From: Candidatus Yonathbacteria bacterium RIFCSPHIGHO2_02_FULL_44_14
GTDB taxonomy: Bacteria > Patescibacteriota > Minisyncoccia > Phycocordibacterales > UBA1550
Length of the DNA stretch: 64,000 nucleotides
Assembly: GCA_001823535.1 (NCBI GenBank)
Contig: MHUT01000012.1
Coordinates: 355-64,354 of the forward strand
Direction of reading: 5' to 3'
The notes beneath the pieces are model-generated. The model saw only the letters and a program-made list of their open reading frames with translations, was not told the origin of the DNA and made no database searches. The position numbers and the translations under genes were made by a program. Of the stretch, positions 1-64,000 are shown piece by piece (position 1 is the stretch's first letter; each line of letters starts with the position of its first letter).

Positions 1-295
1 GTGGCAGATCGAGATCGTCGTATACCACGATTGTACGCTCTGCGTCTTTTGCATTCTTCACTAATGGTGCGACGCTTTTGCCTGACACATTCATAAAGTT
101 GTCCGGCAAAAGCAGAACAACTTTATCCTTTCCCCACGACCCTTTCGATACAAGCGCCTTCAAGCTCTTATCATTTATCCACTCGGGAAAATCATTCTTT
201 TTACGAAACGCCTCCATGACCATACGCCCCGCATTGTGTCGCGTGTTCTCGTATTCTTCTCCAGGGTTTCCAAGTCCGACGATTAGATACTGCAT
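1..295 (-). CDS. pth: peptidyl-tRNA hydrolase, N-terminal part; the gene runs off the window start
   Basis: Reverse-strand translation from the ATG (reverse complement of 293-295) gives MQYLIVGLGNPGEEYENTRHNAG..., the canonical Pth N-terminus. It is missing from the ORF track because the window edge truncates it. The + strand ORF 78-314 is its antisense shadow. Confidence 0.85.
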   Translation of the reverse strand, partial: MQYLIVGLGNPGEEYENTRHNAGRMVMEAFRKKNDFPEWINDKSLKALVSKGSWGKDKVVLLLPDNFMNVSGKSVAPLVKNAKDAERTIVVYDDLDLP

Positions 296-338
296 AAAGG
301 TTATGGTACAATGAAAAACACAGAATCCCAAATTTACT

Positions 339-1202
339 ATGAACTTCAGACCAGACCAATTTTCAGATTTCGAAAGAGACAGGAATTACATCCACCCCGC
401 AATTGAACATGCATACAATACGGCTGAAGAAACACTTGCAAAAAACGCAATTGACCCCCATGATTTCACAGAGCTTTACGGAGCAGAAAACATAGAACGC
501 GACCTCGCAAGGGTTGAGAAAAAAGAAAAAGGATTTACTGTTGATGCACCCAAAATATATGCCGAGGTCCTTGAGGCCATTTTATTTGACCAAATTGGGA
601 ACGGGGACTGGTTTGGGAAAGGAACGCGCGCGATTAAAACATCACAATACGATGACTACATCAATGGTAGTGACATTATTCTTGAACTTGAAGAAGTAAA
701 TCGCACGCTCTCCCATTTGTCACTTTCTGTCGATGTCACATTTGGAACAACAACCGAGGAAAAAAAGTTTGCGATGATTAAAAAACACATTGATGACGAA
801 ACTTTAGGAGAAATAAAATACTTTCACTCTGAGCGTGGCGGGTTTCAAGGAAAACTAAGTAGAGTTCCGCAAGTTGTCATTGGTGTTGAAAAAGAACTTC
901 TCATAAAACTCTCGGGACTGTGGGCTGACAAACACGGACGCAAAGAAGAAAACAGTGAGGAATTGGCATCACACCCGGTGCAGCGTCTTATTTTTGCAGA
1001 AATTCTTCTCCAGCTCCAAACATTCAGGATCTATGCAGAAGAAACAAAAAAAGAATCTATTGTCCCAATTTACGAAAAAAGTATCAATATACTCGAGGAA
1101 ATTCTACGGGGAAAAGGACCAGCTGGCCTAGGTGACCTTCGTAATGACAAAGTATTCACTGCAATCCGTGAATCACTCCAGGTATTTAAAACTCTCTCCT
1201 AG
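339..1202 (+). CDS. hypothetical protein (287 aa, charged/alpha-helical, no recognisable motif)
   Basis: Long clean ORF in a compact gene array; no family recognised by eye. Confidence 0.55.
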   Translation: MNFRPDQFSDFERDRNYIHPAIEHAYNTAEETLAKNAIDPHDFTELYGAENIERDLARVEKKEKGFTVDAPKIYAEVLEAILFDQIGNGDWFGKGTRAIKTSQYDDYINGSDIILELEEVNRTLSHLSLSVDVTFGTTTEEKKFAMIKKHIDDETLGEIKYFHSERGGFQGKLSRVPQVVIGVEKELLIKLSGLWADKHGRKEENSEELASHPVQRLIFAEILLQLQTFRIYAEETKKESIVPIYEKSINILEEILRGKGPAGLGDLRNDKVFTAIRESLQVFKTLS

Positions 1203-1279
1203 CCAACAAAGTATCACTACGACACACATTCCGCCTTTGCATCAAGTACGTTTGTGTTTTATGATGATGTCACCAATCT

Positions 1280-1879
1280 ATGAATGAAGATTTATCAACA
1301 TCTGATCCTGTCTCTCCTGTCGAAAAAAATCATTCGTTTCGCGAAGAAGCGTGGGAAACTTTTCGTTTCCTTCTTATTGCACTCGCGATCGTTATTCCTA
1401 TTCGTGTCTTCATAGCGCAGCCTTTCATTGTATCTGGCGCATCAATGGACCCAACGTTCAAAGACAAGCAATACGTCATCGTTGATGAGCTTTCATACCA
1501 CATTGGCGACCCCGCGCGCGGAGATGTGGTGATATTCAAATATCCCAAAAACCCGAAACAATATTTCATCAAACGTGTCATCGGCCTCCCAGAAGAAACC
1601 ATTCTTGTAGACGGGAAAGGAAGAGTGTTTATAAAAAACAAAGATGGTAAAATAGCACTCACTTTAAATGAACCTTATGTCGCCTACCCAAAAGATGACT
1701 CGATGGAACGCATTCTCAAGGTCGGCGAATATTTTATGATGGGAGACAATCGCGCGGGAAGCTTTGACTCGCGCGCATGGGGACCAGTCAACCGCGACCT
1801 CATCGTAGGCAAAGCATTTTTGCGATTGTTCCCCGTGAGCACCATCGACATCCTGCCGGGCCAATACAGGCAATCTTAA
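1280..1879 (+). CDS. lepB: signal peptidase I (S26 family)
   Basis: N-terminal TM helix, then the SGASM catalytic Ser box, the KRVIGLPEE Lys box and GDNRxxSxDSR near the C-terminus. Confidence 0.85.
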   Translation: MNEDLSTSDPVSPVEKNHSFREEAWETFRFLLIALAIVIPIRVFIAQPFIVSGASMDPTFKDKQYVIVDELSYHIGDPARGDVVIFKYPKNPKQYFIKRVIGLPEETILVDGKGRVFIKNKDGKIALTLNEPYVAYPKDDSMERILKVGEYFMMGDNRAGSFDSRAWGPVNRDLIVGKAFLRLFPVSTIDILPGQYRQS

Positions 1880-1884
1880 ATATC

Positions 1885-3228
1885 ATGACCAACGATAAAA
1901 AAACAGAAAAGCCAAAAAAACTTCGTGAGGAAGATATTGCGAGCCCAAAAGGAATGCGCGACATTCTCGACAAAGAGTATTATGCGTACCAAGGTTTTTT
2001 TGAAAAAGCATCCGACATCGCCACGTATTATGGATTTCGTCCCATTGAAACACCTATACTTGAACGCGAAGCGGTATTTACATCAAGCCTGGGAGTTGGT
2101 ACAGACATCCGTGATAAAGAAATGTACACACTCAAAACCAAAGGTGGCGACCATTTAGTAATGCGCCCCGAGGGTACCGCGGGGATCATGCGCGCGTACA
2201 TCGAAAACGGCATGCAGGCGCTGCCTCAGCCAGTAATGTTTTACAATTACGGTCCCTACTTTCGCCACGAAAATCCACAGCGTGGACGACTTCGCGAACT
2301 CCGTCAATTTGGACTCGAAATTTTAGGTACACCAAAAAGCATCGCTGATGCCCTGATTATCCGCACAATGACCTTGATCCTCGACGAAGCTGGTTTCAAA
2401 AATCTTTCAGTCGAGATCAACAGTATCGGCGACAAGGAATGTCGTTCAGGGTACATGCGTGAGTTCACTAACTATTACAAAAAACATATCGCGACTCTTT
2501 GTCCTGACTGCAAGGAGCGCATTAGGATAAACCCTCTTCGCCTTCTCGATTGCAAGGACTCTCGATGTCAGGATGTAAAAGCAAACGCACCGACCCCTAT
2601 TGATTCACTCTGTAATGATTGCCGTCACCACTTCAAAGAGGTTATCGAATATCTCGAAGAGATGAATATTGCATATCGCATCAACAAAAATCTTGTTCGC
2701 GGACTCGACTATTATACCCGCACTGTATTTGAGATTATTGAGCTTGATCTAGTTCCTGAAGAAGGGGTCATCATTCCAACGCCGCTTTCACTCGGAGGAG
2801 GCGGTCGCTATGACCTTCTTGCAAAATCGCTCGGCAGCAAAAAAGATGTTCCTGCTGTCGGTGGCGCCATCGGTGTTGACCGTGTCATTATGTCGCCATC
2901 ACACAAACCGCTCAATCCGCGCATTTTGAAAAAACCAAAAGTATATTTTATTCAGCTTGGCAACGAAGCAAAGCTCAAGAGCTTCGCAATCATCGAGACC
3001 CTTCGCAAAGCACACGTACCTATCGCACAATCACTTTCGAAAGACGGTCTCGCGCAACAACTCGCCATTGCCGAGCGAAGTGGCGCACCCTACACCATTA
3101 TCTTTGGACAAAAAGAAGCCCTCGACAATACCATCATCGCGCGCAATATGGAAACTCGCTCGCAGGAGACCGTGAAGCTCGCAGACCTCCCCGACTTCGT
3201 GAAGCATTTGAAGGATGAGCTCCGATAG
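1885..3228 (+). CDS. hisS: histidyl-tRNA synthetase
   Basis: ATG at 1885, 5 nt after the lepB stop. Class II aaRS motifs including GGGGRYD; the N-terminal MRDILD...YGF pattern is typical of HisRS. The track ORF's upstream extension from 1777 is discarded. Confidence 0.9.
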   Translation: MTNDKKTEKPKKLREEDIASPKGMRDILDKEYYAYQGFFEKASDIATYYGFRPIETPILEREAVFTSSLGVGTDIRDKEMYTLKTKGGDHLVMRPEGTAGIMRAYIENGMQALPQPVMFYNYGPYFRHENPQRGRLRELRQFGLEILGTPKSIADALIIRTMTLILDEAGFKNLSVEINSIGDKECRSGYMREFTNYYKKHIATLCPDCKERIRINPLRLLDCKDSRCQDVKANAPTPIDSLCNDCRHHFKEVIEYLEEMNIAYRINKNLVRGLDYYTRTVFEIIELDLVPEEGVIIPTPLSLGGGGRYDLLAKSLGSKKDVPAVGGAIGVDRVIMSPSHKPLNPRILKKPKVYFIQLGNEAKLKSFAIIETLRKAHVPIAQSLSKDGLAQQLAIAERSGAPYTIIFGQKEALDNTIIARNMETRSQETVKLADLPDFVKHLKDELR

Positions 3229-3281
3229 CAACTAACCCAACAATAGTGCGATAGCGGGTTATTGTTGGGTTAGTTGCTATA
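3225..3281. terminator. bidirectional intrinsic terminator between convergent hisS and upp
   Basis: Perfect 19-bp inverted repeat ATAGCAACTAACCCAACAAT / ATTGTTGGGTTAGTTGCTAT with a 12-nt loop. Confidence 0.6.
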
Positions 3282-3285
3282 GATT

Positions 3286-3858
3286 TTAATTCCCAAAATA
3301 CCGATCGCCAAAATCACCGAGACCGGGAACGATGTATCCTTTCTTATTTAATTTTTTGTCGTACTCTGCGCAGAGAATGCGCACGAGCGGGAAATTCTTT
3401 TGTAGATTTGCGATGCCTTCTGGCGCAGAGATGATACCGACAAAAACAATGTTCTCTTCACGCGCACCCGCTTTGACGAGCGTGGCTATACCAGCGATTG
3501 CCGAGCCCCCTGTTGCAAGCATAGGGTCAAGCACCACAACTACGTCATTTTTTGAAATTTTTGGAATGTTCTGGTAGTAAGCTTTCGGCTTGAGCGTTTT
3601 TTCATTACGCTTGAGTCCAATAAACCCAACAGACGCCTCTGGAAATTTTTCTATAAACGCCGGCAAGAGCGCAAGCCCCGCGCGTAAAATTGGCACCAGA
3701 ATAATTCTAACTTTCTCTTCTTTCTCAATGTGCCGAGAAACTTCCTTTGCAAGCACAGATGCAACACCCTGCGCTGCTTCACGAAACTCTCCTGTCTTTG
3801 CTTTTCTGTTGCGCAGAATTATAAATGGGTCTTTCATATTTGTATTTGGTATACTCAT
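3286..3858 (-). CDS. upp: uracil phosphoribosyltransferase
   Basis: DPMLATGGS PRPP-binding loop and the C-terminal IVPGLGDFGDRYFG signature. Confidence 0.9.
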   Translation of the reverse strand: MSIPNTNMKDPFIILRNRKAKTGEFREAAQGVASVLAKEVSRHIEKEEKVRIILVPILRAGLALLPAFIEKFPEASVGFIGLKRNEKTLKPKAYYQNIPKISKNDVVVVLDPMLATGGSAIAGIATLVKAGAREENIVFVGIISAPEGIANLQKNFPLVRILCAEYDKKLNKKGYIVPGLGDFGDRYFGN

Positions 3859-3861
3859 TGT

Positions 3862-4503
3862 ATGTCATTCCCTATAATTTTTAAAGACCGATCTGAGGCA
3901 GGCAAAAAACTTGCAGAAGTTTTAACCGAGTTCAAAAATTCTAGCGCGATTGTGCTTGCGCTTCCTCGTGGTGGCGTAATGACAGGGAAAGAGATTGCGG
4001 AGGCACTCAGCCTCCCGCTCGATATCATTGTCACGCGAAAAATCGGCGCACCGGGAAATGACGAGTATGCAATAGGCGCAATCGACCTCGACGGCAATGG
4101 GGTGTGGAATGAAATGGAACACGCTTATGTTGATAAAAAATGGCTCGAAGCCAAAATAGCATCAGAAAAAATAGAGGCAAAGCGAAGATGGGACACCTAT
4201 CGCAAAGGAAGGGGTGAGCTCGATTTAAAAAACAAAGTGGTCATTATTGTGGACGACGGCATCGCAACTGGACTCACGATGCAGGCGGCTGTGGCATACG
4301 CGAAACACAAAGGCGCAGAAAGAATCATTGTAGCAGTGCCTGTGGCGTCCGCCGAGTCTGTGCGAACACTCAAAAACAGCGCAGATGTGCGCACAATTGA
4401 AACACCCACCTTCTTTTCCGCTGTTGGGGAATGGTATGAAGATTTCCCTCAGGTTTCTGACAAGGAGGTCGTTAGCGCCCTTGCACCAAAAAGCCCTTTG
4501 TGA
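3862..4503 (+). CDS. phosphoribosyltransferase-domain protein (COG1926-like putative PRTase)
   Basis: VVIIVDDGIATGLTM PRPP-binding motif. ATG at 3862 sits only 3 bp from the divergent upp start; the track ORF's N-terminal extension is rejected. Confidence 0.7.
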   Translation: MSFPIIFKDRSEAGKKLAEVLTEFKNSSAIVLALPRGGVMTGKEIAEALSLPLDIIVTRKIGAPGNDEYAIGAIDLDGNGVWNEMEHAYVDKKWLEAKIASEKIEAKRRWDTYRKGRGELDLKNKVVIIVDDGIATGLTMQAAVAYAKHKGAERIIVAVPVASAESVRTLKNSADVRTIETPTFFSAVGEWYEDFPQVSDKEVVSALAPKSPL

Positions 4504-4516
4504 TAGTATATCGCCT

Positions 4517-4777
4517 ATGTCTACGGTAAACGCAGAAGTCAAGAAAAATAACAACGAAAACGCAATCAGCCTTATTCGCCGCTTCACCAAGCGCGTTCAG
4601 GGTTCAGGAATTATTCCTCGCGTTCGCTCAATTCGCTATAACCAACGCAAGCCTAATCATGCAAGAATGAAGAAGGACGCGCTTGTTGTCCTCGGAATGC
4701 GCAAGGAGTACCAACTCCTGGAAAAGCTCGGCAAACTCCCTGAGAAAAAACAAAAGGGTCGCCCAAAATCGAGTTAA
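4517..4777 (+). CDS. rpsU: 30S ribosomal protein S21-like
   Basis: ISLIRRFTKRVQGSGIIPRVRSIRYNQRKPNHARMKK aligns with the bS21 core (ALRRFKR..G.L.E.RRR.FYEKP..RKR). Internal ATG at 4517 is chosen. Confidence 0.6.
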   Translation: MSTVNAEVKKNNNENAISLIRRFTKRVQGSGIIPRVRSIRYNQRKPNHARMKKDALVVLGMRKEYQLLEKLGKLPEKKQKGRPKSS

Positions 4778-4794
4778 GACTTACGCCTCGTCTC

Positions 4795-5172
4795 ATGTCG
4801 CTCTCGATTACGAATACTACAAAAGGCAAGCTCCCCCGCTTGCCTTTTGCTAAAATGGCCGAAGCAGTACTCGGAAAGGAGTATGATTGTTCACTTGTAA
4901 TTGTGAGTTCCCGAAAGTCGCGAGAACTCAATCGTACTTATCGCGGAAAAGATTATCCAACAAACATTCTGTCATTTCCGCTCGATGAAAACGAGGGTGA
5001 GATATTTCTTGATCTCAAAAAAACACAAGCCGAAGCGGCACCCTTTGAACGCTCGTACACTAATTTTGTCGGATTTCTTTTTATACACGGGCTCCTTCAT
5101 CTCAAAGGACTTGATCATGGAGTAAAAATGGAAAATGCAGAGAAAAAAATCCGTACAATTTTTAAAATTTAG
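4795..5172 (+). CDS. ybeY: rRNA maturation endoribonuclease YbeY
   Basis: NILSFP and the HGLLHLKGLDH metal-binding motif (H-x-x-x-H-x-x-G-x-D-H). Confidence 0.85.
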   Translation: MSLSITNTTKGKLPRLPFAKMAEAVLGKEYDCSLVIVSSRKSRELNRTYRGKDYPTNILSFPLDENEGEIFLDLKKTQAEAAPFERSYTNFVGFLFIHGLLHLKGLDHGVKMENAEKKIRTIFKI

Positions 5173-5357
5173 TTTTATTAGCAACGTAGACGAATCAATA
5201 GATTTGCGTCTTGGTCGAAGACTTTAATAAAATATCAATTTTCATTTCCGAGCCGGGGAGATATAATATAGACTTCCGCGATCTCTGTTACAGGAGTATA
5301 TATTACTCATTCGTAGCCATAGGTACTGTAGTATTTCTCCAGCATGCGCGTGTATGT

Positions 5358-5385
5358 TTGATAGCCCAGGTTTTTTTGCTACAAT
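5358..5385 (+). promoter_or_regulatory. candidate sigma70-type promoter for ftsA
   Basis: TTGATA, 16-nt spacer, TACAAT, followed by the AGAGGG RBS 8 nt before the ATG. Confidence 0.35.
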
Positions 5386-5397
5386 AGAGGGTATATT

Positions 5398-6561
5398 ATG
5401 AGCACTCGCATCAAACGCATAGCAACCGGCATTGATGTCGGCACACACGCAACACGCGTTGTTATTGTAGAGCACTCGCGCGGGGAATCGCCAGTTATTA
5501 TCGGCACTGGTGTTTCCGAGACACGCGGTTTGCGACACGGATATATAATAAACAAAATAGATGCGATTCGAAGCATTAGCAATGCTCTTGCAAATGCAGA
5601 AAAAATGGCGGGTTTTAAAATCAAAAATGCCATACTCTCCATTGGCGGTATAAGCCTTGAATCAGTGGTCTCTCATGGTGCCTCCATTGTATCCCGTGCG
5701 TCTGGTGAAGTAAGCGAGATAGACATCAGAAAGTCGGCGAAGGATGCAGAGGAAAATCTCACTCACCTTACCAACAAACGTATCATTTATCGTACACCAC
5801 TCCGCTACAAGCTCGACAGCAAGGAAGTTTTAGGTGACCCTCTCGGAATGACTGGAACCAAGCTTGATGTAAAAATGCTCTTTGTTACCTGCTTGGAACA
5901 GCATCTAAATGATATCATCCGCACCATTGAGGAACTCGGCGTCGAGGTAGACGAGGTTGTGCCATCCCCCATCGCTGCAGCTCAAGTTGCGCTCAATAAA
6001 AAACAGAGAGCGGTCGGGTGCGCGTTGGTAAACATCGGGGCAGAAACTGTTTCTATTGCGGTGTTTGAAAATGACACGCCGATTTCGCTTCAAATATTCC
6101 CCATCGGCTCAACCGACATTACTAATGACATCGCGCTTGGACTAAAGATTCCATTACAAGAAGCTGAGAAAATAAAAGTGAGCGGTCCTGAAGGAATTTA
6201 TTCTAAAAAGAAACTTGAGGAGATCATTGAGGCGCGACTCTATGATATTTTTGAACTTATCGATGCCCATTTAAAAAAAATCGGGAGGAGCGGCCTTCTA
6301 CCCGCGGGAGTTGTGCTCACTGGTGGCGGTGCCGGTATCGCAACAATCGAAGACCTTGCGAAAGCCGTTCTGAAGCTCCCGTCATCCATTGCGCACCCCG
6401 CAATCGCAAATGCTGGCAAACACCCAGTCAAAGACTCTTCGTGGCTTGTGGCATACGGACTTGCGGTCTATGCGCTGCAAAAACCATCTGAAACCGCAGA
6501 AACCGGTCTTAGCGATATTTTTGAAACTCTAAAAAGCTGGATAAAACCGTTTTTGCCATAA
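5398..6561 (+). CDS. ftsA: cell division protein FtsA
   Basis: Actin-fold ATPase with the N-terminal IATGIDVGTHATRVV phosphate-1 loop, directly upstream of ftsZ. Confidence 0.9.
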   Translation: MSTRIKRIATGIDVGTHATRVVIVEHSRGESPVIIGTGVSETRGLRHGYIINKIDAIRSISNALANAEKMAGFKIKNAILSIGGISLESVVSHGASIVSRASGEVSEIDIRKSAKDAEENLTHLTNKRIIYRTPLRYKLDSKEVLGDPLGMTGTKLDVKMLFVTCLEQHLNDIIRTIEELGVEVDEVVPSPIAAAQVALNKKQRAVGCALVNIGAETVSIAVFENDTPISLQIFPIGSTDITNDIALGLKIPLQEAEKIKVSGPEGIYSKKKLEEIIEARLYDIFELIDAHLKKIGRSGLLPAGVVLTGGGAGIATIEDLAKAVLKLPSSIAHPAIANAGKHPVKDSSWLVAYGLAVYALQKPSETAETGLSDIFETLKSWIKPFLP

Positions 6562-6580
6562 GAAAAAACTGCTCAACTTT

Positions 6581-6643
6581 GTGAACTTTCGAATCAGCTG
6601 ATTCTGAACTAGCAAGTTCACGTCTTGGACGCAAGCTTGGACC
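6581..6643 (+). repeat. copy A of a ~60-nt conserved palindromic upstream element, 82 nt before ftsZ
   Basis: GTGAACTTTCGAATCAGCTGATTCTGAACTAGCAAGTTCACGTCTTGGACGCAAGCTTGGACC. Contains the perfect 12-bp palindrome AATCAGCTGATT inside a 20-bp near-palindrome, and is about 80% identical to the reverse complement of copies B and C. Confidence 0.6.
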
Positions 6644-6724
6644 TAGGCACTTTTGACTTTATGGACTCTTTCTTGGTATTCTACTAATACTAATAATTAG
6701 CAGTTTTAAATCAGCCCATCAGTT

Positions 6725-7960
6725 ATGCCAAAAGTACAACCGGAAGTAGAAGCATTTGCCCGCATCAAAGTCATCGGAATCGGTGGCTCAGGAAAAAACG
6801 CGGTGAACCATATGATTAATTCGAAAGTCAAAGGCGTCGAATTCATTGTAATGAACACCGATGCACAAGATCTACATCATTCACTCGCGCAGAAAAAAAT
6901 TCACATCGGCAAAAATCTCACACGAGGACTAGGCACCGGCATGAACCCAGAAATAGGTCGTAAAGCCGCAGAAGAAACGAAGGAGGAAGTGCAAGGAGTA
7001 TTGAAGGGTGCAGACATGGTCTTTATTGCAGGAGGAATGGGTGGTGGTACTGGCACGGGCGCGGCGCCCGTTGTTGCAAGTATTGCAAAAGAACAGGGTG
7101 CTCTCACTATCGGCGTTGTCACGCGACCATTTACATTTGAAGGTTCACATCGTGGCAGGCTTGCCGAACAAGGTCTCGACGAACTTCGCAAACAAGTTGA
7201 CGCGCTCATCATTGTTCCAAACGACCGCATTTTAAGTGTTGCTGACAAAGACACTACTTTTAAATCGGCTTTCACTATGAGTGACGAGGTGCTTCGCCAG
7301 GCAGTTGAAGGCATCTCTGACCTCATCACTACTCCAGGCATCATCAATGTCGACTTTGCGGACATTCGCTCAGTACTTTCCAATGCTGGATCGGCACTCC
7401 TCGGTATCGGCTCATCGAGCGGGGAAAACCGCGCTCAAGAAGCGGCGCTTGCAGCGATAAACTCCCCCCTGCTTGACCTTTCAATTTCTGGCGCGAAGGG
7501 GGTTTTATTTGCTATCGCAGGCGGTGCAGACCTTCGCATGCACGAGATCAACGAAGCGGCAAAAATTATTACGGAATCAATCGACCCCGATGCGCGCGTT
7601 ATCTTTGGAGCCATCCTCGATGACAAACTAAAAAAGAATGAGCTCAAAATCACTGTCATCGCAGCAGGTTTTCCAGAGGGTGTAGAAAAACGAGCTCTCA
7701 ATTCTTTTGCCACTAAAACACAGAGTGTTCAGCGCGAAGAAAATCGAGACAGGACCGTAGAGAAGCGCGAAATCAATAATAGCTTCGTTGAGCAAGAGCC
7801 AAAAAAAGTTGAGGTATCGCGTGAAAGCACAAAAACAGCGCTCGATAAAGAGCCTGTTGCGGTTATAGATCTCGAAGCAGAAGGAGCCGAAGACTGGAGT
7901 GCTGTTCCCGCATTTCTCCGTCGCCCAAAAAAAAATATAAACCGAGATGAACAACAGTAA
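6725..7960 (+). CDS. ftsZ: cell division protein FtsZ
   Basis: GGGTGTG tubulin signature (GMGGGTGTGAAPVVA) and an N-terminal GIGGSGKNAV motif. Confidence 0.95.
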   Translation: MPKVQPEVEAFARIKVIGIGGSGKNAVNHMINSKVKGVEFIVMNTDAQDLHHSLAQKKIHIGKNLTRGLGTGMNPEIGRKAAEETKEEVQGVLKGADMVFIAGGMGGGTGTGAAPVVASIAKEQGALTIGVVTRPFTFEGSHRGRLAEQGLDELRKQVDALIIVPNDRILSVADKDTTFKSAFTMSDEVLRQAVEGISDLITTPGIINVDFADIRSVLSNAGSALLGIGSSSGENRAQEAALAAINSPLLDLSISGAKGVLFAIAGGADLRMHEINEAAKIITESIDPDARVIFGAILDDKLKKNELKITVIAAGFPEGVEKRALNSFATKTQSVQREENRDRTVEKREINNSFVEQEPKKVEVSRESTKTALDKEPVAVIDLEAEGAEDWSAVPAFLRRPKKNINRDEQQ

Positions 7961-8882
7961 TATTTACGACCTCATCATCATTGGAGGAGGCCCTGCAGGA
8001 GCCGCTGCGGGTGTGTATGCCGCACGCAAGCGACTAAAAACATTGATGCTTGCCGAAGTATTTGGCGGGCAATCGACAGACTCTGCTGAGGTACAAAACT
8101 GGATAGGTACTATTTCTATATCTGGCGAAGCTCTTGCATTATCGCTTAAAAAACACGTTGAAGCATACGCGGGCGAAGTACTCACTATACGTGATGAGCG
8201 CGTGCAAAAGCTCGAAGCTCGAGAGGGCACTTTTATTGCGACAACAGACAAAAATTCGTACGCGGCACGCACCGTACTTGTAGCGACAGGGAGTCACAGG
8301 CGCAAGCTCGATGCCGAGGGAGCGGACAAATTTGAACACAAAGGTGTTACCTACTGCGCTTCCTGCGATGGTCCAATGTTTGAAGGTCAAGACCTCGCTG
8401 TCATTGGCGGAGGAAATTCCGCATTTGAAACAGCAGCTCAGCTCCTTGCGTATGCAAAAAGCGTGACGATCATTCATCGGAGTCCAGAGTTCAACCGTGC
8501 TGATCAAATAACTGTAGAAAAAGTGCTATCGCATCCAAACATGCGAGCTGTTAAAAATGTTGAAATTCTTGAAATTAAGGGGGAGAAATTTGTTACAAGT
8601 ATTACCTACCGCAATAAAACAACAAACCAGGTAATCGAGCTTCCTGTTGGTGGCATCTTTGTAGAAATCGGGCAACTTCCAAACACTGAATTTTTAAAAG
8701 GTGTTGTCAGTTTAAATGACCACGATCATGTTGTCATTGATCCGCGTACTCAAAAAACGAGTATGCCTGGCATTTGGTCCGCAGGCGATTGTACCGACAC
8801 ACTCTATCACCAAAACAACATTGCCGCAGGCGACGCAGTCCGCGCCCTTGAAGACATCTATCAATATTTGCGTTCAAAGTAG
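7947..8882 (+). CDS. trxB: thioredoxin reductase
   Basis: IIGGGPAGAAAG FAD motif, the CASCDG redox-active disulfide and an IGGGNSA NADPH motif. Overlaps the ftsZ end by 14 nt. Confidence 0.9.
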   Translation: MNNSNIYDLIIIGGGPAGAAAGVYAARKRLKTLMLAEVFGGQSTDSAEVQNWIGTISISGEALALSLKKHVEAYAGEVLTIRDERVQKLEAREGTFIATTDKNSYAARTVLVATGSHRRKLDAEGADKFEHKGVTYCASCDGPMFEGQDLAVIGGGNSAFETAAQLLAYAKSVTIIHRSPEFNRADQITVEKVLSHPNMRAVKNVEILEIKGEKFVTSITYRNKTTNQVIELPVGGIFVEIGQLPNTEFLKGVVSLNDHDHVVIDPRTQKTSMPGIWSAGDCTDTLYHQNNIAAGDAVRALEDIYQYLRSK

Positions 8883-8894
8883 CCAAAATAAAAA

Positions 8895-8935
8895 AAGCAA
8901 ATTCTCACGATGCGAGAATTTGCTTTCTTTGTTTT
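8895..8935. terminator. intrinsic terminator after trxB (bidirectional with prmC)
   Basis: GCAAATTCTC-loop-GAGAATTTGC hairpin with a T-rich tail; an outer GCCAAAAT/ATTTTGGC complement extends the stem. Confidence 0.6.
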
Positions 8936-8940
8936 GGCTA

Positions 8941-9705
8941 CTATATTTTCTTTCTAAGAACTGGAAACCTCACCTGTCCGTATTGGTCCTCCCAAAATTC
9001 ATACGTCCAGGGAGTATCTTTGAGGAGCGCCTCGATAACGGGGCGCTGGTACTCATCGGCTTCAATGTATACCGCACCACATGGCTTCAAAAAATCCCAC
9101 GCTTGATCGATTAGAACTTTATGAAAATAATTTCCTCCGTCGTCTGCAAAAAATGCGAGGTGTGGTTCATGTGCGACCATATCGGGGTCAAGGTTGTCGA
9201 TATCGCTCGGCGGGATATATGGTGGGTTGGCAAAAATTGCATCATAGAGACCCGTCGCCGTCTCAAGAGAGTCTCCTGGAAGCACCAGTATCTGCTCGTC
9301 TGGGATACCACTCGCACGCGCACTCGCAATGATTCCCGGCGACAGGAGCGCATCAAGTTCGCTTATCTCCACGAGTGCATTTGGGATATGTTTTGCTACA
9401 GCAAGACCAACATTACCAGAGCCAGCGTATGCATCAAAAGTACGCAGCGGTCGCCCGAGTTCCTTGGTCTTCGCCTTGAGCTCTTGTATTGCGCGCAGTG
9501 CCCAATGTGCGGTTTCTGCGCGAGGAATAATTGGCTTGCAGGATAAATCAATATGCACCCCAAGAAAATCCTTCCATCCTAAAACGTACGGGTATGGCTC
9601 CCCTGCTTTCAGTCGCTCAACATCGTCAAAATACTCAAGGGATTCGATTCCGTGATATTTCTCGGCAAGGAGGAGGGCTCTATTTTTTTCTAAATCGTAG
9701 ACCAT
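8941..9705 (-). CDS. prmC: release factor glutamine N5-methyltransferase (HemK/PrmC)
   Basis: FANPPYIP (NPPY) motif and an AdoMet-binding DAYAGSGNVGL motif. Confidence 0.85.
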   Translation of the reverse strand: MVYDLEKNRALLLAEKYHGIESLEYFDDVERLKAGEPYPYVLGWKDFLGVHIDLSCKPIIPRAETAHWALRAIQELKAKTKELGRPLRTFDAYAGSGNVGLAVAKHIPNALVEISELDALLSPGIIASARASGIPDEQILVLPGDSLETATGLYDAIFANPPYIPPSDIDNLDPDMVAHEPHLAFFADDGGNYFHKVLIDQAWDFLKPCGAVYIEADEYQRPVIEALLKDTPWTYEFWEDQYGQVRFPVLRKKI

Positions 9706-9800
9706 AAGAATTTGTGGCGATGGGGTCTCGGTCCCGAGTTACTAATTCGCTACGCTCATAAGTACTCGCGACCCCACCTCACTGTCGCTTCGCGACATGT
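9706..9800 (-). promoter_or_regulatory. structured 5' leader upstream of prmC (nested hairpins)
   Basis: On the minus-strand RNA, GGUGGGGUC...GACCCCAUC form a 9-bp closing stem around two internal hairpins (CGAGU..ACUCG, CUCGG-CCGAG); a further GTCGC-ttc-GCGAC hairpin follows. Confidence 0.3.
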
Positions 9801-9882
9801 TCCGGCTTTCGATTCCCCACGCAAGCAAAGTAGTTTGCTTGCTCATCGCCCACAATAAAAGCACCTAAAGGTGTTTTTATTG

Positions 9883-9957
9883 TGGGCGATGGGGGAATCG
9901 AACCTCCGACCTTTACAATGTCAATGTAACGCTCTAACCATCTGAGCTAATCGCCCA
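9883..9957 (-). tRNA. tRNA-Val (anticodon GAC)
   Basis: Reverse complement GGGCGATTAGCTCAGATGGTTAGAGCGTTACATTGACATTGTAAAGGTCGGAGGTTCGATTCCCCCATCGCCCA folds as a cloverleaf with anticodon loop TTGACAT. A hairpin at 9849-9886 follows the 3' end. Confidence 0.9.
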
Positions 9958-10003
9958 ATTTTCAATTTAAAAATTGCTTAATGTATATTCTATTTTCAAA
10001 TTG

Positions 10004-10090
10004 CGGAGATGGTGAGATTTGAACTCACGGTACGGTTTCCCGCACGGCGGTTTTCGAAACCGCTGCCTTCAACCACTCAGCCACATCTCC
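10004..10090 (-). tRNA. tRNA-Ser (anticodon CGA), type II with long variable arm
   Basis: Reverse complement GGAGATGTGGCTGAGTGGTTGAAGGCAGCGGTTTCGAAAACCGC...TGAGTTCAAATCTCACCATCTCCG. Anticodon loop TTCGAAA, 19-nt variable arm, discriminator G. Confidence 0.85.
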
Positions 10091-10192
10091 CTAAAACAAA
10101 TTTCTCAAAATTTGTTCGGGCGACCGTATTGTTTACAAGACGGTTTAGCCACTAAATTCCCTTCCAAAAGAACCTTATCAAGGTAGCATTTT

Positions 10193-10220
10193 TTTGCAAT
10201 TTTGGCAAAAATTGATATAC
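10193..10220 (+). promoter_or_regulatory. candidate promoter for tRNA-Glu
   Basis: TTGCAA, 16-nt spacer, TATACT, ending ~17 nt before the tRNA 5' end. Confidence 0.4.
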
Positions 10221-10236
10221 TGCGCAGGTTGGTTTT

Positions 10237-10308
10237 GGCCCCATCGTCTATCGGTTAGGACGAAAGCTTTTCAAGCTTTAAAGCGGGGTTCGACTCCCCG
10301 TGGGGTCA
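10237..10308 (+). tRNA. tRNA-Glu (anticodon TTC)
   Basis: GGCCCCATCGTCTATCGGTTAGGACGAAAGCTTTTCAAGCTTTAAAGCGGGGTTCGACTCCCCGTGGGGTCA; anticodon loop TTTTCAA. The ORF-track entry 10194-10517 overlapping it is spurious. Confidence 0.9.
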
Positions 10309-10323
10309 TGGTATGGTCAGAAC

Positions 10324-10366
10324 AAAAAAAAACACCAAGCCACTCTAGAGTGGCTTGGTGTTTTTT
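10324..10366 (+). terminator. intrinsic terminator after tRNA-Glu
   Basis: CACCAAGCCACTC-TA-GAGTGGCTTGGTG stem followed by TTTTTT. Confidence 0.7.
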
Positions 10367-10546
10367 CGGCTACAAATTGTCCACACCCAAAGATTGCAAT
10401 ATCTCTCCGTATTACTTATACTATATGCAGGAATTTTTTGACTGCCTGCACTGCTCACGATATTTAATTACAAAGTATTGCGAGCTGTGCGGGGAGCGTA
10501 TGTGTGCGTTTTATTAATTTATTAACCATGGGAAGCAATTTACAAA

Positions 10547-12835
10547 ATGGATAGTCAAAATTACGAGAAAGATAATGTTAGCAATGTCCTTAAATGGATT
10601 TTATTGGTTGTTGCGATAGTCTCATTCTGTATTCTCGGATGGGCGGCAAAGGTTACGTACAGCACCGTACCTCCTCAGCCAGACAAGTTTATTGCGGAAT
10701 CCGGAGAGTTGCTCATAACTGGCGAGGATATCGTTGCCGGCAAGGGCGGTTTCCAGAAAGCAGGCTTGATGGACTACGGCAGTCTCTATGGCATGGGCTC
10801 GTACTTTGGTATTGACTATACAGCAGAGTATTTGAAGCAACTTGGTTTGAGGACCGCGGACAACATCGCAATGACTCGTTTTGGTCAGCCATTTTCTGCA
10901 TTGTCGGAAGACAACCAAGAGTCTGCAAAGAGAGAGATGCGAAAAATGCTCAAAGGCATAGATCTCACAAAGAGTGAGGTGGTACTTCCCGCTCCTCTAG
11001 CTGACGCAGTAAAAACCATCAGACAGGATATCGTTACTTTCCTCTTCACGGAAGACCCAGAAAAAGGGTGGTACGGCACGAAGGCACTTAATAATGAGCT
11101 AGCTGTGAAAACTGCCAACTTCCTAATCTACTCATCTATCACAACAGTTGCAATGCGTCCTGATGGCTCCGCATCATGGACCCAAAATTGGCCGTACGAG
11201 CCTTTGGTTGGCAATGCACCGACAACAAGCGCTTTCAATTGGACATGGATCAGCTATGCCTTTACATTCCTCCTCTTTGGCGCAGTGATTTGGGTCTACG
11301 AACAATATCTCAATCATCGCGATACTTCACCTAGGGAGCACAAATTGATTGATTTTCGCCCACTGACACCGAGTCAGCGCAAGGTTGGAAAATACTTCAT
11401 TGTTGTTGGCGCGGTATTCCTGACTCAACTCGCCGTCGGTGTACTCATGGCGCACTATTATTCAGAGCGAACAAGTTTTTACGGATTTGATATAGCAGAA
11501 TATCTTCCATTCAATTTCCTTAGAGCAATGCACATTCAGACTCCTATCGTTTGGATTGGTTTGTCGTGGATTGGCGCGGCTCTATTCCTTGCTCCAGCAA
11601 TCAGCAAGCGTGAGGCAAAAGGACAAGGATTCCTAGTTGATCTTTTGTTCTGGGTAACACTGTTTGTAGTTGCAGGTGGCCTTATTGGAAATTACTTGGG
11701 TAACATTAACGTAATTGACAAAAATTGGTTCTGGTTTGGAAACCAAGGGTTGTCATACATTGAACTTGGTCGCTTCTGGCAGATGGGCTTCTTTGTCGGC
11801 CTATTAACATGGAGCGTTCTTGTATTCCGCGCATTGTGGCCTGAAAAGGGTCAAAGCATGAAAGCAATCCGTGAATTTTTTTCTGGCAATATTTACCTTG
11901 AGCACCTTTTGTGGGCTGCAACACTAAACATCGCATTGCTATACGCAGCAGGAATGGTTCCACTTACAGGAATCGCAAGCTCATTCTCTATTGCAGACTT
12001 CTGGAGATGGTGGGTTGTACACTTGTGGGTAGAACAGTCGTTTGAGTTCTTTACAGTGGCAGTGAGCGCGTACCTCCTTATGGAAACAGGTTTGGTGTCG
12101 CGAACACTTGCTGAGCGCGCTGTATACTTCGAGCTCATACTTATTTTCTTGGGAGGAGTTCTCGGCACAGGTCACCACCTATACTGGGTAGGTGCTGGCA
12201 GTATGTGGATTCCAATTGGAAGCATGTTCTCATTTATTGAGGTTATCCCACTTCTACTCCTTATTATTGAGTCCATCCAGCAATATCGTCTTATTAAAGG
12301 AACAGGTGGCACATTCAAGTACAATCTTGCATACTTATTTATCATAGGTGCTGCATTCTGGAACTTTGTCGGCGCAGGAGTATTTGGTGGCGGTCTTATC
12401 AATGCTCCACTAGTAAACTACTACGAGCACGGCACATTCCTAACACTCAACCACGCGCACTTGGCGCTCTTTGGAGCGTTTGGTTTACTGGCAATAGGAC
12501 TCATCTACTACTGCTTGCGTTACGCGGCAGGCAACCATACTCCTTTTACGGAGAAAACTGGATACTGGGCATTCTGGCTCTACAATATCGGGCTCTTGCT
12601 TTGGATGACTCTTCATTTCCTCCCTATCGGGTTCCCTCAACTTGCGGCAGTGTACGAACACGGCTATGCGTTTGCTCGCAGTATGGAATTCTATGACACC
12701 ACTGTTCTTTGGCAGTGGATGCGAATCCCCGGCGATGTGCTGTTTGGTGCCGCTGCTCTTATTATGGTTTGGGACTTCTTTAAAAAACTTAAGCCAGTCT
12801 TTAAACCACCAGTACAAGAAGGACAAGGAAACTAA
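10547..12835 (+). CDS. norZ: quinol-dependent nitric oxide reductase (qNOR, NorB-type large subunit with N-terminal extension; heme-copper oxidase superfamily)
   Basis: 762 aa with 14+ TM helices. NOR-specific helix VI motif VHLWVEQ (His plus conserved Glu), helix VII GHHLYW (two His) and helix X NHAHLALFG (H-x-H heme ligands). N-terminal single TM plus a ~200-aa periplasmic domain with no CxxCH, as in quinol-type NOR. Confidence 0.8.
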   Translation: MDSQNYEKDNVSNVLKWILLVVAIVSFCILGWAAKVTYSTVPPQPDKFIAESGELLITGEDIVAGKGGFQKAGLMDYGSLYGMGSYFGIDYTAEYLKQLGLRTADNIAMTRFGQPFSALSEDNQESAKREMRKMLKGIDLTKSEVVLPAPLADAVKTIRQDIVTFLFTEDPEKGWYGTKALNNELAVKTANFLIYSSITTVAMRPDGSASWTQNWPYEPLVGNAPTTSAFNWTWISYAFTFLLFGAVIWVYEQYLNHRDTSPREHKLIDFRPLTPSQRKVGKYFIVVGAVFLTQLAVGVLMAHYYSERTSFYGFDIAEYLPFNFLRAMHIQTPIVWIGLSWIGAALFLAPAISKREAKGQGFLVDLLFWVTLFVVAGGLIGNYLGNINVIDKNWFWFGNQGLSYIELGRFWQMGFFVGLLTWSVLVFRALWPEKGQSMKAIREFFSGNIYLEHLLWAATLNIALLYAAGMVPLTGIASSFSIADFWRWWVVHLWVEQSFEFFTVAVSAYLLMETGLVSRTLAERAVYFELILIFLGGVLGTGHHLYWVGAGSMWIPIGSMFSFIEVIPLLLLIIESIQQYRLIKGTGGTFKYNLAYLFIIGAAFWNFVGAGVFGGGLINAPLVNYYEHGTFLTLNHAHLALFGAFGLLAIGLIYYCLRYAAGNHTPFTEKTGYWAFWLYNIGLLLWMTLHFLPIGFPQLAAVYEHGYAFARSMEFYDTTVLWQWMRIPGDVLFGAAALIMVWDFFKKLKPVFKPPVQEGQGN

Positions 12836-12841
12836 ATTTGT

Positions 12842-12894
12842 CTCAGTAAAAAAAAGCCCAGCCCATCCCAAAGGGGCTGGGCTTTTTTACTGAG
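12842..12894 (+). terminator. intrinsic terminator after the qNOR gene
   Basis: CTCAGTAAAAAAAAGCCCAGCCC / GGGCTGGGCTTTTTTACTGAG inverted repeat. Confidence 0.7.
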
Positions 12895-12915
12895 TTCGTT
12901 GTATACTATACACGT

Positions 12916-13341
12916 ATGAATACAGACAAGGGACCAGAACCAACCCCCATTAAAATCAAAGATTACCACCCTCACTACTACGGCGATCTTGTTAGGAAGC
13001 ATCTCTTTTTCGCGGCATTTGTCATAATGGTTGCGGCGCTCATTGACAGCGAGCTTCGGAACTTTTATCTCTTTATCGGCCTTTTTGGAGTGGTGGGTTT
13101 CACTATCCTTGCCGGACTTACCAGTCCCAAAAAACGCTCGATAGTATTTACCGATGTCGTCGTGTCTGCAATAATGTTTCTCATTTTTGAATACTTTGCG
13201 ATTTTCGCATTTATACAATACGAAAGTTTTTCAAACTCTGTGTTTTTCTTCCGCCAGTTAATCGCAGTGATTTATCTAATTGCATTGTATTACAGTACTA
13301 AAACACTGAGGTTTTACGATGACCTCGAACGTAGCGAATAA
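12916..13341 (+). CDS. hypothetical membrane protein (3-4 TM)
   Basis: Hydrophobic ORF directly downstream of the norZ terminator; no motif recognised. Confidence 0.5.
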   Translation: MNTDKGPEPTPIKIKDYHPHYYGDLVRKHLFFAAFVIMVAALIDSELRNFYLFIGLFGVVGFTILAGLTSPKKRSIVFTDVVVSAIMFLIFEYFAIFAFIQYESFSNSVFFFRQLIAVIYLIALYYSTKTLRFYDDLERSE

Positions 13342-13523
13342 AATAAATCATAAACATATGTCATCAATAGCATCATTCATACTTCTTCTTCTCGGACTCT
13401 GGGTTCTCAGTTTTTTCGTATTTCATATTGCCGGGTTTCTTATTCACATTCTTCTTATTATAGCGATAATCATGATCCTTGTACGTGTTATTCGTGGAGA
13501 AAATCCATTTAGGTAAAGCAAAC

Positions 13524-13952
13524 ATGAAAAGAGGCGAAGACTACACTGGTGTTACCGTTACCTATCTCTGTCACGACGGCAACGGAAATTTTTTGTTTAA
13601 TAAACGCTCCACCAATTGTCGCGATGAACATGGTTGTTGGGATCACGGGAGTGGTGCAATGGAGTTCGGCGATACAATCGAAGGCACGTTGAAAAAAGAA
13701 ATTAAGGAAGAGTATTGCGCGGATATTTTAGAATACCATCCATTGGGCTATCGAGATGTACACCGAGAACACGACGGCAAGAAAACTCACTGGATTGCGC
13801 TAGATTTTTTAGTTCTCATCGACAGAGATAAAATTAAGAACGGTGAACCGCATAAATTTGATGACATAGGGTGGTTTGTGCTAGACAATCTCCCTAGTCC
13901 GCTACATTCGCAATTTTCCACCTTTTTGAAACTATATAGGGACAGGATCTGA
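13524..13952 (+). CDS. NUDIX hydrolase
   Basis: Nudix box GAMEFGDTIEGTLKKEIKEEY (G-x5-[ED]-x7-[RK]EIxEE). ATG at 13524 is chosen; the upstream 65-aa hydrophobic ORF 13319-13516 is not called. Confidence 0.8.
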   Translation: MKRGEDYTGVTVTYLCHDGNGNFLFNKRSTNCRDEHGCWDHGSGAMEFGDTIEGTLKKEIKEEYCADILEYHPLGYRDVHREHDGKKTHWIALDFLVLIDRDKIKNGEPHKFDDIGWFVLDNLPSPLHSQFSTFLKLYRDRI

Positions 13953-13989
13953 TACTGGGCTGTATAAGATTTAATGATATACTATTTTT

Positions 13990-14250
13990 ATGAGACAAAG
14001 AATAATACAAGGCGGGTACATAGGAGTCCTCGCAGTCATTATTGGAACATCAGTAATGCTTTTCCTTTTTGTTAAAGTTTATCTTACGCCAAGCACGGCA
14101 GTGTCAGAGCTTCAACCAACAAATGCAGACGGAGTAATACCCGCCACGGAATACGAGCGTAAGCGTGCAACCATCGACAAGGTAAACACCATCGCGGACC
14201 AGCAAAAAGAAAGAGCTGAAGAAACTAACAGCATGATGGACGGCATATAG
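13990..14250 (+). CDS. hypothetical small membrane-anchored protein (86 aa)
   Basis: Single N-terminal TM followed by a charged tail; sits between NUDIX and tsaD. Confidence 0.4.
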   Translation: MRQRIIQGGYIGVLAVIIGTSVMLFLFVKVYLTPSTAVSELQPTNADGVIPATEYERKRATIDKVNTIADQQKERAEETNSMMDGI

Positions 14251-14312
14251 AAGTCCCGAAAGTAGCCACGGAAAAGTTGCGCCAAGTTACCGATCTGCTA
14301 TGATTCCTGCAT

Positions 14313-15527
14313 ATGCGTATTCTCGCTATCGAAACCAGTTGTGACGAAACCGGCATTGCTATTGTTGAATCAAAAGGATCATCGCTGGTACCAAAAACTA
14401 TAAGAGTACTCGCAAATACACTTGTATCGCAGGCGACACTCCACGCTCAGTTTGGAGGAGTCTTCCCTGCTGTTGCACGGCGCGAACATGCAAAAGCCAT
14501 CGTGCCGCTTCTCGTGCACGCACTCACGGAAGCAGGTCTCGCGAAAAAACTTAAACAAGAGCGCATACTCTCAAAAAAAGAAGAAACTACCCTCGCGAGG
14601 ATTTTCCATAAAGAGCCTGAGCTTTTTGTGCTTTTCAAGGAATCCCTTAATGCCCTCAAAGTTCCAATAATTGATGCGATTGCGGTAACCGTGGGTCCAG
14701 GACTTGAGCCTGCGCTGTGGGTCGGCATCAACACTGCCGAAGCGCTTGGCGTACTTTGGGGTGTACCGGTCATCCCCGTAAACCACATGGAGGGGCACAT
14801 CGTTGCTTCACTTATGCAAACAAAGGATGACGGTAAAACTTTTTCACTCGCAATGCCGAGGTTTCCATCGCTCGCACTCCTCATTTCTGGCGGACACACC
14901 GAGCTTGTTTTAATGCCAAGCAGAGGCAAGTACAAAATGCTTGGACAAACACGTGACGATGCAGTCGGCGAAGCGTTTGATAAGGTTGCGCGCATGCTGG
15001 GCCTATCCTACCCCGGAGGCCCCGAGATCTCCAAGCTCGCAGAAAAAGCTCCAGCGCATGAAAAACTTTCTGTCCCGCTCCCCCGCCCTATGCTCAAGTC
15101 GGGCGACTTTGATTTTTCATTTTCAGGGTTAAAAACCTCGGTGCTTTATGCGATCAAAAAATTTGAAACTCTAACCGATCGTGATAAGGAACTAATCGCA
15201 AAAGATTTTGAGGATTCAGTAACCGAAGTCCTTGTTACAAAAACACTCAAAGCTGCGAAAAAGTACAAAGTAAAAGAGATCATTCTCGGCGGTGGTGTAA
15301 CCGCTAATAGAAAAATTCGTAAGATATTTCAAGAAAGTGTTGCAGAGGAACTTCCTGACACTAAACTCTTCATTCCAACCATCCTACTCTCTGGAGACAA
15401 CGGCCTCATGATCGGCGTCGCTGGACTCCTCCGCTCTAAATCCAAAAAACACATCGTCGCAAACGGCACCCTCAAGCTCGCAAAGTCAGTCAGCCCAACA
15501 CTTGACGAACTGAGGAAGAGGAAATAA
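14313..15527 (+). CDS. tsaD: tRNA N6-adenosine threonylcarbamoyltransferase TsaD (Kae1/Gcp family) with a ~60-aa internal insertion
   Basis: MRILAIETSCDETGIAIVE N-terminus, the HMEGH metal motif and a C-terminal GGGVTAN motif. At 404 aa versus ~340 typical, there is an extra segment between residues ~70 and 130. Confidence 0.9.
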   Translation: MRILAIETSCDETGIAIVESKGSSLVPKTIRVLANTLVSQATLHAQFGGVFPAVARREHAKAIVPLLVHALTEAGLAKKLKQERILSKKEETTLARIFHKEPELFVLFKESLNALKVPIIDAIAVTVGPGLEPALWVGINTAEALGVLWGVPVIPVNHMEGHIVASLMQTKDDGKTFSLAMPRFPSLALLISGGHTELVLMPSRGKYKMLGQTRDDAVGEAFDKVARMLGLSYPGGPEISKLAEKAPAHEKLSVPLPRPMLKSGDFDFSFSGLKTSVLYAIKKFETLTDRDKELIAKDFEDSVTEVLVTKTLKAAKKYKVKEIILGGGVTANRKIRKIFQESVAEELPDTKLFIPTILLSGDNGLMIGVAGLLRSKSKKHIVANGTLKLAKSVSPTLDELRKRK

Positions 15528-15557
15528 AAAAACCACGCTTTTAAAAAGCGTGGTAGG
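15528..15557. terminator. hairpin terminator (mainly for the minus-strand gene 15574-15837; also downstream of tsaD)
   Basis: ACCACGCTTTTAAAAGCGTGGT palindrome; on the minus strand a T-rich tract follows. Confidence 0.55.
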
Positions 15558-15573
15558 CTGTGAGCGAGAATAA

Positions 15574-15837
15574 TTACTTTAGCCGTATCAATAAGCAAGA
15601 AACGGTTATTTTATCAACATATTTACTTGTAATAGTTTTTGTTATTTTTGATTTTAGTAATCCCAACCAACGAACTTCAACAATGGTGTGTCGCTCAACC
15701 CAGACAACTGGCCGAAGCAACTTTACGGATACTCTTGTCTCCATGTCAGATATCACTTCTGCTGGAACCCAGCAATCATCGGCCACAGACACTTCCACAA
15801 GTTCTCCTTTTTCAAGTGTTCTGTCTATATGACTCAT
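15574..15837 (-). CDS. hypothetical protein (~88 aa)
   Basis: Protein-like composition (MSHIDRTLEKGELVEVSVADDCWVPAEVI...) and its own terminator hairpin downstream. The overlapping + strand ORF 15560-15832 is S/T low-complexity and is rejected. Confidence 0.45.
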   Translation of the reverse strand: MSHIDRTLEKGELVEVSVADDCWVPAEVISDMETRVSVKLLRPVVWVERHTIVEVRWLGLLKSKITKTITSKYVDKITVSCLLIRLK

Positions 15838-15937
15838 AACCACGCTCCTCTTGTTGTAACTTTATAAGTATAGCATATTTAGTACGAAAAGTCAATCCCT
15901 ACTGACCTGTCAAAAACTGTGATAAAATAAGCCGACA

Positions 15938-18079
15938 ATGACTGCATTTCCCGAAAAACTAAACAAACCCTATGAGCCGGCAAACACTGAGGCTCGCATT
16001 TACAAACTTTGGGAGGAGAGCGGGTTTTTTAATCCAGACAACCTGCCTGCACGCCACCAAGAACCTTTTACAATCGTTATGCCTCCACCAAACGCCAATG
16101 GGCGGCTCCATGCAGGACACGGGCTCACCATCGCGCTCGAGGACATTATGACGCGCTACCAGCGGATGCAGGGCAAAAAAGCGCTCTGGGTGCCGGGTGC
16201 TGACCATGCGGGTTTTGAAACACAAGTGGTGTATGAAAAGAAACTCGAGAAGGAAGGTCACTCGCGTTTCAAAATGGACCGCAAGGAACTCTATGACGAG
16301 ATCATGGCGTTCACTCTCGAGAGTAAGAAGCACATGGAAGCTGATGTGAAAGCGCTCGGCGCATCGTGCGACTGGTCGCGCGAAAAATTCACCCTCGACC
16401 CCAGTGTCGTTTCTGAGGTACAGGAAACATTTCGCAAACTCTATCGCGACAACCTGGTCTATCGCGGATACCGCACAGTGAACTGGTGCACCAAACATCA
16501 GACTTCCCTCTCTGATGTCGAGACCGAAACCGTAGAAAAAAATGACAAACTTTACTACATCAAATACGGGCCATTCACCGTCGCCACCGTACGCCCCGAA
16601 ACTATTTTTGGCGATGTCGCCATTGCGGTTAATCCAAATGATGCACGATACAAGGAATTCATTGGTCAAACCGTTGAGGTACAGCATCCTGAAGGGAAAC
16701 TTTCGCTCGTAGTCATCGGTGACGAAGAAGTTGATCCAGAGTTTGGTACTGGCGCGCTCAAGATCACACCTGCGCACGACCACAACGACTTCCGTATGTC
16801 CGAAACACACAAGCTTTCGCGCGTTGAGGTCATTGATCAATTCGGTAAACTAAATGACAAGACGGGTAAATATGCTGGAATGAAAGTTGCCGAAGCCCGC
16901 ATAAAAGTTGTGGAGGATTTGCAGACACTCGAACTCATTGAAAAGATTGAGGATTATGCACATGCCGTTCCTACTTGCTACAAATGCGATACCACTATTG
17001 AACCGCGCGTGATGCCTCAGTGGTTTGTAAAAATGGCGCCACTGGCAAAATTGGCGAGCGACGCTGTGCGTGATGGAAAAATAAAATTCATTCCTGACAA
17101 TTTTGAAAAAATATTTTTGTACTGGATGGATAACACGATGGACTGGAATATCTCGCGTCAGATCGTATGGGGAATTCAAATCCCCGCCCTCGTATGCAGA
17201 AGCTGTAACGTTGGCGTCCTCTATGAGGAAACTATCGAGGGTTCAGAATGCAACTGCGGAGGAACCTTTGTATGCGACACCGACACCTTCGACACATGGT
17301 TTTCGTCTGGCCAGTGGCCCCTTTTGGCACTAGGATACCCCAAAAGCCAAGATTTGAGCTTCTACCCAACGGATGTTATGGAAACCGGCCGAGACCTCAT
17401 TTTCAAGTGGATCCCGCGTATGGTCATTTTTGGGCTTTATCTCAAAGGCGAAGTGCCTTTCCGTACGGTGTATTTACACGGCATGGTCAACGACAAGCAC
17501 GGCAAAAAAATGTCAAAGAGCAAAGGAAACGTCGTCGCACCCAACGAGCTCACCGGTAAGTACGGAGCCGACGCGCTTCGCATCGGACTCGTCATCGGCA
17601 ATACCCCGGGCAACGACATTGCGCTTGCAGAAGACAAAATAAAAGGGTATAAACATTTCTGCAATAAAATTTGGAATGCGTCGCGCTTCGTCCTCACAAA
17701 CACCACCGGCACGACACTCGATACCCCACGACCTGCGCTCACTCCGCGTGACGAAGAAATCCTCACGGAGCTAAATACTGCCATCATCAGTATTACTGCG
17801 CACTACGAAAACTTTCGTTTCCATCTCGCTGGCGAAGAACTCTATCATTATTTTTGGAACACGTTTGCTGACATTATTATCGAAGAAATGAAACCGCGCC
17901 TTCTCGGCGATGACGAAGTTTCAAAAAAAGCCGGCGAGTGGGTACTCCTCACTATTCTCGTAGTGAACATCAAAATGCTCCACCCATTCATCCCGTTCAT
18001 CACCGAAGAACTCTGGGAAATGTTGCCAAAAGAAAATAAGCAACTTCTCATCATAGAACCATGGCCGAAACCATTTTAA
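15938..18079 (+). CDS. valS: valyl-tRNA synthetase (short form lacking the C-terminal coiled-coil arm)
   Basis: PPPNANGRLHAGHG (HIGH) and KMSKSKGN (KMSKS). ValRS-like editing/CP1 and anticodon-binding regions; ends right after the conserved ...EPWP motif at 713 aa. Confidence 0.9.
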   Translation: MTAFPEKLNKPYEPANTEARIYKLWEESGFFNPDNLPARHQEPFTIVMPPPNANGRLHAGHGLTIALEDIMTRYQRMQGKKALWVPGADHAGFETQVVYEKKLEKEGHSRFKMDRKELYDEIMAFTLESKKHMEADVKALGASCDWSREKFTLDPSVVSEVQETFRKLYRDNLVYRGYRTVNWCTKHQTSLSDVETETVEKNDKLYYIKYGPFTVATVRPETIFGDVAIAVNPNDARYKEFIGQTVEVQHPEGKLSLVVIGDEEVDPEFGTGALKITPAHDHNDFRMSETHKLSRVEVIDQFGKLNDKTGKYAGMKVAEARIKVVEDLQTLELIEKIEDYAHAVPTCYKCDTTIEPRVMPQWFVKMAPLAKLASDAVRDGKIKFIPDNFEKIFLYWMDNTMDWNISRQIVWGIQIPALVCRSCNVGVLYEETIEGSECNCGGTFVCDTDTFDTWFSSGQWPLLALGYPKSQDLSFYPTDVMETGRDLIFKWIPRMVIFGLYLKGEVPFRTVYLHGMVNDKHGKKMSKSKGNVVAPNELTGKYGADALRIGLVIGNTPGNDIALAEDKIKGYKHFCNKIWNASRFVLTNTTGTTLDTPRPALTPRDEEILTELNTAIISITAHYENFRFHLAGEELYHYFWNTFADIIIEEMKPRLLGDDEVSKKAGEWVLLTILVVNIKMLHPFIPFITEELWEMLPKENKQLLIIEPWPKPF

Positions 18080-18828
18080 CTTTTAAACCGGTTGTCATTG
18101 CGATTGTTGGGGGGATACTCCCGGCGCTTGTGTGGCTTTGGTTTTGGTTGAAACAAGATAGGGAGGCTCCCGAGCCTACCGGACTCATCGCATTATCATT
18201 TTTTGCGGGAATGGCGATAGTATACTTTGTGCTTCCTTTGCAAAAACTCGTTCTCGCATCAATATCTCCAATAATGGATACGGCGAATACCCTCGCATTT
18301 AAATTCTCACTGCCTCCACTCAACGAGCAAACTGTTCAAATAACTCTATGGGCTTTTATAGAAGAATTTGCAAAATACGCGACTGTTTTTCTTATCGCCT
18401 TCAAAAGTAATTATTTTGATGAGCCAATGGATGCAATCATTTATCTCATTACTGCCGCCCTCGGTTTCGCAGCAATGGAAAATGTGCTCTATATTCTAAA
18501 AGATCTTGCCCACGGAGGTGCTTTTGAAATATTAGCTAACGGTAATATGCGATTCATCGGTGCAACAATAGTCCACATAGTATCATCGGCGTTTGTGGGT
18601 ATTGCAGTAGCATTCTCATTTTATGCGCCGAGACATATAAAATTTATAACGGTTATTTTGGGAATTTTCATCGCTTCTCTCTTGCACGCATACTTTAATT
18701 TATCTATAATAGAAAGCGATGGAACGATGAGGACACTTTTGGTATTTTCTCAATTTTGGTCAGCGATCATCGGAATCATTGTGTTGCTTGCTTTTGTTAA
18801 ACGCCTACCAAAACCTATTGATAATTAA
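18061..18828 (+). CDS. PrsW-family intramembrane protease (M82-like)
   Basis: Polytopic membrane protein with the EEFAKY (EExxK), FAAMEN and HIVSS motifs typical of PrsW/YpdC. Overlaps the valS end by 19 nt. Confidence 0.75.
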   Translation: MAETILTFKPVVIAIVGGILPALVWLWFWLKQDREAPEPTGLIALSFFAGMAIVYFVLPLQKLVLASISPIMDTANTLAFKFSLPPLNEQTVQITLWAFIEEFAKYATVFLIAFKSNYFDEPMDAIIYLITAALGFAAMENVLYILKDLAHGGAFEILANGNMRFIGATIVHIVSSAFVGIAVAFSFYAPRHIKFITVILGIFIASLLHAYFNLSIIESDGTMRTLLVFSQFWSAIIGIIVLLAFVKRLPKPIDN

Positions 18829-18834
18829 ACCATT

Positions 18835-19299
18835 ATGAAACAATCTTTTTTTGAACGACTCACGGGCGCGATTTCTCTCAAGGACCGATCCTCGGATTTT
18901 GAAGAAAACGTCCCTGTTGAGCAGCCTCCACAAAGCTCTTTTAGTCAATGGGAGACGGAAGAGGCTCAGGAGGGCGAACTTGCTGTAGATGTATATCAGA
19001 CAAATGAATCAATTATCATCCAAGCAATGGTCGCTGGTGTAGCTTCTGAAGATCTTTCTGTGTCTGTCACGCGCGAAATGGTAACGATCAAAGGTAGGCG
19101 CGAAGGTCCAAAAGAAATCTCTGCTGAAAATTATTTTTATCAAGAACTCTACTGGGGCGCCTTTTCCCGCACAATTCTTCTCCCTGCCGAAGTTGAAACC
19201 GAGGAGGTAGAAGCGACCGAGAAACACGGGCTTCTTACCATAAGGCTTCCAAAAATAGACAAGGAGCGCAGGCAGACTATCAAGATTAAGTCGATATAG
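18835..19299 (+). CDS. small heat-shock protein (Hsp20 / alpha-crystallin family)
   Basis: Alpha-crystallin domain: AVDVYQT...LSVSV...VTIKGRRE...GAFSR...LPAEV...GLLTIRLPK. Confidence 0.85.
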   Translation: MKQSFFERLTGAISLKDRSSDFEENVPVEQPPQSSFSQWETEEAQEGELAVDVYQTNESIIIQAMVAGVASEDLSVSVTREMVTIKGRREGPKEISAENYFYQELYWGAFSRTILLPAEVETEEVEATEKHGLLTIRLPKIDKERRQTIKIKSI

Positions 19300-19334
19300 G
19301 GGAAACATTTGACTGCTGACATATGACAAGTAAC

Positions 19335-19365
19335 AAAAATACCGTAACATTGTTACGGTATTTTT
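19335..19365. terminator. intrinsic terminator after hsp20
   Basis: AAAAATACCGTAAC-att-GTTACGGTATTTTT. Confidence 0.65.
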
Positions 19366-19367
19366 AA

Positions 19368-19455
19368 TGGTGCCGAGGACCAGGGTTGGTCACGGATTAC
19401 TAAGTCTTCTCGTTTGCTTCGCAAACTGTGAGGACTAAGTATCCTCTACCCCGGC
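19368..19455 (-). pseudogene. degenerate tRNA-Phe-like fragment (duplicated tRNA 3' end, att-scar candidate)
   Basis: The 21-nt TGGTGCCGAGGACCAGGGTTG at 19368-19388 is identical to the 3' end of tRNA-Phe (19586-19606). The upstream sequence can pair as a GCCGGGG/CCUCGGC acceptor stem, but the T-loop lacks GTTC and no canonical anticodon arm is present. Confidence 0.4.
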
Positions 19456-19542
19456 TCGCAATTTTTGAAAAAGTCATGAAGAAAACTTTTTCAAAAATAT
19501 TGCTGCGCCTTTCAACCCTTTTATAATGCTCCGCACATTTAT

Positions 19543-19596
19543 CCTCGGCACCATAAGAAAAACCACCCGCAGGTGGTTTTTCTTATGGTGCCGAGG
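19543..19596. terminator. 25-bp-arm palindrome overlapping the tRNA-Phe 3' end (terminator-like)
   Basis: CCTCGGCACCATAAGAAAAACCACC-cgca-GGTGGTTTTTCTTATGGTGCCGAGG; the right arm includes the tRNA-Phe acceptor 3' strand plus CCA. Confidence 0.6.
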
Positions 19597-19661
19597 ACCA
19601 GGGTTGAACTGGTGACCCCTCGCTCTTCAGGCGAATGCTCTACCAACTGAGCTACCTCGGC
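19586..19661 (-). tRNA. tRNA-Phe (anticodon GAA), CCA encoded
   Basis: Reverse complement GCCGAGGTAGCTCAGTTGGTAGAGCATTCGCCTGAAGAGCGAGGGGTCACCAGTTCAACCCTGGTCCTCGGCACCA. Confidence 0.9.
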
Positions 19662-19684
19662 ATGCGTTTTCTATTGTACCAAAG

Positions 19685-19750
19685 TTTATGGCCGAGCCTG
19701 CGTCCAAGACGTGAATTTGTTAATTCAGAATCTGCTGATTCGGCTACATC
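19685..19750 (-). repeat. copy B of the ~60-nt conserved palindromic upstream element, 24 nt upstream of tRNA-Phe
   Basis: TTATGGCCGAGCCTGCGTCCAAGACGTGAATTTGTTAATTCAGAATCTGCTGATTCGGCTAC is 63/66 identical to copy C. Confidence 0.6.
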
Positions 19751-19813
19751 GGCGAATTTTATACTTTTGAAAATTTCAAATAATTGTTAATTATTTGACA
19801 GTACTGTCGCCTA

Positions 19814-20101
19814 CTACTTCCCTATCAAATTCTTCACCGACTGTACATCTGTAGGAATAGAGCCGGCAGTTTTTTCAAAATTTTGAATGATGCCCATCGA
19901 AGTCTGAAAAGTCTTCATATACTTTTGAATCGTTGGCTGAAAATAGTAGTAAACTCCAAAAATGGACCCGAGGATTATCGCCCAATACACGAAAGTAAAA
20001 AACGAACTCCAGCGCTGTGCGCGACGCATAGAGCGGAGAATTTTGTTATTCTCGTGGGTTATTTCTAACAGCTCGTCGAGCTTGCGATCATCAAGGTCCA
20101 T
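19814..20101 (-). CDS. hypothetical membrane protein (95 aa, 1-2 TM)
   Basis: Clean ORF with a hydrophobic core (FFTFVYWAIILGSIFGVYYYF). Confidence 0.45.
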   Translation of the reverse strand: MDLDDRKLDELLEITHENNKILRSMRRAQRWSSFFTFVYWAIILGSIFGVYYYFQPTIQKYMKTFQTSMGIIQNFEKTAGSIPTDVQSVKNLIGK

Positions 20102-20195
20102 AAATGAACTATATCAGATTTCACCAAAAATTCAAACGCTTTCAGTAAAAAAGCCCGGTTGTTGCCGGGCTTTTGAAAAAATTGACATACTTTGA

Positions 20196-20549
20196 TTATA
20201 CGTGTGCCAGTCGCTCAAACTCGTTCCTATGTGGAACTGTTTTTATTGATACTGGCTTGATTTCCTTGAGACACTCCGCTGGCGCCAAGAGCGACTCTTC
20301 GAGTAATCCTCGGCAGCGAAACCTACAGATTGCCAGCCCATTATCAAGAACCTTCACAACATTAATCTCGATCTTGATCAATCCGTCAAGACAACCCGTG
20401 TAGCAACGCAAAAGCTTGCTACGGGTTCCAGTATCAAGCACATTTACTGAATGGTCCAGAAACTGCTTAAACCGAGCAACGTCGAGAAAGTTTCTTCCTA
20501 ATGCGATTACCTTGGCTCTCCTTTTTGTACAAGTGACTTTTTTTGCCAT
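20196..20549 (-). CDS. hypothetical Cys-rich protein (118 aa)
   Basis: Internal ATG at 20549 (MAKKVTCTKRRAK...) with CYTGC and CRFRC pairs; no family recognised. Confidence 0.45.
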   Translation of the reverse strand: MAKKVTCTKRRAKVIALGRNFLDVARFKQFLDHSVNVLDTGTRSKLLRCYTGCLDGLIKIEINVVKVLDNGLAICRFRCRGLLEESLLAPAECLKEIKPVSIKTVPHRNEFERLAHV

Positions 20550-20694
20550 GTTACACTTCCTTTCTTTTAGGATAAGACTTGGTTGTAAAAACAAAAAAAT
20601 GGGAATTGCTCCCGCGTGAAATTGTACCACTAGAACCAAAACAATGTCAACTGTTTGTACAAGGCGAATTCAGGTTTTTCTTTGGTGGGCCGTT

Positions 20695-21003
20695 CTAATG
20701 AGGGAAAATGAATTCTCCAAGCACAAACATTAAAAGGGCGAGACCATATAACACTGCCAAGTATTTGCAAACTGACCACTCTTTGTGCTTGACGATAGTA
20801 TAAATTCCGATAACGAAAGATAGCAGACCGGACAGATTAAGTATGAGATTAAGCGCGACATTGAATATTGAGAGTAGAAGATTGCCCTCAATGACAGCAG
20901 AATCTCCCCCTATGGCGAAGGCAAAAATGAGCGAAAACGCCATTGATATAACTAAGACGATACCAAATCCCACCGACCATTTACCTGAACGAGATTGCGG
21001 CAT
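20695..21003 (-). CDS. small 3-TM membrane protein (paralog 1; holin-like size and topology)
   Basis: MPQSRSGKWSVGFGIVLV...; shares the N-terminal MPxxKxGKWSVG motif and topology with the adjacent gene. Confidence 0.5.
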   Translation of the reverse strand: MPQSRSGKWSVGFGIVLVISMAFSLIFAFAIGGDSAVIEGNLLLSIFNVALNLILNLSGLLSFVIGIYTIVKHKEWSVCKYLAVLYGLALLMFVLGEFIFPH

Positions 21004-21030
21004 AAAATTTATTTTTATAATAAAAATTAA

Positions 21031-21321
21031 TTAATCATTGATAAATAAACTATGAAGGAGGATAAAAAGTATAGTACATACGCCTATGATGATGGATAGA
21101 AAAACCAAAACAGAACGCTCTTTATATTTCCTAATCGCCAATATTCCGGTGATTAAAGCAATGATGCTTGCCGGGAATGCAACAGCTACTGTTATATCCC
21201 ACCAGTGGTCGTCAAAATTAAGTATTTTTAGTATGAAAACAAGCACGCAAGAAATGGCAATTGCGATTAAGAAAAAGGCGTTCAAACCTACTGACCATTT
21301 ACCTAATTTAGTTTTTGGCAT
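21031..21321 (-). CDS. small 3-TM membrane protein (paralog 2)
   Basis: MPKTKLGKWSVGLNAFFLIAIA...; tandem paralog of 20695-21003. Confidence 0.5.
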   Translation of the reverse strand: MPKTKLGKWSVGLNAFFLIAIAISCVLVFILKILNFDDHWWDITVAVAFPASIIALITGILAIRKYKERSVLVFLSIIIGVCTILFILLHSLFIND

Positions 21322-21791
21322 AGATTATCTTTTCCTCTTGTTAGTTAATATTTTTCCGACTTTATGATTAAAAAATTTTCTTCCCCCAAAATTAAAACAT
21401 GGTTCGAGCCGATGTTTTTCTACGGGTTCTTTTGCGGTTTCGAGCGGTGCGGCTCTGCCACCATTCCGAATTTTCGCGGAGGGAATTTTCCGAAAAAATG
21501 CGTTCAGACTAATTCAAGGATACTGCGCAAGAAGGAAAAGTCAAAGAGTTTTGGTTCGTGGTGCCCCATGTCGGTCTCGGAATTGCGGGTGTCAGACCCC
21601 ACAAGGGTTCCTTGGGTACTTTTAGCGTATCAAACTGAACCCGCTCAGTCTGGTCTCAATAGACACGATAGACACTATAAAAAGAGCTTGGGTTGTGTCT
21701 CGTGAGACATACACCATTTGCTCGCGTCGGAACCTTAAATTTGTAAATGATACAAATGAGACACTAAGACGGCATTTTAAGGCTGTCTCAT

Positions 21792-22286
21792 TTACAGTAG
21801 TTTACCATTTTTATACCACTCCATCGTAATGATCTGACCTGCTTTTTTAGATACTCCAAAGACTATGTATAATCCAAGCCTATAACCATAGCCATCCAGC
21901 CTTTGAGTCAATCCTTCTATTTTCCATATGTCGTCTCGAGCTGGGCTATTATTGGTTTCAATTTCTATGGCAACCAGATTATTTTGATCAGTATTTCTTT
22001 CGTGAACAGCTATATCCAACTCTATTAATTTACCTTTTAAGTATTTAGAGGCGCCTAGATGTTTATTATAAAAAGGATCACTGTGGATGTCACCAGTGTT
22101 AAATTTTTTGGATATTTGTGCTGCAAAACAAGACATAAAATTTCTTTCGACTCTGCCATTCTTCAAGATACCAATCTCGGCTTCGATTGTAGAATTTGCA
22201 GCACTTTCAATTTTGGACATCAGGTCTGCTTCTTCTTTAGTAATTTGTTGTTGACTGTTTGGCATATTAAAATGTGTGCACGACAA
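21792..22286 (-). CDS. hypothetical protein (164 aa) downstream of mrr
   Basis: Clean ORF with a hairpin terminator at 21745-21785; no family recognised. Confidence 0.5.
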   Translation of the reverse strand: MSCTHFNMPNSQQQITKEEADLMSKIESAANSTIEAEIGILKNGRVERNFMSCFAAQISKKFNTGDIHSDPFYNKHLGASKYLKGKLIELDIAVHERNTDQNNLVAIEIETNNSPARDDIWKIEGLTQRLDGYGYRLGLYIVFGVSKKAGQIITMEWYKNGKLL

Positions 22287-22356
22287 ACTATGATAGCCAC
22301 GACTTGTCCAACACTCTTATCAAATAAGAACACTTGCAATATTGCGTGTGACTTTA

Positions 22357-23259
22357 TTATTCTTCAAAAAAATAATCAGAGTCTACTTTTTTAATCTGGT
22401 ATGTTGCTAGAATTGATACACCAATATCATGCTCAATCATCAATCTAACCAGTTCTGAACCATCAACAAGAATAACCCTGCAATCTAATTTCTTTACGTA
22501 ATCAAGAGCCTCTTGTGTGAAATTAGATGTTGTAATAAAGATACCTTTCTTTGCAAACTTTCCAGTTAATGCACCTACAAATCCTTGTACATCCGGGCGA
22601 CCAACAGTTCCTTTCCATCGCTTTGCTTGAAGATAAATCAAATCAAGACCCAGTTTGTCTTCTTTGATAATTCCATCTATCCCTTCATCCCCAGTTTTTC
22701 CTAGTGCCTGCCCAGCATCCTTTCTAGAACCACCATATCCCATACCTATAAGTAGATCAACGACCACCTGCTCAAAAAAGGCAGGTGAACCATTCATCAG
22801 ATTACTTAATAAATCAGCCTCTAGGTCCTTTAGAATTCTCTGATAGCTTGATTCTAAAGATTCTTCCGGAGTATTTTCTGAAACATCTTCTTTTTCTTGC
22901 GTCACTTGATCCTCGCTACCATATTGAAACTCGCGAAACGAGGAAAACTGATCCAAAAAATGCGTATCAATAACTTCTGGTTTTTGACTTAGAGCTTTCA
23001 ATCCTTGCTTTGTGATTTTTACGTAACTCTTTTTAGGAGCATCTACTAAACCAGCCTTTTTGAGATATGTTTTTGCCCATCCAGTTCTGTTACTAAAAAT
23101 ACTCATTCTTCCGCTAGGGGTGCGCTGGACAAGTTCGTCTTCGGTTAATTTAAATTCAGCAGAAAGTGCCCCTTCAATTTCTTTAAGAGTATGCTCTTTT
23201 TCATCGGACAATTGTCTTAGGAAAGGCAAAATAATATATCTGAATTTTGGTATAGCCAT
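22357..23259 (-). CDS. mrr: Mrr-family type IV (modification-dependent) restriction endonuclease
   Basis: N-terminal winged-helix (Mrr_N-like) and a C-terminal Mrr_cat core: GGSRKDAGQALGKTGDEGIDGIIKEDKLGLDLIYLQAKRW nearly matches E. coli Mrr. Confidence 0.85.
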   Translation of the reverse strand: MAIPKFRYIILPFLRQLSDEKEHTLKEIEGALSAEFKLTEDELVQRTPSGRMSIFSNRTGWAKTYLKKAGLVDAPKKSYVKITKQGLKALSQKPEVIDTHFLDQFSSFREFQYGSEDQVTQEKEDVSENTPEESLESSYQRILKDLEADLLSNLMNGSPAFFEQVVVDLLIGMGYGGSRKDAGQALGKTGDEGIDGIIKEDKLGLDLIYLQAKRWKGTVGRPDVQGFVGALTGKFAKKGIFITTSNFTQEALDYVKKLDCRVILVDGSELVRLMIEHDIGVSILATYQIKKVDSDYFFEE

Positions 23260-23360
23260 AAATATTTTGTACTCAAATTATAGCATTTTAGCTAACCTAT
23301 TCAAAAAAAGAGAGTTTTTAAACCTTTTAATTTGGTGGTGGTATCTACCACTAATTACAA

Positions 23361-25247
23361 CTATTTTAGCTGGTAGTAGAAGTAGGTTCCGTTAGGAAAT
23401 TTAATGTTAGGAACCCATAACGGTCGATCTTCCCACCCCTTATTGGCTTCACCCTTTAGCCTATAGAGTGTGAGCACAAGCCTGTCGTTGAAGCGTGCGC
23501 CCATCTCACGGTCAGTAGGAGAGAGTAAGGTACCTGTTCCTTTGCTGATACTTCTCTCTGTTCTGACAATAAGATGACAGTCGTACTTCGCACCTTTCTT
23601 GAGAGTCTCAACACAGTCTGCGAATGAGTGCTGATTCCAAAGATCACTTTTTTCTACACTAACAAGACGCAGTATCTTTTCAGCTTCGTCTAGTGAAATA
23701 TCCTTTTCCATGTCCTTACTACCAAGCTCCGCGTCCAAAGCAGGGAGGCTGGTGTGCGTTGGATTAAGTGGAAAATAATTAACCCCACCCGCGATGACCA
23801 TCAGGTCTTCTTTGAGAACAACGCTCATGCGTGTTGGGCGGGTTCCTTTTGGAGTAAGGAGGCTGACAGCCTGAGGTCCTTTTTCTAGAAGAGTACTGAA
23901 CAGAGCATTGTTAGCATCATTCAGTTCTCGAAAAAGTTTTATGAGCGGTCGCGGACTGAAAAGGCGACAGAGCCCAGGATCTCGGTCATATCCGAATATT
24001 CTGGCGTGTTGCCACGAAGTATCTGCTTGGGGAGTTTTCGCGCTTCTGCAATAATAGACGATTTGCAGACCGGGAAATGTAACACCTCGCCCGAGTGTAT
24101 TACCACCGATCACAATATTGAGACCTTTATCATACACGGATCCTTCCGGTGTTTTTGAGTTCAGAACAGTAATATTTACGCTCGGCATATCGGCACGAAG
24201 GAATCGCATAATTTCATCAAAGGGTTTAATATCTGTTTTTGTTTTTGAAAGCTCCTCCCATGCATCACGTAGATCAAATTCGAGGGTGGAAGAATTTGCA
24301 ATAAGATCGGTTTTCACTCCTTCCAGGAATTTTTCCACCTTTGTCCTTACAGTTGAATGTTCACTTATTTTTACTCCGGGATGAATCAGCATGCTACACG
24401 CCGACCTCTCTTTGGTCAAAAAGAGATCGGATGCCACTACCAAAAAATGAAGGACTGCTTTACGAAGGCCGATTGGCACATGCTCTGCTTTTAGTAAATC
24501 GTCGCGCTCATTATCCTCTGTTTCAATAAGATTTTTTGAGTCCTCGCCATAAAAGAAATCACCGCCGAGATACCCCTTATTTGGTGGCAGATAAAAAGAA
24601 TACTGGGGCTTCCATCCCGATAACTCTATCTGAAGAACAAGAGACTGTGGGGTTGCTGTAACATGGAGGTAAATTGACGATGGAGACTGCTTGTTTATTT
24701 TCTCAAGCAACATATTAATCGTACTCTGCTCATTTTGATTTACTTTTGTGTTGAGACTTGAGGCGTCTGCTTCATCATCGAGAAGAAAAAGTGGTTCATC
24801 CTTATAGATAGGATTTGTAGCAATATTGTTTGCCCACGTCTTCAAAACGCCGGAGTTTTTCTTAAGTACGAGTATCGTCGGCATAGAAAGACCGCGCGTA
24901 AGGAAGGCTTCCTCGTCTGATTCCCCAAGTACATTGAAGCCCGCCATGAATCCTCCGAGAAAATTCTTTGCACGCTCCAGTGTTTGTTTGTGTAGAATAA
25001 CATTATCAGTGGTTACCAATATAAAAAACTTGAATCCTCTGTCAGCAGCTGTAGCCGCGATCGCAAGCATCTGTCCTGTCTTCCCACTCTGCACGTGTCC
25101 ATAAAGCAGGCCAGAAACGTGACTATTGTGGTCAAAAGTATCTATATGCTTCTTTGCAAATTCCTCTGCACTTTTAGTTAGCGCCTCAACAAGCGCTGGG
25201 TTAGTAGCGCCTACTCGTCTTAAATAATTTTCTAAAAATTTGCTCAT
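23361..25247 (-). CDS. P-loop NTPase, Z1-domain-like restriction-system component (628 aa)
   Basis: Walker A LLYGHVQSGKTGQM near the N-terminus; the size and its position between a C5-MTase/REase and mrr resemble Z1-domain proteins of R-M loci. Family assignment by eye only. Confidence 0.65.
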   Translation of the reverse strand: MSKFLENYLRRVGATNPALVEALTKSAEEFAKKHIDTFDHNSHVSGLLYGHVQSGKTGQMLAIAATAADRGFKFFILVTTDNVILHKQTLERAKNFLGGFMAGFNVLGESDEEAFLTRGLSMPTILVLKKNSGVLKTWANNIATNPIYKDEPLFLLDDEADASSLNTKVNQNEQSTINMLLEKINKQSPSSIYLHVTATPQSLVLQIELSGWKPQYSFYLPPNKGYLGGDFFYGEDSKNLIETEDNERDDLLKAEHVPIGLRKAVLHFLVVASDLFLTKERSACSMLIHPGVKISEHSTVRTKVEKFLEGVKTDLIANSSTLEFDLRDAWEELSKTKTDIKPFDEIMRFLRADMPSVNITVLNSKTPEGSVYDKGLNIVIGGNTLGRGVTFPGLQIVYYCRSAKTPQADTSWQHARIFGYDRDPGLCRLFSPRPLIKLFRELNDANNALFSTLLEKGPQAVSLLTPKGTRPTRMSVVLKEDLMVIAGGVNYFPLNPTHTSLPALDAELGSKDMEKDISLDEAEKILRLVSVEKSDLWNQHSFADCVETLKKGAKYDCHLIVRTERSISKGTGTLLSPTDREMGARFNDRLVLTLYRLKGEANKGWEDRPLWVPNIKFPNGTYFYYQLK

Positions 25248-25250
25248 ATT

Positions 25251-26303
25251 TTATCTTGAAAAATCTAGCAGCCATACTTCTGGATCGGTGGTCTCCTTAA
25301 GTGAAATTGTATTCCGTCCATATTTTTGAAACACTTCTGGTGTCACAGGCTGTCCGACCTTGAGGCACCCAGCTCTTTCGAGTCTTCCTTTAATCCACCG
25401 GCCTAGAGTTTTCAAGTCGCCTTCTGATCTGAAATTCTTTCCATAGTCTCCCTGAATTTTGCAGTTGAACCGCCACCCGTCGTCAGTGTACACACGGATT
25501 ACTGAGTCTCGTTTTGGATAACCGTCTGCCATAGTTATCTCTATTGGAACAATGAGCTCTACTTCATACCAGTGACGAGGGCGTATTGCTCCTGTACTTT
25601 TCGCAAGCCTTCCTTTCCCAAAATAAGTATTAAGATTACTCTTGGCTTCCGCCTTGAGAGGAAGATCGAATACGCGGTCTGTAAGCGTGCTTTCTATTTT
25701 ACGGTATTCTTCTCCTTCTAGTTTGTCTACATCAATTCTGTCTTTCAGCAAGTCAGGCATTTCAATAAACGTCCCTGGTTTTGGCCAATCGAGAATGTCC
25801 GTTGATGCTTTTACGACGAGTTCGTTATGTAGACCATCAAGCTTCATGAGCACACTCTCCTCGGTAAAAAGAGCATCCACCTCCCATTGTCGATTATCGA
25901 GGATATTACCAAGATTCGATGACCCCATCATTGCGGAAACCGGTGCAGGCTTTCCGTTTTTCCAGAACACATAGGTTTTCCCGTGGAATTTAAAAGCCGT
26001 GCATACGCGCACACTGCCTATACCTTTCTCCTTAAGAAATTCTGCAAGGTCTATAGCAGCTTCATACTGCGCGCGTGTGAATCCCTCTCTCCCGTGCATG
26101 CCGATTACAAGACTGCACATTTTGTCTTTGTTCTCTTCATTATAAAATAGGAGAATCGATTTTAGCTCCAACAGAGAGTCTTCTGTAACATAGCCAGTAG
26201 CTATTTTTATGCTGTCAGAATTAACGATGCCTGATTCAAAAGCTTCGCTGAATGAAGAGTTATCGTACTCACAAGGTTTGATTTTTGAATAAAGTAATTC
26301 CAT
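25251..26303 (-). CDS. PLD-superfamily restriction endonuclease (NgoFVII/BfiI-like) with a C-terminal B3-like DNA-binding domain
   Basis: FKFHGKTYVF...GSSNLG (HxK ... GSxN PLD nuclease motif). C-terminal RVYTDDGWRFNCKIQGDYGKNFRSEGDLKTLGRWIKG resembles the B3/EcoRII-N-like domain of R.BfiI; size is 350 aa. Confidence 0.7.
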   Translation of the reverse strand: MELLYSKIKPCEYDNSSFSEAFESGIVNSDSIKIATGYVTEDSLLELKSILLFYNEENKDKMCSLVIGMHGREGFTRAQYEAAIDLAEFLKEKGIGSVRVCTAFKFHGKTYVFWKNGKPAPVSAMMGSSNLGNILDNRQWEVDALFTEESVLMKLDGLHNELVVKASTDILDWPKPGTFIEMPDLLKDRIDVDKLEGEEYRKIESTLTDRVFDLPLKAEAKSNLNTYFGKGRLAKSTGAIRPRHWYEVELIVPIEITMADGYPKRDSVIRVYTDDGWRFNCKIQGDYGKNFRSEGDLKTLGRWIKGRLERAGCLKVGQPVTPEVFQKYGRNTISLKETTDPEVWLLDFSR

Positions 26304-26314
26304 ACGAACTTATT

Positions 26315-27379
26315 TTACATATCAGATACTTCATCTAAAAACTTCCTAATTGCTTTTGCAATCGGCTTTATTCCAGCAGGTGGCACAGAATTACCAATCT
26401 GCCTTCTAACCTCAGTTATCGATCCAACGAACTCAAAATCATCTGGATAGCCAAATAGACGGGCACGTTCTCGATTAGTGAGAGGCCGGTTTTCTTTCCA
26501 ATGGTACCCCCATGTACCCCCACCACCACCAGCAATAATAGTAGTCGAGGGCTTATCTGGATGCAAGCGACGGTATACATGGGAGATCATCCCCTTCACA
26601 TAGTGCGGTGAGGTTTTAGGGATATCGGTGAAGTTTCCACCTGGCGGAATCAGTCTCAATTTTGCGACCGTGCTTGGATTAATGTTTTGGTGCTCGTTAT
26701 TGAAAAATACTTTTTCAGCATCCTTCAGAGCTTCTTTTGCCGTAACATACTTATCTGGTGTATGAGTGGGAAATGGTAGCTTAAATTCTTTATTAAGATC
26801 GTTACGGACACCAATGATTAACACACGCCGGCGAAGCTGGGGAGCGCCGTAGTCTGCAAAGTTTATAGGATAAACATTCACTTTATAGCCTGCCTTTCCA
26901 AAATCGTCCACTATCTGAGTGACTGCGTTGCCTTTGTTTGCGCTTAAAAGTCCTCTAACATTTTCGGCAACAAACATTTTCGGCTGCTTCGCCAAAACAA
27001 CACGAACGAATTGCCTATACAGGTTCCCACGATCAGTTTTAAGACCCATACGCTTCCAGATCATGCTGAAATCCTGACATGGAAACCCGCCGAGAACAAT
27101 GTCACATTCTGGAATATCTTCATTTTTAACAGCGGTTATACTCCCTTCCATTATATGGTCGCCAAAATTTTTCTTGAAAGTTTCGCAGGCCCAGTGGTTC
27201 ACATCATTTGCCCACAAGATATCAAATCCTGCATCTTTGAAACCGAGGTCCATTCCACCGGACCCAGAAAAAAGAGAGGCCACGCGGTGTACTTTTTTCT
27301 CTATAACGGACTTGCCCGAGCGGGCAACCTGTGGCTTCGCTGAACGGTTATTTTGTTTTTGTGGAGTTGTTGTTCTCAT
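26315..27379 (-). CDS. DNA (cytosine-5)-methyltransferase
   Basis: Motif I LFSGSGGMDLGF, motif IV GGFPCQDFS, motif VI ENV and a C-terminal target-recognition/RxR region. Confidence 0.9.
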   Translation of the reverse strand: MRTTTPQKQNNRSAKPQVARSGKSVIEKKVHRVASLFSGSGGMDLGFKDAGFDILWANDVNHWACETFKKNFGDHIMEGSITAVKNEDIPECDIVLGGFPCQDFSMIWKRMGLKTDRGNLYRQFVRVVLAKQPKMFVAENVRGLLSANKGNAVTQIVDDFGKAGYKVNVYPINFADYGAPQLRRRVLIIGVRNDLNKEFKLPFPTHTPDKYVTAKEALKDAEKVFFNNEHQNINPSTVAKLRLIPPGGNFTDIPKTSPHYVKGMISHVYRRLHPDKPSTTIIAGGGGGTWGYHWKENRPLTNRERARLFGYPDDFEFVGSITEVRRQIGNSVPPAGIKPIAKAIRKFLDEVSDM

Positions 27380-27496
27380 GTGGTCATTATACCTTAATGC
27401 GTTAAAAAAAGCCGCTACTTTTTGCTGTAAAAATTATTGAGCCACGATTTGGGAAAAATTGTCCACGGTCACATCCTCCAAACTGGATATTTCACT

Positions 27497-28045
27497 TTAA
27501 AGTTTCCATTCAATGAACGCGAAGTTCTCTGTCGTGAGGCCATAATCAAGAGACTTCTCGAGCCACTGTATTTGGGTCTCCCGAATATTGTCTTTCTTTT
27601 GACGCTTGAGTTCAATGAACAACATCATATCTCCTTTCCACACGAACACATCCCAACAACCACCAGACCGACCAGTCTTGGCACGGATGGAGTCAATTAA
27701 TTCTTTTTGTTTTTGTGGAATCTCTATGGGGTCAACAACATCAGGAAGACCGACTCTGTAATTTCTTCTGTACGAATCAACCCATACGCCATTCCATCCA
27801 TGTGATTGAAGCAAACGCAAAACGGCGAGCTCTGCAAATACAGGCTCGCCGTTCCAATCGACAACTGGTTTGTTGTTATATGTGTTAGGTATCGATGCTC
27901 CTTTCCATGGAGTGAGTGTAAGAAAATATTTCTGCATGGAAATTTGCTCACCCGAAGGAAGCGAGAATATTTCGCCATCAACTTTGTATGGTTGTAAAAA
28001 CTCAAGATTACCTTCTTGAGAAGTATGAGTATGGTCGTCGTCCAT
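27497..28045 (-). CDS. VRR-NUC domain nuclease (PD-(D/E)xK)
   Basis: GGCWDVFVWKGDMMLFIELKRQKKDNIRETQIQWLEK (D...ExK plus the QxxW tail typical of VRR-NUC). Start set at the MDDDHTH ATG (28045) because the track's upstream extension lies in an inverted-repeat region. Confidence 0.65.
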   Translation of the reverse strand: MDDDHTHTSQEGNLEFLQPYKVDGEIFSLPSGEQISMQKYFLTLTPWKGASIPNTYNNKPVVDWNGEPVFAELAVLRLLQSHGWNGVWVDSYRRNYRVGLPDVVDPIEIPQKQKELIDSIRAKTGRSGGCWDVFVWKGDMMLFIELKRQKKDNIRETQIQWLEKSLDYGLTTENFAFIEWKL

Positions 28046-28786
28046 ATTTGTTCGTCGCGATTTTGTTATACCTAATTTGGGGTACAAAAAGCCCGCTACC
28101 AGGAAGGCACCTTGCGGTAACCTCTACCAGAGTTTCCCCTGGTAACGCGACGAACGCCCTGATAACGGGTTCTTTATGTTCGTCGCGATTTGCAGCCATA
28201 CCCTAAAGATTTTTGAAACCCTTTAGGGGTTAGGCCGACTTCTATGAAGTTGTAAGTGCATTGTAGCAGAAAATCTGCTACTCCTCCATTTAAGCTTAGT
28301 TCTGAAGATTTGTGTAGCTCAGTTGTCTACACCTGTGGATAACTCAATTTACACTGTCCCGCGAAAAACCGTGATGGAATTTGAGTATTTTTCAGCTCAT
28401 CTCTATCTATTTACACTACTGACATCCTTGACAGAAAAAATCAAAAAAGTGGCTAAAAATCTATTGCAATTTTTATAAATCAATGAAACAATATGTATGT
28501 TAGCTCATTTCATATTTATAAATACCTGTCGCTTACGCGACAAACGCTCCTATCTTCAGAGGTGAATGCCAAGGCAGACTGAAGCGAGGGTCGTTGATAG
28601 GATTTACATATAACAACTGATCGGTACTGGGGTCACAAGCCAGAAAGGTGTCCGATGAAGAACTGTAAATCGAGTAAATAACAAACGGAAGTTTGTCGTT
28701 TATTTGATTTACAGTTTTTTGTATATCAATAAACGTCAGACATCCATTTGAGATGTGCTGACGTTTATTCGTTATTAACAAAAAAT
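28046..28786. promoter_or_regulatory. 740-bp noncoding region: candidate origin / operator region of the island
   Basis: Three copies of GTTCGTCGCG in alternating orientation (28052, 28146, 28178). AT-rich stretch with two TTTATAAAT motifs (28468-28528). Multiple nested inverted repeats (28660-28716; 28728-28769, ending 18 nt before the ParB-MTase ATG). Confidence 0.45.
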
Positions 28787-30109
28787 ATGGATATTAAAAT
28801 CACGTATGTGCCTATTGGTTCTTTGAATCCAAGCACATACAATCCACGCAAGTGGAACGAGGCGCAAACTAATGCACTCAAAGAATCGATTACAAAGTTT
28901 GGAATAGTTGACCCCGTCATTTGCAACTCTGCATCTGAACGAATGAACACGGTGATTGGCGGACACTTTCGATTGAAGGTTGCTAAAGACCTCGGACATA
29001 CTGAGATGCCAGTGGTCTATGTAAATATTCCTGATATCGAGAAAGAAAAAGAACTAAATGTGCGATTGAATAAGAACCTCGGTGAGTTTGACTTCGAGCT
29101 TCTGAAAGATTTCGGTGAAGCGTTCCTCGGCGAAATGGGTTTTAGCACTGAAGAGCTTGATAATATATTTGCGATTGACCCAACCCCAGAAGTATTCGAC
29201 TTGGAAAAGGAGCTGGAGAAGCTCAACATTCACGAAATTAAAGTAGAGAAGGGTGACATATACGAAATTGATGGATCACGGCTCATGTGTGGTGACAGCA
29301 CTATTGAATCCGACATGCTGAAACTGATGGAAGGAGCACAGGTGGATATGGTATGCACTGATCCCCCCTATATTTTGGACTACCTCAAAGGGAAAACAAA
29401 ACAAAAGGACGGAGTGACTGAAGGGTTCGGACTGAAGAAGAATCGTAAGTATCTTGAGACAGATGTGCTGCCATACAACTTCACAGAACTCTGGATGGCA
29501 AGCGTGGCAAAGGTGCAGAAGCCAGACTTCTCTATCATGATATTTGAGCATCCAAAGAATCTCCGCACTATCTGGAATGAATTGGAGAAACACTGGAAAT
29601 ACCGCAACACCATTACATGGCATGTTCCCAATCGTGTGCAGGGATTTGCGGCTAAGTACAAATTCTTTAACAAGAGTGATATCGCTCTGGTTGGCACTGA
29701 TGGAGAGATAGCTCTTAATCTTGAGACAGAGAGTGACGAGCTTTTTCAGAATGAATACGAGAATGCAATCTTTGCAACTTCTGGGAAACCTCATTTCGAG
29801 TCATATGAGAAAGGCAAGAAGATTTGTCCAACTGATTTCATTGACCATATTGCGGCCGACGAAAAATCTTCGGGGCAAGGAATTATCTTTGGCACAAAGC
29901 CGTTAGAATTATTGATCCCCTACATCAAGGTACTGACCAAACGTGGTGACTTGGTGCTTGAGCCATTCGGTGGATCAGGAAGTACACTCATTGCTTCGCT
30001 GAAGCTTGGGCGTAATTGTCGCATCATGGAAAAGTCCCCCGTGTATACGGAAGTGATAAAGGGTCGTTGGGAGAAGCACACGGGAAAGAAGGCGAAGAAG
30101 ATTAACTAA
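28787..30109 (+). CDS. ParB/Srx-like nuclease domain fused to a beta-class N6-adenine/N4-cytosine DNA methyltransferase
   Basis: N-terminal ParBc-like region (YVPIGSLNPSTYNPRKW...GGHFR). Motif IV DPPY (MVCTDPPYIL) precedes motif I (LEPFGGSGSTLIAS), which is the beta-class order. ATG at 28787 is chosen. Confidence 0.85.
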   Translation: MDIKITYVPIGSLNPSTYNPRKWNEAQTNALKESITKFGIVDPVICNSASERMNTVIGGHFRLKVAKDLGHTEMPVVYVNIPDIEKEKELNVRLNKNLGEFDFELLKDFGEAFLGEMGFSTEELDNIFAIDPTPEVFDLEKELEKLNIHEIKVEKGDIYEIDGSRLMCGDSTIESDMLKLMEGAQVDMVCTDPPYILDYLKGKTKQKDGVTEGFGLKKNRKYLETDVLPYNFTELWMASVAKVQKPDFSIMIFEHPKNLRTIWNELEKHWKYRNTITWHVPNRVQGFAAKYKFFNKSDIALVGTDGEIALNLETESDELFQNEYENAIFATSGKPHFESYEKGKKICPTDFIDHIAADEKSSGQGIIFGTKPLELLIPYIKVLTKRGDLVLEPFGGSGSTLIASLKLGRNCRIMEKSPVYTEVIKGRWEKHTGKKAKKIN

Positions 30110-30117
30110 CCACTTCT

Positions 30118-30804
30118 ATGCCTTCTCCTAAAACAAAGAACAAAACGGAGAAGCGATTGGAAACATTAGCGGTAAAGACAAGGGCGCAGAAGCAGGCGTT
30201 CCTCGAACAGCTCCCAAAGTATCCGATAGTACAGGTCGCCTGTGAGAAATCAGGTGTCGGTCGTTCGACGTACTATGCGTGGCGAAAGGATGATAAAGAA
30301 TTCGCGAAGGAAGCCGACAAAGCCATTAGTAGTGGTGAGCTCTTCATCAACGATATGGCAGAGTCGCGCCTCATTCAGAATATTCAGAACGGTAACAACA
30401 CCGCCATTATCTTTTGGCTGAAGAATCATCACGGTGGATACAATGACCGTATCGTGCATGAGCATGAACACTCACTTGAGCTTGTGGATGAGGATCGCAA
30501 GGCTATCGTAAAAGCCCTGATGAACATCGGTCTTGGAAATGTTCTCGTGAATAACGGCATAGACCCAGAGCAGTGGCACGAAAAACAGCGACTTGAAAAA
30601 GAGGAGCACATGAGGCGGGTAAATGGGGTCATTGGGTCTGCACCAGAAAAGGCGGATACTATTTTTAAAATTCCTTCTCGTCCCAGTCCACCAGCAGTTG
30701 AAATGCCAAACACTCCACCAAAAAAGCGACCAGTGAAAAAAGGGATAAACCTTAAAGAGTACTTCAGTGATGTAGCGGTTAAGAAGTGCCTTGGGAGTAA
30801 ATAG
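30118..30804 (+). CDS. HTH protein resembling a phage terminase small subunit
   Basis: N-terminal QVACEKSGVGRSTYYAWRKDDKEF HTH typical of TerS/transposase-like helix-turn-helix, followed by a basic proline-rich tail. Confidence 0.55.
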   Translation: MPSPKTKNKTEKRLETLAVKTRAQKQAFLEQLPKYPIVQVACEKSGVGRSTYYAWRKDDKEFAKEADKAISSGELFINDMAESRLIQNIQNGNNTAIIFWLKNHHGGYNDRIVHEHEHSLELVDEDRKAIVKALMNIGLGNVLVNNGIDPEQWHEKQRLEKEEHMRRVNGVIGSAPEKADTIFKIPSRPSPPAVEMPNTPPKKRPVKKGINLKEYFSDVAVKKCLGSK

Positions 30805-30823
30805 TTGTCTACTTCTTGTCTAC

Positions 30824-30851
30824 AACCCCGCCTAGGATACCTAGCGGGGTT
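30824..30851 (+). terminator. hairpin after the HTH gene
   Basis: AACCCCGCCTAGG-ata-CCTAGCGGGGTT. Confidence 0.5.
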
Positions 30852-30899
30852 GTGTCATTCCTTGTGTATATGAGCAAAATTGAAATGCCAGTTGGGGCT

Positions 30900-32189
30900 A
30901 TGGCGAGGGAGATTCAAGCCCCCGTAAGGGTTAAATATTGCCTGTACGCGAGAAAAAGTACAGAAAGTGAAGAACAGCAGGTCTTATCGATTGATAGCCA
31001 AATTAAGGAGATGCTCCAAATGGCAGAAAGGGACCATTTGGAGATTGTGGAAATCAAGAAAGAATCGCACTCGGCAAAGGAGGCTGGGCAACGGCCTGTC
31101 TTTAACGAGATTGTCGAGGAGATTAAAAGCGGTAAATTCAACGGCATCCTCACTTGGGCACCAGATCGCATCTCAAGAAACGCGGGAGACCTAGGGAGAA
31201 TTGTTGACTTGATGGATTCAGGCAGACTTCACGAGATACGCACCTATGGGCAGAAATTTAGCAACAACCCGAACGAGAAATTCTTACTGATGATCCTCGG
31301 ATCACAGGCGAAACTCGAGAACGACAACAAGGTGGTCAATGTAAAGCGTGGGTTACGTGCGCGATGTGAGATGGGTCTGTGGCCGTGTACCGCCCCTACT
31401 GGATACCTAAACAGTACTAATACCGAGAGAAGCTGTCATGTAGAAGTTGATATCGAGAGGGCTCCTATAATAAAGAAAATGTTTGAGAAAATAGCATACG
31501 AAGGATATAGTGGTCGCAAAGTACACTCATGGTTAAAAGACGAGATGAAATTCAAAACAAGAAATGGTAAACCTCTCAACGTAGGTAACATTTCTTTAAT
31601 ACTGAGAAATACTTTCTACTATGGAACCTTCGAATACCCGAAGAAGGGCGGGCAATGGTATCAAGGAAAACATACGCCAATAATAACCAAGGAGCTTTTC
31701 GACAAAGTGCAGGAGAGCCTCGTGGGCTACTCCACAAACAACGCAAGCAAAGAATTCGCCTTCACAAAACTGCTAACCTGCGGACTGTGCGGATCAGGGA
31801 TTACTGCCGATGAGAAATTCAAGAAACAACAAAATGGAACAGTACATCGGTACGTCTACTATGGATGTTGCAGATTTAGAGACAAAAACTGCAAATCAGG
31901 GTACATGCGAGAAGAGGATTTAATAGATCAACTTGCAGAACTCATGGATGAAATTCACCTTAATGAGATAGGGATGAAGGAAAAAATAAAAGAAGAAATC
32001 GAACGACACAAGAAATTCGAATCAGGATTACTTGGTATAAAGAGTACAACGGTAAAAATTGCCGACATCGACATACGAAACTACGCAAAATATATTTTGA
32101 GAGATGGAAAGACCTCAGAAAAACGAGAATTACTAACCTGCCTGAGGAGTAAGGTAACGATGGCGGAGAAACGGATTAAAATTAGTTAA
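30900..32189 (+). CDS. large serine recombinase (integrase/resolvase family)
   Basis: Catalytic YCLYARKSTESEEQ with the Ser nucleophile, a recombinase domain and a C-terminal zinc ribbon CGLCGS...YYGCCRFRDKNC plus coiled coil. ATG at 30900 is chosen; the track's TTG start at 30816 overlaps the upstream hairpin. Confidence 0.85.
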   Translation: MAREIQAPVRVKYCLYARKSTESEEQQVLSIDSQIKEMLQMAERDHLEIVEIKKESHSAKEAGQRPVFNEIVEEIKSGKFNGILTWAPDRISRNAGDLGRIVDLMDSGRLHEIRTYGQKFSNNPNEKFLLMILGSQAKLENDNKVVNVKRGLRARCEMGLWPCTAPTGYLNSTNTERSCHVEVDIERAPIIKKMFEKIAYEGYSGRKVHSWLKDEMKFKTRNGKPLNVGNISLILRNTFYYGTFEYPKKGGQWYQGKHTPIITKELFDKVQESLVGYSTNNASKEFAFTKLLTCGLCGSGITADEKFKKQQNGTVHRYVYYGCCRFRDKNCKSGYMREEDLIDQLAELMDEIHLNEIGMKEKIKEEIERHKKFESGLLGIKSTTVKIADIDIRNYAKYILRDGKTSEKRELLTCLRSKVTMAEKRIKIS

Positions 32190-33283
32190 CTATTAGACCT
32201 ACTTCTGTATGACTCCAAAGATCCAGCGACCTCCTGCTTTTTCAGCGACTTAATTTTTAGAATAATCTCGTTTGAATATCTAGTTAAATCGCCCTCATTA
32301 GATCTCCAACAATACCTAGGGTCTTCTTTGAGTTTAAACTTAAAACATATAGCTTGAAAAGTGTAGGGTGTAAATTTCTCACCATTTAAGGATCCAATTT
32401 TTTGAACTATGTTTTTTTGACGCCATGGGTGTGTAATATTTGGATCTTGTATCTTTGTTATAATTAATGGGCCTCCTGTCGCACCACGTACACCATCAAC
32501 CCCTGCAACGAAATCAGCTTTTTCGATTTTTTTAACTGATTGTACGGAAACATTAAATATTGTCATTAGCCTAGCTGTATCATCTCCAGCCTTTTCAACC
32601 TCCTCCAAGCTTGCAACTAATGTATTCATGAACTGCCTGACTGCTGATCCTTTTGCGGTTGTATTTTTCGATCCTTGAGAAATATACTTTACAGGGTCGA
32701 TTGGTGGTTCAATCCCCAAAGGGATGAGTTGCCACGAAATATCGTGGGCTAAATTCTTTCCAAATATTTCTAGAAGTAAATCTTTAAAGTTAATTATATT
32801 TGTTTGTGCAAGTGAGTAAATTAAAATGCCAAAATTTTTTTCATTGTAAAAATGTACTGCGTTATCTCTGTATGTACTCAGAAGGCTGAGATTGGCACGA
32901 AGTGGTAAAGTTGGTATTTTTTTAGGAAAAAATTTTTCTGCTTTGGTAAAGGCATCTGTCATAGACATTGTTCTGTATGGTTCATTTCTTTTTTTTCGAT
33001 AGTATATCGAACCCCTATTTTTTGAAATAATAGCTTTAAGCAACAACTCCCATGAGTTCAGAAGTAGAATAACAAAAGTCTCCTCTCTATAGAGAAAGCT
33101 TGGTTTATTATATATTTCTATTGACGCAAGCAATGCACTTTTTGCATTCCGAAATAAGTGTCGCGAGGAGCCTTGGTAGTTCATTATTACAATAATACAC
33201 TTATTTACACACGAAAAAAGCACCCAATTATTCCTCTCGGTAAAACCAGAGAGGGCATTGAAAATGCATAGTTTAAATACCAT
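32186..33283 (-). CDS. hypothetical protein, possibly abortive-infection / defence-associated (365 aa)
   Basis: Helical N-terminal domain with RHLFRNAKSALLASIEIYNKP; family not firmly recognised. Convergent with the recombinase, overlapping by 4 bp. Confidence 0.55.
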   Translation of the reverse strand: MVFKLCIFNALSGFTERNNWVLFSCVNKCIIVIMNYQGSSRHLFRNAKSALLASIEIYNKPSFLYREETFVILLLNSWELLLKAIISKNRGSIYYRKKRNEPYRTMSMTDAFTKAEKFFPKKIPTLPLRANLSLLSTYRDNAVHFYNEKNFGILIYSLAQTNIINFKDLLLEIFGKNLAHDISWQLIPLGIEPPIDPVKYISQGSKNTTAKGSAVRQFMNTLVASLEEVEKAGDDTARLMTIFNVSVQSVKKIEKADFVAGVDGVRGATGGPLIITKIQDPNITHPWRQKNIVQKIGSLNGEKFTPYTFQAICFKFKLKEDPRYCWRSNEGDLTRYSNEIILKIKSLKKQEVAGSLESYRSRSNS

Positions 33284-33362
33284 AAGTTCGATGTATTAGC
33301 GGGGTCGTGTTTTTAGCTGTCAAAAAACCTTTATTTTGTAGACCTCGGTCGGTCTCACATGC

Positions 33363-33437
33363 TGGTGCCCTCGGCAAGAATCGAACTTACATCTAATCCT
33401 TAGGACGGATCTGTTCTATCCATTGAACTACGAGGGC
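33363..33437 (-). tRNA. tRNA-Arg (anticodon CCT), CCA encoded
   Basis: Reverse complement GCCCTCGTAGTTCAATGGATAGAACAGATCCGTCCTAAGGATTAGATGTAAGTTCGATTCTTGCCGAGGGCACCA. Confidence 0.85.
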
Positions 33438-33490
33438 AATATGACACTTTAAGCTTATTCCGCTAACCTCTACTGTTGTCTAAACATATA

Positions 33491-33552
33491 TTATGGCCGA
33501 GCCTGCGTCCAAGACGTGAATTTGTTAATTCAGGATCTGCTGATTCGACTAC
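33491..33552 (-). repeat. copy C of the ~60-nt conserved palindromic upstream element, 54 nt upstream of tRNA-Arg
   Basis: TTATGGCCGAGCCTGCGTCCAAGACGTGAATTTGTTAATTCAGGATCTGCTGATTCGACTAC. Confidence 0.6.
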
Positions 33553-33558
33553 GAGAGC

Positions 33559-33604
33559 GTACTGTGTGGGAAAGGCGGCTTAAGCCGCCTTTCCCACACA
33601 GTAC
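33559..33604. terminator. long perfect hairpin terminator (21-bp stem) downstream of the glutaredoxin gene
   Basis: GTACTGTGTGGGAAAGGCGGC-ttaa-GCCGCCTTTCCCACACAGTAC. Confidence 0.7.
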
Positions 33605-33621
33605 AAATTCAATTCTATAAA

Positions 33622-33855
33622 CTACAAACCGAGAAGTCCCGAGAGGCGGGGTTTGTCGAAACCAACTATCATCTCATCGCCTACAAAAATTACCGGTACG
33701 CCCATCTGCCCACTGCGCTCAATCATCTCCTTGCGCTTCTCGAGATCGGTGCCAACATTATACTCGATATAATTCACATTGTTAGTCGCAAAAAACTCTT
33801 TGGCCATTTTGCAATATCCGCAGGTTGGGGTTGTGTAAATTGTTACTTCTTTCAT
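33622..33855 (-). CDS. glutaredoxin / NrdH-like redoxin
   Basis: MKEVTIYTTPTCGYCKMAKEFF (CxxC) ... GVPVIFVGDEMIVGFD. Internal ATG at 33855 is chosen. Confidence 0.8.
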   Translation of the reverse strand: MKEVTIYTTPTCGYCKMAKEFFATNNVNYIEYNVGTDLEKRKEMIERSGQMGVPVIFVGDEMIVGFDKPRLSGLLGL

Positions 33856-33944
33856 AGGGGTAAATATTATAAATTCTATCAATTATGGGATATCCCAAGA
33901 ACTTTTTCAGTTTACCATAATAGGCAAAAGCATACCAGAGCCTG

Positions 33945-34015
33945 TGCGGGTACCGGGAATCGAACCCGGGTCTCAACCTTGGGAAGGTCGCATCCTACCA
34001 CTAAACTATACCCGC
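33945..34015 (-). tRNA. tRNA-Gly (anticodon CCC)
   Basis: Reverse complement GCGGGTATAGTTTAGTGGTAGGATGCGACCTTCCCAAGGTTGAGACCCGGGTTCGATTCCCGGTACCCGCA; CCA is not encoded. Confidence 0.85.
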
Positions 34016-34028
34016 AAATTTTTTGAGA

Positions 34029-34415
34029 CTACTTTTCGAGGAAAAAAGAATTAAAACGTTCCAAGATACTTTTCTTTTCCTCAGCCCCACTATTCTTACC
34101 TTTTTTAGCGCTATCGTCAACCACGACAACGATCTCCTCTCCTGGCAACGCAACAGTATATTTTTGCCGTACCTCTTCCTCAATCCCCTGTTCACTTTTA
34201 AGGCGTTTTAGGCTCTGTTGGAGCGTGTCAGTGCGGGATTCAAGCTGGAGTAGAGAGCGCTCGGCGATATCCCGCTCCGAAACCGCAATTTTAGCTTTTT
34301 CGTGAATATTCCAAGCTCCCCTGCCGACAACAAAAAGGACCACAAAAAGGACCACGAGGGTTATCTTGGAATAGAGGATTTTCCTCATTTTTTTACGTTC
34401 TTGAAATGGGATCAT
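34029..34415 (-). CDS. septum formation initiator family protein (FtsB/DivIC-like)
   Basis: Single TM followed by a coiled coil and LKSEQGIEEEVRQKYTVALPGEEIVVV, the FtsB/DivIC C-terminal motif. Start taken at the internal ATG 34415. Confidence 0.55.
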   Translation of the reverse strand: MIPFQERKKMRKILYSKITLVVLFVVLFVVGRGAWNIHEKAKIAVSERDIAERSLLQLESRTDTLQQSLKRLKSEQGIEEEVRQKYTVALPGEEIVVVVDDSAKKGKNSGAEEKKSILERFNSFFLEK

Positions 34416-34812
34416 TTTTAGGGTTCCAGTTGACAAGCCTACATAAATGCGGGTATCTTCCCGTCGCCGATTAGACTTTATACAGGCTATGATGTAGTAT
34501 ACGAGAATATTAGTTAATTTTACACCCCCGTTATATTCAAGCGAGTGCGCGAACATAAAACTTGCTAGTTTTATGTTCCGAGCGAGCGTAGAATATATAG
34601 TAATCTATATGATGTTCGACAAAAAATACAAGAAATACTGGAATACATTTGGAGTCGTAGTTTCCATCCTTGTCATTGTGAGTATGATACTCCTCTACGC
34701 TGCTCCGTCCCTCTCTCGATAGACAGATTTTAAGGTTTTGTTGCTAAGGGTTTCATAAAAAATGAGGTTTCGTACTTTGTACAGAACCGCATTTTTCTAT
34801 ATCTATATTCGA

Positions 34813-36621
34813 TTACTTCCCTTCCCCGCCACGGACCATTTTCAAAAATACCTCATGTGGAATGTCCACTGTGCCCCGAGCCTGCATCTTTTTCTTTCCC
34901 CGCTTCTGCTTTTCCCATAATTTTTTCTTTCGAGAAATATCTCCACCATATAAATACCCCGTCACATCTTTTTTCATCGCTGTAAGCGAACGCGAGGAAA
35001 TAATACGCCCAAGCCCTTGTCCCTGAATCTTCACATTGAAAAGTTGCCGTGGCAGTATGCCATGAAGCTTTTCCACCATATCTTCTGCTTCTCGCTCGAT
35101 GCGACGACGTGACACGACTTTTGAAAAAGCGGGTACGATCTCCTCGGCAACTAAAATATCGAGACGCGCCACATCCGCCTCACGAAGTCCGGCAAGTTCG
35201 TAAGCAAGAGAAGCAAAACCAGACGAAACACTCTTGAGATCATCAAAAAAATTACGCATGAGCTCACGAAGAGGCATCTCGACCTCGATTACCGTACGAT
35301 TATCACCAAAAAGCTCAGTTGCGCCAACAACAGCTTCGTGTTCGTACAAGAGTGTCATGATTGGACTCACAAAATCAGGTGGCGTGATTATTTTTACTTT
35401 AACCCACTGTTCGAAAATTTTGCTTGTTGAGCCATAGTCGGGGAAAAGATGCGCTGAGTAGATAATTTCGTGTTTTCCATTGTTCCTCATTTCAACCTCA
35501 TAAGTAATCGAGGGAGTTGTGACAATGATTTCAAGGGTGAATTCACGGCGTAGACGCTCAGTCACAATCTCCATATGGAGCATTCCGAGAAATCCGCAGC
35601 GGAAACCTCGCCCGAGGACACCAGATACTTCTTCCTCAAACGACAACGACGAGTCCGAGAGGCATAGAATCTCGAGCGCTTGCCTAAGTGCAGTAAAATC
35701 ATCCGCACTTTCTGGATACACCGAGGCCCACACCACTGGTCGCGGCTTCATATATCCCTCAAGTGGAGCGAGGGTACTCCTTTGGGCCATAATCGTATCT
35801 CCAACGGATGCGATGCCCGGTTTTTTAATCCCCGTCAAAATATATCCAATTTCTCCAGCAGAGATGACCTCGGTATCCACCATGTCGGGATGAAAAATAC
35901 CTACACCTAGAGCGCCAAATTTTTCTCCCGCTTGTGCAAATACAAGCGTATCATTTTTTGAGGCCTTCCCATCAAGCACACGCACATACACAATAATCCC
36001 TTTGTGGCTCGAATAACCAAAGTCAAACACTAGAGCGCGAAGCGGCCCATCTGACCCCTTTTCTGATACTGGTGCCTGAATGCGCTCAATTACTGCGCCG
36101 AGAATTTCTAGCACTCCCTGCCCTGTCTTGCCAGACACCTCAAGCACTTCACTTGGGTCAATATCAAGCAACTTTGCTACTTCTTCTTTCACTTCATGCA
36201 CACGTGCAAGAGGTGAGTCAACTTTTGAAACTGCAGGAATAATCACGAGACCTCCCTCCCGCGCCATAGCAAGCACGGAAAGCGTCTGCGCTTGTACTCC
36301 CTGCGTAGAATCCACGAGGAGGATCGTTCCTTCCACAGCCTTCATAGCGCGTGATACTTCGTAAGCAAAGTCGATGTGCCCCGGTGTGTCGATGAGGTTC
36401 AAAACATATTTCTCACCTTTGTACATGTGCTCCATGCGCACCGGCTGCATCTTAATAGTGATGCCACGTTCTCGTTCGAGCTCCATAGAGTCAAGGACTT
36501 GTTCCTTCATTTTGCGCGCCTCCACTGTGCCCGTCACCTCGAGCATGCGGTCCGCAAGCGTCGACTTGCCGTGGTCAATGTGCGCGATGATAGAAAAGTT
36601 TCGGAGGTGTTTGAGGTCCAT
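34813..36621 (-). CDS. lepA: elongation factor 4 (LepA)
   Basis: NFSIIAHIDHGKSTLADR G1 motif and a full LepA-specific C-terminal domain. Confidence 0.95.
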   Translation of the reverse strand: MDLKHLRNFSIIAHIDHGKSTLADRMLEVTGTVEARKMKEQVLDSMELERERGITIKMQPVRMEHMYKGEKYVLNLIDTPGHIDFAYEVSRAMKAVEGTILLVDSTQGVQAQTLSVLAMAREGGLVIIPAVSKVDSPLARVHEVKEEVAKLLDIDPSEVLEVSGKTGQGVLEILGAVIERIQAPVSEKGSDGPLRALVFDFGYSSHKGIIVYVRVLDGKASKNDTLVFAQAGEKFGALGVGIFHPDMVDTEVISAGEIGYILTGIKKPGIASVGDTIMAQRSTLAPLEGYMKPRPVVWASVYPESADDFTALRQALEILCLSDSSLSFEEEVSGVLGRGFRCGFLGMLHMEIVTERLRREFTLEIIVTTPSITYEVEMRNNGKHEIIYSAHLFPDYGSTSKIFEQWVKVKIITPPDFVSPIMTLLYEHEAVVGATELFGDNRTVIEVEMPLRELMRNFFDDLKSVSSGFASLAYELAGLREADVARLDILVAEEIVPAFSKVVSRRRIEREAEDMVEKLHGILPRQLFNVKIQGQGLGRIISSRSLTAMKKDVTGYLYGGDISRKKKLWEKQKRGKKKMQARGTVDIPHEVFLKMVRGGEGK

Positions 36622-36661
36622 GGGAATAGTTAATAGTTAAATATCAAAATAGTTAATCGAC

Positions 36662-36690
36662 GAGGGCGTTTGCCGAAGGCAAACGCCCTC
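36662..36690 (-). terminator. intrinsic terminator after murJ
   Basis: GAGGGCGTTTGCC-gaa-GGCAAACGCCCTC. Confidence 0.6.
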
Positions 36691-36802
36691 TATTGAATAT
36701 TTACTATTTATTGCCCCACCATACCACAAAACCCTTGAAAATTAAAGGTTTTTATAATTGTTTGTTAACATTGCAGCAATAGAGTTTACACTTTCGACTT
36801 AT

Positions 36803-38479
36803 TTAGATCTCCTCCTTGTCTGGAATCACCACGCCTGACTTCCAGAACTTATGCTTAAGCGCAGTGCGAACATCACGAATCTCTTCGTTACCCATAAGCT
36901 CTAAAATGAGCCACCATGTGAGGATCCCCGCAACCCCGGCCACGAGCCCTTGTATAAAAATACCAAAAAAAGTATCGAGCGAGAGGTATAATCCGAGAAT
37001 TTCCAAAAATTCATATGCGACTAAGCCCGCTATCAGCGCTGAAAATGACCCATGCATAAGTGTGTCCTTCACTGGTGAAAGGAACTTGCCAAATCGACGT
37101 CTGAAGAAATAAATAAGGAGGACTGTATTCAAAAGCATACCCACAGAATATGCGAGGGGCAACATCAGAACTGAAGCGCCAGCGAGCCCCTCAACACGCA
37201 GAAGTGACCCGGTAAAATCTTGCATGAAGGTTGAACTAGTATAAATAGTGAGAAAACTATATCCCGTGACCCCTATCACTACTGCTGATAGTACATTTAC
37301 AAAAAGTGGGATTGAGTTGTTCCCTGTCGCATAAAACCCGCGCACAAAGAGAAGCCCTATGGACTGCGCGACAACTGACACAGTAAATATTGCGAGGCAA
37401 GCTGCGGTTAGTTTGGTTGCATTCCAATCAAATGATCCTGACCCCAAAATAGTGCGTACAATTTGTGCGCGGAGCACGATCATGAGCACCAGTACGGGGA
37501 GCGACCAAAATACTATATGCCGCGCAGCCGCCAATATTTTTTCAAGAAATTTTTTTATATCTTCTTCAGCAAAGTGTTTTGAAAGACCAGGGAACGCCGC
37601 GGTGGCGTAACTAACTCCGATTACCGCAAGAGGTACCGACTGAAGATTGAAAGCAAAATTAAACACCGTAATTGATCCTTGCTGAAGCTTTGCTGCAAAT
37701 GCGACCAGTGCAAAAAGCGCAATTTGGTTTGCGGAGAGACCAATGGTACGAGGCAGAGATACACGTACGACCTCCCAAATGTCCAAGAAGGACGGTACGG
37801 GAGATAGACTCAACGTAAAACCGTTGCGTGAGCTCACAAAGAAATGCACGAAAAAATGAAGGAATGCACCAAGAACAACACCCCACGCGAGTCCGATAAG
37901 CCCGAATGCAGGGTAGAAAAAATATGCGCCTACAATAATACCAATATTGTAGAGCACGGGCGCAAGCGCAAAAGCAAAAAACTTGTGTAGCATTTGTGTC
38001 ACGCTACCGAGCAAATTAGAAAGACCGAGAAGAATTGGGGAAAGGAGGAGGAGGCGAGACATTAAAACAAGCTCGCTGTACGCATCGCCAGTAAATCCAG
38101 GAAATAGCGCGTGGACTAACGTGGGAGCCATGATATATACCCCAATAGACACTGCGATAAGCAATGAAAAAAATACTGTAAAAGTATCATTCAAAAACTT
38201 TTGCGCACGCTCATCACTTTCTCCTGCTTTTTTTGTGAGAATTGGAATTAGGACGAGTGCAGACATAAACGAAGCAATCCCGGCAAATACAAAGTCAGGA
38301 ATACGAAATGCCGCATAGTAAATATCAAGAGTTTGCGAAGCCCCGAACAAATGTGCCAACAATCGATCGCGGAAAAGTGCAAGTATCTGCGAAAGTATTG
38401 CAAAAAGCCCTAGGAGAAATGCAGCTTCGTGGAGTCCGTTCCATTCACGCGAAAAAAGTGAGAGAAGTCTTTTTACCAT
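36803..38479 (-). CDS. murJ: lipid II flippase MurJ (MviN)
   Basis: Polytopic membrane protein. N-terminal LSLFSREWNGL...LFRDRLLAHLFGAS...DIYYAAFRIPDF matches the MurJ N-terminal consensus. ATG at 38479 is chosen so as not to overlap rnpB and its terminator. Candidate promoter TTGCAC, 18-nt spacer, TATACT just upstream. Confidence 0.85.
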   Translation of the reverse strand: MVKRLLSLFSREWNGLHEAAFLLGLFAILSQILALFRDRLLAHLFGASQTLDIYYAAFRIPDFVFAGIASFMSALVLIPILTKKAGESDERAQKFLNDTFTVFFSLLIAVSIGVYIMAPTLVHALFPGFTGDAYSELVLMSRLLLLSPILLGLSNLLGSVTQMLHKFFAFALAPVLYNIGIIVGAYFFYPAFGLIGLAWGVVLGAFLHFFVHFFVSSRNGFTLSLSPVPSFLDIWEVVRVSLPRTIGLSANQIALFALVAFAAKLQQGSITVFNFAFNLQSVPLAVIGVSYATAAFPGLSKHFAEEDIKKFLEKILAAARHIVFWSLPVLVLMIVLRAQIVRTILGSGSFDWNATKLTAACLAIFTVSVVAQSIGLLFVRGFYATGNNSIPLFVNVLSAVVIGVTGYSFLTIYTSSTFMQDFTGSLLRVEGLAGASVLMLPLAYSVGMLLNTVLLIYFFRRRFGKFLSPVKDTLMHGSFSALIAGLVAYEFLEILGLYLSLDTFFGIFIQGLVAGVAGILTWWLILELMGNEEIRDVRTALKHKFWKSGVVIPDKEEI

Positions 38480-38531
38480 AATTATCTTGAGTATACAGTA
38501 GAAGCCGTGCTCTGTGCAAAAATTATACAAT

Positions 38532-38561
38532 GAAGAACCTCGGGTTAAACCGAGGTTCTTC
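38532..38561 (-). terminator. intrinsic terminator at the 3' end of rnpB
   Basis: GAAGAACCTCGG-gttaaa-CCGAGGTTCTTC; on the minus strand a U-rich tract follows. Confidence 0.6.
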
Positions 38562-38564
38562 ATA

Positions 38565-39275
38565 AACTCATATCGATAAGCCGAATTCTGTCCCAGCCCA
38601 TACTGGATGAGCTGAGGATAGTCATTTATCTGGGAGTGCGATTACTCGCACCCTCGAGCGGCACTCCCCCCACCACAATACGCACTACTCGTTCAAACTT
38701 TTTTCTATACGTTTTTTAAGCTCCTCGTAAGCTCCCTTAAACTTTTTCATTCGTAGTTCTCGCGTGCAGGCATCACTTTTATTTGCGTAGGCCTCGTAGT
38801 ACACGAGTTTAAACGGAACTCTATGTTTCGTAGATACATTCTTGCCACTATTGTGCTCAAGAAACCGCCTACGCAAATCAGATGTCTGACCTATGTACAA
38901 TTTGCTATCGACTGAACTTTTTAAAACGTACAAATAATGCATATTGTGGTGGGGGGCACGGCCTTGCACTCAGGTAAGGATTTAGCCGTTTCACCTCTTG
39001 CATTACTACAAGAACTCACCCGCATAAATAAATCTGCGGGTGTCTCTTTCTTTCGTCCGAGACGTCTCTGCTCGCACCTCTGAAATTACTTTCGACGGGC
39101 GTTACCCGCTACCCTTCTCCGAGCATCATTGCTGACACTTGGGAGTGTTCGGACTTTCCTCCCCCCACCAATCTCATCTCCAAACATACTGAGAGGTATT
39201 ATTTTATTTTTAAGCAAAATATCTCCTCTGTCATTTAGAAACAAAATTGGTGGGGGGCGACCATCTGATATGGGT
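38565..39275 (-). ncRNA. rnpB: RNase P RNA (bacterial type) carrying a ~290-nt ORF-containing insertion
   Basis: On the minus strand: P3 helix CCCCCCACCAAU...AUUGGUGGGGGG, then J3/4-P4 AGGAAAGUCCGAAC. Also GGGUAGCGGGUAACGCCCG, GAGGUGAAACGG and GCAAGGCC (P15). P18 is GGGAGUGC...GCACUCCC, followed by AGAUAAAUGACUAUCC and the 3' P4 strand ACAGAAUUCGGCUUAUCG. A -35 TTGCTT / -10 TATAAT promoter ends 7 nt before the predicted 5' end. Confidence 0.75.
38685..38942 (-). CDS. GIY-YIG nuclease domain protein (YhbQ/UPF0213-like, 86 aa) encoded inside the rnpB insertion
   Basis: MHYLYVLKSSVDSKLYIGQTSDLRRRFLEHNSG (GIY...YIG...R...E...N). Same strand as rnpB. Flanked by a perfect 15-bp inverted repeat: CCCCCCACCACAATA at 38666-38680 and TATTGTGGTGGGGGG at 38942-38956. 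Confidence 0.7.
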   Translation of the reverse strand: MHYLYVLKSSVDSKLYIGQTSDLRRRFLEHNSGKNVSTKHRVPFKLVYYEAYANKSDACTRELRMKKFKGAYEELKKRIEKSLNE

Positions 39276-39281
39276 GAGCTT

Positions 39282-39309
39282 ATTATACCACTATTTTGCA
39301 GAAAAGCAA
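39282..39309 (-). promoter_or_regulatory. candidate sigma70-type promoter of rnpB
   Basis: On the minus strand: TTGCTT, 16-nt spacer, TATAAT; TSS predicted at ~39275. Confidence 0.45.
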
Positions 39310-39329
39310 ACATAATGCATGTGCCACGT

Positions 39330-39370
39330 AAAAATCCCCAGCCACTCTAAGGTGGCTGGGGATTTTTTTA
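39330..39370 (-). terminator. intrinsic terminator after the DUF192 gene
   Basis: AAAATCCCCAGCCAC-tctaa-GGTGGCTGGGGATTTT. Confidence 0.65.
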
Positions 39371-39479
39371 GGCTTTATTATTTCTTTGCTGCCTTCTTTG
39401 GCTTCTTTTTTTCCTTGTGTGCGTCTTTGCCTTTTGCCATAATATTTTTTATAAAAAATTATCTTATTCGACCGTCTTC

Positions 39480-39965
39480 TCATTCATTGTATCGCGATGA
39501 TGTTCCAATTTCAAGAATATCTCCATGTTTGAGAGCATGATTAGCAAAATACCCTGTACCCACCTCAAGAACATATTGTGCCGGCACGACCGGGGTATGT
39601 ACTTTAGGATAGGACTCTGGTGTTGCATTCTCCCATACATCCACAATCCTGCGATTCGCATCAAACCAAATAATGTCTATCGGAAACCGCATGTTCTTCA
39701 TCCAAAACCCATAAAACCCAGGGTCTGAAAAAACGAAAAGCATTCCCTTGCTTGAATTAATTTCTTTGTATCCACTTAACCCATTCTCTCGAAGTTCTTT
39801 GGTGTCTGCGATTATTACAGTTATTTCTTTTCCCCCGATAAAGACTTTTGTTTCATTTGCTGTCGGTCTAGATACACCAAACATCACTGCGGCCAAAATA
39901 GCTGCTGCGGTGCTTGCATACAACGCCCCTAAAAGGATTCTGCCGATCAGCGTCGTTTGTTTCAT
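39480..39965 (-). CDS. DUF192 (COG1430) family protein with a signal peptide
   Basis: MLFVFSDPGFYGFWMKNMRFPIDIIWFD is the DUF192 core; N-terminal signal/TM. Confidence 0.75.
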   Translation of the reverse strand: MKQTTLIGRILLGALYASTAAAILAAVMFGVSRPTANETKVFIGGKEITVIIADTKELRENGLSGYKEINSSKGMLFVFSDPGFYGFWMKNMRFPIDIIWFDANRRIVDVWENATPESYPKVHTPVVPAQYVLEVGTGYFANHALKHGDILEIGTSSRYNE

Positions 39966-39973
39966 TCAATAGT

Positions 39974-40963
39974 TTACCTGTTGAAACCTTCCATCGCCTT
40001 CTCGCTATTTTTAATTTCCTCTTCAAGGTCATCGATGTGTAAATCTTTAATGTCTCCAACCTCAAAATCCTCAAGGTCTTCTTTCATTTCATTCGCACTT
40101 TCTTCTACAGCATCCTGTGCTTTTTCAAATACTTTCTTTGCTTGTTTTGAAAATTGCTTCGCGGCTTCAAAATCACCTCGAGCATCTGCTTCTCTGGCTT
40201 TGTTCAAAAAGTCTTGTGAAGCAGCGATAACATCTGGTGGAAGCTGTCCTGCTAACCCTTCAAGTCGCGCTTTGAGGCGCAACGCCTCATCTAAATGCTT
40301 CTGTGCTGACATTTCCTTGCCCATTATCTCCTCAAAAAGTTTTTGTTCGTCCTCTAAATCACCATCAACGTCCTCTTCTTCTTTTGCGGCATCACTCTTT
40401 TCTTTAGTGATTGACTCAAGTGCCTGAGTTAAACCTTTGACCTGTGGGTCTGTTGGAGAAAGTGAATCGAGTTTTGCGCGGATTTCCTCTTCTGCGCGAG
40501 AAGCTTTATCTTTATGTTCTTTGAGAATATTTGTTAATTCTTCACGAATAGCATCGAGCTCATCGTCAAGCTCACGTGCAATATTTGCAACGTCTGAACC
40601 CTTGTCTTTTTCTCCTTTTACAATATCTGCCGCCTGTGCAATGCGCTCATCAAAATTTGTTTTGGCACGGGCAATATTTTCAAGTTTTGCTGATGGGTTT
40701 TTGAGAACTTCACTCATTTCCGCAACACGCTCCTTGGCGTATTCAAAATGCTTGCGAGCTTTATTTTCTTTATTAAACGTAATCGCTATATTGAGCACTT
40801 CACTCCATCGGTCAAGGAAGTAGAAGAAGTCTCCCGGCATGAGGCCTGGGTTTGTAATAGTTATTGTTCCTGTCACTGGCGTAAGATCAGTTGTTGATGT
40901 TTGAGCAAAAGAAACAAACGGCGCCGAGACCAACATAATTCCTGCAACAATAAATTTATTCAT
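39974..40963 (-). CDS. secreted alpha-helical protein (DUF5667-like)
   Basis: Signal peptide MNKFIVAGIMLVSAPFVSFA, then a long charged helical/coiled-coil region. Confidence 0.65.
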   Translation of the reverse strand: MNKFIVAGIMLVSAPFVSFAQTSTTDLTPVTGTITITNPGLMPGDFFYFLDRWSEVLNIAITFNKENKARKHFEYAKERVAEMSEVLKNPSAKLENIARAKTNFDERIAQAADIVKGEKDKGSDVANIARELDDELDAIREELTNILKEHKDKASRAEEEIRAKLDSLSPTDPQVKGLTQALESITKEKSDAAKEEEDVDGDLEDEQKLFEEIMGKEMSAQKHLDEALRLKARLEGLAGQLPPDVIAASQDFLNKAREADARGDFEAAKQFSKQAKKVFEKAQDAVEESANEMKEDLEDFEVGDIKDLHIDDLEEEIKNSEKAMEGFNR

Positions 40964-41071
40964 AGATTTCTATATATTATAAATTAATAAAACGTAACCG
41001 TATTATACCACGTCACGCAACTTATTCACAATAAATGACCGTGCAACAATAAATCCTACACCAAATACAAA

Positions 41072-41112
41072 AGAAAACCCGACTGTCAGCTGACAGTCGG
41101 GTTTTCTTTTGT
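41072..41112 (-). terminator. intrinsic terminator after the RRM-protein gene
   Basis: AAAACCCGACTGTCAG/CTGACAGTCGGGTTTT perfect palindrome plus a T tract. Confidence 0.65.
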
Positions 41113-41121
41113 ATTTTGGGA

Positions 41122-41421
41122 TTAACCCATGCGGCGGTTTCCGCCGCCAAACTCGCGGCGAGGAGCGCGTTCCTCAAGAGGACGTGCTTCGTTTACCGTA
41201 AGTGTGCGACCCTGGAAATCCTTGCCATTCATCTCTTCGATTGCTTTGTCAGCATCCGCATCGTTTGCCATTTCGATGAAACCAAAACCCTTTGAACGAC
41301 CAGTCATCTTGTCGATGATGATTGCCGAAGAAGTAACTTCACCAAATTCTGCAAACACTGCTTTGAGATCATCCTCAGTCGTTGAATAAGGAATCCCCCC
41401 TACATACAATTTCTTTGCCAT
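41122..41421 (-). CDS. RRM-type RNA-binding protein (glycine/arginine-rich tail)
   Basis: RNP2 KLYVGGI, RNP1 KGFGFIEM and a C-terminal REFGGGNRR tail. A tandem TTTTTGCTTAAT repeat sits immediately upstream. Confidence 0.85.
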   Translation of the reverse strand: MAKKLYVGGIPYSTTEDDLKAVFAEFGEVTSSAIIIDKMTGRSKGFGFIEMANDADADKAIEEMNGKDFQGRTLTVNEARPLEERAPRREFGGGNRRMG

Positions 41422-41620
41422 AACTCTTTTTTTGCTTAATTTTTGCTTAATTCTGTGTAAGTGACCCGTTTTCCTCGCCCTCTCACCTCGGCTAGAACCA
41501 AGCAGTCAAGCAAGCACTGAGTGAAAACTCTTACTATATTAGGGTACCATGAGGGCAATAAAAGTACAATATTTTAAAAATTGACTGTGGAAAACTTTTT
41601 GTATAAGTGTGAGGCTTAGT

Positions 41621-41652
41621 AAAAAACGCCTATTGAGATAGGCGTTTTTTTT
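41621..41652 (-). terminator. intrinsic terminator after gene 41668-42153
   Basis: AAAAAACGCCTA-ttgaga-TAGGCGTTTTTTTT. Confidence 0.65.
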
Positions 41653-41667
41653 GCGCGTTGTGCGCAA

Positions 41668-42153
41668 TTAAACAGTAGGGGTAAAAACAGGCTCCCCTCT
41701 TTCCATGACCGCCAATACTAAACTTTTGGCGGTAGGAATCAAGAATATTCGCCCGTCGGGGAGCTTTTCTTCTTTAAAGCCATTTGGCGGGTAGAACGTT
41801 GAGCCTATTCCAGCAATGTATTCTTCTCCTGTGTTGAGATCCCTTAAGGATAAGACAAACTGGGTTCCGTGAGTCAAAAATGTCTTACTGAAGACTTGAT
41901 ACCCAGTATCGAGATCAAGGTCGCGTAGGATACGGTTCCTTTTATTCTGCCTGTCATGTCGCGACAAGAGCAATGCTCCGGACCAAACAAAAGCCATCAG
42001 ACCTAACATAAAAACCGCTAAAGATTCTGCCGAGAGGCCGTTTTTTGTTGCAAGTAAATATCCACTCGCGCCAATAAGTCCAACCGTTCCAGTACTCATC
42101 AAGAATAATTTCTTAAGCATTTTTATCTCCCCAAAAATTGTTGAAATGTGCAT
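41668..42153 (-). CDS. hypothetical membrane protein (2 N-terminal TM plus a soluble domain)
   Basis: Clean ORF; no motif recognised. Confidence 0.5.
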   Translation of the reverse strand: MHISTIFGEIKMLKKLFLMSTGTVGLIGASGYLLATKNGLSAESLAVFMLGLMAFVWSGALLLSRHDRQNKRNRILRDLDLDTGYQVFSKTFLTHGTQFVLSLRDLNTGEEYIAGIGSTFYPPNGFKEEKLPDGRIFLIPTAKSLVLAVMERGEPVFTPTV

Positions 42154-42211
42154 CTATAAACCAAGATAAATGATAACAAGGATTTTGATTTTTGTCAATT
42201 TTTGCGAGCAT

Positions 42212-42253
42212 AAACTAAGTCCCTTCATTCATGCGAATGAAGGGACTTAGTTT
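42212..42253 (-). terminator. intrinsic terminator after typA
   Basis: AAACTAAGTCCCTTCATTC-atgc-GAATGAAGGGACTTAGTTT (19-bp stem). Confidence 0.65.
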
Positions 42254-42257
42254 AGTT

Positions 42258-44042
42258 TTAATTCTTCCTAAATGCTTTCACCCGATCTGCATCGGTCAAA
42301 AATTGCTTGCGGAGACGCACTGACTTTGGAGTAATCTCCAAATATTCCTCCTCTGTCATCGTTTCAAGACCACGCTCAATAGTGAGATCAAAAGGAGGAG
42401 TAAGAGTAATCGCCTCATCAGTACCCGATGAACGCATATTCGACAACTGCTTCCCTTTTGTAGGATTCACTGTCATCTCGTCGCCCTTTGATGTGTTGCC
42501 AATAACCTGACCTTCATACACCTCCACAGCGGGGCCGATGTAAAGTGTCCCGCGATCCTGAAGATTGTAAAGCGAGAAACCAAGCGCCTTGCCTGATGCC
42601 ATCGAAGTCATTGACCCTGCCGCGCGTTTCACAATCTCGCCCGCATGTTCACGGAATTCAATAAAACGGCTCGAGAGAATCCCGTCTCCTTTTGTGTCCA
42701 CTACGAACTGTCCGCGGTAGCCGAGAAGTCCGCGCGTAGGAATATCAAAAGTAAGGCGTGTGATGCCGTTTTCCTCTTTCATATTGGTCATCATGCCTTT
42801 GCGCTTGTTAATCTTTTCGATTACACCACCAGAAAGCTCGGATGGCACGTCAATAATGAGCTCCTCGTATGGTTCAAGTTTGACACTGTTCTCCTCTTTA
42901 ATAATAACCTGCGGTTGTGATACCTGAAGCTCAAAACCTTCGCGGCGCATTTGTTCGAGAAGAATGGAAATGTGCATTTCTCCACGCCCATACACCTTGA
43001 ATGAATCCATCGCGGAGAAATCCACACGGAGACCTACATTCACCTCAAGCTCGCGCTCGAGACGGTCACGAATCTGACGAATGGTCACAAACTTTCCTTC
43101 ACGTCCTGCGAATGGTGAGTCGTTTACAAAAAAATTGAGGGAGATTGTTGGCTCATCCACTTTGATAGCGGGGAGTGTTTCTTGATCTACCGTCTTGCAA
43201 AGAGTCTCACCAATGTAAACATCTGGAAGCCCTGCAACCATCACAATATCACCAGCCACAGCCTCTTCGACTTCTTTACGTTCTGTACCTTCAAACGTGC
43301 AGAGCTTTGTAATTCTCCCAGGGCGTGAGCTACCATCGATATTTTTGATAATGATACTCTCTCCGGCATGAAGAGTTCCCTCGTAAATACGGCCGATAGC
43401 AAGACGTCCGAGGAAATTATCGTACCCAAGGTTAAATGGTTGCATACGCACCGGCGCATGAATATCAGTTTTTACTGCGGGCACTTTTTCCAAAATGACA
43501 TCGAGGAGTGGATTAAGGTCTTTCGAATCCTCTTCAAGAGTGCGCTTTGCAATACCCTGACGACCAATAGCATACACGGTTGTAAAGTCGAGCTGCTCGT
43601 CTGTTGCGCCAAGTTCAAAGAAAAGCTCAAATACTTCATCGTGTACCTCCTTTGGACGTGCCGCAGGCTTATCAATCTTGTTCAAGACAACAATTGGCTT
43701 TAAACCGAGCTCAAGAGACTTTTTGAGCACGAAACGTGTCTGAGGCATCGGACCCTCCTGCGCGTCAACAAGGAGGAGCACAGTGTCGATTGAGCGAAGT
43801 ACGCGCTCAACCTCGGATCCGAAATCCGCGTGGCCAGGTGTGTCCACAATATTTATTTTTGTACCTTTGTAAAAAACAGAGGTATTTTTAGCATAAATAG
43901 TGATACCACGTTCGAGCTCAAGAGCATTTGAGTCCATAGTTACACCCTCTTTTGTCATTCCAGTCTGGCGCATCAAAGCGTCAGTCAAGGTTGTCTTGCC
44001 GTGGTCAACGTGGGCGATAATCGCAATATTTCTGATTTCCAT
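42258..44042 (-). CDS. typA: translational GTPase TypA/BipA
   Basis: [20 protein letters not shown]1 motif, an EF-G-like domain order and a BipA C-terminal domain. Confidence 0.95.
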
Positions 44043-44132
44043 GCTATTTCTGGGGTGTTTTTAAACAAAAAATCCGCTCTCGCGGGGCTTATATACCTGT
44101 AATCATACCAAAAAAGCCTTTGTAAGTCAACG

Positions 44133-44627
44133 ATGCGCTGGTACAATGAAGATATGAAACGAGCTTTTATCTTTCTTGTTGTCGTTTACTTTCTATCCGC
44201 ATTCGGTGTGTTGGTATTCTTTTTAAAAAACACGGGCGCAAATGCAACACTCACACAAGAACTTAATGCGACAAAAACTGAACTTGCGTCGGTAAAAACT
44301 ACTCTCGATACAGAAAAAACATCTCGCGAAGCATTGGAGAAAAAAATTGTTGCCGCCCGCGCAAACGCATTATTTCTCTCTCTCGCCTTCTGCCCCACTC
44401 TCGAAGCGACCAACAAAGATGCGCCCTGTATAAAAAATAGCACTGAGTGGCTTTCACAAACAATAATTGCAGGAACGGCGCTCACTGACACTGTGGCAAA
44501 AACAAAAATGGAGGCGCTTCTTATTGCGCTTGGTGGGAAAACAAAACCAACCGCAAAGCAACTTTACGAAATGTTGAAGCCAATTGAAGTTGAGTCACTA
44601 AGAGCGCTTACAGAGACTCTTAAATGA
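44133..44627 (+). CDS. hypothetical membrane-anchored coiled-coil protein
   Basis: N-terminal TM followed by a helical region; no motif recognised. Confidence 0.5.
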   Translation: MRWYNEDMKRAFIFLVVVYFLSAFGVLVFFLKNTGANATLTQELNATKTELASVKTTLDTEKTSREALEKKIVAARANALFLSLAFCPTLEATNKDAPCIKNSTEWLSQTIIAGTALTDTVAKTKMEALLIALGGKTKPTAKQLYEMLKPIEVESLRALTETLK

Positions 44628-44635
44628 TTCAATTT

Positions 44636-44743
44636 GTTTTTGTTCCTATCTTCAATAGGTTATTGAAGATAGGAACAAAAAACTCACTAAATACTCTACC
44701 TACTTATACAGTACGATAGTACTGTATAAGTAGGTAGAGTATT
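44636..44743. terminator. two tandem long hairpins between convergent genes
   Basis: Hairpin 1 (44636-44681): TTTTTGTTCCTATCTTCAA...TTGAAGATAGGAACAAAAA. Hairpin 2 (44690-44743): AATACTCTACCTACTTATACAGTAC-gata-GTACTGTATAAGTAGGTAGAGTATT, a 25-bp perfect stem. Confidence 0.6.
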
Positions 44744-44772
44744 ACGACAAGTAAATCCATCAAACATCAAAA

Positions 44773-46149
44773 TTACGCGTTCTCAATAGGATCAATCATT
44801 GTCGTCTGTATTGTCTCTGCTTTCTTCATCACCTGACTTCCGTATGTCGCTGCCCATGATGAATTGGAACACTTTGATCCTGAGAAGTATTTGCACGCGG
44901 CATTGTACTCCCCGCTATATGAGCCAGACTTTGCGCCATTGTCTTTCAGTAAAAATCCTGCAGCCATAAACGCATCTCGCGCGCGCCACGGATCAGCCAC
45001 ATCAATGCCGAGGGTCCTCGTAATGAGCTCTTCATAAAGCGCCCATGTGGAGGGAATGAATTGCGCAGGCCCCATGGCTCCACCGTACCCTGCCTGCTGA
45101 GGGCATGATACCTGAGTAGTGTAAGGATCACGTCCGAGTATTTCCATTAAACTAAGGAACGGCCCTACATCCCTTACTGGCTTCATAACATTGGCAAAAA
45201 ATGTTCCTGTATTCTTTCCTACCCCTGCCCCTGTTGTCGCGTTCTTCAAATAACAGGATCCTTGATTCTTCCCAAAACCAGACTCCTGCATAAAAATGGC
45301 TAGGAGAAACGCTGGGCGAACGCCAGTCTTTTGAGAAACAACTTTTGCATAATCATACGCCTGACCAAACTGAATCTCCCCTGTGTCGCGAAGCGCAAAG
45401 AGCGCAGCGCGTATTGAGGCGGCTTTCGCTTTTTTTTCCTTCAGCACCTTCTGATATTCTTTTTCGAGACCTCTGGTAACTTTTAGAACGCGAGCCTTCT
45501 CAGTCTCCTTTAAAGCAAGGTCTTTTTTCTCAAGCTCTTTTTGGTAACGTAAGTCTATTTCCTTATTCTTTTTTTCTCCGAGCGTGGCTTTTGCTTCTTC
45601 TGTTGTCTTTTTTGCGACACCTACTTCAACCAATGATTTGCCTATCGCATCCCCGACATATTGAAATGCATCAAGGTCTTCAAAAAATTCAGAGAGTTGC
45701 TTTCCCGAAAGGGCTACTTCTGCTATAGAGTAAGTGTCTAGCTCGTTTGTGCGACGCATAAGCGCTGCAAGGGACTCGCGCTCGCGATCAATTTTTGCGG
45801 AATATTTAGCGATGGTGCGATTTTTTGTACCAATATCTTCCACAAGTCCTGCGATAGCAAGGTTGCGCGCCTTAATTGAGAGCTTTGCTTTTTCTATTTG
45901 TGTGTTTAAAATCGCAACATCGCGTTCGAGTGATACACCTTCACGTTGTTTGATTTGCAGTAAGTTACTTTGGGCATTTATTTCTTTTTCTACAGACGCC
46001 AACTCTGCTTCAAGTTTTGCACGACAGACACTATCGTCAGGGACACAAGATGTAGAAACTTGCGCGCTTGCACTCAAAGAAAATCCCAAAAAGAATAGGG
46101 ATGCAAGCGCGAGGATAACAAGTATTTTTCCGAGAAAACTTTTGAGCAT
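44773..46149 (-). CDS. secreted lytic transglycosylase (SLT domain) with an N-terminal coiled-coil region
   Basis: Signal peptide MLKSFLGKILVILALASLFFLG. C-terminal SLT catalytic region PAFLLAIFMQESGFGKNQGS (catalytic Glu in the ES motif) and GYGGAMGPAQF. ATG at 46149 is chosen. Confidence 0.75.
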   Translation of the reverse strand: MLKSFLGKILVILALASLFFLGFSLSASAQVSTSCVPDDSVCRAKLEAELASVEKEINAQSNLLQIKQREGVSLERDVAILNTQIEKAKLSIKARNLAIAGLVEDIGTKNRTIAKYSAKIDRERESLAALMRRTNELDTYSIAEVALSGKQLSEFFEDLDAFQYVGDAIGKSLVEVGVAKKTTEEAKATLGEKKNKEIDLRYQKELEKKDLALKETEKARVLKVTRGLEKEYQKVLKEKKAKAASIRAALFALRDTGEIQFGQAYDYAKVVSQKTGVRPAFLLAIFMQESGFGKNQGSCYLKNATTGAGVGKNTGTFFANVMKPVRDVGPFLSLMEILGRDPYTTQVSCPQQAGYGGAMGPAQFIPSTWALYEELITRTLGIDVADPWRARDAFMAAGFLLKDNGAKSGSYSGEYNAACKYFSGSKCSNSSWAATYGSQVMKKAETIQTTMIDPIENA

Positions 46150-46152
46150 AGA

Positions 46153-46222
46153 CAAAATCAGTATAGCAAAAAACTCACCGCGAACGTAGTTCGCGGTGAG
46201 TTTTTTGCTATACTGATTTTGG
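46153..46222 (-). terminator. very long perfect hairpin (32-bp arms) after rplY
   Basis: CAAAATCAGTATAGCAAAAAACTCACCGCGAA-cgtag-TTCGCGGTGAGTTTTTTGCTATACTGATTTTG. Confidence 0.65.
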
Positions 46223-46227
46223 GGAAA

Positions 46228-46866
46228 TTACTCTGTGGGCGCCTCCTCCTCTTCCTTCTTGCCCTTCTTTTCAACTTCAATTGAAGCGAGGTCTATAACA
46301 GGAGCTTCTTCAACCTCTTCTTTTGCAACTGCGATAGCAGCAACAACATCAGTTCCGTGGGTTACGAGGGTCACACCTTTTGGAGGCACGATACTTTCTG
46401 CAAGAATTTGACTATCGAGCGCGACAAGCGGTGAAATATCGATAATGAAGCTATGGGGAAGATTTTCTGGTTGACCCTTCACTTCAACTTCATGAAGCAC
46501 TTTCACCAGTGACCCGCCAAGATCTTTCACGGCGCCTGAAATACCAGTAAACTCAAGTGGAATATTCACCGAAACTTCCTGTCCTTTCTCAAGAGCGTAG
46601 AAATCGACATGAATTGGCTGACCTTTGACTGGATCCACCTGAACCTCATGAATAAGTGCCGACACCTTTCCTTTTGGCATTTCAAGAGTTACCACAGCTG
46701 ATTCACCTACAGCTTTCCATACCTTCTTGAATTCGTTTAGAGCAAAGACACATGGAGTTGCCGCCTCTTTGTGTCCATAATAAACACCGGGAACAAAACC
46801 CTGTGCGCGAAGCGCAGCAAGTTTTGACTTTGGGTCCCTTGTTTCTCCTTTTAGAATGATGTTCAT
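46228..46866 (-). CDS. rplY: 50S ribosomal protein L25 (Ctc / general stress protein form)
   Basis: N-terminal L25 beta-barrel (LKAxxRxxxGKGxxRxLRxxGxVPAVxYG pattern: KLAALRAQGFVPGVYYG), a Ctc-type C-terminal domain and an acidic tail. Confidence 0.85.
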   Translation of the reverse strand: MNIILKGETRDPKSKLAALRAQGFVPGVYYGHKEAATPCVFALNEFKKVWKAVGESAVVTLEMPKGKVSALIHEVQVDPVKGQPIHVDFYALEKGQEVSVNIPLEFTGISGAVKDLGGSLVKVLHEVEVKGQPENLPHSFIIDISPLVALDSQILAESIVPPKGVTLVTHGTDVVAAIAVAKEEVEEAPVIDLASIEVEKKGKKEEEEAPTE

Positions 46867-46956
46867 ATCGGGTTAGTATACGGATTTCAGGAGAAAATGC
46901 AAGACTTATACAGGAATTGCCTATAGATTTAGAAAGTGTGGTGTAATATTAGAATT

Positions 46957-47832
46957 TTACATTCCAGAAAAGAGGCGGAGACGCGCCTCAATAACCTTTT
47001 GCATTGCCTCAGTTGGTTCTTTCATTACTTTATATGGAGCGACCTCGTCTGGGTGTAGAGCGAGATATGAGGCGAGGGACTTCACGAATGCAACACGGAT
47101 TTCGGTGTTAATATGAACAAGGCTAATGCCCGCTTTAATGGCTTCTCGGAAATCCTCATCTGAAGTTCCTGACCCTCCGTGGAGCACGAGCGGTACGCCC
47201 GCTGCAGCGCGGACTTTGCGAATGCGCTCAATGTCCAAGCGTGGCTCAGGCGCATTCCTAAGCATGCCGTGCATGTTCCCTACCGCGGGCGCGAACAAAT
47301 CCACACCAGTCTCTTTTACAAAACGCTCTGCTTGCTCGGGTGAAGTAAGTGTTGAGTCGTCAAACTTCACACCCTCGGGGATTGCGTCAAGCACCTTTGA
47401 CGAAGTGCCAATGTAGCCAACCTCTGCCTCCACGAGCACATCTCTCACCGCAGAACGCGCGTAATCCACACATTCTTTTGTCTTCGCAATGTTCTCGTCG
47501 AGAGAAAGTTTTGCACCGTCAAAAATCACCGCGTCGAAACCCGCATCAATCGCTTCTTTTACGCGCTCAACCGAATACGTATGATCGGCATTTATAAAAA
47601 TCGGATATTGATATTCCTCGCGAATACTTTTTACAAGGGCGACTGCTTGTTTAACACCAACGAAGTCACGCTCGCCTTCTGAAAGCCCGACAATTACAGG
47701 CACATTGAGTGACTTTGCTGCGCGGAAGATCGCCCACAAACCCTCAAGGTTTGAAATATTAAAGTGCCCGACAGCGATATGTTTTGACTCTGCGTCGGCA
47801 ATAACTTCACGTAATGTTGGAATAGTGCTCAT
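46957..47832 (-). CDS. fba: class II fructose-bisphosphate aldolase
   Basis: AVGHFN, the INADHTYS zinc-binding motif, and LVLHGGSG near the C-terminus. Confidence 0.9.
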   Translation of the reverse strand: MSTIPTLREVIADAESKHIAVGHFNISNLEGLWAIFRAAKSLNVPVIVGLSEGERDFVGVKQAVALVKSIREEYQYPIFINADHTYSVERVKEAIDAGFDAVIFDGAKLSLDENIAKTKECVDYARSAVRDVLVEAEVGYIGTSSKVLDAIPEGVKFDDSTLTSPEQAERFVKETGVDLFAPAVGNMHGMLRNAPEPRLDIERIRKVRAAAGVPLVLHGGSGTSDEDFREAIKAGISLVHINTEIRVAFVKSLASYLALHPDEVAPYKVMKEPTEAMQKVIEARLRLFSGM

Positions 47833-47885
47833 GGTAATTTATTTTAGTAGTTAATATTATTTACTTTATGCGTGTACGGCGACTT

Positions 47886-49778
47886 CTAAATACTAGCATC
47901 TTTTACAATCAGGAATTCTTTAATTTTTGTAGCGTAGCGAGCATGAAGATACCCCACAATAAGTAGGACAACGCCAAGGAATATCATTGCGCTAATTCGA
48001 TATAGTCCTCCAAGTGACCACATGTCAACGAAGAACGTTTTAAATATAACGACAACGAATAGCACAATTGAGCCCACGCGGAGGCTAGCAGACCGCGCAT
48101 AAATACCGCCAACGAGAACCACTAGTGCATAAACTGCAAGATATACAGTGGTAAGGACCCCAGCAGTCTGAGTGTTTATAGTTGCTCTGCGAGCTAGGTC
48201 AGATATCTCTTGTGGACCCCAAATAGCAACTAGAACACCTCCAATTATTGCAAAAGTAGGTGCCCACGAGGTCGTAGTAAGCCCGAGAGACTGGTAGTAC
48301 ATTCGTATAGAATAAGCGCACACAAAGAATGAGCCTGCTGCGACAAAGTAAAGCACCGTACGATCATTAAACAAGAACTGTGCTTGATTGATCAGGCCTG
48401 ACATTACACCAAGGAAGTTTGCTGATGCCCAAGCTATCAATGGAATAATGAAATAGAATATATTTGAACGCAGATACGCACCCATCCATGCAACCACAGA
48501 TGCTTCCACAAACCATGAGGCAACTATCCATGTTTTACTATCGAATATAATTGGAAACACTAAAGACAACGAAAGAACTGCGAGCCCTGCTGGGATAATA
48601 AAAAGAGCTTTGTTTTCAGAACGAACAGTAGATCCAACCCAAGCGATTATAATATATACAATCGCAAGTATAAGCGGCACAAATCCTACGAGCTTCCCAT
48701 ATAATGGGTGCAACATGAAGTAACTTGCCCCGAGGTAACTGAGTGCATTAAAAACCATAAGCATGGCCTCTCCACCAGTAAATCTTTCTGCGCGAGTAGA
48801 CGAATAGTAGAACAATAATGTTGCAACGAGGAAGATTGCCCAGAAAATAGTGACGTATACTTCCGTGTTCCACAAAATATTTGCGTTGTAGACAAATGCG
48901 AACCACCACTGAAGATAAAGAAATGTACCGACGAAGCTTCCCAACATAATAGCCGACCATTTGCGATAATATGCGAGCCCAATAAGACCGAGGTCAAGAA
49001 CTAATACGTAGTTGAGTAGAAGATATGTGTCGGTATTTTGCATACCAAGTAGAAGTGGTGTAATAAAACCACCGAGCACACTGACTCCTGCAACCCATAT
49101 TTTGTCGTAGCGAACAGCCATGGCGACAGCGATACATGTTGTTATAATAAGAAGCAAAAGTCCTGTCTTTTGAGAAATTACGCCGTATATTCCGTACGCT
49201 CCATAGAAGGAAAGGTATAAAATACCCAATCCACCCCCAGTCAAAAATGATGCGTAGGATGCATACTTTTTATACAGAAAATCTCCAGCAAGAATGAACG
49301 CGAGCCCAAACACAGCTCCGAGGATAACGCGTCCCGCCTCATTGATAAGATTATTATCGAATGAGTATTTAATAAAAAATCCAACACCAAAAATAATAGC
49401 TAGCACACCTACAAGTGTGAGCCATTTGCCTCCTGCAGTAAAATCATGTTCCGCTTGGTCAACAGCAGCTGACCCCACTGACGCAGGCGATGGAGTTGAA
49501 GACAATTGTCCAGGCACACTAGCATACAGAGCATTCGAAATATTTTCGTATGCAGAGGCTGGCTTTACTGGAGCTGGGGCTTTGCTACTTGTTATTGAAC
49601 CCACAACGACAGTAAAGTCATCTTTAGTGATTACTCCTTTCTGGTCAATGATACGTGCAAGCGCTGAAATTTTACTAGACTCACTATTGCCAAAAATAGC
49701 CTTAACTCCTTTCACTAGCACATAAATCAGAGCCCCCCAGAATGCGACACTAAACAAAATACCCAAAAGAATACCCAT
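47886..49778 (-). CDS. large polytopic membrane protein (DUF2339-like)
   Basis: 630 aa, about 18 predicted TM helices with Gly/Tyr-rich repeats; no catalytic motif seen. Confidence 0.65.
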   Translation of the reverse strand: MGILLGILFSVAFWGALIYVLVKGVKAIFGNSESSKISALARIIDQKGVITKDDFTVVVGSITSSKAPAPVKPASAYENISNALYASVPGQLSSTPSPASVGSAAVDQAEHDFTAGGKWLTLVGVLAIIFGVGFFIKYSFDNNLINEAGRVILGAVFGLAFILAGDFLYKKYASYASFLTGGGLGILYLSFYGAYGIYGVISQKTGLLLLIITTCIAVAMAVRYDKIWVAGVSVLGGFITPLLLGMQNTDTYLLLNYVLVLDLGLIGLAYYRKWSAIMLGSFVGTFLYLQWWFAFVYNANILWNTEVYVTIFWAIFLVATLLFYYSSTRAERFTGGEAMLMVFNALSYLGASYFMLHPLYGKLVGFVPLILAIVYIIIAWVGSTVRSENKALFIIPAGLAVLSLSLVFPIIFDSKTWIVASWFVEASVVAWMGAYLRSNIFYFIIPLIAWASANFLGVMSGLINQAQFLFNDRTVLYFVAAGSFFVCAYSIRMYYQSLGLTTTSWAPTFAIIGGVLVAIWGPQEISDLARRATINTQTAGVLTTVYLAVYALVVLVGGIYARSASLRVGSIVLFVVVIFKTFFVDMWSLGGLYRISAMIFLGVVLLIVGYLHARYATKIKEFLIVKDASI

Positions 49779-49879
49779 GAAAATATATTTATTAATTTAC
49801 TGCTTATAATGTACATTCTACCATAAATACCCGCCAATATGGTATACTCTCCTTATTAATCAAAGTAAGTAGACACATT

Positions 49880-50884
49880 ATGGAACAACTAGATTTTGTA
49901 GGAATAGGTGACACAGTCGTCGATGCTTTTATTCGCCTAAGAGAGGACCAGGCACATACCACAAACTGCAAAATTGACTCTGATGCGGCTGAAATCTGTA
50001 TGCCGTTCGGTGCAAAAATCCCATATGATTTTGTAAATGTGATTTATGCGGTTGGCAATAGTGCAAACGCTGCAGTCTCGGCATCACGCCTCGGTCTCAA
50101 GAGTGCTCTTATCACAAATCTCGGAAACGACGAGGATGGCGCAAAATGTCTCGCGGCTCTGAACAAGGAGGGAGTTAGCACTCAGTATATAAAACAGTAC
50201 GACAATCTCAAAACCAACTACCACTATGTGCTTTGGTATAGAGACGAACGAACGATTCTCATCAAGCATGAAGATTTCCCATACACACTCCCGCTCGGCG
50301 AGGTCGGACCACGATGGTTATACCTTTCGTCACTCAACGAAAAATCACTCGACTATCACCATGAAATTGCGCGGTACCTGGCCGCCCACCCTGAAACCAA
50401 GCTAGCTTTCCAGCCGGGAACATTTCAAATTAAGCTTGGGTCCGAGGCCCTGAAAGACTTGTACGCTCACACAGAAGTATTCTTTTGCAACGTTGAGGAA
50501 GCGCGCCTCATTTTAAAAACTGACGAAGCTGAGCCGAAAAACCTCGCGCACATGATGACTACCCTTGGACCAAAGATTTCTGTTATCACTGACGGACCAA
50601 GAGGCGCGTATGTGTTTGATGGTGCCGATGTGTGGTTTATGCCTGTGTATCCGGACCCAGCTCCTCCATACGACCGCACTGGAGCTGGTGACTCGTTTGC
50701 TTCCACGTTTATTGCAGCCCTTGCTCTTGGTAAAGAACCAAGCGAGGCAATAACTTGGGCTCCCATCAACTCGATGTCCGTTGTACAAAAAGTCGGCGCC
50801 CAAGAAGGGCTTCTTTCTCGCGAGGCGCTAGAAAATTTTCTTTCTAATGCGCCAGAAAATTACAAAGCAGTAAAACTTGATTAG
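49880..50884 (+). CDS. PfkB-family carbohydrate kinase (ribokinase-like)
   Basis: N-terminal GIGDTVVD and the C-terminal DRTGAGDSF (DTxGAGD) anion-hole motif. Confidence 0.8.
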   Translation: MEQLDFVGIGDTVVDAFIRLREDQAHTTNCKIDSDAAEICMPFGAKIPYDFVNVIYAVGNSANAAVSASRLGLKSALITNLGNDEDGAKCLAALNKEGVSTQYIKQYDNLKTNYHYVLWYRDERTILIKHEDFPYTLPLGEVGPRWLYLSSLNEKSLDYHHEIARYLAAHPETKLAFQPGTFQIKLGSEALKDLYAHTEVFFCNVEEARLILKTDEAEPKNLAHMMTTLGPKISVITDGPRGAYVFDGADVWFMPVYPDPAPPYDRTGAGDSFASTFIAALALGKEPSEAITWAPINSMSVVQKVGAQEGLLSREALENFLSNAPENYKAVKLD

Positions 50885-50885
50885 T

Positions 50886-50945
50886 ATAAAAAATCGCGCA
50901 AAAAAATACCGGCGTGTGTCGGTATTTTTTTGCGCGATTTTTTAT
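50886..50945. terminator. long bidirectional hairpin terminator
   Basis: ATAAAAAATCGCGCAAAAAAATACCG...CGGTATTTTTTTGCGCGATTTTTTAT (26-bp arms). Confidence 0.7.
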
Positions 50946-50956
50946 TTGTAATTCCC

Positions 50957-53665
50957 CTAAAACTGCTGGTACTTCGCCTTGCAATCCTTTGGGCAAGTAA
51001 GGATTGTCTCCCCTGTGTCGCATGTGTTGTTACCGCAGGAGGTAGATTTTGGAGCGTTACAGGAAACAATGGCTCCCCCATTGAGTCCAGTACAATCCCA
51101 GTTCCAAGGGCCGGGACCGGTGACAGAAGAAGCAGTACCAATAGAGCATAGGTTTGTGGTTGGCTTTGTAGGTGTCGGAGTGCCGTTTGCTGTTCCACAG
51201 GAGCCAGAAATGACGTTTGTAAATGCGCTGCAGGTAGTGTTCGTGCCACCATTTACACCATTACAGCTCCATGACCATGGGCCAGTTGCGGCACCTAGTA
51301 CCGCGGTTGCAGTTCCAGCGGAGCAGAGGTTGGTGGTGGGAGCAGTAGAGAAGGTGTTGAGATTAGAGGAGCCACAGGTTCCGTTTATGGCGGCAGCGCT
51401 CGTCGTGAACATCCCGTCCGCTGAATATCCGGTGCCAGTGGTGTTTGTCGCGTAGCCACGATAGTAGTAGGTGGTGCCTGCAATCATGCCTGTTCTCGCT
51501 TGTGTGAAAATACCTGTTGTTACCCCTCCTTGAGCAACACAGTTTGTTGTCGGAGCTGGTGTTGTGCCAAAACACGTACCGCGGGCGGAGATTGATGCGG
51601 GTATTCCGAGCGAGGTTACGTTCGCTCCAAGCGTTGCCCCTGTTGCAGTAATAGAGGAGATTGTGGGGGTGGAAATGGTGGGAGCGGTGTTGGCGGGAGA
51701 AACAGCGACGGTGGTCCATGATGCACTGCAGTTGTTATTTTCATCTGATTCAGCAATGACACCACCACCAGCCGATGAAGTTTTGTCAGTGCAGGCACGG
51801 ACAGAATATGTTCCTGATGTGGTGAATGTGTATAAAGGCGAGGATGCAGGAAGGCTTGCTGAAATACCAAGTGCGGCCATTCCTACTGGAGCAAGGTCCG
51901 TTATTGTGCCACCGCCGTTTATTGCGGTAGCTACTTGAAAGAAGTTGGAGAAGTCTGCACCAGTAGACCCAGTTCCCGTGTTACTTATGGTTGCAGAGAA
52001 AGTGCCTGGGGTTCCTGCGGTTGGAGTGACGGGAGTGACCGCGCCCGCGATGAGGTCGGAGTCGGAAGGAGGTGTTACGGTAATCACGCGCGATTCACAA
52101 GTGGACCATGCGTTATTCGAATCTTTCACGCGGAAGTAGATAGTACGACCGGCACTGACGGATGGCGTGGCGAGATTGAAGAATGAGGCGGTCGAAAGGA
52201 GCGTCCCGGTACTGCAGTTTCCTTCACGCCATTCGTAGGCGGTGATGGAGTTGCCGCCAGTGCTGACTTTGGTCGTCGTGTTGTCACTAGCATTTGCTGT
52301 CCACATATTAGTTCCATCAAAGGCGATGTGATTTGGATTAGCCCCCGTTCCTGGGTAGGTTGTCATTACTCCTGCCGGAGAGATTCTGGTAACGCTATTA
52401 TTTCCCCAATTTGCTGTCCACATGTTCGTGCCATCAAAGGCAATACCTGTGGGTTTGGAGCCTGTTCCTAGGTACGTGGTCATCACTCCTGCGGGAGAAA
52501 TCTTTGTAACACTGTTGTTATTATAATTTGCTGTCCACATGTTAGTTCCATCAAAGGCAATACCGTATGGACCTGCTCCTGTTCCTGGATACGTGGTCAT
52601 CACTCCTGTGGGAGAGACCTTGGTGACGCTGTTGCCTCCCCAGCTCGTTGTCCACATGTTGGTTCCATCAAAAGCGATGCCCTCCGAAAGAAACCCTAGC
52701 CCATAATACGTGGTCATCACTCCTGTGGGAGAGATTTTTGTGACACTACTAGGACCATAGTCATTTAACCAATAATCATACCCATCATTTACGGTCCACA
52801 TATTAGCACCGTCGAAGGCAATCCCCCACGGGCCAGCCCCTGTTCCTGGATAATCAGTCATCACTCCTGATGGAGAAACTTTTGTAACGTTATCATTAAC
52901 ATAACCTGCTACCCACATATTGGTTCCATCAAAAGCAATACCGACAGGCAAGGCACCATTTGTTGTTGATAAATAGGGGGTTGTTGCTCCAGTTGGAGAA
53001 ATTTTGGCTACTCTGAAAGCATTGATATTCGAGCTTACCCACATATTGGTGCCATCAAAGGCGATCCCTGAGGGGTAAATTACTCCACCCACATTATAAG
53101 TTGTCATAACTCCGGCAGGTATTCCTCCACTAGCCACCCCCGTCCCGGAAAATACAACTGCCGTTCCTTGGGCGACCGATACGTTGTTGGTCGGGGTAAT
53201 AATCGAAGCAGTGGGGGCCGGAGCAGCAACCGTATAAGGCAAGAGTACTCCAGGTCCGCCCGTAATAGACTCAACGATTCCTTTTAAGGTGATATTATAC
53301 GACCCAGGTGTCAAAGGGGCGGTTGGTGACGTTAAGCAAAAACATGTCGTGAAGTCCCATACCAGGTCAGAGTACACAGTGGTGACAATTTGCCCACCCC
53401 AGAGACCAGCCATTGCAATATTAAAAAGTTTTCCTTCAACAATCGCATTTATACTAGGAAAATCATATAAAGAGACTGGGTAAATAGCAGTTATTGATCT
53501 ATTGAAATAGATATTCTCTCCAGGTGCATAAGTATCTTTATTTATACTAACACTATAATTAGCTTCGTTAATCTCAGTCCACGATATTGAACTCGCAAAT
53601 AAAGTACTCGGCACGAGTAGAACCAAAACGATAACTACAAAATTTGCGCGAATTAATTTGGTCAT
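50957..53665 (-). CDS. secreted beta-propeller repeat protein (NHL/Vgb-lyase-like blades) with C-terminal tandem Cys-rich modules
   Basis: Signal peptide. About eight ~40-aa repeats GIAFDGTNMW(T/V)AN..NNSVTKISP.GVMTTY.GTG..P. Two C-terminal repeats of a ~50-aa module with 4-6 Cys (...CS.GTA...GPW.W.C.G.NGG...C...). Confidence 0.8.
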   Translation of the reverse strand: MTKLIRANFVVIVLVLLVPSTLFASSISWTEINEANYSVSINKDTYAPGENIYFNRSITAIYPVSLYDFPSINAIVEGKLFNIAMAGLWGGQIVTTVYSDLVWDFTTCFCLTSPTAPLTPGSYNITLKGIVESITGGPGVLLPYTVAAPAPTASIITPTNNVSVAQGTAVVFSGTGVASGGIPAGVMTTYNVGGVIYPSGIAFDGTNMWVSSNINAFRVAKISPTGATTPYLSTTNGALPVGIAFDGTNMWVAGYVNDNVTKVSPSGVMTDYPGTGAGPWGIAFDGANMWTVNDGYDYWLNDYGPSSVTKISPTGVMTTYYGLGFLSEGIAFDGTNMWTTSWGGNSVTKVSPTGVMTTYPGTGAGPYGIAFDGTNMWTANYNNNSVTKISPAGVMTTYLGTGSKPTGIAFDGTNMWTANWGNNSVTRISPAGVMTTYPGTGANPNHIAFDGTNMWTANASDNTTTKVSTGGNSITAYEWREGNCSTGTLLSTASFFNLATPSVSAGRTIYFRVKDSNNAWSTCESRVITVTPPSDSDLIAGAVTPVTPTAGTPGTFSATISNTGTGSTGADFSNFFQVATAINGGGTITDLAPVGMAALGISASLPASSPLYTFTTSGTYSVRACTDKTSSAGGGVIAESDENNNCSASWTTVAVSPANTAPTISTPTISSITATGATLGANVTSLGIPASISARGTCFGTTPAPTTNCVAQGGVTTGIFTQARTGMIAGTTYYYRGYATNTTGTGYSADGMFTTSAAAINGTCGSSNLNTFSTAPTTNLCSAGTATAVLGAATGPWSWSCNGVNGGTNTTCSAFTNVISGSCGTANGTPTPTKPTTNLCSIGTASSVTGPGPWNWDCTGLNGGAIVSCNAPKSTSCGNNTCDTGETILTCPKDCKAKYQQF

Positions 53666-53949
53666 TTTTTAGTTTGCACTATAAAGAAATTGTGGCAGGC
53701 AAACTGGTATCGTGGGTCCGTAATGGTTGCGCATTCAGACTTCTTGCCTTTAGTAATAGTCTCCTGAAGCTGTTTTTGTAAAGCAAGCTCGTCAACAGCA
53801 GGAAGCGGCGGCATTTTTTCAAAATCTTTCGGTGTTAATTCTACGACTGGTGCTACTTGCTTACCTTTTTGTATATAAGTAGCAAATGTGACAACCCCTG
53901 CGATAATAAGAATGCTGATTAAGGTGATGAAGATTTTTTTGCTATTCAT
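53662..53949 (-). CDS. small membrane-anchored hypothetical protein (95 aa)
   Basis: N-terminal TM; 4-bp overlap (ATGA) with the downstream propeller gene suggests co-translation. Confidence 0.45.
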   Translation of the reverse strand: MNSKKIFITLISILIIAGVVTFATYIQKGKQVAPVVELTPKDFEKMPPLPAVDELALQKQLQETITKGKKSECATITDPRYQFACHNFFIVQTKK

Positions 53950-53992
53950 TATTACATTCTACCATTCTACTCCTAAAAAGGAAATCGGTTAA

Positions 53993-55348
53993 TTACTTCG
54001 TAACAGGAAATGAAATGATAAAGTCTGATCCTTTGCCCTTGATGGATTCCACATGAATCTCGCCACCCATATTTGAAACGACTTGATGAGCAATCCAAAG
54101 ACCGAGTCCAGTTCCGCGAATATCTTCTGTTTCCTTCGATTGCACGCGGAAAAACTTTCCGAAGAGTTTTTGCTGATCCTCTGCGGAGATTCCAATACCC
54201 GTGTCTCGAACGCGAATAAACACCATGCCATGTGACACCTCGGTAAATACTCTTACAGAACCTGTTGGCGTATACTTGATCGAGTTTCCAATAATATTCA
54301 CGAGTACTTGACGCAATTTTTCAGGATCGACAAAAATGTTGGGAACATCATTTTTTTCACAAGAAATGTCTAAGCCTTTTTGACGTGCGACCACAGAGAA
54401 CGACTCGACCACATTCTCAATGATAGGCGAAATATCCGTATTCTTCCGATTGAAAGTCATCTTTCCTTGCCCAAGGCGCACTACATCAAGTATGTCACCA
54501 ATAAGCGCATTCAATTGGTCAATAGAAGCAGTAATGCGGGATACATCTTTTTTTTCTTCATCTTTTAAATTCTTCGATTCGGCAAGCATATCGGCATGCC
54601 CCTTCACTATGGTTAGTGGCGTGCGAAGCTCGTGTGCCGCCATGGCAATAAAATCATCCTTCATTTGATCGACCTCCTTGAGTTTTCGATACAACACTGT
54701 GTAATCGATAATTTTTGCTTGACGCATAAGAAGGAACGAAATGGCAAGTACGATGAAAAAGAGATAGGTGTATGCGCTTTCAATATTTCTCTTGGCAACG
54801 TTATCTATTGTTGCCATAGAAACATCAATAAGCACAACGCCAGAAACCACCCCCGTGTCTACGCTGGGAATTGCACGCACGACTTTCCAGTGGCGTGCGC
54901 CATCAAGCCCTGAAACAGGAAATATTTTTGAACTATCAACACGAGCACCAGCCTCACGATAAAAAAACGCATTATCCTCATCAGCAGTTCCAATTTCATC
55001 CTTAGTAAGGGAGGCTATAATTTTTTGTTTCCCATTCTCAAAAACAACGATCTTAAATTCGCTGATAGATTCTTTGTTCTGGTCTCCCAGCCGTTCAATA
55101 ACACTTTGCAGGAATACCGGGTCATTTATTTTGAGAGCTGCAAGTTCCACAAAAATATCCTGTAGCACCCCTACACGCTCTTTCTCGAGTCTTTCCTGAT
55201 TCTCCTTTGCAACAGACAAGAAATTTTGCCCGCTTACGATAAACGCGGCAGGGATGATCACAATCAAAAAAATCGTGTAGATAATCTGGGGATTATTTTT
55301 TACAAACAGAAATCCATTTGAAAAAGTGTCGACGAGGCGTTTGAACAT
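53993..55348 (-). CDS. sensor histidine kinase
   Basis: Two TMs flank a periplasmic domain; HisKA H-box AMAAHELRTPLT; HATPase_c N/G1/G2 boxes (IIGNSIKYT, DTGIGI, GTGLGL). Confidence 0.85.
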   Translation of the reverse strand: MFKRLVDTFSNGFLFVKNNPQIIYTIFLIVIIPAAFIVSGQNFLSVAKENQERLEKERVGVLQDIFVELAALKINDPVFLQSVIERLGDQNKESISEFKIVVFENGKQKIIASLTKDEIGTADEDNAFFYREAGARVDSSKIFPVSGLDGARHWKVVRAIPSVDTGVVSGVVLIDVSMATIDNVAKRNIESAYTYLFFIVLAISFLLMRQAKIIDYTVLYRKLKEVDQMKDDFIAMAAHELRTPLTIVKGHADMLAESKNLKDEEKKDVSRITASIDQLNALIGDILDVVRLGQGKMTFNRKNTDISPIIENVVESFSVVARQKGLDISCEKNDVPNIFVDPEKLRQVLVNIIGNSIKYTPTGSVRVFTEVSHGMVFIRVRDTGIGISAEDQQKLFGKFFRVQSKETEDIRGTGLGLWIAHQVVSNMGGEIHVESIKGKGSDFIISFPVTK

Positions 55349-55359
55349 TTTTATTACTA

Positions 55360-57360
55360 TTATTGCGGAGTGTTCCTCCTGTTAATACCAAGCAAGATGA
55401 ATATGATGGTCACGATAAAAATAATTGTGACGATACTCCCGTAAAAATAATTGTCTCCAGCGAAACTTGGTGAATCTTGTTGTGCGGGCGCCGTTGCTAT
55501 CCGATCTGTAGTGATAGCGGAAGCCTCCTTGATAAACGGCACAGAATCGCTTTTTACAACAACAGCTCCTTTGATGTCCGTAATTGCTACGAATACTTGG
55601 TGTTCCCCATCCTCAAGCTCTTTGTCGAGTGTATAATTCCAATACCCATCCTTATCTGTCTTTATCGTGACCACAACAGGGATGCTAAAAATGTAGAGCG
55701 TTGCAAAACTATTGGGAAGAGCCCTTCCTTTGAAAGAGATTTTGCTTACTGCAGTTGTGCCGTCGCTCTTTGTGGCGACTTCAGTAGCCTGCACCGCCGT
55801 AACTTCAAAGTTTTTAGTGTCGACTACCCCGCTTTTTTGTTCAGCAACCACCTGCTCCAGCTTTGCAACAGATTCCTCAACTCTTTTTGTTAAAATGTCC
55901 TTGGAAATACCAGATGATATCGTCGCCGTATCCACAAGAACCGTCATAACCTCTTTCTTTTTCTGTTGATTACCCTCATCAAGAGCATTCTTGAGTTCAT
56001 TCAATTTCTCATTTGTTGCCTTTTCAAAAGCAAGGTTTATGCCGCCTTTTTTCACTGCATCTGATGTCATCAAAAAACTAGCAATATCTTTTTTTATTTG
56101 CTCCTCTTCCTTCTGGTTTTCTTTTTTTATTTGTTCAACAAACTTCTCTATATCAATAATTGGAGCGGGGACAATACCTGCTGTTCTATCACCACCTATC
56201 GCAATAGTACCTGTTGCGCGGACATTACTACTCGTAGCAACACTAGATGTTTGCATTCTTTTTTCATTTTTTACAATAACGGTTTTCTCTTCCCCTTGAA
56301 CCCCCTCACCATTACCTGTTGTTATAATCGGGAAAATCACATACTTACCGTCAGGTGTTTGTGTTGAGTCCCACTGAAATACCCATTGAGCATTTACCGA
56401 ATCAAAATGTGCTTGTCCAAGATAAAGTGACACGGGAGTATCTTTGCGCAAAAGACGCATTTCAACGCCGCGTACTGTTTGGTTAACTTTTATATACACT
56501 TCTTCCTCGTTTAGAACATTACCACCGCCTTTCAATGTCACTTTTGATTTCAAGTGTTCCGTTTCTGGCACAATAATGGACACAGAAGGAGCGGGTACCT
56601 TAGGAGGTATTGGAGCCGGTGGTATAATTCGTACAGGAGTAGGCTTAGCAATAGGTACAGCAGGGTAAAGAGCATTTGTGGTTGTTGGTTTTGGAGCTAC
56701 AAATGTCGTGGTCGTCGCTGTTGCTGTTGTTTGACTAGCCGTAGTCGCTTGTGTCCCTGTAGCCACTGATGTGGCGGTGGCGGTTGAAGTAGCGATAGCA
56801 GCCGTTTGTGTATCTGTGGTTGTTGACTCAGCGGTTGCGGTTGTTTGACTTGAGGTGGTCGATTGCGTATCTGTGGTCGTTGATGCAGTCGTTGTCGAAG
56901 TACCAGTAGTGGCTGTGTTCGTAGTCGTAATCGTTGACTCAGCAGTTGAATACACTCCGCTTTTTAAGGCAGTAAAGAAAGATCCGGTGGCGTGAGCGCT
57001 GATGCCAGCAGAATTGCGTGACTCTATTTTATAATAGTAATTGGTATTTGGATAAAGATTCAATAAATTAATGCAGTGTTGCAATACGTTTCCACCACCA
57101 TCACACCTGCTCTGCGCATAAAAAGTATACCCGCCTGAGGTTGCACTATAGGCAACGAATGAATCAGATGGTTCATCTGTTGCCCACTTAATCCGCGTGG
57201 CAGAATCAGTAATATCTTCAGCATTTACATTTGAAATGACAGGAGCGGTGGTATCATAAATACTTGATATTACTCCTGTTTCTGCAAAAATACTCTGAAC
57301 CATAACCCCCAGAAAACCTGCGACAATAATTACGCTAATTATTTTTTTTAATTTATCCAT
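55360..57360 (-). CDS. cell-surface protein: signal peptide, Fn3-like domain, Thr-rich linker, C-terminal TM anchor
   Basis: N-terminal APVISNVNAEDITDSATRIKWATDEPSD (Fn3/PAP-N-like), ~120 aa of T/S/A/Q low complexity, and a C-terminal hydrophobic IVTIIFIVTIIFILLG plus RRN. Confidence 0.7.
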   Translation of the reverse strand: MDKLKKIISVIIVAGFLGVMVQSIFAETGVISSIYDTTAPVISNVNAEDITDSATRIKWATDEPSDSFVAYSATSGGYTFYAQSRCDGGGNVLQHCINLLNLYPNTNYYYKIESRNSAGISAHATGSFFTALKSGVYSTAESTITTTNTATTGTSTTTASTTTDTQSTTSSQTTATAESTTTDTQTAAIATSTATATSVATGTQATTASQTTATATTTTFVAPKPTTTNALYPAVPIAKPTPVRIIPPAPIPPKVPAPSVSIIVPETEHLKSKVTLKGGGNVLNEEEVYIKVNQTVRGVEMRLLRKDTPVSLYLGQAHFDSVNAQWVFQWDSTQTPDGKYVIFPIITTGNGEGVQGEEKTVIVKNEKRMQTSSVATSSNVRATGTIAIGGDRTAGIVPAPIIDIEKFVEQIKKENQKEEEQIKKDIASFLMTSDAVKKGGINLAFEKATNEKLNELKNALDEGNQQKKKEVMTVLVDTATISSGISKDILTKRVEESVAKLEQVVAEQKSGVVDTKNFEVTAVQATEVATKSDGTTAVSKISFKGRALPNSFATLYIFSIPVVVTIKTDKDGYWNYTLDKELEDGEHQVFVAITDIKGAVVVKSDSVPFIKEASAITTDRIATAPAQQDSPSFAGDNYFYGSIVTIIFIVTIIFILLGINRRNTPQ

Positions 57361-57391
57361 ACTTATTGTATCTTGGCTATTTATTAAAAGT

Positions 57392-58357
57392 TTACAGAAG
57401 ACTTTTGACCGCTTGGATGATCGCGTCCTTGTCCATTCCGTAGTGCTTCAAGAGCTCTTCCGGTGTCCCTGATTGCCCGAATTTGTCATGCACACCCACA
57501 AATGCCATTCTTGTTGGATGTTCGGAAGCCAAGACCTCAGCGACCGCCGAACCCATACCACCGGCAATCTGATGCTCCTCAACAGTAACGATTGCTCCGC
57601 ATTCTTTTGCAAGAGCGATAACCGTCGCGCGGTCGAGCGGCTTTATTGTGCCCATATTTAAAACTACTGCACCAACCCCCTCTGTTTCGAGTTCCTTTGC
57701 AGCCATAAGCGTATTGTAAACGAGCGACCCACACGCGATAATGCCGACTTTTGGATTTTCAGCACGAAAAAACTCCTGGGCTTTGCCAATTTCAAATGGC
57801 GTGTCCTCAGTCGTAATAATCGGTGTTTTTTCACGAGCGAGACGAATGTACGTCGGCGAATTTGTCTTCGCCATTGCGAGTGTCGCTTTGCGCGCTTCAA
57901 TACTGTCACACGGTGTAATGACCACCATGCGTGGGATCACCCGAGTAAGAGTGATGTCCTCAACCGCCTGATGTGTGCCGCCATCAGGACCAACTGAGAC
58001 TCCGGAATGTGAACCTGCAATTTTCACGGGGCGATTATTGTAACAAATTGTGGTGCGGATTTGCTCCCAGTTGCGACCAGGACTGAACATAGCGTAAGAT
58101 GAAACAAATGGCACCTTCCCCATCGCTGCCATTCCCGATGCAACCGATGCTGCCGACTGCTCCATAATACCCATTTCAAAAAATCGATTTGGGAATTCCC
58201 TTGCAAATGCATCCATCTTTGTTGACTCGGTAAGGTCGCAACACATCGCAACCACACGTTCATCCGCGCGACCGGCAATTACAAGCCCCTCACCAAAGCC
58301 CTGGCGAATCGGCGCCTGCTCTACATCTGCATCAAAAAGTTTTGGATTAAGATTCAT
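57392..58357 (-). CDS. transketolase, C-terminal (pyrimidine-binding) subunit
   Basis: Split-transketolase subunit B pattern (...GEDGPTHQ-like GPDGGTHQAVEDI, C-terminal domain). Confidence 0.9.
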   Translation of the reverse strand: MNLNPKLFDADVEQAPIRQGFGEGLVIAGRADERVVAMCCDLTESTKMDAFAREFPNRFFEMGIMEQSAASVASGMAAMGKVPFVSSYAMFSPGRNWEQIRTTICYNNRPVKIAGSHSGVSVGPDGGTHQAVEDITLTRVIPRMVVITPCDSIEARKATLAMAKTNSPTYIRLAREKTPIITTEDTPFEIGKAQEFFRAENPKVGIIACGSLVYNTLMAAKELETEGVGAVVLNMGTIKPLDRATVIALAKECGAIVTVEEHQIAGGMGSAVAEVLASEHPTRMAFVGVHDKFGQSGTPEELLKHYGMDKDAIIQAVKSLL

Positions 58358-58361
58358 ATTC

Positions 58362-58634
58362 TTATTTTACCGTTAAACGCAATCCAAGACCAGTGGTAAC
58401 TTTCTGGAGAAATGAAAGTGTTGGGTTTCCACGCCCCGACTCAAAGCGAGCAAGAGCGGATTGCGTGACTCCAATTTCTTCAGCAAGCGCTTTTTGGGTA
58501 ATTTTTTTATGTGCGCGTTTCTTTATAATAGCCTCAATAAGCTGAAACTCAATGTCAGCATCTTGCATAGCTTTCCGCACTCCAGGACGCTTCATAGACT
58601 CTTTTTTAAATTGTGTAAATGTTTTCATTTTCAT
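58362..58634 (-). CDS. XRE-family HTH protein (putative antitoxin, HigA-like)
   Basis: ITQKALAEEIGVTQSALARFESG helix-turn-helix; located immediately downstream of the toxin gene. Confidence 0.7.
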   Translation of the reverse strand: MKMKTFTQFKKESMKRPGVRKAMQDADIEFQLIEAIIKKRAHKKITQKALAEEIGVTQSALARFESGRGNPTLSFLQKVTTGLGLRLTVK

Positions 58635-58661
58635 AATGTTATGTATACCATATATGCTATA

Positions 58662-58970
58662 TTATCGCAACCTATTTTTTAATCGCACTACATAATCAAT
58701 GTCCTTCCGCGCAAGTCTCTGCGTCTTTTTTATGATTGCGTGCAAAATAATCGCTTCTTCTTTTTTAAAAACAAAAAATATTCTTATATTATTTGAGCCA
58801 ATTACTCGAAGCTCAAAAACACCTTCTGATATATACTTTGTATGTGGATAACGAATTGTATTCCCGTATTGTTCCAAAAGTCCTACGGCCTTGTTTATTT
58901 TTCCCACTGAGACGTCGTCAAGATTAAACAAAAAATCGTATGTTTCAGTGAAAAGAAAATTTATTTTCAT
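58662..58970 (-). CDS. RelE/ParE-superfamily toxin (phage Gp49-like / HigB-like)
   Basis: IRIFFVFKKEEAIILHAIIKKTQ is characteristic of Gp49/DUF891 RelE-fold toxins; toxin-first order with an XRE partner. Confidence 0.65.
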   Translation of the reverse strand: MKINFLFTETYDFLFNLDDVSVGKINKAVGLLEQYGNTIRYPHTKYISEGVFELRVIGSNNIRIFFVFKKEEAIILHAIIKKTQRLARKDIDYVVRLKNRLR

Positions 58971-58976
58971 ACCAAC

Positions 58977-59846
58977 TTATTCATGTTCGCTCGCAATCTG
59001 CCCTCCCAAAGTGCGGAGCTCCGCCATCGCGTTCGCACCCTGATCTTTGTTCGGCGGGTTGCCGTGCCACTTGTAGTCAAACTCGAATACATCGACACCC
59101 ATGCCGGGAATCGTGTGCGCGATAATAACCGACGGCTTTTCAAAAATTGCGCGTGCTTCGTCTACTGCATCAACAATCGCCGACATGTTGTGCCCGTCAA
59201 TCTCCAGAACATGCCATCCAAATGCCTTCCATTTATCCGCAAGCGGCTCTAGTGGCATTATGTTTTCCGTAAAGCCGTCAATTTGAATATTGTTGCGGTC
59301 AACTATCGCAACAAGGTTGTGAAGCTTCTCACGACCAGCAAGCATTGCTGCTTCCCATACCTGCCCCTCGTTCAGCTCTCCATCGCCCAGGAAACAATAA
59401 ACAGTTCTGTTGGAATTTTGTCCGCGGTCGAGGCGATCGACGAGAGCCATACCCACTGCTTGCGAAAGCCCTTGTCCGAGAGGTCCCGAGCTCGTCTCGA
59501 GCATCGGCAAATACTCGCGGTGCGGATGTCCCTGAAGGCGCGAACCGAACTTGCGGAGTGTTTTTAGTTCTTCTACAGGGAAGTACCCTGAATGCGCCAT
59601 CACTGCGTAAAGCACGGGACAGATGTGTCCGTTTGAAAGCACTACGCGGTCGCGATCTTCCCATGTGGGATTCTTTGGGTCTTGTTTGAGAATATGAAAA
59701 TAGAACGCGGTAAAAATATCTGCCATTCCAAGAGGTCCTGCGGTGTGACCAGACTTTGCCTCGACAAGCGACTCGATAATCGACTTCCTAATTTCGAGCG
59801 CTTTCTCTTCGAGGAATTTTATTTTATCGTCGTGAAGATGAGTCAT
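58977..59846 (-). CDS. transketolase, N-terminal (TPP-binding) subunit
   Basis: GHTAGPLGMADIF and the GDGELNEG TPP motif. Confidence 0.9.
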   Translation of the reverse strand: MTHLHDDKIKFLEEKALEIRKSIIESLVEAKSGHTAGPLGMADIFTAFYFHILKQDPKNPTWEDRDRVVLSNGHICPVLYAVMAHSGYFPVEELKTLRKFGSRLQGHPHREYLPMLETSSGPLGQGLSQAVGMALVDRLDRGQNSNRTVYCFLGDGELNEGQVWEAAMLAGREKLHNLVAIVDRNNIQIDGFTENIMPLEPLADKWKAFGWHVLEIDGHNMSAIVDAVDEARAIFEKPSVIIAHTIPGMGVDVFEFDYKWHGNPPNKDQGANAMAELRTLGGQIASEHE

Positions 59847-59856
59847 GTGAGTATAC

Positions 59857-60528
59857 CTATGATACTAAATTTTTCATTTTAGCGATAGCTCCGACAAAAT
59901 CATCTGCCTCAAGAATCGCCGATCCTGACACGAGTCGTGTTGCGCCAGCATCAACGAGTGCCCGCGCGGTTTCAAAATTCACCGAACCGTCGATACTAAT
60001 TTGGAGGTTTTGATGCGCGGCGCGAAGAGCCCGCACATAATCGAGTACGCGCTCATCAAATGGTTGTCCTTGAAAGCCAATTTTAGCGATTCCCATACAC
60101 TGTACAAAATCAATACGATTGAGATATTGATCAAGTGCAGAAAGCGGTGTTGACGTATTAATAGCAAGACCAAGCTCAATAAGCCCCTCGGGTACCGCAT
60201 CACGGATCACTCCAAAATCTTTCATACTCTCTACATGCACAATAATACGACTTGCGCCTGCGGTAACCCACTTTTGCACCCAAAATTCCGGGTTCTCTAT
60301 CATTAAATCAACCTCAAAATCAATGTTTTCCCACGATGGCATTCCCTCTTCTTCAGCAACAATGGCATCAAAATGCGTATCCTTTGGATACGGCCACGTA
60401 CGCGCGGGTACAAACTTCCCGTCCATAATGTCGAGTTGCACAAGTGGAACAACATTCACAAAAAGACTCATCATCTCATCAAGATGCTCATAGTCCTTTG
60501 GCATTATCGCGGGAATTATTTCTATCAT
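59857..60528 (-). CDS. rpe: ribulose-phosphate 3-epimerase
   Basis: DIMDGKFVP and IHVE TIM-barrel epimerase motifs. Confidence 0.85.
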   Translation of the reverse strand: MIEIIPAIMPKDYEHLDEMMSLFVNVVPLVQLDIMDGKFVPARTWPYPKDTHFDAIVAEEEGMPSWENIDFEVDLMIENPEFWVQKWVTAGASRIIVHVESMKDFGVIRDAVPEGLIELGLAINTSTPLSALDQYLNRIDFVQCMGIAKIGFQGQPFDERVLDYVRALRAAHQNLQISIDGSVNFETARALVDAGATRLVSGSAILEADDFVGAIAKMKNLVS

Positions 60529-60534
60529 CGAATA

Positions 60535-60975
60535 TTATTTATCGAGTTTCGCAATACGGCGCGTGTGTTTTTCATCTGTAGAAAACGGTGTCGCGAGCCA
60601 TACGCGCACTACTTCTTTCGCCTCATCCTCGTCTACGAAGCGCGCGCCCAGAGAAAGAATATTGGCATTATTATGCTCACGCGAAAGCACTACAATATCA
60701 ACAGCACCGCCATAGTAAACTGCCGCTCGAACACCTTTTACTCGGTTTGCACACATCGCCTCTCCTTGCCCTGACCCACCGAGAATAATTCCGCGTGAAC
60801 CGATTTCATTTGCCACAGCTAGGGCGACAGGATGAATGAAATCCGGGTAATCATCAAGTGCGTCAAATGAGTACGCGCCCATGTCTTGAACAAGATGCCC
60901 AATCCCATGCAAATAGGAAACAAGGGCTTCCTTGAGCTCAAATCCTGCGTGATCCGTTCCGATATAGATTTTCAT
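60535..60975 (-). CDS. rpiB: ribose-5-phosphate isomerase B
   Basis: MKIYIGTDHAGFELK N-terminus and the GILIGGSGQG-type motif (IILGGSGQG). Confidence 0.9.
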   Translation of the reverse strand: MKIYIGTDHAGFELKEALVSYLHGIGHLVQDMGAYSFDALDDYPDFIHPVALAVANEIGSRGIILGGSGQGEAMCANRVKGVRAAVYYGGAVDIVVLSREHNNANILSLGARFVDEDEAKEVVRVWLATPFSTDEKHTRRIAKLDK

Positions 60976-60981
60976 TGTTAA

Positions 60982-62016
60982 TTAGAGAAAACTCGCAACT
61001 TTAACTACATGCTTCACGAGCGTGTTTGTGTATCCCATTTCATTATCGTACCACGCCATCACTTTTACAAGGTTGCCGTCGACAACGCGCGTAAGGTCGA
61101 GATCTGCAATGGAACCATAGAGCTCTCCAACAATATCTGAAGACACTATCGGCTCATCGGTGACAGTAAAAATACCTTCCCAGCGAGGATTCTTTGAAGC
61201 GTCACGAAGAATTTGATTCACCTCTTCGACAGAAGTATTTCTCTTTGCGATAAATGTCACGTCTGCAATAGAGCCCGCAATAACTGGCACGCGAATTGAA
61301 ATGCCGTCAAACTTTCCTTTCAAATCCTTCACTACCTCGGTTACAGAAATCGCTGCACCCGTCGATGCAGGCACCATGTTTGCCGCACCTGCGCGCCCAC
61401 CACGAAGGTCTTTGCCTCCGGGGCCATCAACAATCTTTTGCGTACCTGTGTACGCATGCGTAGTGTTCAAAATCGCTTTCTCAATACCAATCGTTTCGTT
61501 CAAAATGCAGACCACAGGGCTTGCCGCATTAGTAGTGCACGAAGCGTTTGAGGAAATCTGCGCGCCTTGTAGCTCGTTGTCGTTGATCCCCATGAGCGCC
61601 GTAACACAAGTAACCATAGGTATATCCTCACCTTTCATAGGCGCAGTCACCACGACACGTTTTGCTCCTTGTGTGAGGTGAACGCTTGATTTCTCTGGAC
61701 TTGTAAAAAACCCTGTTGATTCAACCACGATATCAATATTATATTTCGCCCATGGAAGATTTGTAGGCTCTTTTTCTTGTACGAGAATTACTTTTTGCCC
61801 ACCCACAATGAACCCTGGCTCATCACCACCGACAACCTCAACATCAAAGTCCGCCTTGCCATATGCGGTGTCATATTTCAAAAGGTATGCCATGTTTGAT
61901 GGATCGCCGAGGTCGTTCACGGCGACAATCTCAATCTCTGGGCGTGTGCGCGCCAATTTATAAAACGCGCGCCCAATGCGTCCAAATCCGTTGATAGCTA
62001 CTCGTACTTTTTTCAT
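60982..62016 (-). CDS. gap: glyceraldehyde-3-phosphate dehydrogenase
   Basis: INGFGRIGR Rossmann motif and the ASCTTN catalytic Cys motif. Confidence 0.95.
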   Translation of the reverse strand: MKKVRVAINGFGRIGRAFYKLARTRPEIEIVAVNDLGDPSNMAYLLKYDTAYGKADFDVEVVGGDEPGFIVGGQKVILVQEKEPTNLPWAKYNIDIVVESTGFFTSPEKSSVHLTQGAKRVVVTAPMKGEDIPMVTCVTALMGINDNELQGAQISSNASCTTNAASPVVCILNETIGIEKAILNTTHAYTGTQKIVDGPGGKDLRGGRAGAANMVPASTGAAISVTEVVKDLKGKFDGISIRVPVIAGSIADVTFIAKRNTSVEEVNQILRDASKNPRWEGIFTVTDEPIVSSDIVGELYGSIADLDLTRVVDGNLVKVMAWYDNEMGYTNTLVKHVVKVASFL

Positions 62017-62095
62017 TTAATATCGTGGTTAATTGATTAAAACTATGAAGTTATTTTACCACACACAACAAAAAAGGCACGCATTTCGTGCCTTT

Positions 62096-62353
62096 TTACG
62101 AATACAACTCACTATGACTTCCGATAGCGACAAATTGTATTACTTCATTATCTCGTTCTTTGTACACTGCTCGTATGTCGCCTGTTATATTGATGCTTCT
62201 ACACGCCGACCATTCGCCCGAAAGTGAATGATTCCCTAGTATTACATGGTGAGGATTTTTTAGAAAGACAGCGAGACATTTATAGAATTTCCCCTGCACT
62301 ACAACCGGAAGTTTCCGAAGCATTTTTTTGAAATTTCGATGATAAGTAACCAT
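62096..62353 (-). CDS. type II toxin, RelE/YafQ family
   Basis: NHSLSGEWSACRSINITGDIRAVYK...VIQFVAIGSHSELY matches the YafQ/RelE C-terminal signature. Confidence 0.7.
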   Translation of the reverse strand: MVTYHRNFKKMLRKLPVVVQGKFYKCLAVFLKNPHHVILGNHSLSGEWSACRSINITGDIRAVYKERDNEVIQFVAIGSHSELYS

Positions 62354-62356
62354 ACT

Positions 62357-62629
62357 CTACTGACGAAGTGACCTGATCATACTTTCAGCGTCATAAAATG
62401 GACCGACGCTATTTTTGCCTTTTGCATAGTCAGCATCTGCGGAACGAATTGCGCGTTTCAAGCGTGCAGACGGCTCAAGAACTGAAAAAGAAACAGTCTT
62501 GCTTCGAGCCAAATTTTTCAGAGACGCGTTTATAATAGCCGACAATGTGAATCCAAGCTCATCAGCCACCTTTTGAGCCTCATTTTTTACCTTTGGGTCT
62601 ATTTTTATATTTAATACTGCTGTTTTCAT
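62357..62629 (-). CDS. type II antitoxin, RelB/DinJ family
   Basis: Ribbon-helix-helix-like N-terminus (LNIKIDPKVKNEAQKVADELGFTLSAIINASLKNL) immediately upstream of the YafQ-like toxin, 3-bp gap. Confidence 0.65.
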   Translation of the reverse strand: MKTAVLNIKIDPKVKNEAQKVADELGFTLSAIINASLKNLARSKTVSFSVLEPSARLKRAIRSADADYAKGKNSVGPFYDAESMIRSLRQ

Positions 62630-62667
62630 ATACGCTAAAGTATATACAAAGTAATTTTTTCTGTCAA

Positions 62668-64000
62668 TTATTTCAACGCCTCTTCAAACAACGTTTTGAA
62701 CATTGCAGGATTTCCTGCACCCTTGCTTGCTTTCATCCCTTGTCCGATGAAAAATTGGAGTAAGGCTGTTTTACCAGACTTGTAATCGGAGACTACCGTC
62801 GGATTTGCAGAAATAATTTCGGTGACAATTTTCTTGAGCACCCCAACGTCATTTTTCTGAATGAGGTCGTGCTTCTGTGCAATCTCGTGCGGATGACCGC
62901 CTTCGGCATAGAGAATTGCAAGTGTGTCTTTTGCGCCACGAGAAGAGAGGTCGCCGGCTTTAATCATCGTTACCAAATCAGCTAGGCTTTTACCCGTAAC
63001 ACCACCAAGCGACCCCGATGTTTTCATCAAACCAACAAGGTCTGAAGTAATATAGTTTTCAATAAGGGCAATTGATGGACGGTCCACACCGATAGCATTT
63101 ACCGCATCCTCAAAAAGTCCACCAAGGATTTTATCCGCAACAAAAACTTCTGCATTCTCTGGCCTCACACCGTACTCGCGTACGAGGCGCATGCGCTTAT
63201 CCCATGGAAGCTCCGGCATTGTTGCCCTCAAAACTTCATTTGAAAATTCAGGAATTTCTGAGATTTTTAGTTTTGGCAAATCAGGGTCAGGGAAATAGCG
63301 ATAGTCGTGTGCTGATTCTTTCTTGCGCTGTGAAAAAGTTTTTTGCCCGCCCTCGTCCCATCCACGCGTTTCTTGCACGATCTCCCCTGGTCCGCCGTCC
63401 AAAATTTTTGTCATGCGCTCCACCTCGTATGCAATAGCGCGCTCCACTGAGCGGAATGAGTTCAAGTTCTTCACTTCAACCTTTGTACCGAGTGTATCTG
63501 TCTTTGATATTGAAATATTCGCCTCCACACGCATCTCCCCTTTTTCCATGTTTGCATCAGATACACCGAGCGTGCGAAGTAGGAGCTGGAGCTCGCGCGC
63601 AAATGCACCCGCTTCTTCTGCGGTGTGAATGACTGGCTTCGTCACGAGCTCCATAAGTGGCACTCCTGCGCGGTTGTAGTCCACAAGACTCCCCTCGCTC
63701 CCCTCATGCGATGAGCTCGCAGTATCTTCCTCGAGATGCACGCGTTCAATAGCAACACCATGGAGCATTCCATTTGAGACAAGTGGGTATTTGTACTGGC
63801 TAATCTGATACCCCTTTGGAATGTCGGGATAAAAATAGTTCTTACGGTCAAACTCAGTAAAATCGGCAAGAGTGCTCCCCAGTGCAGTACCCACGCGAAG
63901 CACGTGATGCACAGCCTGCTTATTGATAACCGGTAAAGTACCCGGATGCGCCATGCACACAGGACAAATATTCACATTCGGCTCCGCATTAAACGGGTCA
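62668..64000 (-). CDS. gatB: Asp/Glu-tRNA amidotransferase subunit B; the N-terminus runs off the window end
   Basis: CPVCMAHPGTLPVIN, the GatB/E catalytic domain and a C-terminal YqeY-like tail (GKTALLQFFIGQGMKASKGAGNP). The reading frame stays open to position 64000. Confidence 0.9.
   Translation of the reverse strand, partial: DPFNAEPNVNICPVCMAHPGTLPVINKQAVHHVLRVGTALGSTLADFTEFDRKNYFYPDIPKGYQISQYKYPLVSNGMLHGVAIERVHLEEDTASSSHEGSEGSLVDYNRAGVPLMELVTKPVIHTAEEAGAFARELQLLLRTLGVSDANMEKGEMRVEANISISKTDTLGTKVEVKNLNSFRSVERAIAYEVERMTKILDGGPGEIVQETRGWDEGGQKTFSQRKKESAHDYRYFPDPDLPKLKISEIPEFSNEVLRATMPELPWDKRMRLVREYGVRPENAEVFVADKILGGLFEDAVNAIGVDRPSIALIENYITSDLVGLMKTSGSLGGVTGKSLADLVTMIKAGDLSSRGAKDTLAILYAEGGHPHEIAQKHDLIQKNDVGVLKKIVTEIISANPTVVSDYKSGKTALLQFFIGQGMKASKGAGNPAMFKTLFEEALK

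Follow-up and report, generated by a model that had tools for sequence, protein, structure and literature searches.

Several described systems resemble the element reported here. Like it, integrative elements and islands that use the 3' ends of tRNA or tmRNA genes insert on the 3' side and leave the gene intact, and tyrosine-integrase att sites at the T-loop sublocation, a position reportedly used by known integrase families, are marked by a direct repeat running from the T-loop to the 3' end. Tycheposon-like arrays and tRNA islands likewise contain tandem copies, the newest lying next to the tRNA, with occasional cargo between the repeats. MITE- and REP-type repeats (REP/BIME, Correia, RUP, ERIC and the Rickettsia palindromic elements) are also short, non-coding, multi-copy, patchily distributed and non-autonomous, and form stable hairpins at gene ends near terminators; these elements have fixed terminal inverted repeats of their own and short target duplications.

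Other parallels concern the folded form. In integron attC sites, CTX-phi attP(+) and the HUH-type single-stranded DNA (ssDNA) elements, which include IS200/IS605 and IS91, structure is likewise kept above sequence, one strand is specific, and bulged or mismatched bases stand at conserved positions; IS91 targets GTTC. For class C (IIC) group II introns the insertion site lies just past an intrinsic terminator; like the element, they place a structured RNA that base-pairs with its flanks immediately 3' of a terminator hairpin. YrlA/Y RNA and the tRNA-like domain of tmRNA share with it a helix of 5' and 3' ends that copies the acceptor and T-arm, with hairpins in place of the remainder of the tRNA.

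Here we analyse a 64,000-nucleotide stretch (the window) of contig MHUT01000012.1 from Candidatus Yonathbacteria bacterium RIFCSPHIGHO2_02_FULL_44_14. The genomes of the Candidate Phyla Radiation (CPR) are very small, and our impression is that descriptions of mobile elements or structured RNAs from them are scarce. A sequence-only reading of the window had explained a repeat of the tRNA-Phe 3' end as the scar of an integrase-borne element that was later deleted. Our results indicate instead that the 3' flank of this gene is best explained as one unit of an uncatalogued, non-coding, structured family of ~150-250 nt in Parcubacteria/CPR. We give a probability of roughly three in four to the reading that the element belongs to a family of mobile, structured elements of tRNA flanks.

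Results

The tRNA-Phe flank is a complete repeat unit

The tRNA-Phe(GAA) gene is intact, encodes its CCA, and lies on the minus strand at 19586..19661, where it was called by both ARAGORN and Rfam (RF00005, 67.6 bits). Its nt 56-76, the 21-mer TGGTGCCGAGGACCAGGGTTG, occur exactly twice, in the tRNA itself (19586-19606) and 218 nt away at 19368-19388, with 0 occurrences expected by chance (100 shuffles, 2 mismatches allowed). The exact 21-nt repeat described earlier is therefore real, but of the three preceding nt that had been added to it only two are identical; similarity reaches 32 nt at 91% (19357-19388 versus 19575-19606), so these nt form part of an imperfect extension into the trailer.

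All parts of the unit lie on the minus strand, in the order tRNA, terminator hairpin P0, arm X', a core of hairpins P2 and P3, arm X and a second terminator. P0 (19554..19585), an intrinsic-terminator-like hairpin found by inverted-repeat search, comprises an A-tract, ACCACC-UGCG-GGUGGU and a U-tract; it was not listed by a consensus terminator scan, and equivalent hairpins are present in relatives. X' falls into two parts: an acceptor part (19542..19553, UGGUGCCGAGGA, seen as an inverted repeat) that is the perfect antisense of tRNA-Phe nt 65-76, that is, the acceptor 3' strand, discriminator and CCA, and a T part (19511..19519, AGGGUUGAA, a sequence match) antisense to nt 54-62, the T-loop and the start of the T-stem 3' strand. 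At the acceptor/T-stem boundary between them, folding predicts a small hairpin (19520..19541) at the P1a position, which in other family copies holds a conserved 25-nt hairpin. The conserved core (19388..19510) scores 69 bits (E = 3e-14) with covariance model R1, whose seed includes this copy, and consists of P2 (19459-19502) and the long P3 (19388-19450), both defined by covariation and R1. X, identified by repeat search at 19368..19388 (CAACCCUGGUCCUCGGCACCA), is the exact 21-nt copy of tRNA-Phe nt 56-76. A second terminator hairpin (19335..19365; terminator scan and inverted repeat) follows, convergent with the end of the plus-strand Hsp20 gene (18835-19299). Pairing of X' with X closes a compact multi-arm junction in the single strand of tRNA sense: the predicted fold of 19368-19553 combines P1 (the X'-X helix), P1a, P2 and P3 at -78.9 kcal/mol (z = -8.96).

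P0 is the centre of a long palindrome. Its existence had been noted before, with 25-bp arms at 19543-19596; it is slightly larger, with arms of 26 nt each (19542-19567 and 19572-19597) that are 100% complementary around a 4-nt loop. It joins the intrinsic-terminator-like hairpin to the antisense copy of the tRNA-Phe acceptor 3' strand and CCA. The sequence-only reading had seen the antisense segment only as part of a terminator; as shown below, it is a regular part of the element.

There is no ORF between the two repeats, no promoter-like site was found upstream of the element, and neither an integrase gene nor a remnant of one lies in or near it. The neighbouring genes encode Hsp20, PrsW, ValRS, small membrane proteins and restriction-modification (R-M) proteins. 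A second family copy lies in the window on the minus strand at 9714..9881 (R1, 57.7 bits; also in the seed), behind tRNA-Val(GAC) (9882-9956). It has the same parts: P0 (9854-9881), X' (9844-9853 and 9808-9818), P1a (9819-9843), core (9731-9807) and X (9714-9730). In this unit X' is perfect and X has decayed. The DNA spanning the tRNA-Phe repeats represents one complete member of a repeat family; it is not a tRNA in decay, nor is it what a deleted island left behind.

A structured family behind many tRNA genes

A core-pattern search matched at least 120 metagenome stretches and nothing in viral contigs. Across 463 kb of genome loci model R1 detected 24 copies, and across 634 kb of metagenome loci 135; in all, 161 copies were found, two of them in the window. 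Family units lie 3' of tRNA and tmRNA genes, always in the gene's own orientation. Among 138 informative copies, 114 follow a tRNA of the same strand at a distance of at most 1 kb, and for 87 of these the distance is at most 160 nt; for 18 copies the stretches examined show no upstream tRNA on the same strand, and one (L117) sits after a protein gene. The element-bearing tRNAs have more than 30 anticodons, and copies also follow one tmRNA gene and one tRNA gene split by a group I intron (L112).

An Rfam 15 scan of three copies returned, at the E-value threshold, only the tRNA itself and chance hairpin matches to microRNA models; the families without a match include group I and II introns, self-cleaving ribozymes, HEARO/IS605 RNAs, YrlA and tmRNA. 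The element had no match in phage or plasmid, and literature searches yielded nothing relevant to such an element. Around 120 loci (within 4 kb), no transposase, integrase, reverse transcriptase (RT) or HUH gene was recurrent; clustering of the ORFs there showed that only housekeeping genes recur. With retron-type RTs in mind, we found no RT-like cluster by the copies and none adjoining either copy in the window. One notable ORF cluster encodes an HTH protein with a LYWAEGSK motif, located 5' of tRNA genes and absent from the window.

The core, in which the sequence identity of the family resides, consists of helix a (GGC/GCC), a G-N-A/G-A internal loop, P2, GG, the long P3 and the end ...GUGAC|C56. 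RNAalifold predicted 22 pairs, with compensatory changes in 14, and across 133 distinct copies double changes occur in 19 of the 22; helix a alone uses six Watson-Crick combinations across the family. In the same 133 copies, 96.9% of cells are paired (75.9% when shuffled, 27-44% when slid), and the covariation score of 0.531, against 0.175 for shuffled alignments, was reached by none of 500 shuffles; because model fitting shaped the alignment and a sequence pattern supplied the seed copies, the conservation of fixed pattern positions is inflated, that of covarying positions is not. One G-U pair is kept in 120 of the 133 copies, and the strand of tRNA sense folds better in all 118 of 118 copies (-40.9 versus -32.7 kcal/mol). 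The family fold is conserved with covariation, as in structured RNAs.

The same core accounts for the 88-nt segment at 19368-19455, previously described as a degenerate tRNA. That it is not a functional tRNA was borne out, as neither ARAGORN nor Rfam (down to E<=10) calls one there. The GCCGGGG/CCUCGGC acceptor stem proposed for it can form (the MFE fold, at -33.8 kcal/mol and z = -4.3, contains 6 bp of it), but it clashes with helices backed by family-wide covariation. GCCGGGG is an instance of a family-wide motif, G-N-Y-GGGG, that is found also by Arg, Gly and Val tRNAs, where acceptor pairing is impossible. Homology to tRNA-Phe is limited to nt 56-76, and the same body adjoins unrelated tRNAs; save for its last 21 nt the segment is not tRNA-derived and represents the P3 hairpin of the family.

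Other candidates for this segment were rejected. Searches for an odd functional tRNA (Sec/Pyl-like, with a long variable arm, or Phe-like with a GAA loop) produced no call, and GC-GAA-GC tips occur also in P3 of copies beside other tRNAs. Known ribozymes and introns (hammerhead-like, group I P1/IGS logic, group IIC) gave no Rfam match. Read by eye, a hammerhead-like CUUAUGAGC...GCGAA at the P3 tip has U at the equivalent of G5, and its variants break the hammerhead core; they appear to fit a tandem G-A motif instead.

The arms are matched to the neighbouring tRNA

X' is defined in the family by complementarity to nt 54-73 of the neighbouring tRNA, and X runs from tRNA C56 past the 3' end into the trailer. 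X is intact (<=2 mismatches) in 22 of 73 non-redundant copies, where it always begins right after GUGAC, at C56. X' is found at 32 of 107 element-bearing tRNAs (30%) versus 13 of 168 others (8%). It is complementary even to a non-canonical T-loop base (G55 in L112) and at acceptor-stem G-U positions (L099), and its acceptor segment matches each genome's own tRNA in relatives (L024, L018, L047, L186).

Conservation of the arms is uneven. Over half of the copies have decayed arms, and P1 is contiguous over at least 6 bp in only ~43% (median 5, versus 3 for mismatched flanks). X' often retains a closer match to the tRNA than X does, and in L100 and some others X is perfect and X' mismatched. The partial P1 and these perfect X arms with mismatched X' indicate that the arms are not uniformly maintained and that X and X' need not arise together. 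Two origins of the arms were rejected. Templating by mature tRNA, or a primer-binding site, is contradicted by arms that follow the genomic trailer and not an added CCA; CCA is present at 10 of 87 element-bearing tRNAs and at 37 of 188 others, so the element does not go with a higher frequency of CCA. A snap-back model in which X' ends at C56 is contradicted by L112, where X' complements G55 and T54.

Patchy distribution and tandem copies in relatives

Hsp20 followed by a convergent tRNA-Phe is a conserved gene order across Parcubacteria, and in distant relatives the gap between the two is 10-100 nt. A 200-300-nt module in this gap is shared by the closest relatives (L017, L019, L022-L024, L026, L027, L032, L035 and L018), absent in L016, L030 and L031 and truncated in L021, so that filled and empty sites are compared at the level of relatives. 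Within the population itself all 15 of 15 contigs carry the element, identical across the region and without polymorphism. Two different subfamilies are found at this one locus, and L035 has 2-3 modules in tandem.

Elsewhere, L099 carries two identical 201-nt units followed by the decayed original 3' end, and among nested copies the newer one always adjoins the tRNA. Copies beside Ser-GCT (L110) and Ala-GGC (L162) have cores that are 92% identical and arms that are wholly different, each resembling its own tRNA; the P3 of the window and the P3 of a tRNA-Thr copy are nearly identical. Since no recombinase-type gene recurs within 4 kb of the 120 loci, mobility is read from this distribution and not from machinery: the element probably is, or recently was, mobile and non-autonomous.

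Discussion

The best-surviving alternative to a mobile family, though an improbable one, is a non-mobile host gene for a non-coding RNA that partners or mimics tRNA and is co-transcribed with each tRNA. Its X'-X helix would copy the acceptor/T-arm, and the RNA would be processed by, or titrate, RNase P, RNase Z and the CCA-adding enzyme, or else control maturation of the neighbouring tRNA. The strong covariation, strand-specific folding and conserved G-U pair are what such an RNA would show, as are the constant orientation and the frequently better preservation of X' (the Val copy of the window being an example); X'-X with P1a also mimics the stacked acceptor/T-stem geometry, with an arm where nt 8-48 would be. 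The distribution argues the other way, being patchy among close relatives and including two subfamilies at one locus, tandem and nested copies whose distal members decay, and an element at only two of the six tRNAs of the window. Arm decay in most copies, and a terminator directly upstream with no promoter, likewise speak against a host gene.

Less probable still, and largely refuted for this locus, is the classical att-site scar, in which a tyrosine-integrase element in the tRNA-Phe 3' end was internally deleted and left attL and attR 218 nt apart. A tRNA 3' end repeated directly over 21/21 nt, from a start in the T-loop, is typical of such sites, and the tandem accretion at one site in L099 and L035 and the true cargo between tRNA and distal copy in L173 and L151, one of them with a large serine recombinase, also resemble them. 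The distal 21-nt copy as a duplication of the tRNA 3' end, of the kind seen when insertion leaves the gene intact, is to that extent partly supported. The deleted element is what fails: between the end of the tRNA and the second repeat, ~220 nt make up the whole conserved, covarying element and are not random residue. The module is present at this locus in at least 10 genomes of relatives, and it follows more than 30 other types of tRNA. Integrases and integrase fragments are absent here and from the 4 kb around 120 other copies. At the tRNA-Phe locus of relatives, which the sequence-only reading had proposed to check for an intact element between the repeats, a large element is never present, only the same ~200-nt module, tandem copies of it, or nothing. 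The refutation offered with that reading, a repeat belonging to a conserved tRNA array in relatives, holds in a modified sense: what they conserve is a module of tRNA plus element, not a tRNA array. An attP with its own tRNA fragment leaves near-identical cores with different arms unexplained, and the antisense copy X' has no place in the model. Campbell-type integration of a circle with its own X was rejected because it does not explain cores 92% identical with different arms, and may still account for spread between genomes at the same tRNA.

A plain pseudogene, the decayed downstream copy of a tandem tRNA-Phe duplication, would explain the 21 identical 3' nt and the match of the first 10 nt of the 88-nt segment (GCCGgGGUAG) to the tRNA 5' end at 9/10 positions, but is refuted by the family data, the same body lying beside Val, Arg, Gly, Ser, Thr and other tRNAs, each with its own 3' end, with GCCGGGG family-wide and paired elsewhere in the consensus fold and no tRNA signal from ARAGORN or Rfam.

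The mobile, structured tRNA-flank family also departs from each of the systems introduced above. Compared with integrative elements, its unit is only ~200 nt, with no recombinase inside or nearby and a covarying, strand-specific folded core in place of protein-binding arms; it adds an antisense copy of the target, and one core lineage serves many tRNAs with locally matched arms. In its 161 copies without coding capacity and its patchiness the family agrees with MITEs, whereas its arms belong to the target and not to the element: they are taken from or matched to the tRNA, ~18-20 nt long, one direct and one inverted. The duplication, at least 18-21 nt and extending into the trailer, is not of a short fixed length, and the target class is tRNA genes.

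As in attC sites, the hairpin X-P0-X' would display the target as a duplex within a single strand, and as in HUH-type elements the junction falls within GTT|C of the T-loop; unlike these systems, the family has no IntI, Xer, TnpA or Rep gene, no R/L boxes and no IS ends. The IS605/HEARO Rfam models do not match its copies, and its folded form could be ssDNA or RNA. Relative to class C group II introns the element is about five times smaller and lacks domain V or another group II signature and an RT ORF; no Rfam intron matches the element, a group I intron being detected elsewhere, in L112. The YrlA (RF02553) and tmRNA models find no match in it either, and in contrast to tRNA-mimicking RNAs it mimics the individual neighbouring tRNA and not a generic one, with a T-loop that is fully paired, not folded. 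A TnpB/IscB-type guide RNA with X as guide was dismissed on logical grounds: it would also target the intact tRNA upstream, and the family has no associated nuclease gene.

How such a family would move can be outlined, though any single mechanism is unlikely to be the right one. Insertion would occur at or next to the part of the tRNA gene from T-loop to 3' end and leave a complete tRNA upstream, which would make the direct repeat the signature of insertion. The active form would be a single strand of tRNA sense, most likely RNA, with folded ssDNA as the alternative. The RNA could arise when transcription from the strong tRNA promoter reads through; given the terminator-like hairpin just upstream and the lack of a detected promoter, expression would depend on read-through. 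A putative trans-acting enzyme may recognise the core. X' may be kept complementary to the tRNA or to X either because the junction is needed or because the palindrome X-P0-X' is homogenised, possibly by intrastrand template switching.

More tentatively, and with the odds somewhat against it, the family may represent a new class of selfish element: a gene-less, ~100-nt, two-hairpin core, of RNA or ssDNA, that inserts between nt 55 and 56 of the T-loop, which is universally conserved, and acquires its arms from the target. Any tRNA or tmRNA gene could then serve as target. The direct copy of nt 56 to the 3' end would keep the tRNA whole, and the inverted copy would close a three-way junction. 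The arms could be gained through target-primed repair synthesis with hairpin template switching or through a ribozyme-like strand transfer at GUGAC|C56, and spread would ride on tRNA read-through transcription. We know of no transposition or integration scheme in which one core lineage carries arms matching each tRNA both ways; resolving the mechanism could reveal a new route of strand transfer or template switching, possibly with recognition of T-arm structure.

If confirmed, the family would represent a class of structured non-coding element that is abundant in the CPR and has gone unannotated, and would explain 'extra' tRNA 3'-end repeats, long palindromes behind tRNAs and the frequent assembly breaks there. 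Models like R1 would give annotators a means to mask or name such regions. A few copies have cargo between tRNA and element, comprising R-M systems, a serine recombinase island and an acetyltransferase-like ORF, which suggests that accessory genes in CPR genomes use these sites as landing pads.

The repeat behind tRNA-Phe is a complete folded unit

The source genome belongs to Candidatus Yonathbacteria (Parcubacteria, CPR), and the Hsp20 encoded in the window is 100% identical to a protein from a RIFCSPHIGHO2_01_FULL bin. ARAGORN and Rfam both call tRNA-Phe(GAA) at 19586-19661 (minus strand). An identical copy of the 21 nt at its 3' end (CAACCCUGGUCCUCGGCACCA) lies at 19368-19388, a direct repeat already noted in the sequence-only reading and expected zero times by chance; the likeness runs on over 32 nt at 91%. 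The palindrome that this reading had described around the acceptor 3' strand and CCA is perfect, with 26-nt arms (19542-19567 and 19572-19597), and is made of a terminator-like hairpin plus the antisense of those tRNA parts. An 88-nt segment beginning at the second repeat copy had been regarded as a degenerate tRNA-like fragment, and neither ARAGORN nor Rfam gives a tRNA there. GCCGGGG, taken for its acceptor 5' strand, is instead made up of the 3' strand of a core helix (GCC of helix a), a GG linker and the first GG of hairpin P3.

The stretch at 19368-19553 folds as one unit (-78.9 kcal/mol, z = -8.96). Its outer arms are X', antisense to nt 54-73 of the neighboring tRNA, and X, a direct copy from C56 to the tRNA 3' end; these pair as helix P1, and the fold further comprises a small acceptor/T-boundary hairpin and the core helices P2 and P3. 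The unit scores 69 bits against the family consensus in R1, a covariance model of the core whose seed included this copy, and its P3 closely resembles that of a copy at tRNA-Thr. We conclude that the unit is complete and belongs to a family of structured elements that appear to be non-autonomous.

Many metagenome contigs of the window population (L003-L006, L012-L014) stop inside the tRNA-Phe/element region, at ~19497-19686, and L013 changes to unrelated, higher-GC sequence within the tRNA-Phe acceptor 3' strand. The repeat and palindrome have probably caused the assembly to break or form chimeras here; a strain variant is a less likely alternative.

Presence of the module is patchy among relatives

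Because 15 contigs of the window population were identical throughout this region, loci were fetched from other species, 80 of them via Hsp20. The order Hsp20, then convergent tRNA-Phe, is conserved across Parcubacteria. Distant relatives have 10-100 nt between the two genes; the closest relatives have a module of 200-300 nt. In the tRNA direction, the tRNA is followed by a terminator-like hairpin (P0), X' (antisense of the T-loop, T-stem 3' strand and acceptor 3' strand), A(A/G)-RNC-G(S)A(R), P2, (Y)GA-GN'Y-GGGG, the long hairpin P3 (UCGMGARYACUUA ... UUAGURAYYYGUGAC), X from C56 onward and a second terminator. X' matches each genome's own tRNA-Phe (L024, L018). The module is absent from three loci (L016, L030, L031), truncated in L021 and present as two or three tandem units in L035, and two core subfamilies occupy this one locus in different genomes. 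In L020 (3462-3604), a perfect palindrome (arms ~36 nt) comes after tRNA-Phe and includes the antisense acceptor strand and CCA, with neither core nor X; it is either a remnant of the element or a sign that the palindrome can arise by itself.

The family lies behind tRNA genes of many anticodons

In the same relatives the P3 motif also occurs 3' of tRNA-Arg(CCU), tRNA-Gly(CCC) and tRNA-Gly(UCC), with arms fitting each tRNA. A search with a core sequence pattern matched at least 120 metagenome stretches and no viral contig. Among the matches listed, ~90 of 143 pattern instances had a same-strand tRNA 72-135 nt upstream, and more than 30 anticodons were represented. R1 found 24 copies on genome loci, every one on the tRNA strand, and 135 on 100 metagenome loci. 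A same-strand tRNA lay within 160 nt of 87 of the 161 copies; 15 were distal array members, 12 had the tRNA 160-1000 nt upstream and 6 had it more than 1 kb away, while 23 were cut by contig ends and 18 had no upstream tRNA in the retrieved stretch. One copy, in L186 (905-1479), lies behind a tmRNA gene and its arms match the tRNA-like 3' end, and a copy once thought to lack a tRNA (L112, 4331-4869) lies behind a tRNA gene that contains a group I intron.

Within the window, R1 reported the tRNA-Phe copy and one other, both members of its seed. This second copy (9714-9881, minus strand), which the sequence-only reading did not mention, lies behind tRNA-Val(GAC) at 9882-9956; its X' is perfect and bears a conserved 25-nt hairpin with a CUGC loop, and its X is partly decayed. 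No Rfam 15 family matches either window copy or the units of L099.

The core is conserved and the arms follow the adjacent tRNA

RNAalifold predicted helix a, P2 and P3, with compensatory changes in 14 of 22 pairs. In 133 distinct copies, whose alignment was fitted to the model, 96.9% of paired cells were complementary (75.9% after shuffling, 27-44% with slid partners), 19 of 22 pairs showed changes on both sides, and the covariation score of 0.531 (0.175 shuffled) was reached by none of 500 shuffles. Six Watson-Crick combinations were seen in helix a, and one P3 G-U pair was kept in 120 of the 133 copies. In all 118 copies compared, the tRNA-sense strand gave a more stable fold than the complementary strand (mean -40.9 versus -32.7 kcal/mol). 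The core is thus a conserved fold on the tRNA-sense strand.

Of 73 non-redundant copies adjacent to a tRNA, 22 have an intact X (no more than 2 mismatches), which in every case begins at C56, directly after GUGAC. X' is complementary to tRNA nt 54-73 in the strict sense: it mirrors non-palindromic T-loops, it mirrors a G55 in L112, and at a G-U pair in L099 it mirrors the 3' rather than the 5' strand. It is often interrupted at the 65/66 boundary by the 25-nt CUGC-loop hairpin. X' goes with the element, being present at 32 of 107 element-bearing tRNAs and 13 of 168 others. Arms decay: P1 reaches at least 6 bp in ~43% of copies, some copies combine a perfect X with a mismatched X' (L100), and one class has only a short P1 built from the last few tRNA nucleotides. 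Since the match of the arms extends to the genomic trailer, and element-bearing tRNAs encode CCA no more often than the others, the arms derive from the gene or primary transcript rather than from mature tRNA.

In L017 (tRNA-Arg) and L100 (tRNA-Pro), short cores of other, unrelated kinds likewise border on a direct copy of the neighboring tRNA 3' end, joined in L017 by an antisense copy. More than one element family may use such an insertion style in CPR genomes.

Mobility and possible origins

The main rival to a mobile element is a host RNA that partners the tRNA, an explanation that would suit both the covariation of the core and the tRNA-like geometry of X'-X; it sits poorly with patchy presence at the tRNA-Phe locus, arrays of copies, decaying arms and a terminator upstream. 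Besides this patchiness and the two subfamilies at the tRNA-Phe locus, several arrangements point to mobility. In L099, a pair of identical units of 201 nt precedes the decayed original 3' end, which has a different terminator, and in nested copies the tRNA-adjacent one is intact and the distal one truncated (L105, L030, L150). Copies at tRNA-Ser(GCU) in L110 and tRNA-Ala(GGC) in L162 have cores 92% identical over 104 nt and wholly different arms, each like its own tRNA, with X' perfect over 15-18 nt and X decayed past its first 7-14 nt. An integrase attachment-site scar, as originally proposed, survives in part: the direct repeat is the signature of a tRNA-preserving insertion, but the supposed scar is the complete element itself. 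No integrase, transposase or reverse transcriptase recurred within 4 kb of 120 loci.

We propose that the element of tRNA sense would fold as a single strand, most likely RNA from read-through, and be mobilized in trans, with the element-target junction at T-loop position 55/56. Three routes could give matching arms: template switching at the hairpin after the tRNA 3' end has been resynthesized by target priming, gradual homogenization of the palindrome X-P0-X', or recombination. A simple snap-back model is at odds with L112, and a circle carrying its own X fails to explain the L110/L162 pair.

The element shares site, direct repeat and tandem accretion with tRNA-targeting integrative elements, which, unlike it, encode their own recombinase and lack a folded core and inverted arm. 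It resembles MITE/REP-type repeats in size and copy number, whereas their ends are element-specific rather than tRNA-derived, and it has one feature each in common with single-strand hairpin recombination sites, group IIC introns and tRNA-mimicking RNAs. By their defining features it belongs to none of these classes, and no description turned up in Rfam 15, phage or plasmid collections, or a full-text literature search. It files under the broad kind of small non-autonomous elements at tRNA genes; a categorically new mechanism seems to us possible, with the odds somewhat against it.

Three loci carry cargo between the tRNA and a distal X'-core-X: a type III restriction-modification system (L151, 2373-7963), a large serine recombinase with a Schlafen/AlbA-HATPase protein (L173, 367-5902) and a GNAT-like ORF (L119, 403-1311). 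Element sites may therefore be landing pads for accessory genes.

Neighboring features

In relatives, tRNA-Arg(CCU) and tRNA-Gly(CCC) lie 0.4-2 kb beyond tRNA-Phe; in the window (33363-33437 and 33944-34015) they are ~13.7 kb from it. The interval at ~19800-33360 contains genes for small membrane proteins and for restriction-modification (Mrr, Z1, NgoFVII) and looks like a variable defense island on the 3' side of tRNA-Arg; its far end showed neither a tRNA-Arg 3'-end copy nor an element core. Within it lies a LOOT RNA (RF03000; 28104-28236, minus strand; Rfam, 70 bits, above the gathering score).

An ORF family of ~220-245 aa with an HTH-like N-terminal region and a LYWAEGSK motif (L106, L112, L116, L177, L209) is absent from the 64-kb window and has no Pfam, NCBIfam or PDB match. 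At all five mapped loci the ORF stops close to the start of a tRNA gene on its own strand (Lys, Met, Gly-UCC, Gly-GCC), from 15 nt upstream of it to 10 nt inside. By tblastn, L018, L033, L061 and L092 also have matches close to tRNAs of the same strand (Tyr, Arg, Phe), some 45-120 nt away as judged from tblastn and tRNA positions rather than mapped ORFs. The family may consist of free-standing genes akin to homing endonucleases, with tRNA loci as their targets.

What the first reader, a model, noticed from the sequence alone, without database searches (positions are those of the whole stretch)
19662..33362. 13.7-kb tRNA-bounded accessory island with mixed defence and mobile-element cargo
Between tRNA-Phe and tRNA-Arg the gene content switches from housekeeping to a block that is absent from the flanking synteny logic. 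It comprises holin-like tandem small membrane proteins, Mrr, a Z1-like NTPase, a PLD-family REase, a C5-MTase, a VRR-NUC nuclease, a long noncoding repeat region, a ParB-nuclease::MTase fusion, a TerS-like HTH protein, a large serine recombinase and an Abi-like gene.

The two boundary tRNAs each carry a near-identical copy of the upstream element (B and C). A duplicated tRNA-Phe 3' end lies just outside. This fits a (possibly degraded) integrative element, satellite or prophage remnant that brought or duplicated a tRNA promoter module.
Basis: partly seen in the sequence, partly recalled or inferred. Interest (0 to 1): 0.7.

Follow-up and report, generated by a model that had tools for sequence, protein, structure and literature searches.

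The report
Recombinase-driven defence island at tRNA-Arg
An 11.8-kb mobile island carrying restriction and other defence genes sits at the very 3' end of a tRNA-Arg gene in a groundwater Candidatus Yonathbacteria genome; it is an ordinary kind of element, but it shows that its serine-recombinase family targets tRNA ends and it gives the function-unknown LOOT RNA a defined genetic context.

Summary
The listed features are real: both tRNAs, every named gene family, the 62-nt repeat and the extra tRNA-Phe 3' ends. The boundaries and the promoter-module idea are wrong.

Related Candidatus Yonathbacteria genomes have Hsp20, tRNA-Phe, a conserved 95-aa gene, a short variable gap, tRNA-Arg(CCT), then glutaredoxin. 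The mobile unit is therefore window 21558-33362 (11.8 kb), inserted at the last bases of tRNA-Arg. tRNA-Phe and the small membrane genes lie outside it.

- **Termini:** both recur in related elements with unrelated outer flanks, abutting tRNA-Arg(TCT), tRNA-Arg(TCG) or tRNA-Lys.
- **Driver:** a large serine recombinase from a very abundant lineage (over 120 protein clusters at 75-94% identity).
- **Backbone:** ParB-methyltransferase, a small-terminase-like HTH protein, a VRR-NUC-like nuclease and LOOT RNA (Rfam RF03000).
- **Cargo:** Mrr; a Z1 NTPase + PLD/B3 endonuclease + C5-methylase restriction system; and PDC-S19. Relatives carry different defence cargo.

LOOT heads the leftward cargo operon. 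In four independent lineages, one strand of its central helix is copied exactly just upstream of the next gene's start codon, which suggests cis-regulation.

The 62-nt element is a dispersed repeat that lies outside the island.

The island's left end abuts a fragment of a second, very abundant repeat family associated with tRNA ends and serine recombinases.

The parts
33363..33437 (-). tRNA-Arg(CCT). Its 3' end (GGGCACCA) is the attachment point; the junction is at 33362|33363.
   Evidence: Homology with empty-site relatives resumes at 33362-33365.
33340..33362 (.). Right terminus of the island (P' arm), AGACCTCGGTCGGTCTCACATGC.
   Evidence: The same CTCGGTCGGTCTCAC motif abuts tRNA 3' ends in L229, L231, L235 and L237, with a variant form in L234.
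32186..33283 (-). DUF3644 + EC042_2821 protein, a candidate defence gene (PDC-S19).
   Evidence: Pfam. PADLOC PDC-S19, 1e-127.
30885..32189 (+). Large serine recombinase of 434 aa (the mechanical ORF starts at 30816).
   Evidence: Resolvase + Recombinase + Zn_ribbon_recom domains. phrog_95 integrase, 3e-62. More than 120 protein clusters at 75-94% identity.
30118..30804 (+). HTH protein resembling a small terminase subunit. It could be a packaging protein, a regulator or a directionality factor.
   Evidence: phrog_309, 4e-12. 42% identical to the TerS-like protein of L230, which is followed there by TerL.
28787..30109 (+). ParB_N-domain + N6/N4 DNA methyltransferase fusion with no partner endonuclease (orphan methylase).
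   Evidence: Pfam. phrog_498, 3e-77. Start as called in public annotations.
28237..28786 (.). Divergent noncoding control region between LOOT and the methylase operon. It holds an inverted repeat at 28658-28719 and an extended -10-like TGCTACAAT at 28260-28268 on the - strand, upstream of LOOT.
   Evidence: The region is conserved in L026.
28104..28236 (-). LOOT RNA (Rfam RF03000), at the head of the leftward cargo operon.
   Evidence: 70 bits against a gathering score of 46.4, full length. Covarying copies occur in L026, L028, L230, L232, L233, L234 and L237.
28049..28063 (-). Exact 15-nt copy of the 5' strand of LOOT's central helix (AAAUCGCGACGAACA). It ends 3 nt before the ATG at 28045.
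   Evidence: (repeat family D19).
27497..28045 (-). VRR-NUC-like PD-(D/E)xK nuclease. It is a backbone gene, 88-90% identical in L026 and L028.
23361..27379 (-). Three-gene restriction-modification system: C5 methyltransferase (26315-27379), PLD + B3-like endonuclease (25251-26303) and Z1 NTPase (23361-25247).
   Evidence: Pfam. PADLOC MTase_II, REase_II and Helicase_II.
22357..23259 (-). Mrr, a Type IV methyl-directed restriction enzyme.
   Evidence: Pfam. PADLOC mREase_IV, 4e-83.
21792..22286 (-). 164-aa protein of unknown function; the last cargo gene.
   Evidence: Only a weak PD-Lambda-3_A hit. No Pfam or PHROGs hit.
21558..21708 (.). Left terminus of the island (P arm). It begins TGGTGCCCCATGTCGGTCTCGGAATT, which on the - strand reads as a tRNA-like ...GGGGCACCA end. 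It includes a near-invariant block with AGACAC repeats.
   Evidence: Shared at 86-88% identity with L026 and L028 and also present in L232 and L236, each with unrelated outside flanks.
21343..21557 (+). Outside the island: a truncated copy of an abundant tRNA-end repeat associated with serine recombinases. It is cut exactly where the island begins.
19814..21321 (-). Outside the island: the conserved 95-aa single-TM gene (19814-20101), followed by a variable host region holding a 117-aa Cys-rich protein and two paralogous three-TM proteins.

Best explanation
Window 21558-33362 is an integrative island mobilised by its own large serine recombinase (LSR). It is inserted at the extreme 3' end of the host tRNA-Arg(CCT) gene in a Candidatus Yonathbacteria (Paceibacterota) genome.

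**Integration (inferred).** The recombinase joins an element site to the tRNA end.
- The element site (attP), reconstructed on the + strand, is ...CCTCGGTCGGTCTCACATGC | TGGTGCCC | CATGTCGGTCTCGGAATT....
- One attP arm ends in a tRNA-like GGGGCACCA.
- The exchange falls within the 8 bases (GGGCACCA) that both junctions share, so the tRNA stays intact.

**Backbone.** The element carries the recombinase and its two conserved termini. In this sub-lineage it also carries a ParB-methyltransferase, a small-terminase-like HTH protein, a VRR-NUC-like nuclease and LOOT RNA.

**Cargo.** The slot between the left terminus and LOOT holds exchangeable defence genes. Here they are Mrr and a three-gene restriction system (Z1 NTPase, PLD/B3 endonuclease, C5 methylase). 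PDC-S19 lies at the other end of the element, beside the recombinase. These genes would protect the host and also stabilise the element.

**LOOT (inferred).** LOOT is transcribed from its own promoter at the start of the leftward cargo operon and probably acts in cis. The 3' strand of its central helix can pair either with its partner inside LOOT or with an exact copy of that partner lying over the next gene's translation start. This would gate expression of that gene.

**Shown:** the insertion relative to empty-site genomes, the conserved termini, tRNA-end targeting across the family, gene identities, and the LOOT match with its covarying copy.

**Inferred:** catalysis by this recombinase at these sites, present-day mobility, the route of cell-to-cell transfer, and LOOT's regulatory role.
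For: **Empty sites**
- Relatives show Hsp20 | tRNA-Phe | 95-aa gene | 0.2-1.7 kb | tRNA-Arg(CCT) | Grx.
- Nucleotide homology to these relatives stops at about 20136-20175 and resumes at 33362.

**Left terminus**
- The window, L026 and L028 become alignable exactly at TGGTGCCCC, with unrelated sequence outside.
- In L026 the outside flank is a terminator hairpin plus an inverted copy of the tRNA-Arg 3' end. That is what follows tRNA-Arg in the empty-site genomes L020 and L033.

**Right terminus**
- CTCGGTCGGTCTCAC plus 4-5 nt abuts tRNA-Arg(TCT) in L237 and tRNA-Lys(TTT) in L235; L234 has a variant (CTCGGTCTGGTCTCAC) next to tRNA-Arg(TCG).
- It also abuts GGGCAC(CA) at the contig ends of L229 and L231.

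**Recombinase**
- All three LSR domains are present.
- More than 120 clusters share 75-94% identity.

**Variable cargo on a shared backbone**
- L026 carries a SF1 helicase, a C5 methylase + MutH-like endonuclease, and RadC.
- L028 carries Dam and N4/N6 methylases, DUF6996/6997 and SNase.
- L229-L237 carry Type I, III and ISP restriction systems, OLD, KAP NTPase and Mrr.

**Composition**
- GC is 41.6% against about 45% in the flanks.

**LOOT**
- Rfam score is 70 bits.
- A model built here finds LOOT in 8 of the 11 loci of this recombinase family. In the other sequence searched it finds one copy (L055) in about 1.1 Mb of Hsp20-region loci and none in 0.58 Mb of the second repeat family.
- The helix-strand copy lies 2-4 nt before the ATG, with four different sequences, in window/L026, L028, L232 and L233.
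Against: - No excised circle, attP junction or same-species empty attB was found.
  - All 19 same-species contigs read for the flanking Grx gene match the island's right end. One (L243, 98% identical) diverges inside the recombinase gene.
  - An attP pattern search of viral contigs found nothing.
- The two att arms share a direct GAGACCGAC repeat rather than the clear inverted half-sites usual for LSR sites.
- No recombination directionality factor was identified.
- L232 has the left block beside murB with no tRNA in view, and L236 has it directly upstream of the recombinase. Architecture is therefore not uniform across the family.
- The copy of the LOOT helix strand is absent from L230, L055, L237 and L234.
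- In this window the window's native left flank is itself a fragment of another mobile repeat. The history of the site is therefore more complex than a single insertion.
Confidence: 0.78

Rival explanations
1. The block is a decayed prophage or a phage satellite. On this view the ParB-methyltransferase, the small-terminase-like protein and the recombinase are what remains of a packaging and integration module, and transfer depends on a helper phage.
For: - HTH228 hits small-terminase families (phrog_309, 4e-12; phrog_4044, 1e-8).
- The methylase hits phage family phrog_498.
- L230 has the order ParB-methylase, TerS, TerL (phrog_38, 2.5e-78), recombinase, plus an S24 repressor-like gene.
- L229 and L230 come from the viral contig collection searched.
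- The 11.8-kb size and the defence cargo resemble satellites (own knowledge of PICI and P4 hotspots).
Against: - No capsid, portal, tail, replication or repressor gene occurs in the window or in any of the 11 loci of this recombinase family examined.
- There is no TerL, and no remnant of one, in the window.
- Several family members (L231, L234, L235, L237) have neither the methylase nor the TerS-like gene. These are therefore not backbone genes of the family as a whole.
Confidence: 0.15
2. The block is a static defence hotspot built by several unrelated insertions next to tRNA-Arg. On this view the recombinase is a relic and the block never moved as one unit.
For: - This site is variable in every relative (0.2-1.7 kb gaps, different islands).
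- A fragment of another mobile repeat sits at the left junction.
- Population variants diverge at 21398|21399 and 21557|21558.
- No same-species empty site was found.
Against: - Both termini are conserved together with the recombinase across genomes that carry different cargo and use different tRNA targets.
- The recombinase lineage stays at 75-94% identity across more than 120 clusters, which fits recent spread.
- The recombinase ORF is intact.
Confidence: 0.1
3. One reading: a 13.7-kb element bounded by tRNA-Phe and tRNA-Arg that brought or duplicated a tRNA promoter module (the 62-nt element).
For: The 62-nt copies are 97% identical, lie upstream of both tRNAs, and are 13,805 bp apart.
Against: - The 95-aa gene between copy B and the island is core in relatives.
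- Both 62-nt copies lie outside the conserved termini.
- The distance from the repeat to the tRNA differs (24 nt against 53 nt).
- A third copy lies between two ORFs at 5398-6561 and 6725-7960, which read by eye as ftsA and ftsZ.
- In relatives the element sits elsewhere, not at these tRNAs.
Confidence: 0.03

Closest known systems
tRNA-associated genomic or defence islands with tyrosine integrases (P4-type integrase islands, pathogenicity islands)
   Same: Inserted at the 3' end of a tRNA gene that stays intact. Absent from relatives. Atypical composition. Carries accessory (defence) cargo together with its own integrase.
   Different: The enzyme is a large serine recombinase, not a tyrosine integrase. 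Only 8 bases are shared between the junctions, rather than a long duplicated tRNA segment. One element arm mimics a tRNA acceptor/CCA end.
Elements mobilised by large serine recombinases (SCCmec/Ccr, Tn5397/Tn4451, phiC31, Bxb1 and SPbeta-type prophages)
   Same: Same three-domain recombinase architecture. A short region of identity at the junctions. One recombinase gene near one end of the element.
   Different: The targets are tRNA 3' ends of several isoacceptors (Arg CCT/TCT/TCG, Lys TTT). The cargo is restriction and defence genes. There are no phage structural or conjugation genes. The host is a CPR bacterium. LOOT RNA is part of the element.
Phage satellites with defence hotspots (PICI, P4-like)
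   Same: About 12 kb in size. Integrase, a small-terminase-like gene, and a variable defence slot.
   Different: No replication or primase module, no master repressor and no capsid-redirecting genes. No helper phage is known.
CglI/NgoAVII-type ATP-dependent Type II restriction systems
   Same: A PLD nuclease + B3-like DNA-binding R protein, a Z1/helicase-like N protein and a C5 methyltransferase, encoded as adjacent genes.
   Different: Known only from HMM matches here. Recognition sequence and activity are untested.
LOOT RNA motif (Rfam RF03000; typed there as an sRNA gene)
   Same: Full-length match above the gathering score, with compensatory changes among copies.
   Different: Here it has a defined context, inside serine-recombinase islands at the head of cargo operons. 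It also has a 3' tail complementary to the apical hairpin and, in four lineages, a copy of one helix strand over the next start codon. These point to cis-regulation rather than a free-standing sRNA.

Membership tests
Large serine recombinase | N-terminal resolvase catalytic domain + recombinase domain + zinc-ribbon domain | tested here: met
   PF00239, PF07508 and PF13408 are all above their cut-offs. The YARKST serine motif is visible in the translation.
Large serine recombinase | Short att sites (about 40-50 bp) with a small crossover core and no long direct repeats | tested here: inconclusive
   Only 8 nt (TGGTGCCC) are shared between the junctions and both termini are conserved. Inverted half-site symmetry is not evident, and no attP or attB was observed directly.
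Large serine recombinase | Catalyses attP x attB integration | not testable with these tools
   Needs a recombination assay.
tRNA-integrated genomic island | Present or absent at a conserved tRNA locus among relatives | tested here: met
   Empty sites in L020, L022-L025, L027 and L031-L033. Related islands at the same site in L026 and L028.
tRNA-integrated genomic island | Composition differs from the host | tested here: met
   GC is 41.6% against 44.7-45.4%. Tetranucleotide outliers at 19-26 kb and 31-35 kb.
tRNA-integrated genomic island | Flanking direct repeats derived from the tRNA 3' end | tested here: inconclusive
   Only the 8-nt TGGTGCCC is shared. The left end carries a tRNA-like GGGGCACCA rather than a longer tRNA-Arg fragment.
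Phage satellite (PICI or P4-like) | Integrase plus replication module plus repressor plus genes that redirect helper packaging | tested here: not met
   Only an integrase and a TerS-like HTH protein are present. No primase or replication gene, repressor or capsid gene was found by Pfam or PHROGs.
Prophage | Structural and lysis genes | tested here: not met
   None in the window island. The relative L230 has TerS + TerL only.
Integrative conjugative or mobilisable element | Relaxase/oriT or a type IV secretion system | tested here: not met
   No such Pfam domain in any island ORF. oriT was not searched for.
LOOT RNA (RF03000) | Covariance-model score above the gathering threshold, over the full length | tested here: met
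   70 bits against 46.4, model positions 1-121.
LOOT RNA (RF03000) | Helices supported by compensatory changes | tested here: met
   The central helix reads CGCGACGAAC / CCCGCUAGAG / GACGUAUCAAGC in the window, L028 and L230.
CglI/NgoAVII-type restriction-modification | R protein (PLD + B3-like), N protein (Z1 NTPase) and C5 methylase in one operon | tested here: met
   PF09565 + PF20731, PF10593 and PF00145 in adjacent genes on one strand. PADLOC REase_II, Helicase_II and MTase_II.
CglI/NgoAVII-type restriction-modification | ATP-dependent cleavage that needs both R and N proteins | not testable with these tools
   Biochemical property.
VRR-NUC nuclease | PD-(D/E)xK core matching the family profile | tested here: inconclusive
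   Pfam E = 0.008, below the cut-off. A D...ELK motif is present. The top Foldseek hits are the FAN1 VRR-NUC domain and Hjc, at E about 4e-3 over 57-115 residues.

The most novel reading that the evidence does not exclude
LOOT RNA is a cis-acting leader that gates expression of newly arrived defence cargo in a family of serine-recombinase islands in CPR bacteria that target tRNA ends.

- The 3' strand of its central helix toggles between its partner inside LOOT and an exact copy of that partner laid over the next gene's translation start.
- A covarying 3' tail followed by a U-run offers a second switch.
- The recombinases use a tRNA-mimicking attP arm, which would let them insert after many different tRNAs.
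- A sister lineage (the repeat that abuts the island at 21343-21557) has been reduced to IS-like, recombinase-only units of about 1.6 kb. These have spread to the 3' ends of at least 18 tRNA species.
Probability: 0.35. Interest if true: 0.72.

Novelty: new variant of a known kind. Interest (0 to 1): 0.58.

Why it matters
Mobile elements and defence systems of CPR (Patescibacteria) bacteria are poorly described.

- **Defence cargo on a moving backbone.** This locus, with its relatives, shows interchangeable restriction and defence cargo riding on one abundant serine-recombinase backbone. The backbone targets tRNA 3' ends, a niche normally associated with tyrosine integrases.
- **LOOT RNA.** The locus places the orphan LOOT RNA in a concrete genetic setting. 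It also suggests a directly testable mechanism, strand mimicry at the start codon.
- **Possible tools.** Recombinases that recognise conserved tRNA ends through a tRNA-like attP arm could be of interest as integration tools.
- **If the inferences fail.** What remains is an ordinary tRNA-linked defence island.

Tried and rejected
- **Structured RNA or tRNA/tmRNA-like gene at 21558-21708.** ARAGORN and Rfam find nothing there, and the fold z-score is only -1.4. I treat the block as a DNA-level att arm and protein-binding region.
- **The 62-nt repeats as att sites or a tRNA promoter module.** Rejected.
- **Same-species empty site.**
  - Exact-protein look-ups of Hsp20, DivIC, the 96-aa protein and Grx returned mostly island-bearing or truncated contigs.
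  - The 86-aa Grx ORF is not on record.
- **attP or conserved left block in viral contigs.** No hits.
- **TerL remnant in the C-terminal half of HTH228.** None.
- **Sequence homologues of the VRR-NUC-like protein among solved structures.** None.
- **Literature on LOOT.** The discovery paper's main text does not mention it and no supplement is held. One methods paper notes only its unusual covariation.
- **Literature on serine recombinases in CPR bacteria.** One search (large serine recombinase, candidate phyla radiation, integrative) listed nothing on tRNA-targeting serine recombinases in CPR bacteria among the papers shown.
- **Contig L104, which diverges from the window exactly at 21557|21558.** I first read it as an empty site. 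It continues into the intact repeat of the second family, so it is either an alternative allele or an assembly join through that repeat. This is unresolved.
- **Composition outlier at 49-55 kb.** It is a 902-aa repeat-rich surface protein, unrelated to the island.

Full report
**1. What is in the sequence**

ARAGORN and Rfam place tRNA-Phe(GAA) at 19586-19661(-), tRNA-Arg(CCT) at 33363-33437(-) and tRNA-Gly(CCC) at 33944-34015(-).

- Mrr
- a Z1 NTPase
- a NgoFVII-type PLD + B3 endonuclease
- a C5 methyltransferase
- a ParB_N + N6/N4 methyltransferase fusion
- an HTH protein that matches small-terminase families
- a three-domain large serine recombinase (LSR)
- a DUF3644 + EC042_2821 protein, which PADLOC files as candidate defence family PDC-S19

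The 196-aa 'VRR-NUC' protein is below the Pfam cut-off (E = 0.008). Three further lines of evidence support the assignment:
- It has a D...ELK motif.
- It belongs to a family of 213 clusters; the few members that carry a source name are Patescibacteria/Parcubacteria, and several carry a Pfam VRR_NUC hit.
- It gives an AlphaFold model (pLDDT 80) whose best Foldseek matches are the FAN1 VRR-NUC domain and Hjc resolvases.

The 62-nt direct repeat is real (97% identity; 19686-19747 and 33491-33552). So are the extra tRNA-Phe 3' ends.

**2. Source organism and empty sites**

Exact-protein look-ups place the window in groundwater metagenome assemblies (JGI, ENA and Logan records).

A scan of one genome per species with the flanking Hsp20 returned Candidatus Yonathbacteria and other Paceibacterota genomes.

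In these relatives the order is IleRS, PrsW, Hsp20 | tRNA-Phe | a 95-aa gene | short gap | tRNA-Arg(CCT) | glutaredoxin | tRNA-Gly | DivIC | LepA.
- The 95-aa gene is the homologue of window 19814-20101 (60-89% identity), so it is core.
- In L023 the gap between it and tRNA-Arg is only 210 bp.
- Nucleotide homology between the window and these genomes ends at about 20136-20175 and resumes at 33362-33365.

The region 20.2-21.5 kb holds a 117-aa Cys-rich protein and two paralogous three-TM proteins. It is a variable host stretch, and weak homologues of the first gene sit at this position in island-free genomes.

**3. The true ends of the island**

*Left end.* Two species (L026, L028) carry different islands at the same site. 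They share with the window only three pieces: 21546-21708, the VRR-NUC/LOOT segment, and the start of the ParB-methylase.
- Alignment shows that all three become homologous exactly at TGGTGCCCC (window 21558), with unrelated sequence to the left.
- On the tRNA strand this end reads ...CCGAGACCGACATGGGGCACCA, a tRNA-like acceptor/CCA end.
- In L026, the sequence just outside this end is a terminator hairpin followed by an inverted copy of the tRNA-Arg 3' end. That is what follows tRNA-Arg in the island-free genomes L020 and L033. The island therefore sits immediately after the tRNA-Arg 3' end.

*Right end.* The motif ...CCTCGGTCGGTCTCAC(ATGC) abuts the tRNA in the window. The same motif, with 4-5 variable bases, abuts tRNA 3' ends in elements that encode 79-89% identical recombinases:
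- tRNA-Arg(TCT) in L237
- tRNA-Lys(TTT) in L235
- tRNA-Arg(TCG) in L234, where the motif is a variant (CTCGGTCTGGTCTCAC)
- GGGCAC(CA) at the contig ends of L229 and L231

*Conclusion.* The mobile unit is 21558-33362 (11.8 kb). The junctions share only TGGTGCCC. Its GC content is 41.6% against about 45% in the flanks.

**4. The recombinase family and its cargo**

The LSR has more than 120 protein clusters at 75-94% identity, which fits an element that is still spreading.

Eleven loci of this family were examined. None has capsid, tail, replication or conjugation genes. All carry restriction or defence genes:
- Type I, III and ISP restriction-modification systems
- an OLD nuclease
- a KAP NTPase
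- Mrr
- C5 methylase + MutH-like and Dam-type systems

The window's cargo is:
- Mrr (Type IV);
- a three-gene system whose domain set matches, from my own knowledge of the literature, the CglI/NgoAVII type: R protein PLD + B3, N protein Z1 NTPase, C5 methylase;
- PDC-S19.

ParB-methylase and the TerS-like HTH protein are shared with L026 (methylase start only; the locus ends there), L230, L232 and L233, but not with every member. L230 additionally has a large terminase (phrog_38, 2.5e-78) and an S24 repressor-like gene. The window has no TerL remnant. This leaves a phage or satellite ancestry possible, but the membership features of satellites and prophages are not met.

**5. LOOT RNA**

The 'noncoding repeat region' contains a full-length LOOT RNA at 28104-28236(-), scoring 70 bits against a gathering score of 46.4. 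An extended -10-like TGCTACAAT lies upstream of it.

LOOT also occurs in L026, L028, L230, L232, L233 (weak), L234 and L237.
- In other words, it is in 8 of the 11 loci of this recombinase family.
- A model built here found one further copy (L055) in about 1.1 Mb of Hsp20-region loci and none in 0.58 Mb of contigs from the second repeat family.
- The copies show compensatory changes.

In every case LOOT lies directly upstream of, and on the same strand as, a variable gene: VRR-NUC, SNase, an OB-fold protein, a Type III methylase or an unknown.

*Strand copy.* In window/L026, L028, L232 and L233, the 5' strand of LOOT's central helix is repeated exactly, ending 2-4 nt before the next ATG.
- The repeats are 15/10, 12, 13 and 9 nt long.
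- The four lineages have four different sequences.
- The helix's 3' strand can therefore pair with either copy.

*3' tail.* The G-rich tail plus U-run that follows LOOT is complementary to the apical 5' strand of the same hairpin. This pairing covaries in L028, L233, L055 and L234.

Minimum-free-energy folding of LOOT plus its leader gives z-scores of about -5. For the window, the predicted fold uses the tail pairing in place of the Rfam central helix.

I infer a cis-acting leader that controls the first cargo gene. This is untested, and four loci (L230, L055, L237, L234) lack the start-proximal copy.

**6. The 62-nt element and tRNA-Phe**

The third copy of the 62-nt element lies between two ORFs, at 5398-6561 and 6725-7960, that I read by eye as ftsA and ftsZ. 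That copy shows a compensatory change in its second hairpin.

Relatives have the element at other intergenic sites and not upstream of these tRNAs. It is a dispersed small repeat, and both local copies lie outside the island.

The extra tRNA-Phe ends belong to a 218-bp polymorphism. Contig L100 lacks 19389-19574. The proximal part of that segment is conserved next to tRNA-Phe in relatives.

**7. The left flank is itself a mobile repeat**

It belongs to a repeat unit that directly follows the CCA end of tRNAs. Of 131 copies:
- 74 follow tRNAs of 18 different anticodons;
- 25 follow a tRNA-like ~135-nt segment;
- 29 follow other sequence and 3 lie at contig ends.

In seven contigs, two inverted copies 1,559 nt apart enclose a single LSR gene. 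Where examined (L161), the ORF is intact and runs through the repeat into the flank. Another recombinase on contig L138, flanked by related sequence, is 39% identical to the window's.

The window holds a truncated copy (21343-21557), cut exactly where the island begins. Contig L104 continues into the intact repeat instead. The island therefore arrived at, or replaced part of, a tRNA-Arg end already occupied by this second family. I could not reconstruct the exact event.

**8. Verdict**

- It is a real integrative defence island.
- It spans 11.8 kb and is attached to tRNA-Arg only.
- It is driven by an LSR family that targets tRNA 3' ends.
- tRNA-Phe, the small membrane genes and the 62-nt element are bystanders.

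As a kind of element it is known. The recombinase class and target combination, the CPR host, the LOOT association and the adjacent repeat family make it a new variant worth follow-up.

Noticed in passing
window 21343-21557; loci L109-L228: A very abundant repeat family follows the CCA end of tRNAs of at least 18 anticodons.
- Unit layout: CACCA, then 5 nt, then GAAAAGTCAAAGAGTTTTGGTTCG, then a hairpin with a variable loop, then about 50 nt.
- In seven contigs, two inverted copies 1,559 nt apart enclose only a large serine recombinase. Where examined (L161), its ORF has no stop codon inside the element.
- A ~135-nt tRNA-like companion segment contains pieces that resemble the recombinase's own N-terminal coding sequence.
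- Together these look like IS-like minimal serine-recombinase elements whose recombination site overlaps the recombinase gene.
   Followed up: partly
window 6589-6642 (+), 19686-19747 (-), 33491-33552 (-): A 62-nt dispersed repeat made of three consecutive short hairpins: GAATC-N4-GATTC, GAAYT-N4-ARTTC and CGTC-TTG-GACG.
- It has a compensatory C/G to T/A change in the second hairpin.
- It lies upstream of an ORF read by eye as ftsZ, of tRNA-Phe and of tRNA-Arg, always in the orientation of the downstream gene.
- It is also found at other intergenic sites in L023 and L027.
- It could be a small mobile repeat or a tandem palindromic protein-binding site.
   Followed up: partly
window 19357-19606; L020, L026, L033 downstream of tRNA-Arg: tRNA genes here are followed by a terminator hairpin and then an inverted copy of the tRNA's own 3' end. 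For tRNA-Phe this forms a perfect 26-bp palindrome (19542-19597). A 218-bp unit flanked by 32-nt direct repeats of the tRNA-Phe end is polymorphic: contig L100 lacks 19389-19574.
   Followed up: partly
window 21398|21399 (contigs L002/L102) and 21557|21558 (contig L104): Same-species metagenome contigs diverge from the window at these two points. L102 runs into 240 nt of unrelated sequence containing a long inverted repeat. L104 runs into the intact tRNA-end repeat. These are either alternative alleles or assembly joins through repeats.
   Followed up: partly
window 28083-28100 and the LOOT loci L028, L055, L233, L234: Beyond the 3' edge of the Rfam LOOT model there is a G-rich segment plus a U-run. 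It is complementary to the apical 5' strand of LOOT's central hairpin and covaries with it. This suggests an unmodelled pseudoknot or an alternative terminator-like helix.
   Followed up: partly
window 21659-21679, 21745-21763, 30803-30825; L236 9830-9900: Short AGACAC/GTGTCT-containing repeats (ATAGACACGATAGACAC, AAATGAGAC x2, TTGTCTACTTCTTGTCTAC) recur in the left att arm and just upstream of the recombinase gene in several family members. They may be binding sites for a regulator or for the recombinase.
   Followed up: no
L230 7194-8645 and 4094-4738: A 60%-identical relative of the recombinase sits next to a large terminase subunit and an S24 (LexA/CI-like) peptidase gene. The 18.9-kb contig has no capsid genes.
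   Followed up: partly
window 33559-33604: A perfect 23-bp palindrome with no loop lies just downstream of the glutaredoxin gene's stop, next to copy C of the 62-nt repeat. It is probably a terminator.
   Followed up: no
window 49000-55000: A compositional outlier (GC up to 52.6%) is caused by a 902-aa beta-propeller (Vgb_lyase-like) + CARDB surface protein gene at 50957-53665.
   Followed up: yes

What the first reader, a model, noticed from the sequence alone, without database searches (positions are those of the whole stretch)
22357..28045. Composite restriction/defence operon: VRR-NUC - C5-MTase - PLD(BfiI/NgoFVII-like) REase - Z1-like NTPase - Mrr
Five co-directional genes with 3-120-bp spacers. 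A single C5 cytosine methyltransferase is accompanied by two candidate cognate nucleases of different folds: a PLD-family REase with a B3-like DNA-binding tail, and a Z1-like P-loop protein. The operon also holds a modification-dependent Mrr and an upstream VRR-NUC nuclease.

Combining a methylating Type II-like module with a methylation-dependent Type IV enzyme in one operon is unusual, and so is the VRR-NUC at its head. The operon may encode a multi-layer or novel-architecture defence system.
Basis: partly seen in the sequence, partly recalled or inferred. Interest (0 to 1): 0.65.

Follow-up and report, generated by a model that had tools for sequence, protein, structure and literature searches.

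The report
CglI-type restriction system plus Mrr on island
The five genes are not one new defence system: three of them form a known ATP-driven restriction-modification enzyme (CglI/NgoAVII type), Mrr is a separate add-on, and the "VRR-NUC" gene belongs, with a structured RNA leader, to the conserved backbone of a recombinase-bearing genomic island of Patescibacteria that carries different defence genes in different genomes.

Summary
Five co-directional minus-strand genes lie at 22357-28087 with spacers of 117, 11, 3 and 101 nt, and they carry the stated domains. VRR-NUC is only a sub-threshold match.

- This M-R-H triad was present in all 80 related loci, from many phyla. Mrr followed H in only 4 of 66 assessable loci. 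The VRR-NUC-like gene appeared in 1 of 80.
- DNA homology breakpoints (23362, 27433, 27497) show three independently moving modules.
- GCCGC/GCGGC, the CglI/NgoAVII site, is the most under-represented pentamer in the window.

The VRR-NUC-like gene belongs to a different conserved module of Patescibacteria: large serine recombinase, TerS-like HTH protein, ParB-methyltransferase, LOOT RNA (RF03000), then the nuclease. Downstream of it lies variable, mostly defence, cargo. LOOT looks like a cis-acting leader with covariation-supported alternative pairings that reach the start codon.

Verdict: the finding itself is an ordinary new member of a known kind. The backbone and the LOOT context are the more novel by-product.

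The parts
26315..27379 (-). M: C5-cytosine DNA methyltransferase of the CglI/NgoAVII-type R-M cassette. Motifs: FSGSGG aa 37-42, PCQ 100-102, ENV 139-141, QIGNSV 327-332.
   Evidence: Pfam PF00145 at 3.9e-80. PADLOC MTase_II at 5e-118. Motifs located. Found next to R in 80 of 80 related loci.
25251..26303 (-). R: PLD-family nuclease with a B3-like DNA-binding domain (NgoFVII/NgoAVII/CglI R-subunit). Catalytic H107 and K109, and GSSN at 127-130. Equivalents of the NgoAVII DNA-contact residues are K217, E247, E249, K282 and R292.
   Evidence: Pfam RE_NgoFVII plus RE_NgoFVII_C. PDB 4rct R.NgoAVII at 1.1e-71 over residues 4-349. Active-site and contact residues come from PMC4267654 and are invariant in alignment A4.
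23361..25247 (-). [not shown]
23362..27433 (-). The DNA-level extent of the mobile M-R-H cassette, which is a homology block. It includes 54 nt upstream of the M start codon, with a TATAAT at 27391-27386 that lies 6 nt before the ATG.
   Evidence: blastn breakpoints are shared by L090, L092 and L094, none of which has a VRR-like gene. Sequence read.
22357..23259 (-). Mrr-family Type IV (modification-dependent) restriction endonuclease. It is a separate module. Catalytic GIDGI at aa 193-197 and QAKR at 211-214 are intact.
   Evidence: Pfam Mrr_N plus Mrr_cat. PADLOC mREase_IV at 3.6e-83. It follows H in only 4 of 66 assessable loci. It forms a separate homology block at 22353-23278.
23277..23304 (-). 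Promoter-like site (TTGAAT, 16-nt spacer, TGcTATAAT) in the H-Mrr spacer, 18 nt upstream of the Mrr ATG.
   Evidence: This is a consensus match only; the total number of such matches in the region does not exceed the shuffled expectation.
27497..28045 (-). VRR-NUC-like PD-(D/E)xK nuclease of 182 aa. It is a backbone gene of the island and not part of the R-M cassette. Conserved FAELA (E72), WVDSY (D90), CWDV (D132) and ELK (E145, K147).
   Evidence: More than 200 homologues at 65-90% identity, all from Patescibacteria where a source gives a name. Invariant residues. Structure and fold hits. The same neighbourhood with different cargo.
28099..28242 (-). LOOT RNA (Rfam RF03000). Its 3' end is 53 nt upstream of the ATG of the VRR-NUC-like gene.
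   Evidence: Rfam at 70 bits against a gathering score of 46.4. My own covariance model scores 103 bits. 18 of 20 pairs show compensatory changes across 23 loci.
28050..28098 (-). 3' extension of LOOT, which may act as an expression platform. Segment B' (28098-28086) pairs with the apical part of the central hairpin (28175-28163). Segment A2 (28059-28050) is an exact repeat of the 5' strand of the central stem (28187-28178). A2 can pair with the 3' strand (28155-28146) and ends 4 nt before the ATG at 28045.
   Evidence: The repeat is present and co-varies in all 35 loci examined. The count of structure pairs gives 99% and 91.5% of cells paired, with 9 of 10 and 11 of 13 pairs showing double changes, against 41-55% for slid controls.
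28748..30109 (+). ParB_N plus N6/N4 DNA methyltransferase fusion. It is a backbone gene, divergent from LOOT and the VRR-like gene.
   Evidence: Pfam. PHROG phrog_498 at 2.8e-77. Present divergently within 2.5 kb in 29 of 43 loci with at least 3 kb of upstream sequence.
30118..30804 (+). HTH protein of 228 aa resembling a terminase small subunit. Backbone gene.
   Evidence: PHROG terminase small subunit families: phrog_309 at 4e-12 and phrog_4044 at 1e-8. Pfam HTH_Tnp_1_2 below cut-off. Syntenic in other loci.
30816..32189 (+). Large serine recombinase (integrase). Backbone gene.
   Evidence: Pfam Resolvase, Recombinase and Zn_ribbon_recom. PHROG integrase phrog_95 at 3e-62. Syntenic in other loci.
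21792..22286 (-). Protein of 164 aa with unknown function, downstream of Mrr. It travels with the M-R-H-Mrr block in L092.
   Evidence: No Pfam or PHROG match, and only a weak PADLOC PD-Lambda-3_A hit at 9e-5. Homologue in L092 at 6e-48.

Best explanation
The interval is a mosaic of three independently mobile modules inside a genomic island of a Patescibacteria (Parcubacteria-group) genome.

Module 1 (23362-27433) is a CglI/NgoAVII-type ATP-dependent restriction-modification system.
- The C5 methyltransferase protects host GCSGC-like sites.
- The PLD-B3 protein R recognises the unmethylated site through its B3 domain.
- This mechanism is inferred from homology to the biochemically characterised CglI and NgoAVII enzymes. 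It was not shown here.

Module 2 (22357-23259) is a stand-alone Mrr Type IV enzyme. It probably has its own promoter. It would attack DNA carrying foreign methylation, a complementary layer typical of defence islands.

Module 3 (27497-28242) is a VRR-NUC-like nuclease gene preceded by the structured LOOT RNA.
- Together with the divergent ParB-methyltransferase, the TerS-like HTH protein and the large serine recombinase, it forms a conserved backbone.
- In other genomes the genes directly downstream of this backbone are quite different, and mostly defence genes.
- The R-M cassette and Mrr are therefore cargo. The VRR-NUC-like gene is not their partner.
For: Shown by tool results:
- Domains and motifs.
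- R matches the R.NgoAVII structure at 1.1e-71, with the catalytic H and K conserved.
- The H C-terminal domain matches the CglI H-subunit structure 6f1s. H also carries the unusual Q-containing Walker A, DDEAD and QxxR motifs described for H.CglI.
- M, R and H were found in 80, 79 and 78 of 80 loci from many phyla. Mrr was found in 4 and the VRR-like gene in 1.
- blastn block boundaries lie at 23362, 27433 and 27497.
- GCCGC/GCGGC is the most under-represented of 1024 pentamers in the window: 73 observed against 110 expected, z = -5.0.
- The NgoAVII base-contact and clamp residues are conserved.
- The backbone synteny recurs with unrelated cargo, including DISARM-like SNF2 helicases, Type ISP, IIG, III and I R-M systems, DruA and AspBHI-like proteins.
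- LOOT lies upstream of the VRR-like gene in 48 of 68 loci.

From the literature: the CglI/NgoAVII mechanism is described in PMC4267653, PMC4267654, PMC5737866 and PMC5861437.
Against: - There are no biochemical or methylome data for this organism, so the recognition site and enzyme activity are inferred.
- In the three closest relatives (L091-L093) Mrr follows H by only 8-24 nt. Within this sub-clade, M-R-H-Mrr may therefore be co-transcribed and co-selected.
- The ends of the island were not determined, and no empty site was found. Calling the downstream genes 'cargo inside a mobile element', as opposed to 'a variable region next to a conserved module', is therefore an inference.
- No terminator is evident between the VRR-like gene and M, so read-through transcription from the LOOT/VRR promoter into the R-M genes cannot be excluded.
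Confidence: 0.8

Rival explanations
1. [not shown]
For: - The genes are co-directional with short spacers.
- The same five-gene order recurs at about 79% DNA identity in one other Patescibacteria contig, L091.
Against: - The M-R-H triad occurs without the VRR-like gene in 79 of 80 loci and without Mrr in 62 of 66.
- The VRR-like gene occurs with unrelated downstream genes in dozens of loci.
- Homology breakpoints fall in the spacers.
- The CglI and NgoAVII enzymes need only R and H for cleavage (PMC4267653).
Confidence: 0.04
2. In this Patescibacteria sub-clade, M-R-H-Mrr, possibly with the 164-aa gene, is a co-selected four- or five-gene cassette. Mrr would be functionally tuned to the cassette: tolerant of GCSGC m5C and covering phages that evade CglI-type cleavage by modifying their DNA. 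Its presence would then be more than chance adjacency.
For: - Mrr directly follows H, by 8-24 nt, in the three closest relatives L091-L093. L092 and L093 lack the VRR backbone gene.
- The 164-aa gene also recurs in L092.
- One distant Firmicutes locus, L163, also has an Mrr after H.
Against: - Relatives at 90% (L090) and at 68-79% R identity (L094-L097) lack Mrr.
- The window has a 101-nt spacer with a promoter-like site.
- Linkage among close relatives can be simple co-inheritance.
Confidence: 0.25
3. The LOOT leader and the VRR-like gene act as an expression or regulation platform for whatever cargo lies downstream, much as an integron promoter does. On this reading the VRR-like gene does head the transcription unit, though not the enzymatic system.
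For: - Many of the cargo ORFs are co-directional with, and immediately downstream of, the VRR-like gene.
- No convincing terminator lies in the 117-nt VRR-M spacer.
- In L094, LOOT lies about 450 nt upstream of the same R-M cassette with no recognisable VRR-like gene.
Against: - The M-R-H cassette brings its own upstream 54 nt, with a TATAAT 6 nt before the ATG, wherever it is found.
- The cassette functions in genomes that lack LOOT and VRR.
Confidence: 0.2
4. The R-M cassette is a decaying, inactive relic, or the methyltransferase is effectively an orphan.
For: There is no direct evidence of activity. Small Patescibacteria genomes often carry fragmentary systems.
Against: - All catalytic motifs are intact in M, R, H and Mrr.
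- An identical H protein sequence was read on 23 contigs from many samples.
- The strongest pentamer avoidance in the window is the predicted target, GCSGC.
Confidence: 0.08

Closest known systems
[not shown]
   Same: - Gene order M-R-H.
- R is a PLD (HxK...GSxN) domain plus a B3-like domain, matching 4rct at 1.1e-71.
- M is a C5 methyltransferase.
- The NgoAVII DNA-contact residues are conserved, and the host avoids GCSGC.
- CglI also sits on a mobile element, the CGP3 prophage (PMC4267653).
   Different: - The host phylum is Patescibacteria.
- Recognition site and activity are untested, and several residues of the B3 arms differ from NgoAVII.
- Here the cassette is followed by Mrr and lies downstream of a LOOT/VRR-like backbone.
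E. coli K-12 immigration control region (hsdRMS-mrr-mcrBC) and defence islands in general
   Same: A methylating R-M system lies directly next to a modification-dependent Mrr enzyme in a variable, horizontally acquired region. This comparison rests on established knowledge and was not tested here.
   Different: The E. coli region has a Type I system where this one has a CglI-type system. It is in a different phylum, and the island backbone is unrelated.
BfiI (Type IIS PLD plus B3 restriction enzyme)
   Same: The two-domain architecture and the single PLD active site formed by a dimer are the same as in R (PMC4267654).
   Different: BfiI cuts on its own and is metal- and ATP-independent. R proteins of the CglI family need the H motor and NTP hydrolysis.
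LOOT RNA motif (Rfam RF03000; Weinberg et al. 2017, PMC5737381)
   Same: Full-length match at 70 bits with the same helices and GNRA/UUCG-type loops.
   Different: - Rfam types it as an sRNA gene known from metagenomes.
- Here it has a fixed position, 20-57 nt upstream of a VRR-NUC-like gene.
- It also has two additional covarying pairings 3' of the Rfam model, one of them mutually exclusive with the central stem.
VRR-NUC / Hjc-type PD-(D/E)xK nucleases (PF08774; FAN1 nuclease domain, 4qbl)
   Same: An E...D...ExK...Q motif pattern. PF08774 gives weak but recurrent hits in 26 of 32 members. FAN1, Hjc and 4qbl are the top fold hits.
   Different: - The window protein scores below the Pfam gathering threshold, and only the C-terminal half of the profile is matched.
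- There is an extra N-terminal beta-rich region.
- Foldseek E-values are all above 1e-3.
Phage satellites and integrative islands with a large serine recombinase and a small-terminase homologue (PICI-like elements; PLE of Vibrio cholerae uses a large serine recombinase, PMC9638900)
   Same: A compact island that encodes an integrase and a TerS-like protein, has no structural genes, and carries anti-phage cargo.
   Different: No helper phage, excision, packaging signal or island ends have been identified. The TerS similarity is modest (4e-12). Satellite status is a hypothesis only.

Membership tests
CglI/NgoAVII-type ATP-dependent R-M system | Three adjacent genes in the order M, R, H(N) | tested here: met
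   The ORFs lie at 27379-26315, 26303-25251 and 25247-23361 with spacers of 11 and 3 nt. The same triad occurs in 78-80 of 80 related loci.
CglI/NgoAVII-type ATP-dependent R-M system | [quoted passage not shown] | tested here: met
   PF09565 plus PF20731. PDB 4rct at 1.1e-71. H107, K109 and GSSN 127-130.
[not shown]
   GHVQSGKTG, DDEAD 157-161, QHAR 413-416 and HPGVKISEH, compared with PMC5861437. PF10593. 6f1s at 5e-16.
CglI/NgoAVII-type ATP-dependent R-M system | The cognate methyltransferase is a C5-cytosine MTase that is active on its own | tested here: met
   The sequence criteria are met: PF00145 at 3.9e-80 with motifs I, IV, VI and X present. Activity was not testable.
CglI/NgoAVII-type ATP-dependent R-M system | Recognition of GCSGC/GCCGC, and cleavage at a fixed distance that requires NTP hydrolysis by H | not testable with these tools
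   There is only indirect support. The NgoAVII contact residues are conserved, and GCCGC/GCGGC is the most avoided pentamer.
Mrr-family Type IV restriction endonuclease | An Mrr_N winged-helix domain plus an Mrr_cat PD-(D/Q)xK domain with intact D...QxK | tested here: met
   PF14338 at 8.5e-27 and PF04471 at 9.6e-34. GIDGI 193-197 and QAKR 211-214. PADLOC mREase_IV at 3.6e-83.
Mrr-family Type IV restriction endonuclease | Cleavage depends on methylated or otherwise modified DNA | not testable with these tools
VRR-NUC (PF08774) | A match to the family profile above the curated threshold | tested here: not met
   16.7-17 bits against a cut-off of 23.8 for the window protein. 26 of 32 relatives match at E<=0.01, with a best of 9.8e-6, and only over profile positions of about 58-101.
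VRR-NUC (PF08774) | A PD-(D/E)xK core with conserved E, D, ExK and Q | tested here: met
   E72, D132, E145-L-K147 and Q158 are invariant. The fold hits are FAN1, Hjc and 4qbl but are weak, with a best E-value of 6.5e-3.
LOOT RNA (RF03000) | A score above the Rfam gathering threshold with the consensus helices | tested here: met
   70 bits against 46.4. Compensatory changes occur in 18 of 20 pairs across 23 loci.
Integrative mobile element (large-serine-recombinase island or phage satellite) | Defined ends (attL and attR) and an empty site in related genomes, or evidence of excision | tested here: inconclusive
   - No empty site was found.
- The 62-nt direct repeat at 19686-19747 and 33491-33552 has a third copy at 6590-6640, so it is not a clean att pair.
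- There is a strain-level breakpoint at 21338-21402.
- tRNA genes often flank related loci.

The most novel reading that the evidence does not exclude
The VRR-NUC-like gene and its LOOT RNA leader, together with a ParB-methyltransferase, a TerS-like protein and a large serine recombinase, may define a previously undescribed family of compact integrative, possibly satellite-like, elements of Patescibacteria. These elements would act as carriers of swappable defence cargo; here the cargo is a CglI-type R-M system plus Mrr.

On this reading LOOT is not a free-standing sRNA. It is a cis-acting switch. Its central stem competes with a covarying pairing that occludes the start region of the nuclease gene.
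Probability: 0.45. Interest if true: 0.65.

Novelty: new member of a known kind. Interest (0 to 1): 0.4.

Why it matters
For the finding as written, little changes. It adds a Patescibacteria member to the CglI/NgoAVII family. It also repeats a historical misreading, in which cglIR and cglIIR were first taken for two separate restriction enzymes.

Three by-products are more useful.
1. CglI-type cassettes are a discrete 4.07-kb unit spread across many bacterial phyla and at least one archaeal MAG. The motif avoidance gives a testable site prediction, GCSGC, for an uncultured organism.
2. An orphan metagenomic RNA motif, LOOT, gains a precise genomic context and a testable regulatory model.
3. 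A recurrent recombinase/ParB-MTase/LOOT/nuclease backbone with variable defence cargo could help locate new defence genes, and possibly mobile elements, in candidate-phyla bacteria, whose mobilome is poorly known.

Tried and rejected

2. **Sequence searches of the VRR-like protein and its family profile against PDB.** These gave nothing meaningful.

3. **Looking for island ends.**
   - The 62-nt direct repeat at 19686-19747 and 33491-33552 looked like an att pair, but a third, inverted copy at 6590-6640 makes it a dispersed repeat.
   - Exact-protein look-ups of the flanking HSP20 and DivIC genes found no contig with an empty site.
   - The two tRNA-Arg(TCT) genes that flank the element in L040 are not duplicates of each other.

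4. **A single MFE fold of the leader.** It was not informative about the switch, because the palindromic UCGCGA lets the two repeat copies pair with each other.

5. **The original description of LOOT.** It could not be read, because the supplements of PMC5737381 are not held. I therefore cannot say which gene associations its authors noted.

6. **IMG/VR.** It holds only one relative of the VRR-like gene, so there is no support for a conventional prophage.

7. **The 181-aa ORF after the second LOOT copy in L072.** It is not a detectable relative of the VRR-like family.


Full report
**1. Observation**

The window is a contig of a Patescibacteria (Parcubacteria-group) metagenome-assembled genome: GCA_001823495.1, MHUR01000018.1. 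The same locus was recovered in many aquifer samples.

Five minus-strand ORFs occupy 22357-28087, with spacers of 117, 11, 3 and 101 nt. Their Pfam and PADLOC matches are as follows.

| ORF (window) | Length | Match |
|---|---|---|
| 26315-27379 | 354 aa | C5 methyltransferase, PF00145, 3.9e-80 |
| 25251-26303 | 350 aa | RE_NgoFVII PLD domain plus RE_NgoFVII_C B3-like domain |
| 22357-23259 | 300 aa | Mrr_N plus Mrr_cat |
| 27497-28045 | 182 aa | VRR_NUC, E=0.008, below the curated cut-off |

**2. The core is a known three-gene enzyme system**

R aligns over its whole length with the crystal structure of R.NgoAVII (4rct, 1.1e-71). The catalytic His and Lys are conserved as H107 and K109, and the GSxN motif is present.

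- Walker A with Gln in place of Gly (GHVQSGKTG)
- DDEAD at residues 157-161
- a QxxR motif VI (QHAR)
- an H/H-like motif

According to the literature, CglI and NgoAVII consist of M, R and H (also called N). R alone does not cut DNA. An R2H2 complex cuts 6-7 nt downstream of GCCGC, and only with extensive ATP hydrolysis by H. M methylates GCSGC (PMC4267653, PMC4267654, PMC5737866, PMC5861437).

The 'two candidate nucleases of different folds' are therefore a nuclease/recognition subunit and its motor. The same two genes of C. glutamicum carry two separate restriction-enzyme names, cglIR and cglIIR. That they were first taken for two enzymes is my recollection and was not checked.

**3. How constant is the five-gene arrangement?**

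A degenerate-pattern scan of one genome per species, using an alignment of R homologues, returned 80 loci. They come from Patescibacteria, Proteobacteria, Firmicutes, Bacteroidota, Chloroflexota, Omnitrophota, Chlamydiae, an archaeal MAG and others.

- M, R and H were adjacent in 80, 79 and 78 of these loci. The shortfalls are at contig ends.
- Mrr followed H in only 4 of the 66 loci that have at least 1.5 kb of sequence downstream of H. Three are the closest Patescibacteria relatives (L091-L093) and one is a distant locus (L163).
- The VRR-NUC-like gene preceded M in one locus only, L091.

DNA-level comparison shows sharp block boundaries.
- The R-M cassette is shared from 23362 to 27433 with loci that lack both Mrr and the VRR-like gene.
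- Mrr forms its own block at 22353-23278.
- Homology to other VRR-like loci ends at the stop codon, 27497.

The junction between backbone and cassette therefore lies inside the 117-nt spacer. The cassette carries its own 54 nt of upstream sequence, with a TATAAT that ends 6 nt before the M start codon. This suggests a leaderless or near-leaderless transcript, which is an inference. The H-Mrr spacer holds a TTGAAT-16-TGcTATAAT site 18 nt before the Mrr ATG. These promoter matches are consensus hits only.

**4. Predicted specificity**

The residues that the NgoAVII co-crystal paper names as reading the central base pair, and as clamping the phosphates, all have identical counterparts here: R292, E247, E249, K217 and K282. 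They are invariant in an alignment of 20 R homologues that go down to 49% identity. In the paper these residues are R285, two acidic residues at 241 and 243, K212 and K275. Other residues of the B3 arms differ, so identical specificity is not proven.

Independently, GCCGC/GCGGC is the most under-represented of all 1024 pentamers in the 64-kb window under a maximal-order Markov model: 73 observed against 110 expected, z = -5.0. GCWGC and CCWGG are also depleted. This is what long-term exposure to a GCSGC-specific restriction enzyme would produce. It also argues against the cassette being a dead relic.

**5. What the 'VRR-NUC' gene really belongs to**

The 182-aa protein has more than 200 homologues at 65-90% identity. 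All that carry a source name are from Patescibacteria. The family has invariant E72, D90, D132, E145-x-K147 and Q158. PF08774 hits 26 of 32 members weakly. A confident AlphaFold model has FAN1, Hjc, TnsA and 4qbl as its best, though weak, fold matches. 'VRR-NUC-like PD-(D/E)xK nuclease' is a fair label. Strict Pfam membership is not met.

Its neighbourhood is conserved in a different way from the R-M genes. Upstream and divergent lie a ParB_N-N6/N4 methyltransferase, a protein of about 230 aa with an HTH, and a large serine recombinase.
- This arrangement appears in independent contigs.
- In a survey of 78 metagenomic loci, 29 of 43 loci with enough upstream sequence have the divergent ParB-MTase.
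- The HTH protein matches phage small-terminase families (phrog_309, 4e-12). The recombinase matches phage integrases.

Downstream of the VRR-like gene the genes differ from locus to locus and are dominated by defence functions:
- a DrmD-like SNF2 helicase with a Type ISP-like enzyme
- ResIII helicases
- Type I, IIG and III R-M systems
- DruA
- AspBHI-like proteins
- DUF4420

The window's M-R-H plus Mrr is one such cargo.

**6. The LOOT RNA**

Rfam finds a full-length LOOT RNA (RF03000, 70 bits) at 28104-28236 on the minus strand, between the ParB-MTase and the VRR-like gene. It is also present in all three independent loci first examined.

A covariance model built from 23 copies had compensatory changes in 18 of 20 pairs.
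- It finds LOOT in 48 of 68 VRR-like loci that have upstream sequence.
- 40 of 52 hits end 20-57 nt before the start of the VRR-like gene.
- 8 more lie about 440 nt upstream, in loci where the ORF carrying the VRR-like region starts about 440 nt further upstream. The homologue list also includes 311-318-aa relatives.

Beyond the Rfam model I found two further pairings.
- The segment just 3' of LOOT (28098-28086) is complementary to the apical part of the central hairpin (28175-28163).
- The 5' strand of the central stem (28187-28178) is repeated exactly at 28059-28050, 4 nt before the ATG. The 3' strand of the stem (28155-28146) can therefore pair with either copy.

Across 30 loci with six different stem sequences, the repeat changes in step with the stem. 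On the alignment, 99% and 91.5% of cells pair, and 9 of 10 and 11 of 13 pairs show double substitutions. Partners slid by 1-3 columns give only 41-55%.

The two pairings of the stem's 3' strand are mutually exclusive. The simplest reading is that LOOT is a cis-acting leader that toggles access to the start region of the nuclease gene. The trigger is unknown, and this reading is inference.

**7. Island status**

Several observations suggest an integrative island, possibly satellite-like:
- an integrase and a TerS-like protein
- no structural genes, and only one relative of the VRR-like gene in IMG/VR
- variable cargo
- frequent flanking tRNA genes

I could not define the ends.
- No empty site was found.
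- The 62-nt repeat flanking 19.7-33.5 kb has a third copy elsewhere in the window.
- Strain variants in one sample break at 21338-21402. There, one contig has a different left flank, and another has an IS200/IS605-like insertion. This may mark the left edge.

**8. Comparison and verdict**

The core is a new member of the CglI/NgoAVII family. All sequence-level defining features were tested and met; activity and recognition site were not testable.

Mrr next to an R-M system is a classical defence-island arrangement, as in the E. coli K-12 hsd-mrr-mcrBC region (from my own knowledge). In the closest relatives Mrr is tightly linked to H, so a sub-clade-specific four-gene cassette remains possible (about 0.25). 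There is no evidence for a single five-protein machine (about 0.04).

The finding itself is therefore ordinary. The conserved recombinase/ParB-MTase/LOOT/VRR-like backbone and the LOOT switch model are the more novel outcome, and they deserve separate follow-up.

Noticed in passing
window 28099-28242 (-), plus 3' extension to 28050: A LOOT RNA (RF03000), typed by Rfam as an sRNA known from metagenomes, sits directly upstream of the VRR-NUC-like gene. Two extra covarying pairings lie 3' of the Rfam model: a pseudoknot-like helix, and an alternative helix that uses a start-codon-proximal repeat of the stem strand. Together they suggest a cis-acting switch.
   Followed up: yes
window 28748-32189 (+); loci L007, L009, L011, L016-L022 and others: A conserved backbone recurs in many Patescibacteria contigs, with unrelated and mostly defence cargo downstream of the nuclease gene. 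It consists of a large serine recombinase, a TerS-like HTH protein, a ParB_N-N6/N4 methyltransferase, LOOT and the VRR-like nuclease. It may be a new family of integrative or satellite-like elements.
   Followed up: partly
window 32186-33283 (-): A DUF3644 plus EC042_2821 REase-like protein (PADLOC candidate system PDC-S19, 1e-127) is convergent with the recombinase gene and overlaps its end by 4 nt. It may be a further defence gene at the other edge of the island. It was not found in the other backbone loci.
   Followed up: no
window 19357-19606; L006; L013 9637-9759: The 3' end of tRNA-Phe is duplicated as 32-nt direct repeats at 19357-19388 and 19575-19606. The repeats flank an insert of about 186 nt that is absent from contig L006 of the same population. 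Its 125-nt core (19387-19510, with hairpins) recurs at 87% identity in L013, between a tRNA-Arg(TCT) gene and a VRR-like gene that lacks LOOT. It may be a miniature element or an island-end remnant.
   Followed up: partly
window 6590-6640 (inverted), 19686-19747, 33491-33552: A 62-nt intergenic repeat is present in three copies at 88-97% identity. Two of the copies lie just upstream of tRNA-Phe and tRNA-Arg, and these two bracket the island region. Its function is unknown. It is not a clean att pair.
   Followed up: partly
whole window: Besides GCSGC, the pentamers CCWGG (z = -4.9) and GCWGC (z = -4.2) are strongly under-represented. This hints at further restriction systems, of EcoRII/Dcm type and BceSIV type, in this lineage's history.
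   Followed up: no
window 21338-21402; L005 13911-14677; L171 12569-12808: There is strain heterogeneity in sample ERZ27254767. One contig carries the island but has a different left flank, a 166-aa membrane protein. Another has an insertion with hairpins and an HUH-type (IS200/IS605-like) transposase start. This may mark the left boundary of the variable region.
   Followed up: partly
loci L045, L059-L064, L075; proteins P0042, P0093, P0101, P0106: Some relatives of the VRR-like protein are 311-318 aa long (P0042, P0093, P0101, P0106). In loci L045, L059-L064 and L075 the ORF holding the VRR-like region starts about 440 nt further upstream, and LOOT lies at about that distance from the homologous region.
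   Followed up: no
L072 1406-1543 and 16709-16846; L071 3749-3886; L094 6339-6479; L093 13826-13950: Some LOOT copies are not directly followed by a recognisable VRR-like gene. L072 has two tandem backbones, and in one of them LOOT heads an operon of about 9 genes that ends with the VRR-like gene. In L094, LOOT lies about 450 nt upstream of the same CglI-type cassette.
   Followed up: partly
window 28658-28719 and 33559-33604: A 29-nt imperfect palindrome lies immediately upstream of the ParB-MTase start and may be an operator. A perfect 23-nt palindrome lies just right of the 62-nt repeat near tRNA-Arg and looks like a terminator.
   Followed up: no
L090, L096, L097 (about 10930-11366): In several CglI-type loci a 137-140-aa ORF directly follows H, in the position Mrr occupies in the window. 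By size and context it may be a Vsr-type mismatch endonuclease that accompanies the C5 MTase. This was not checked.
   Followed up: no
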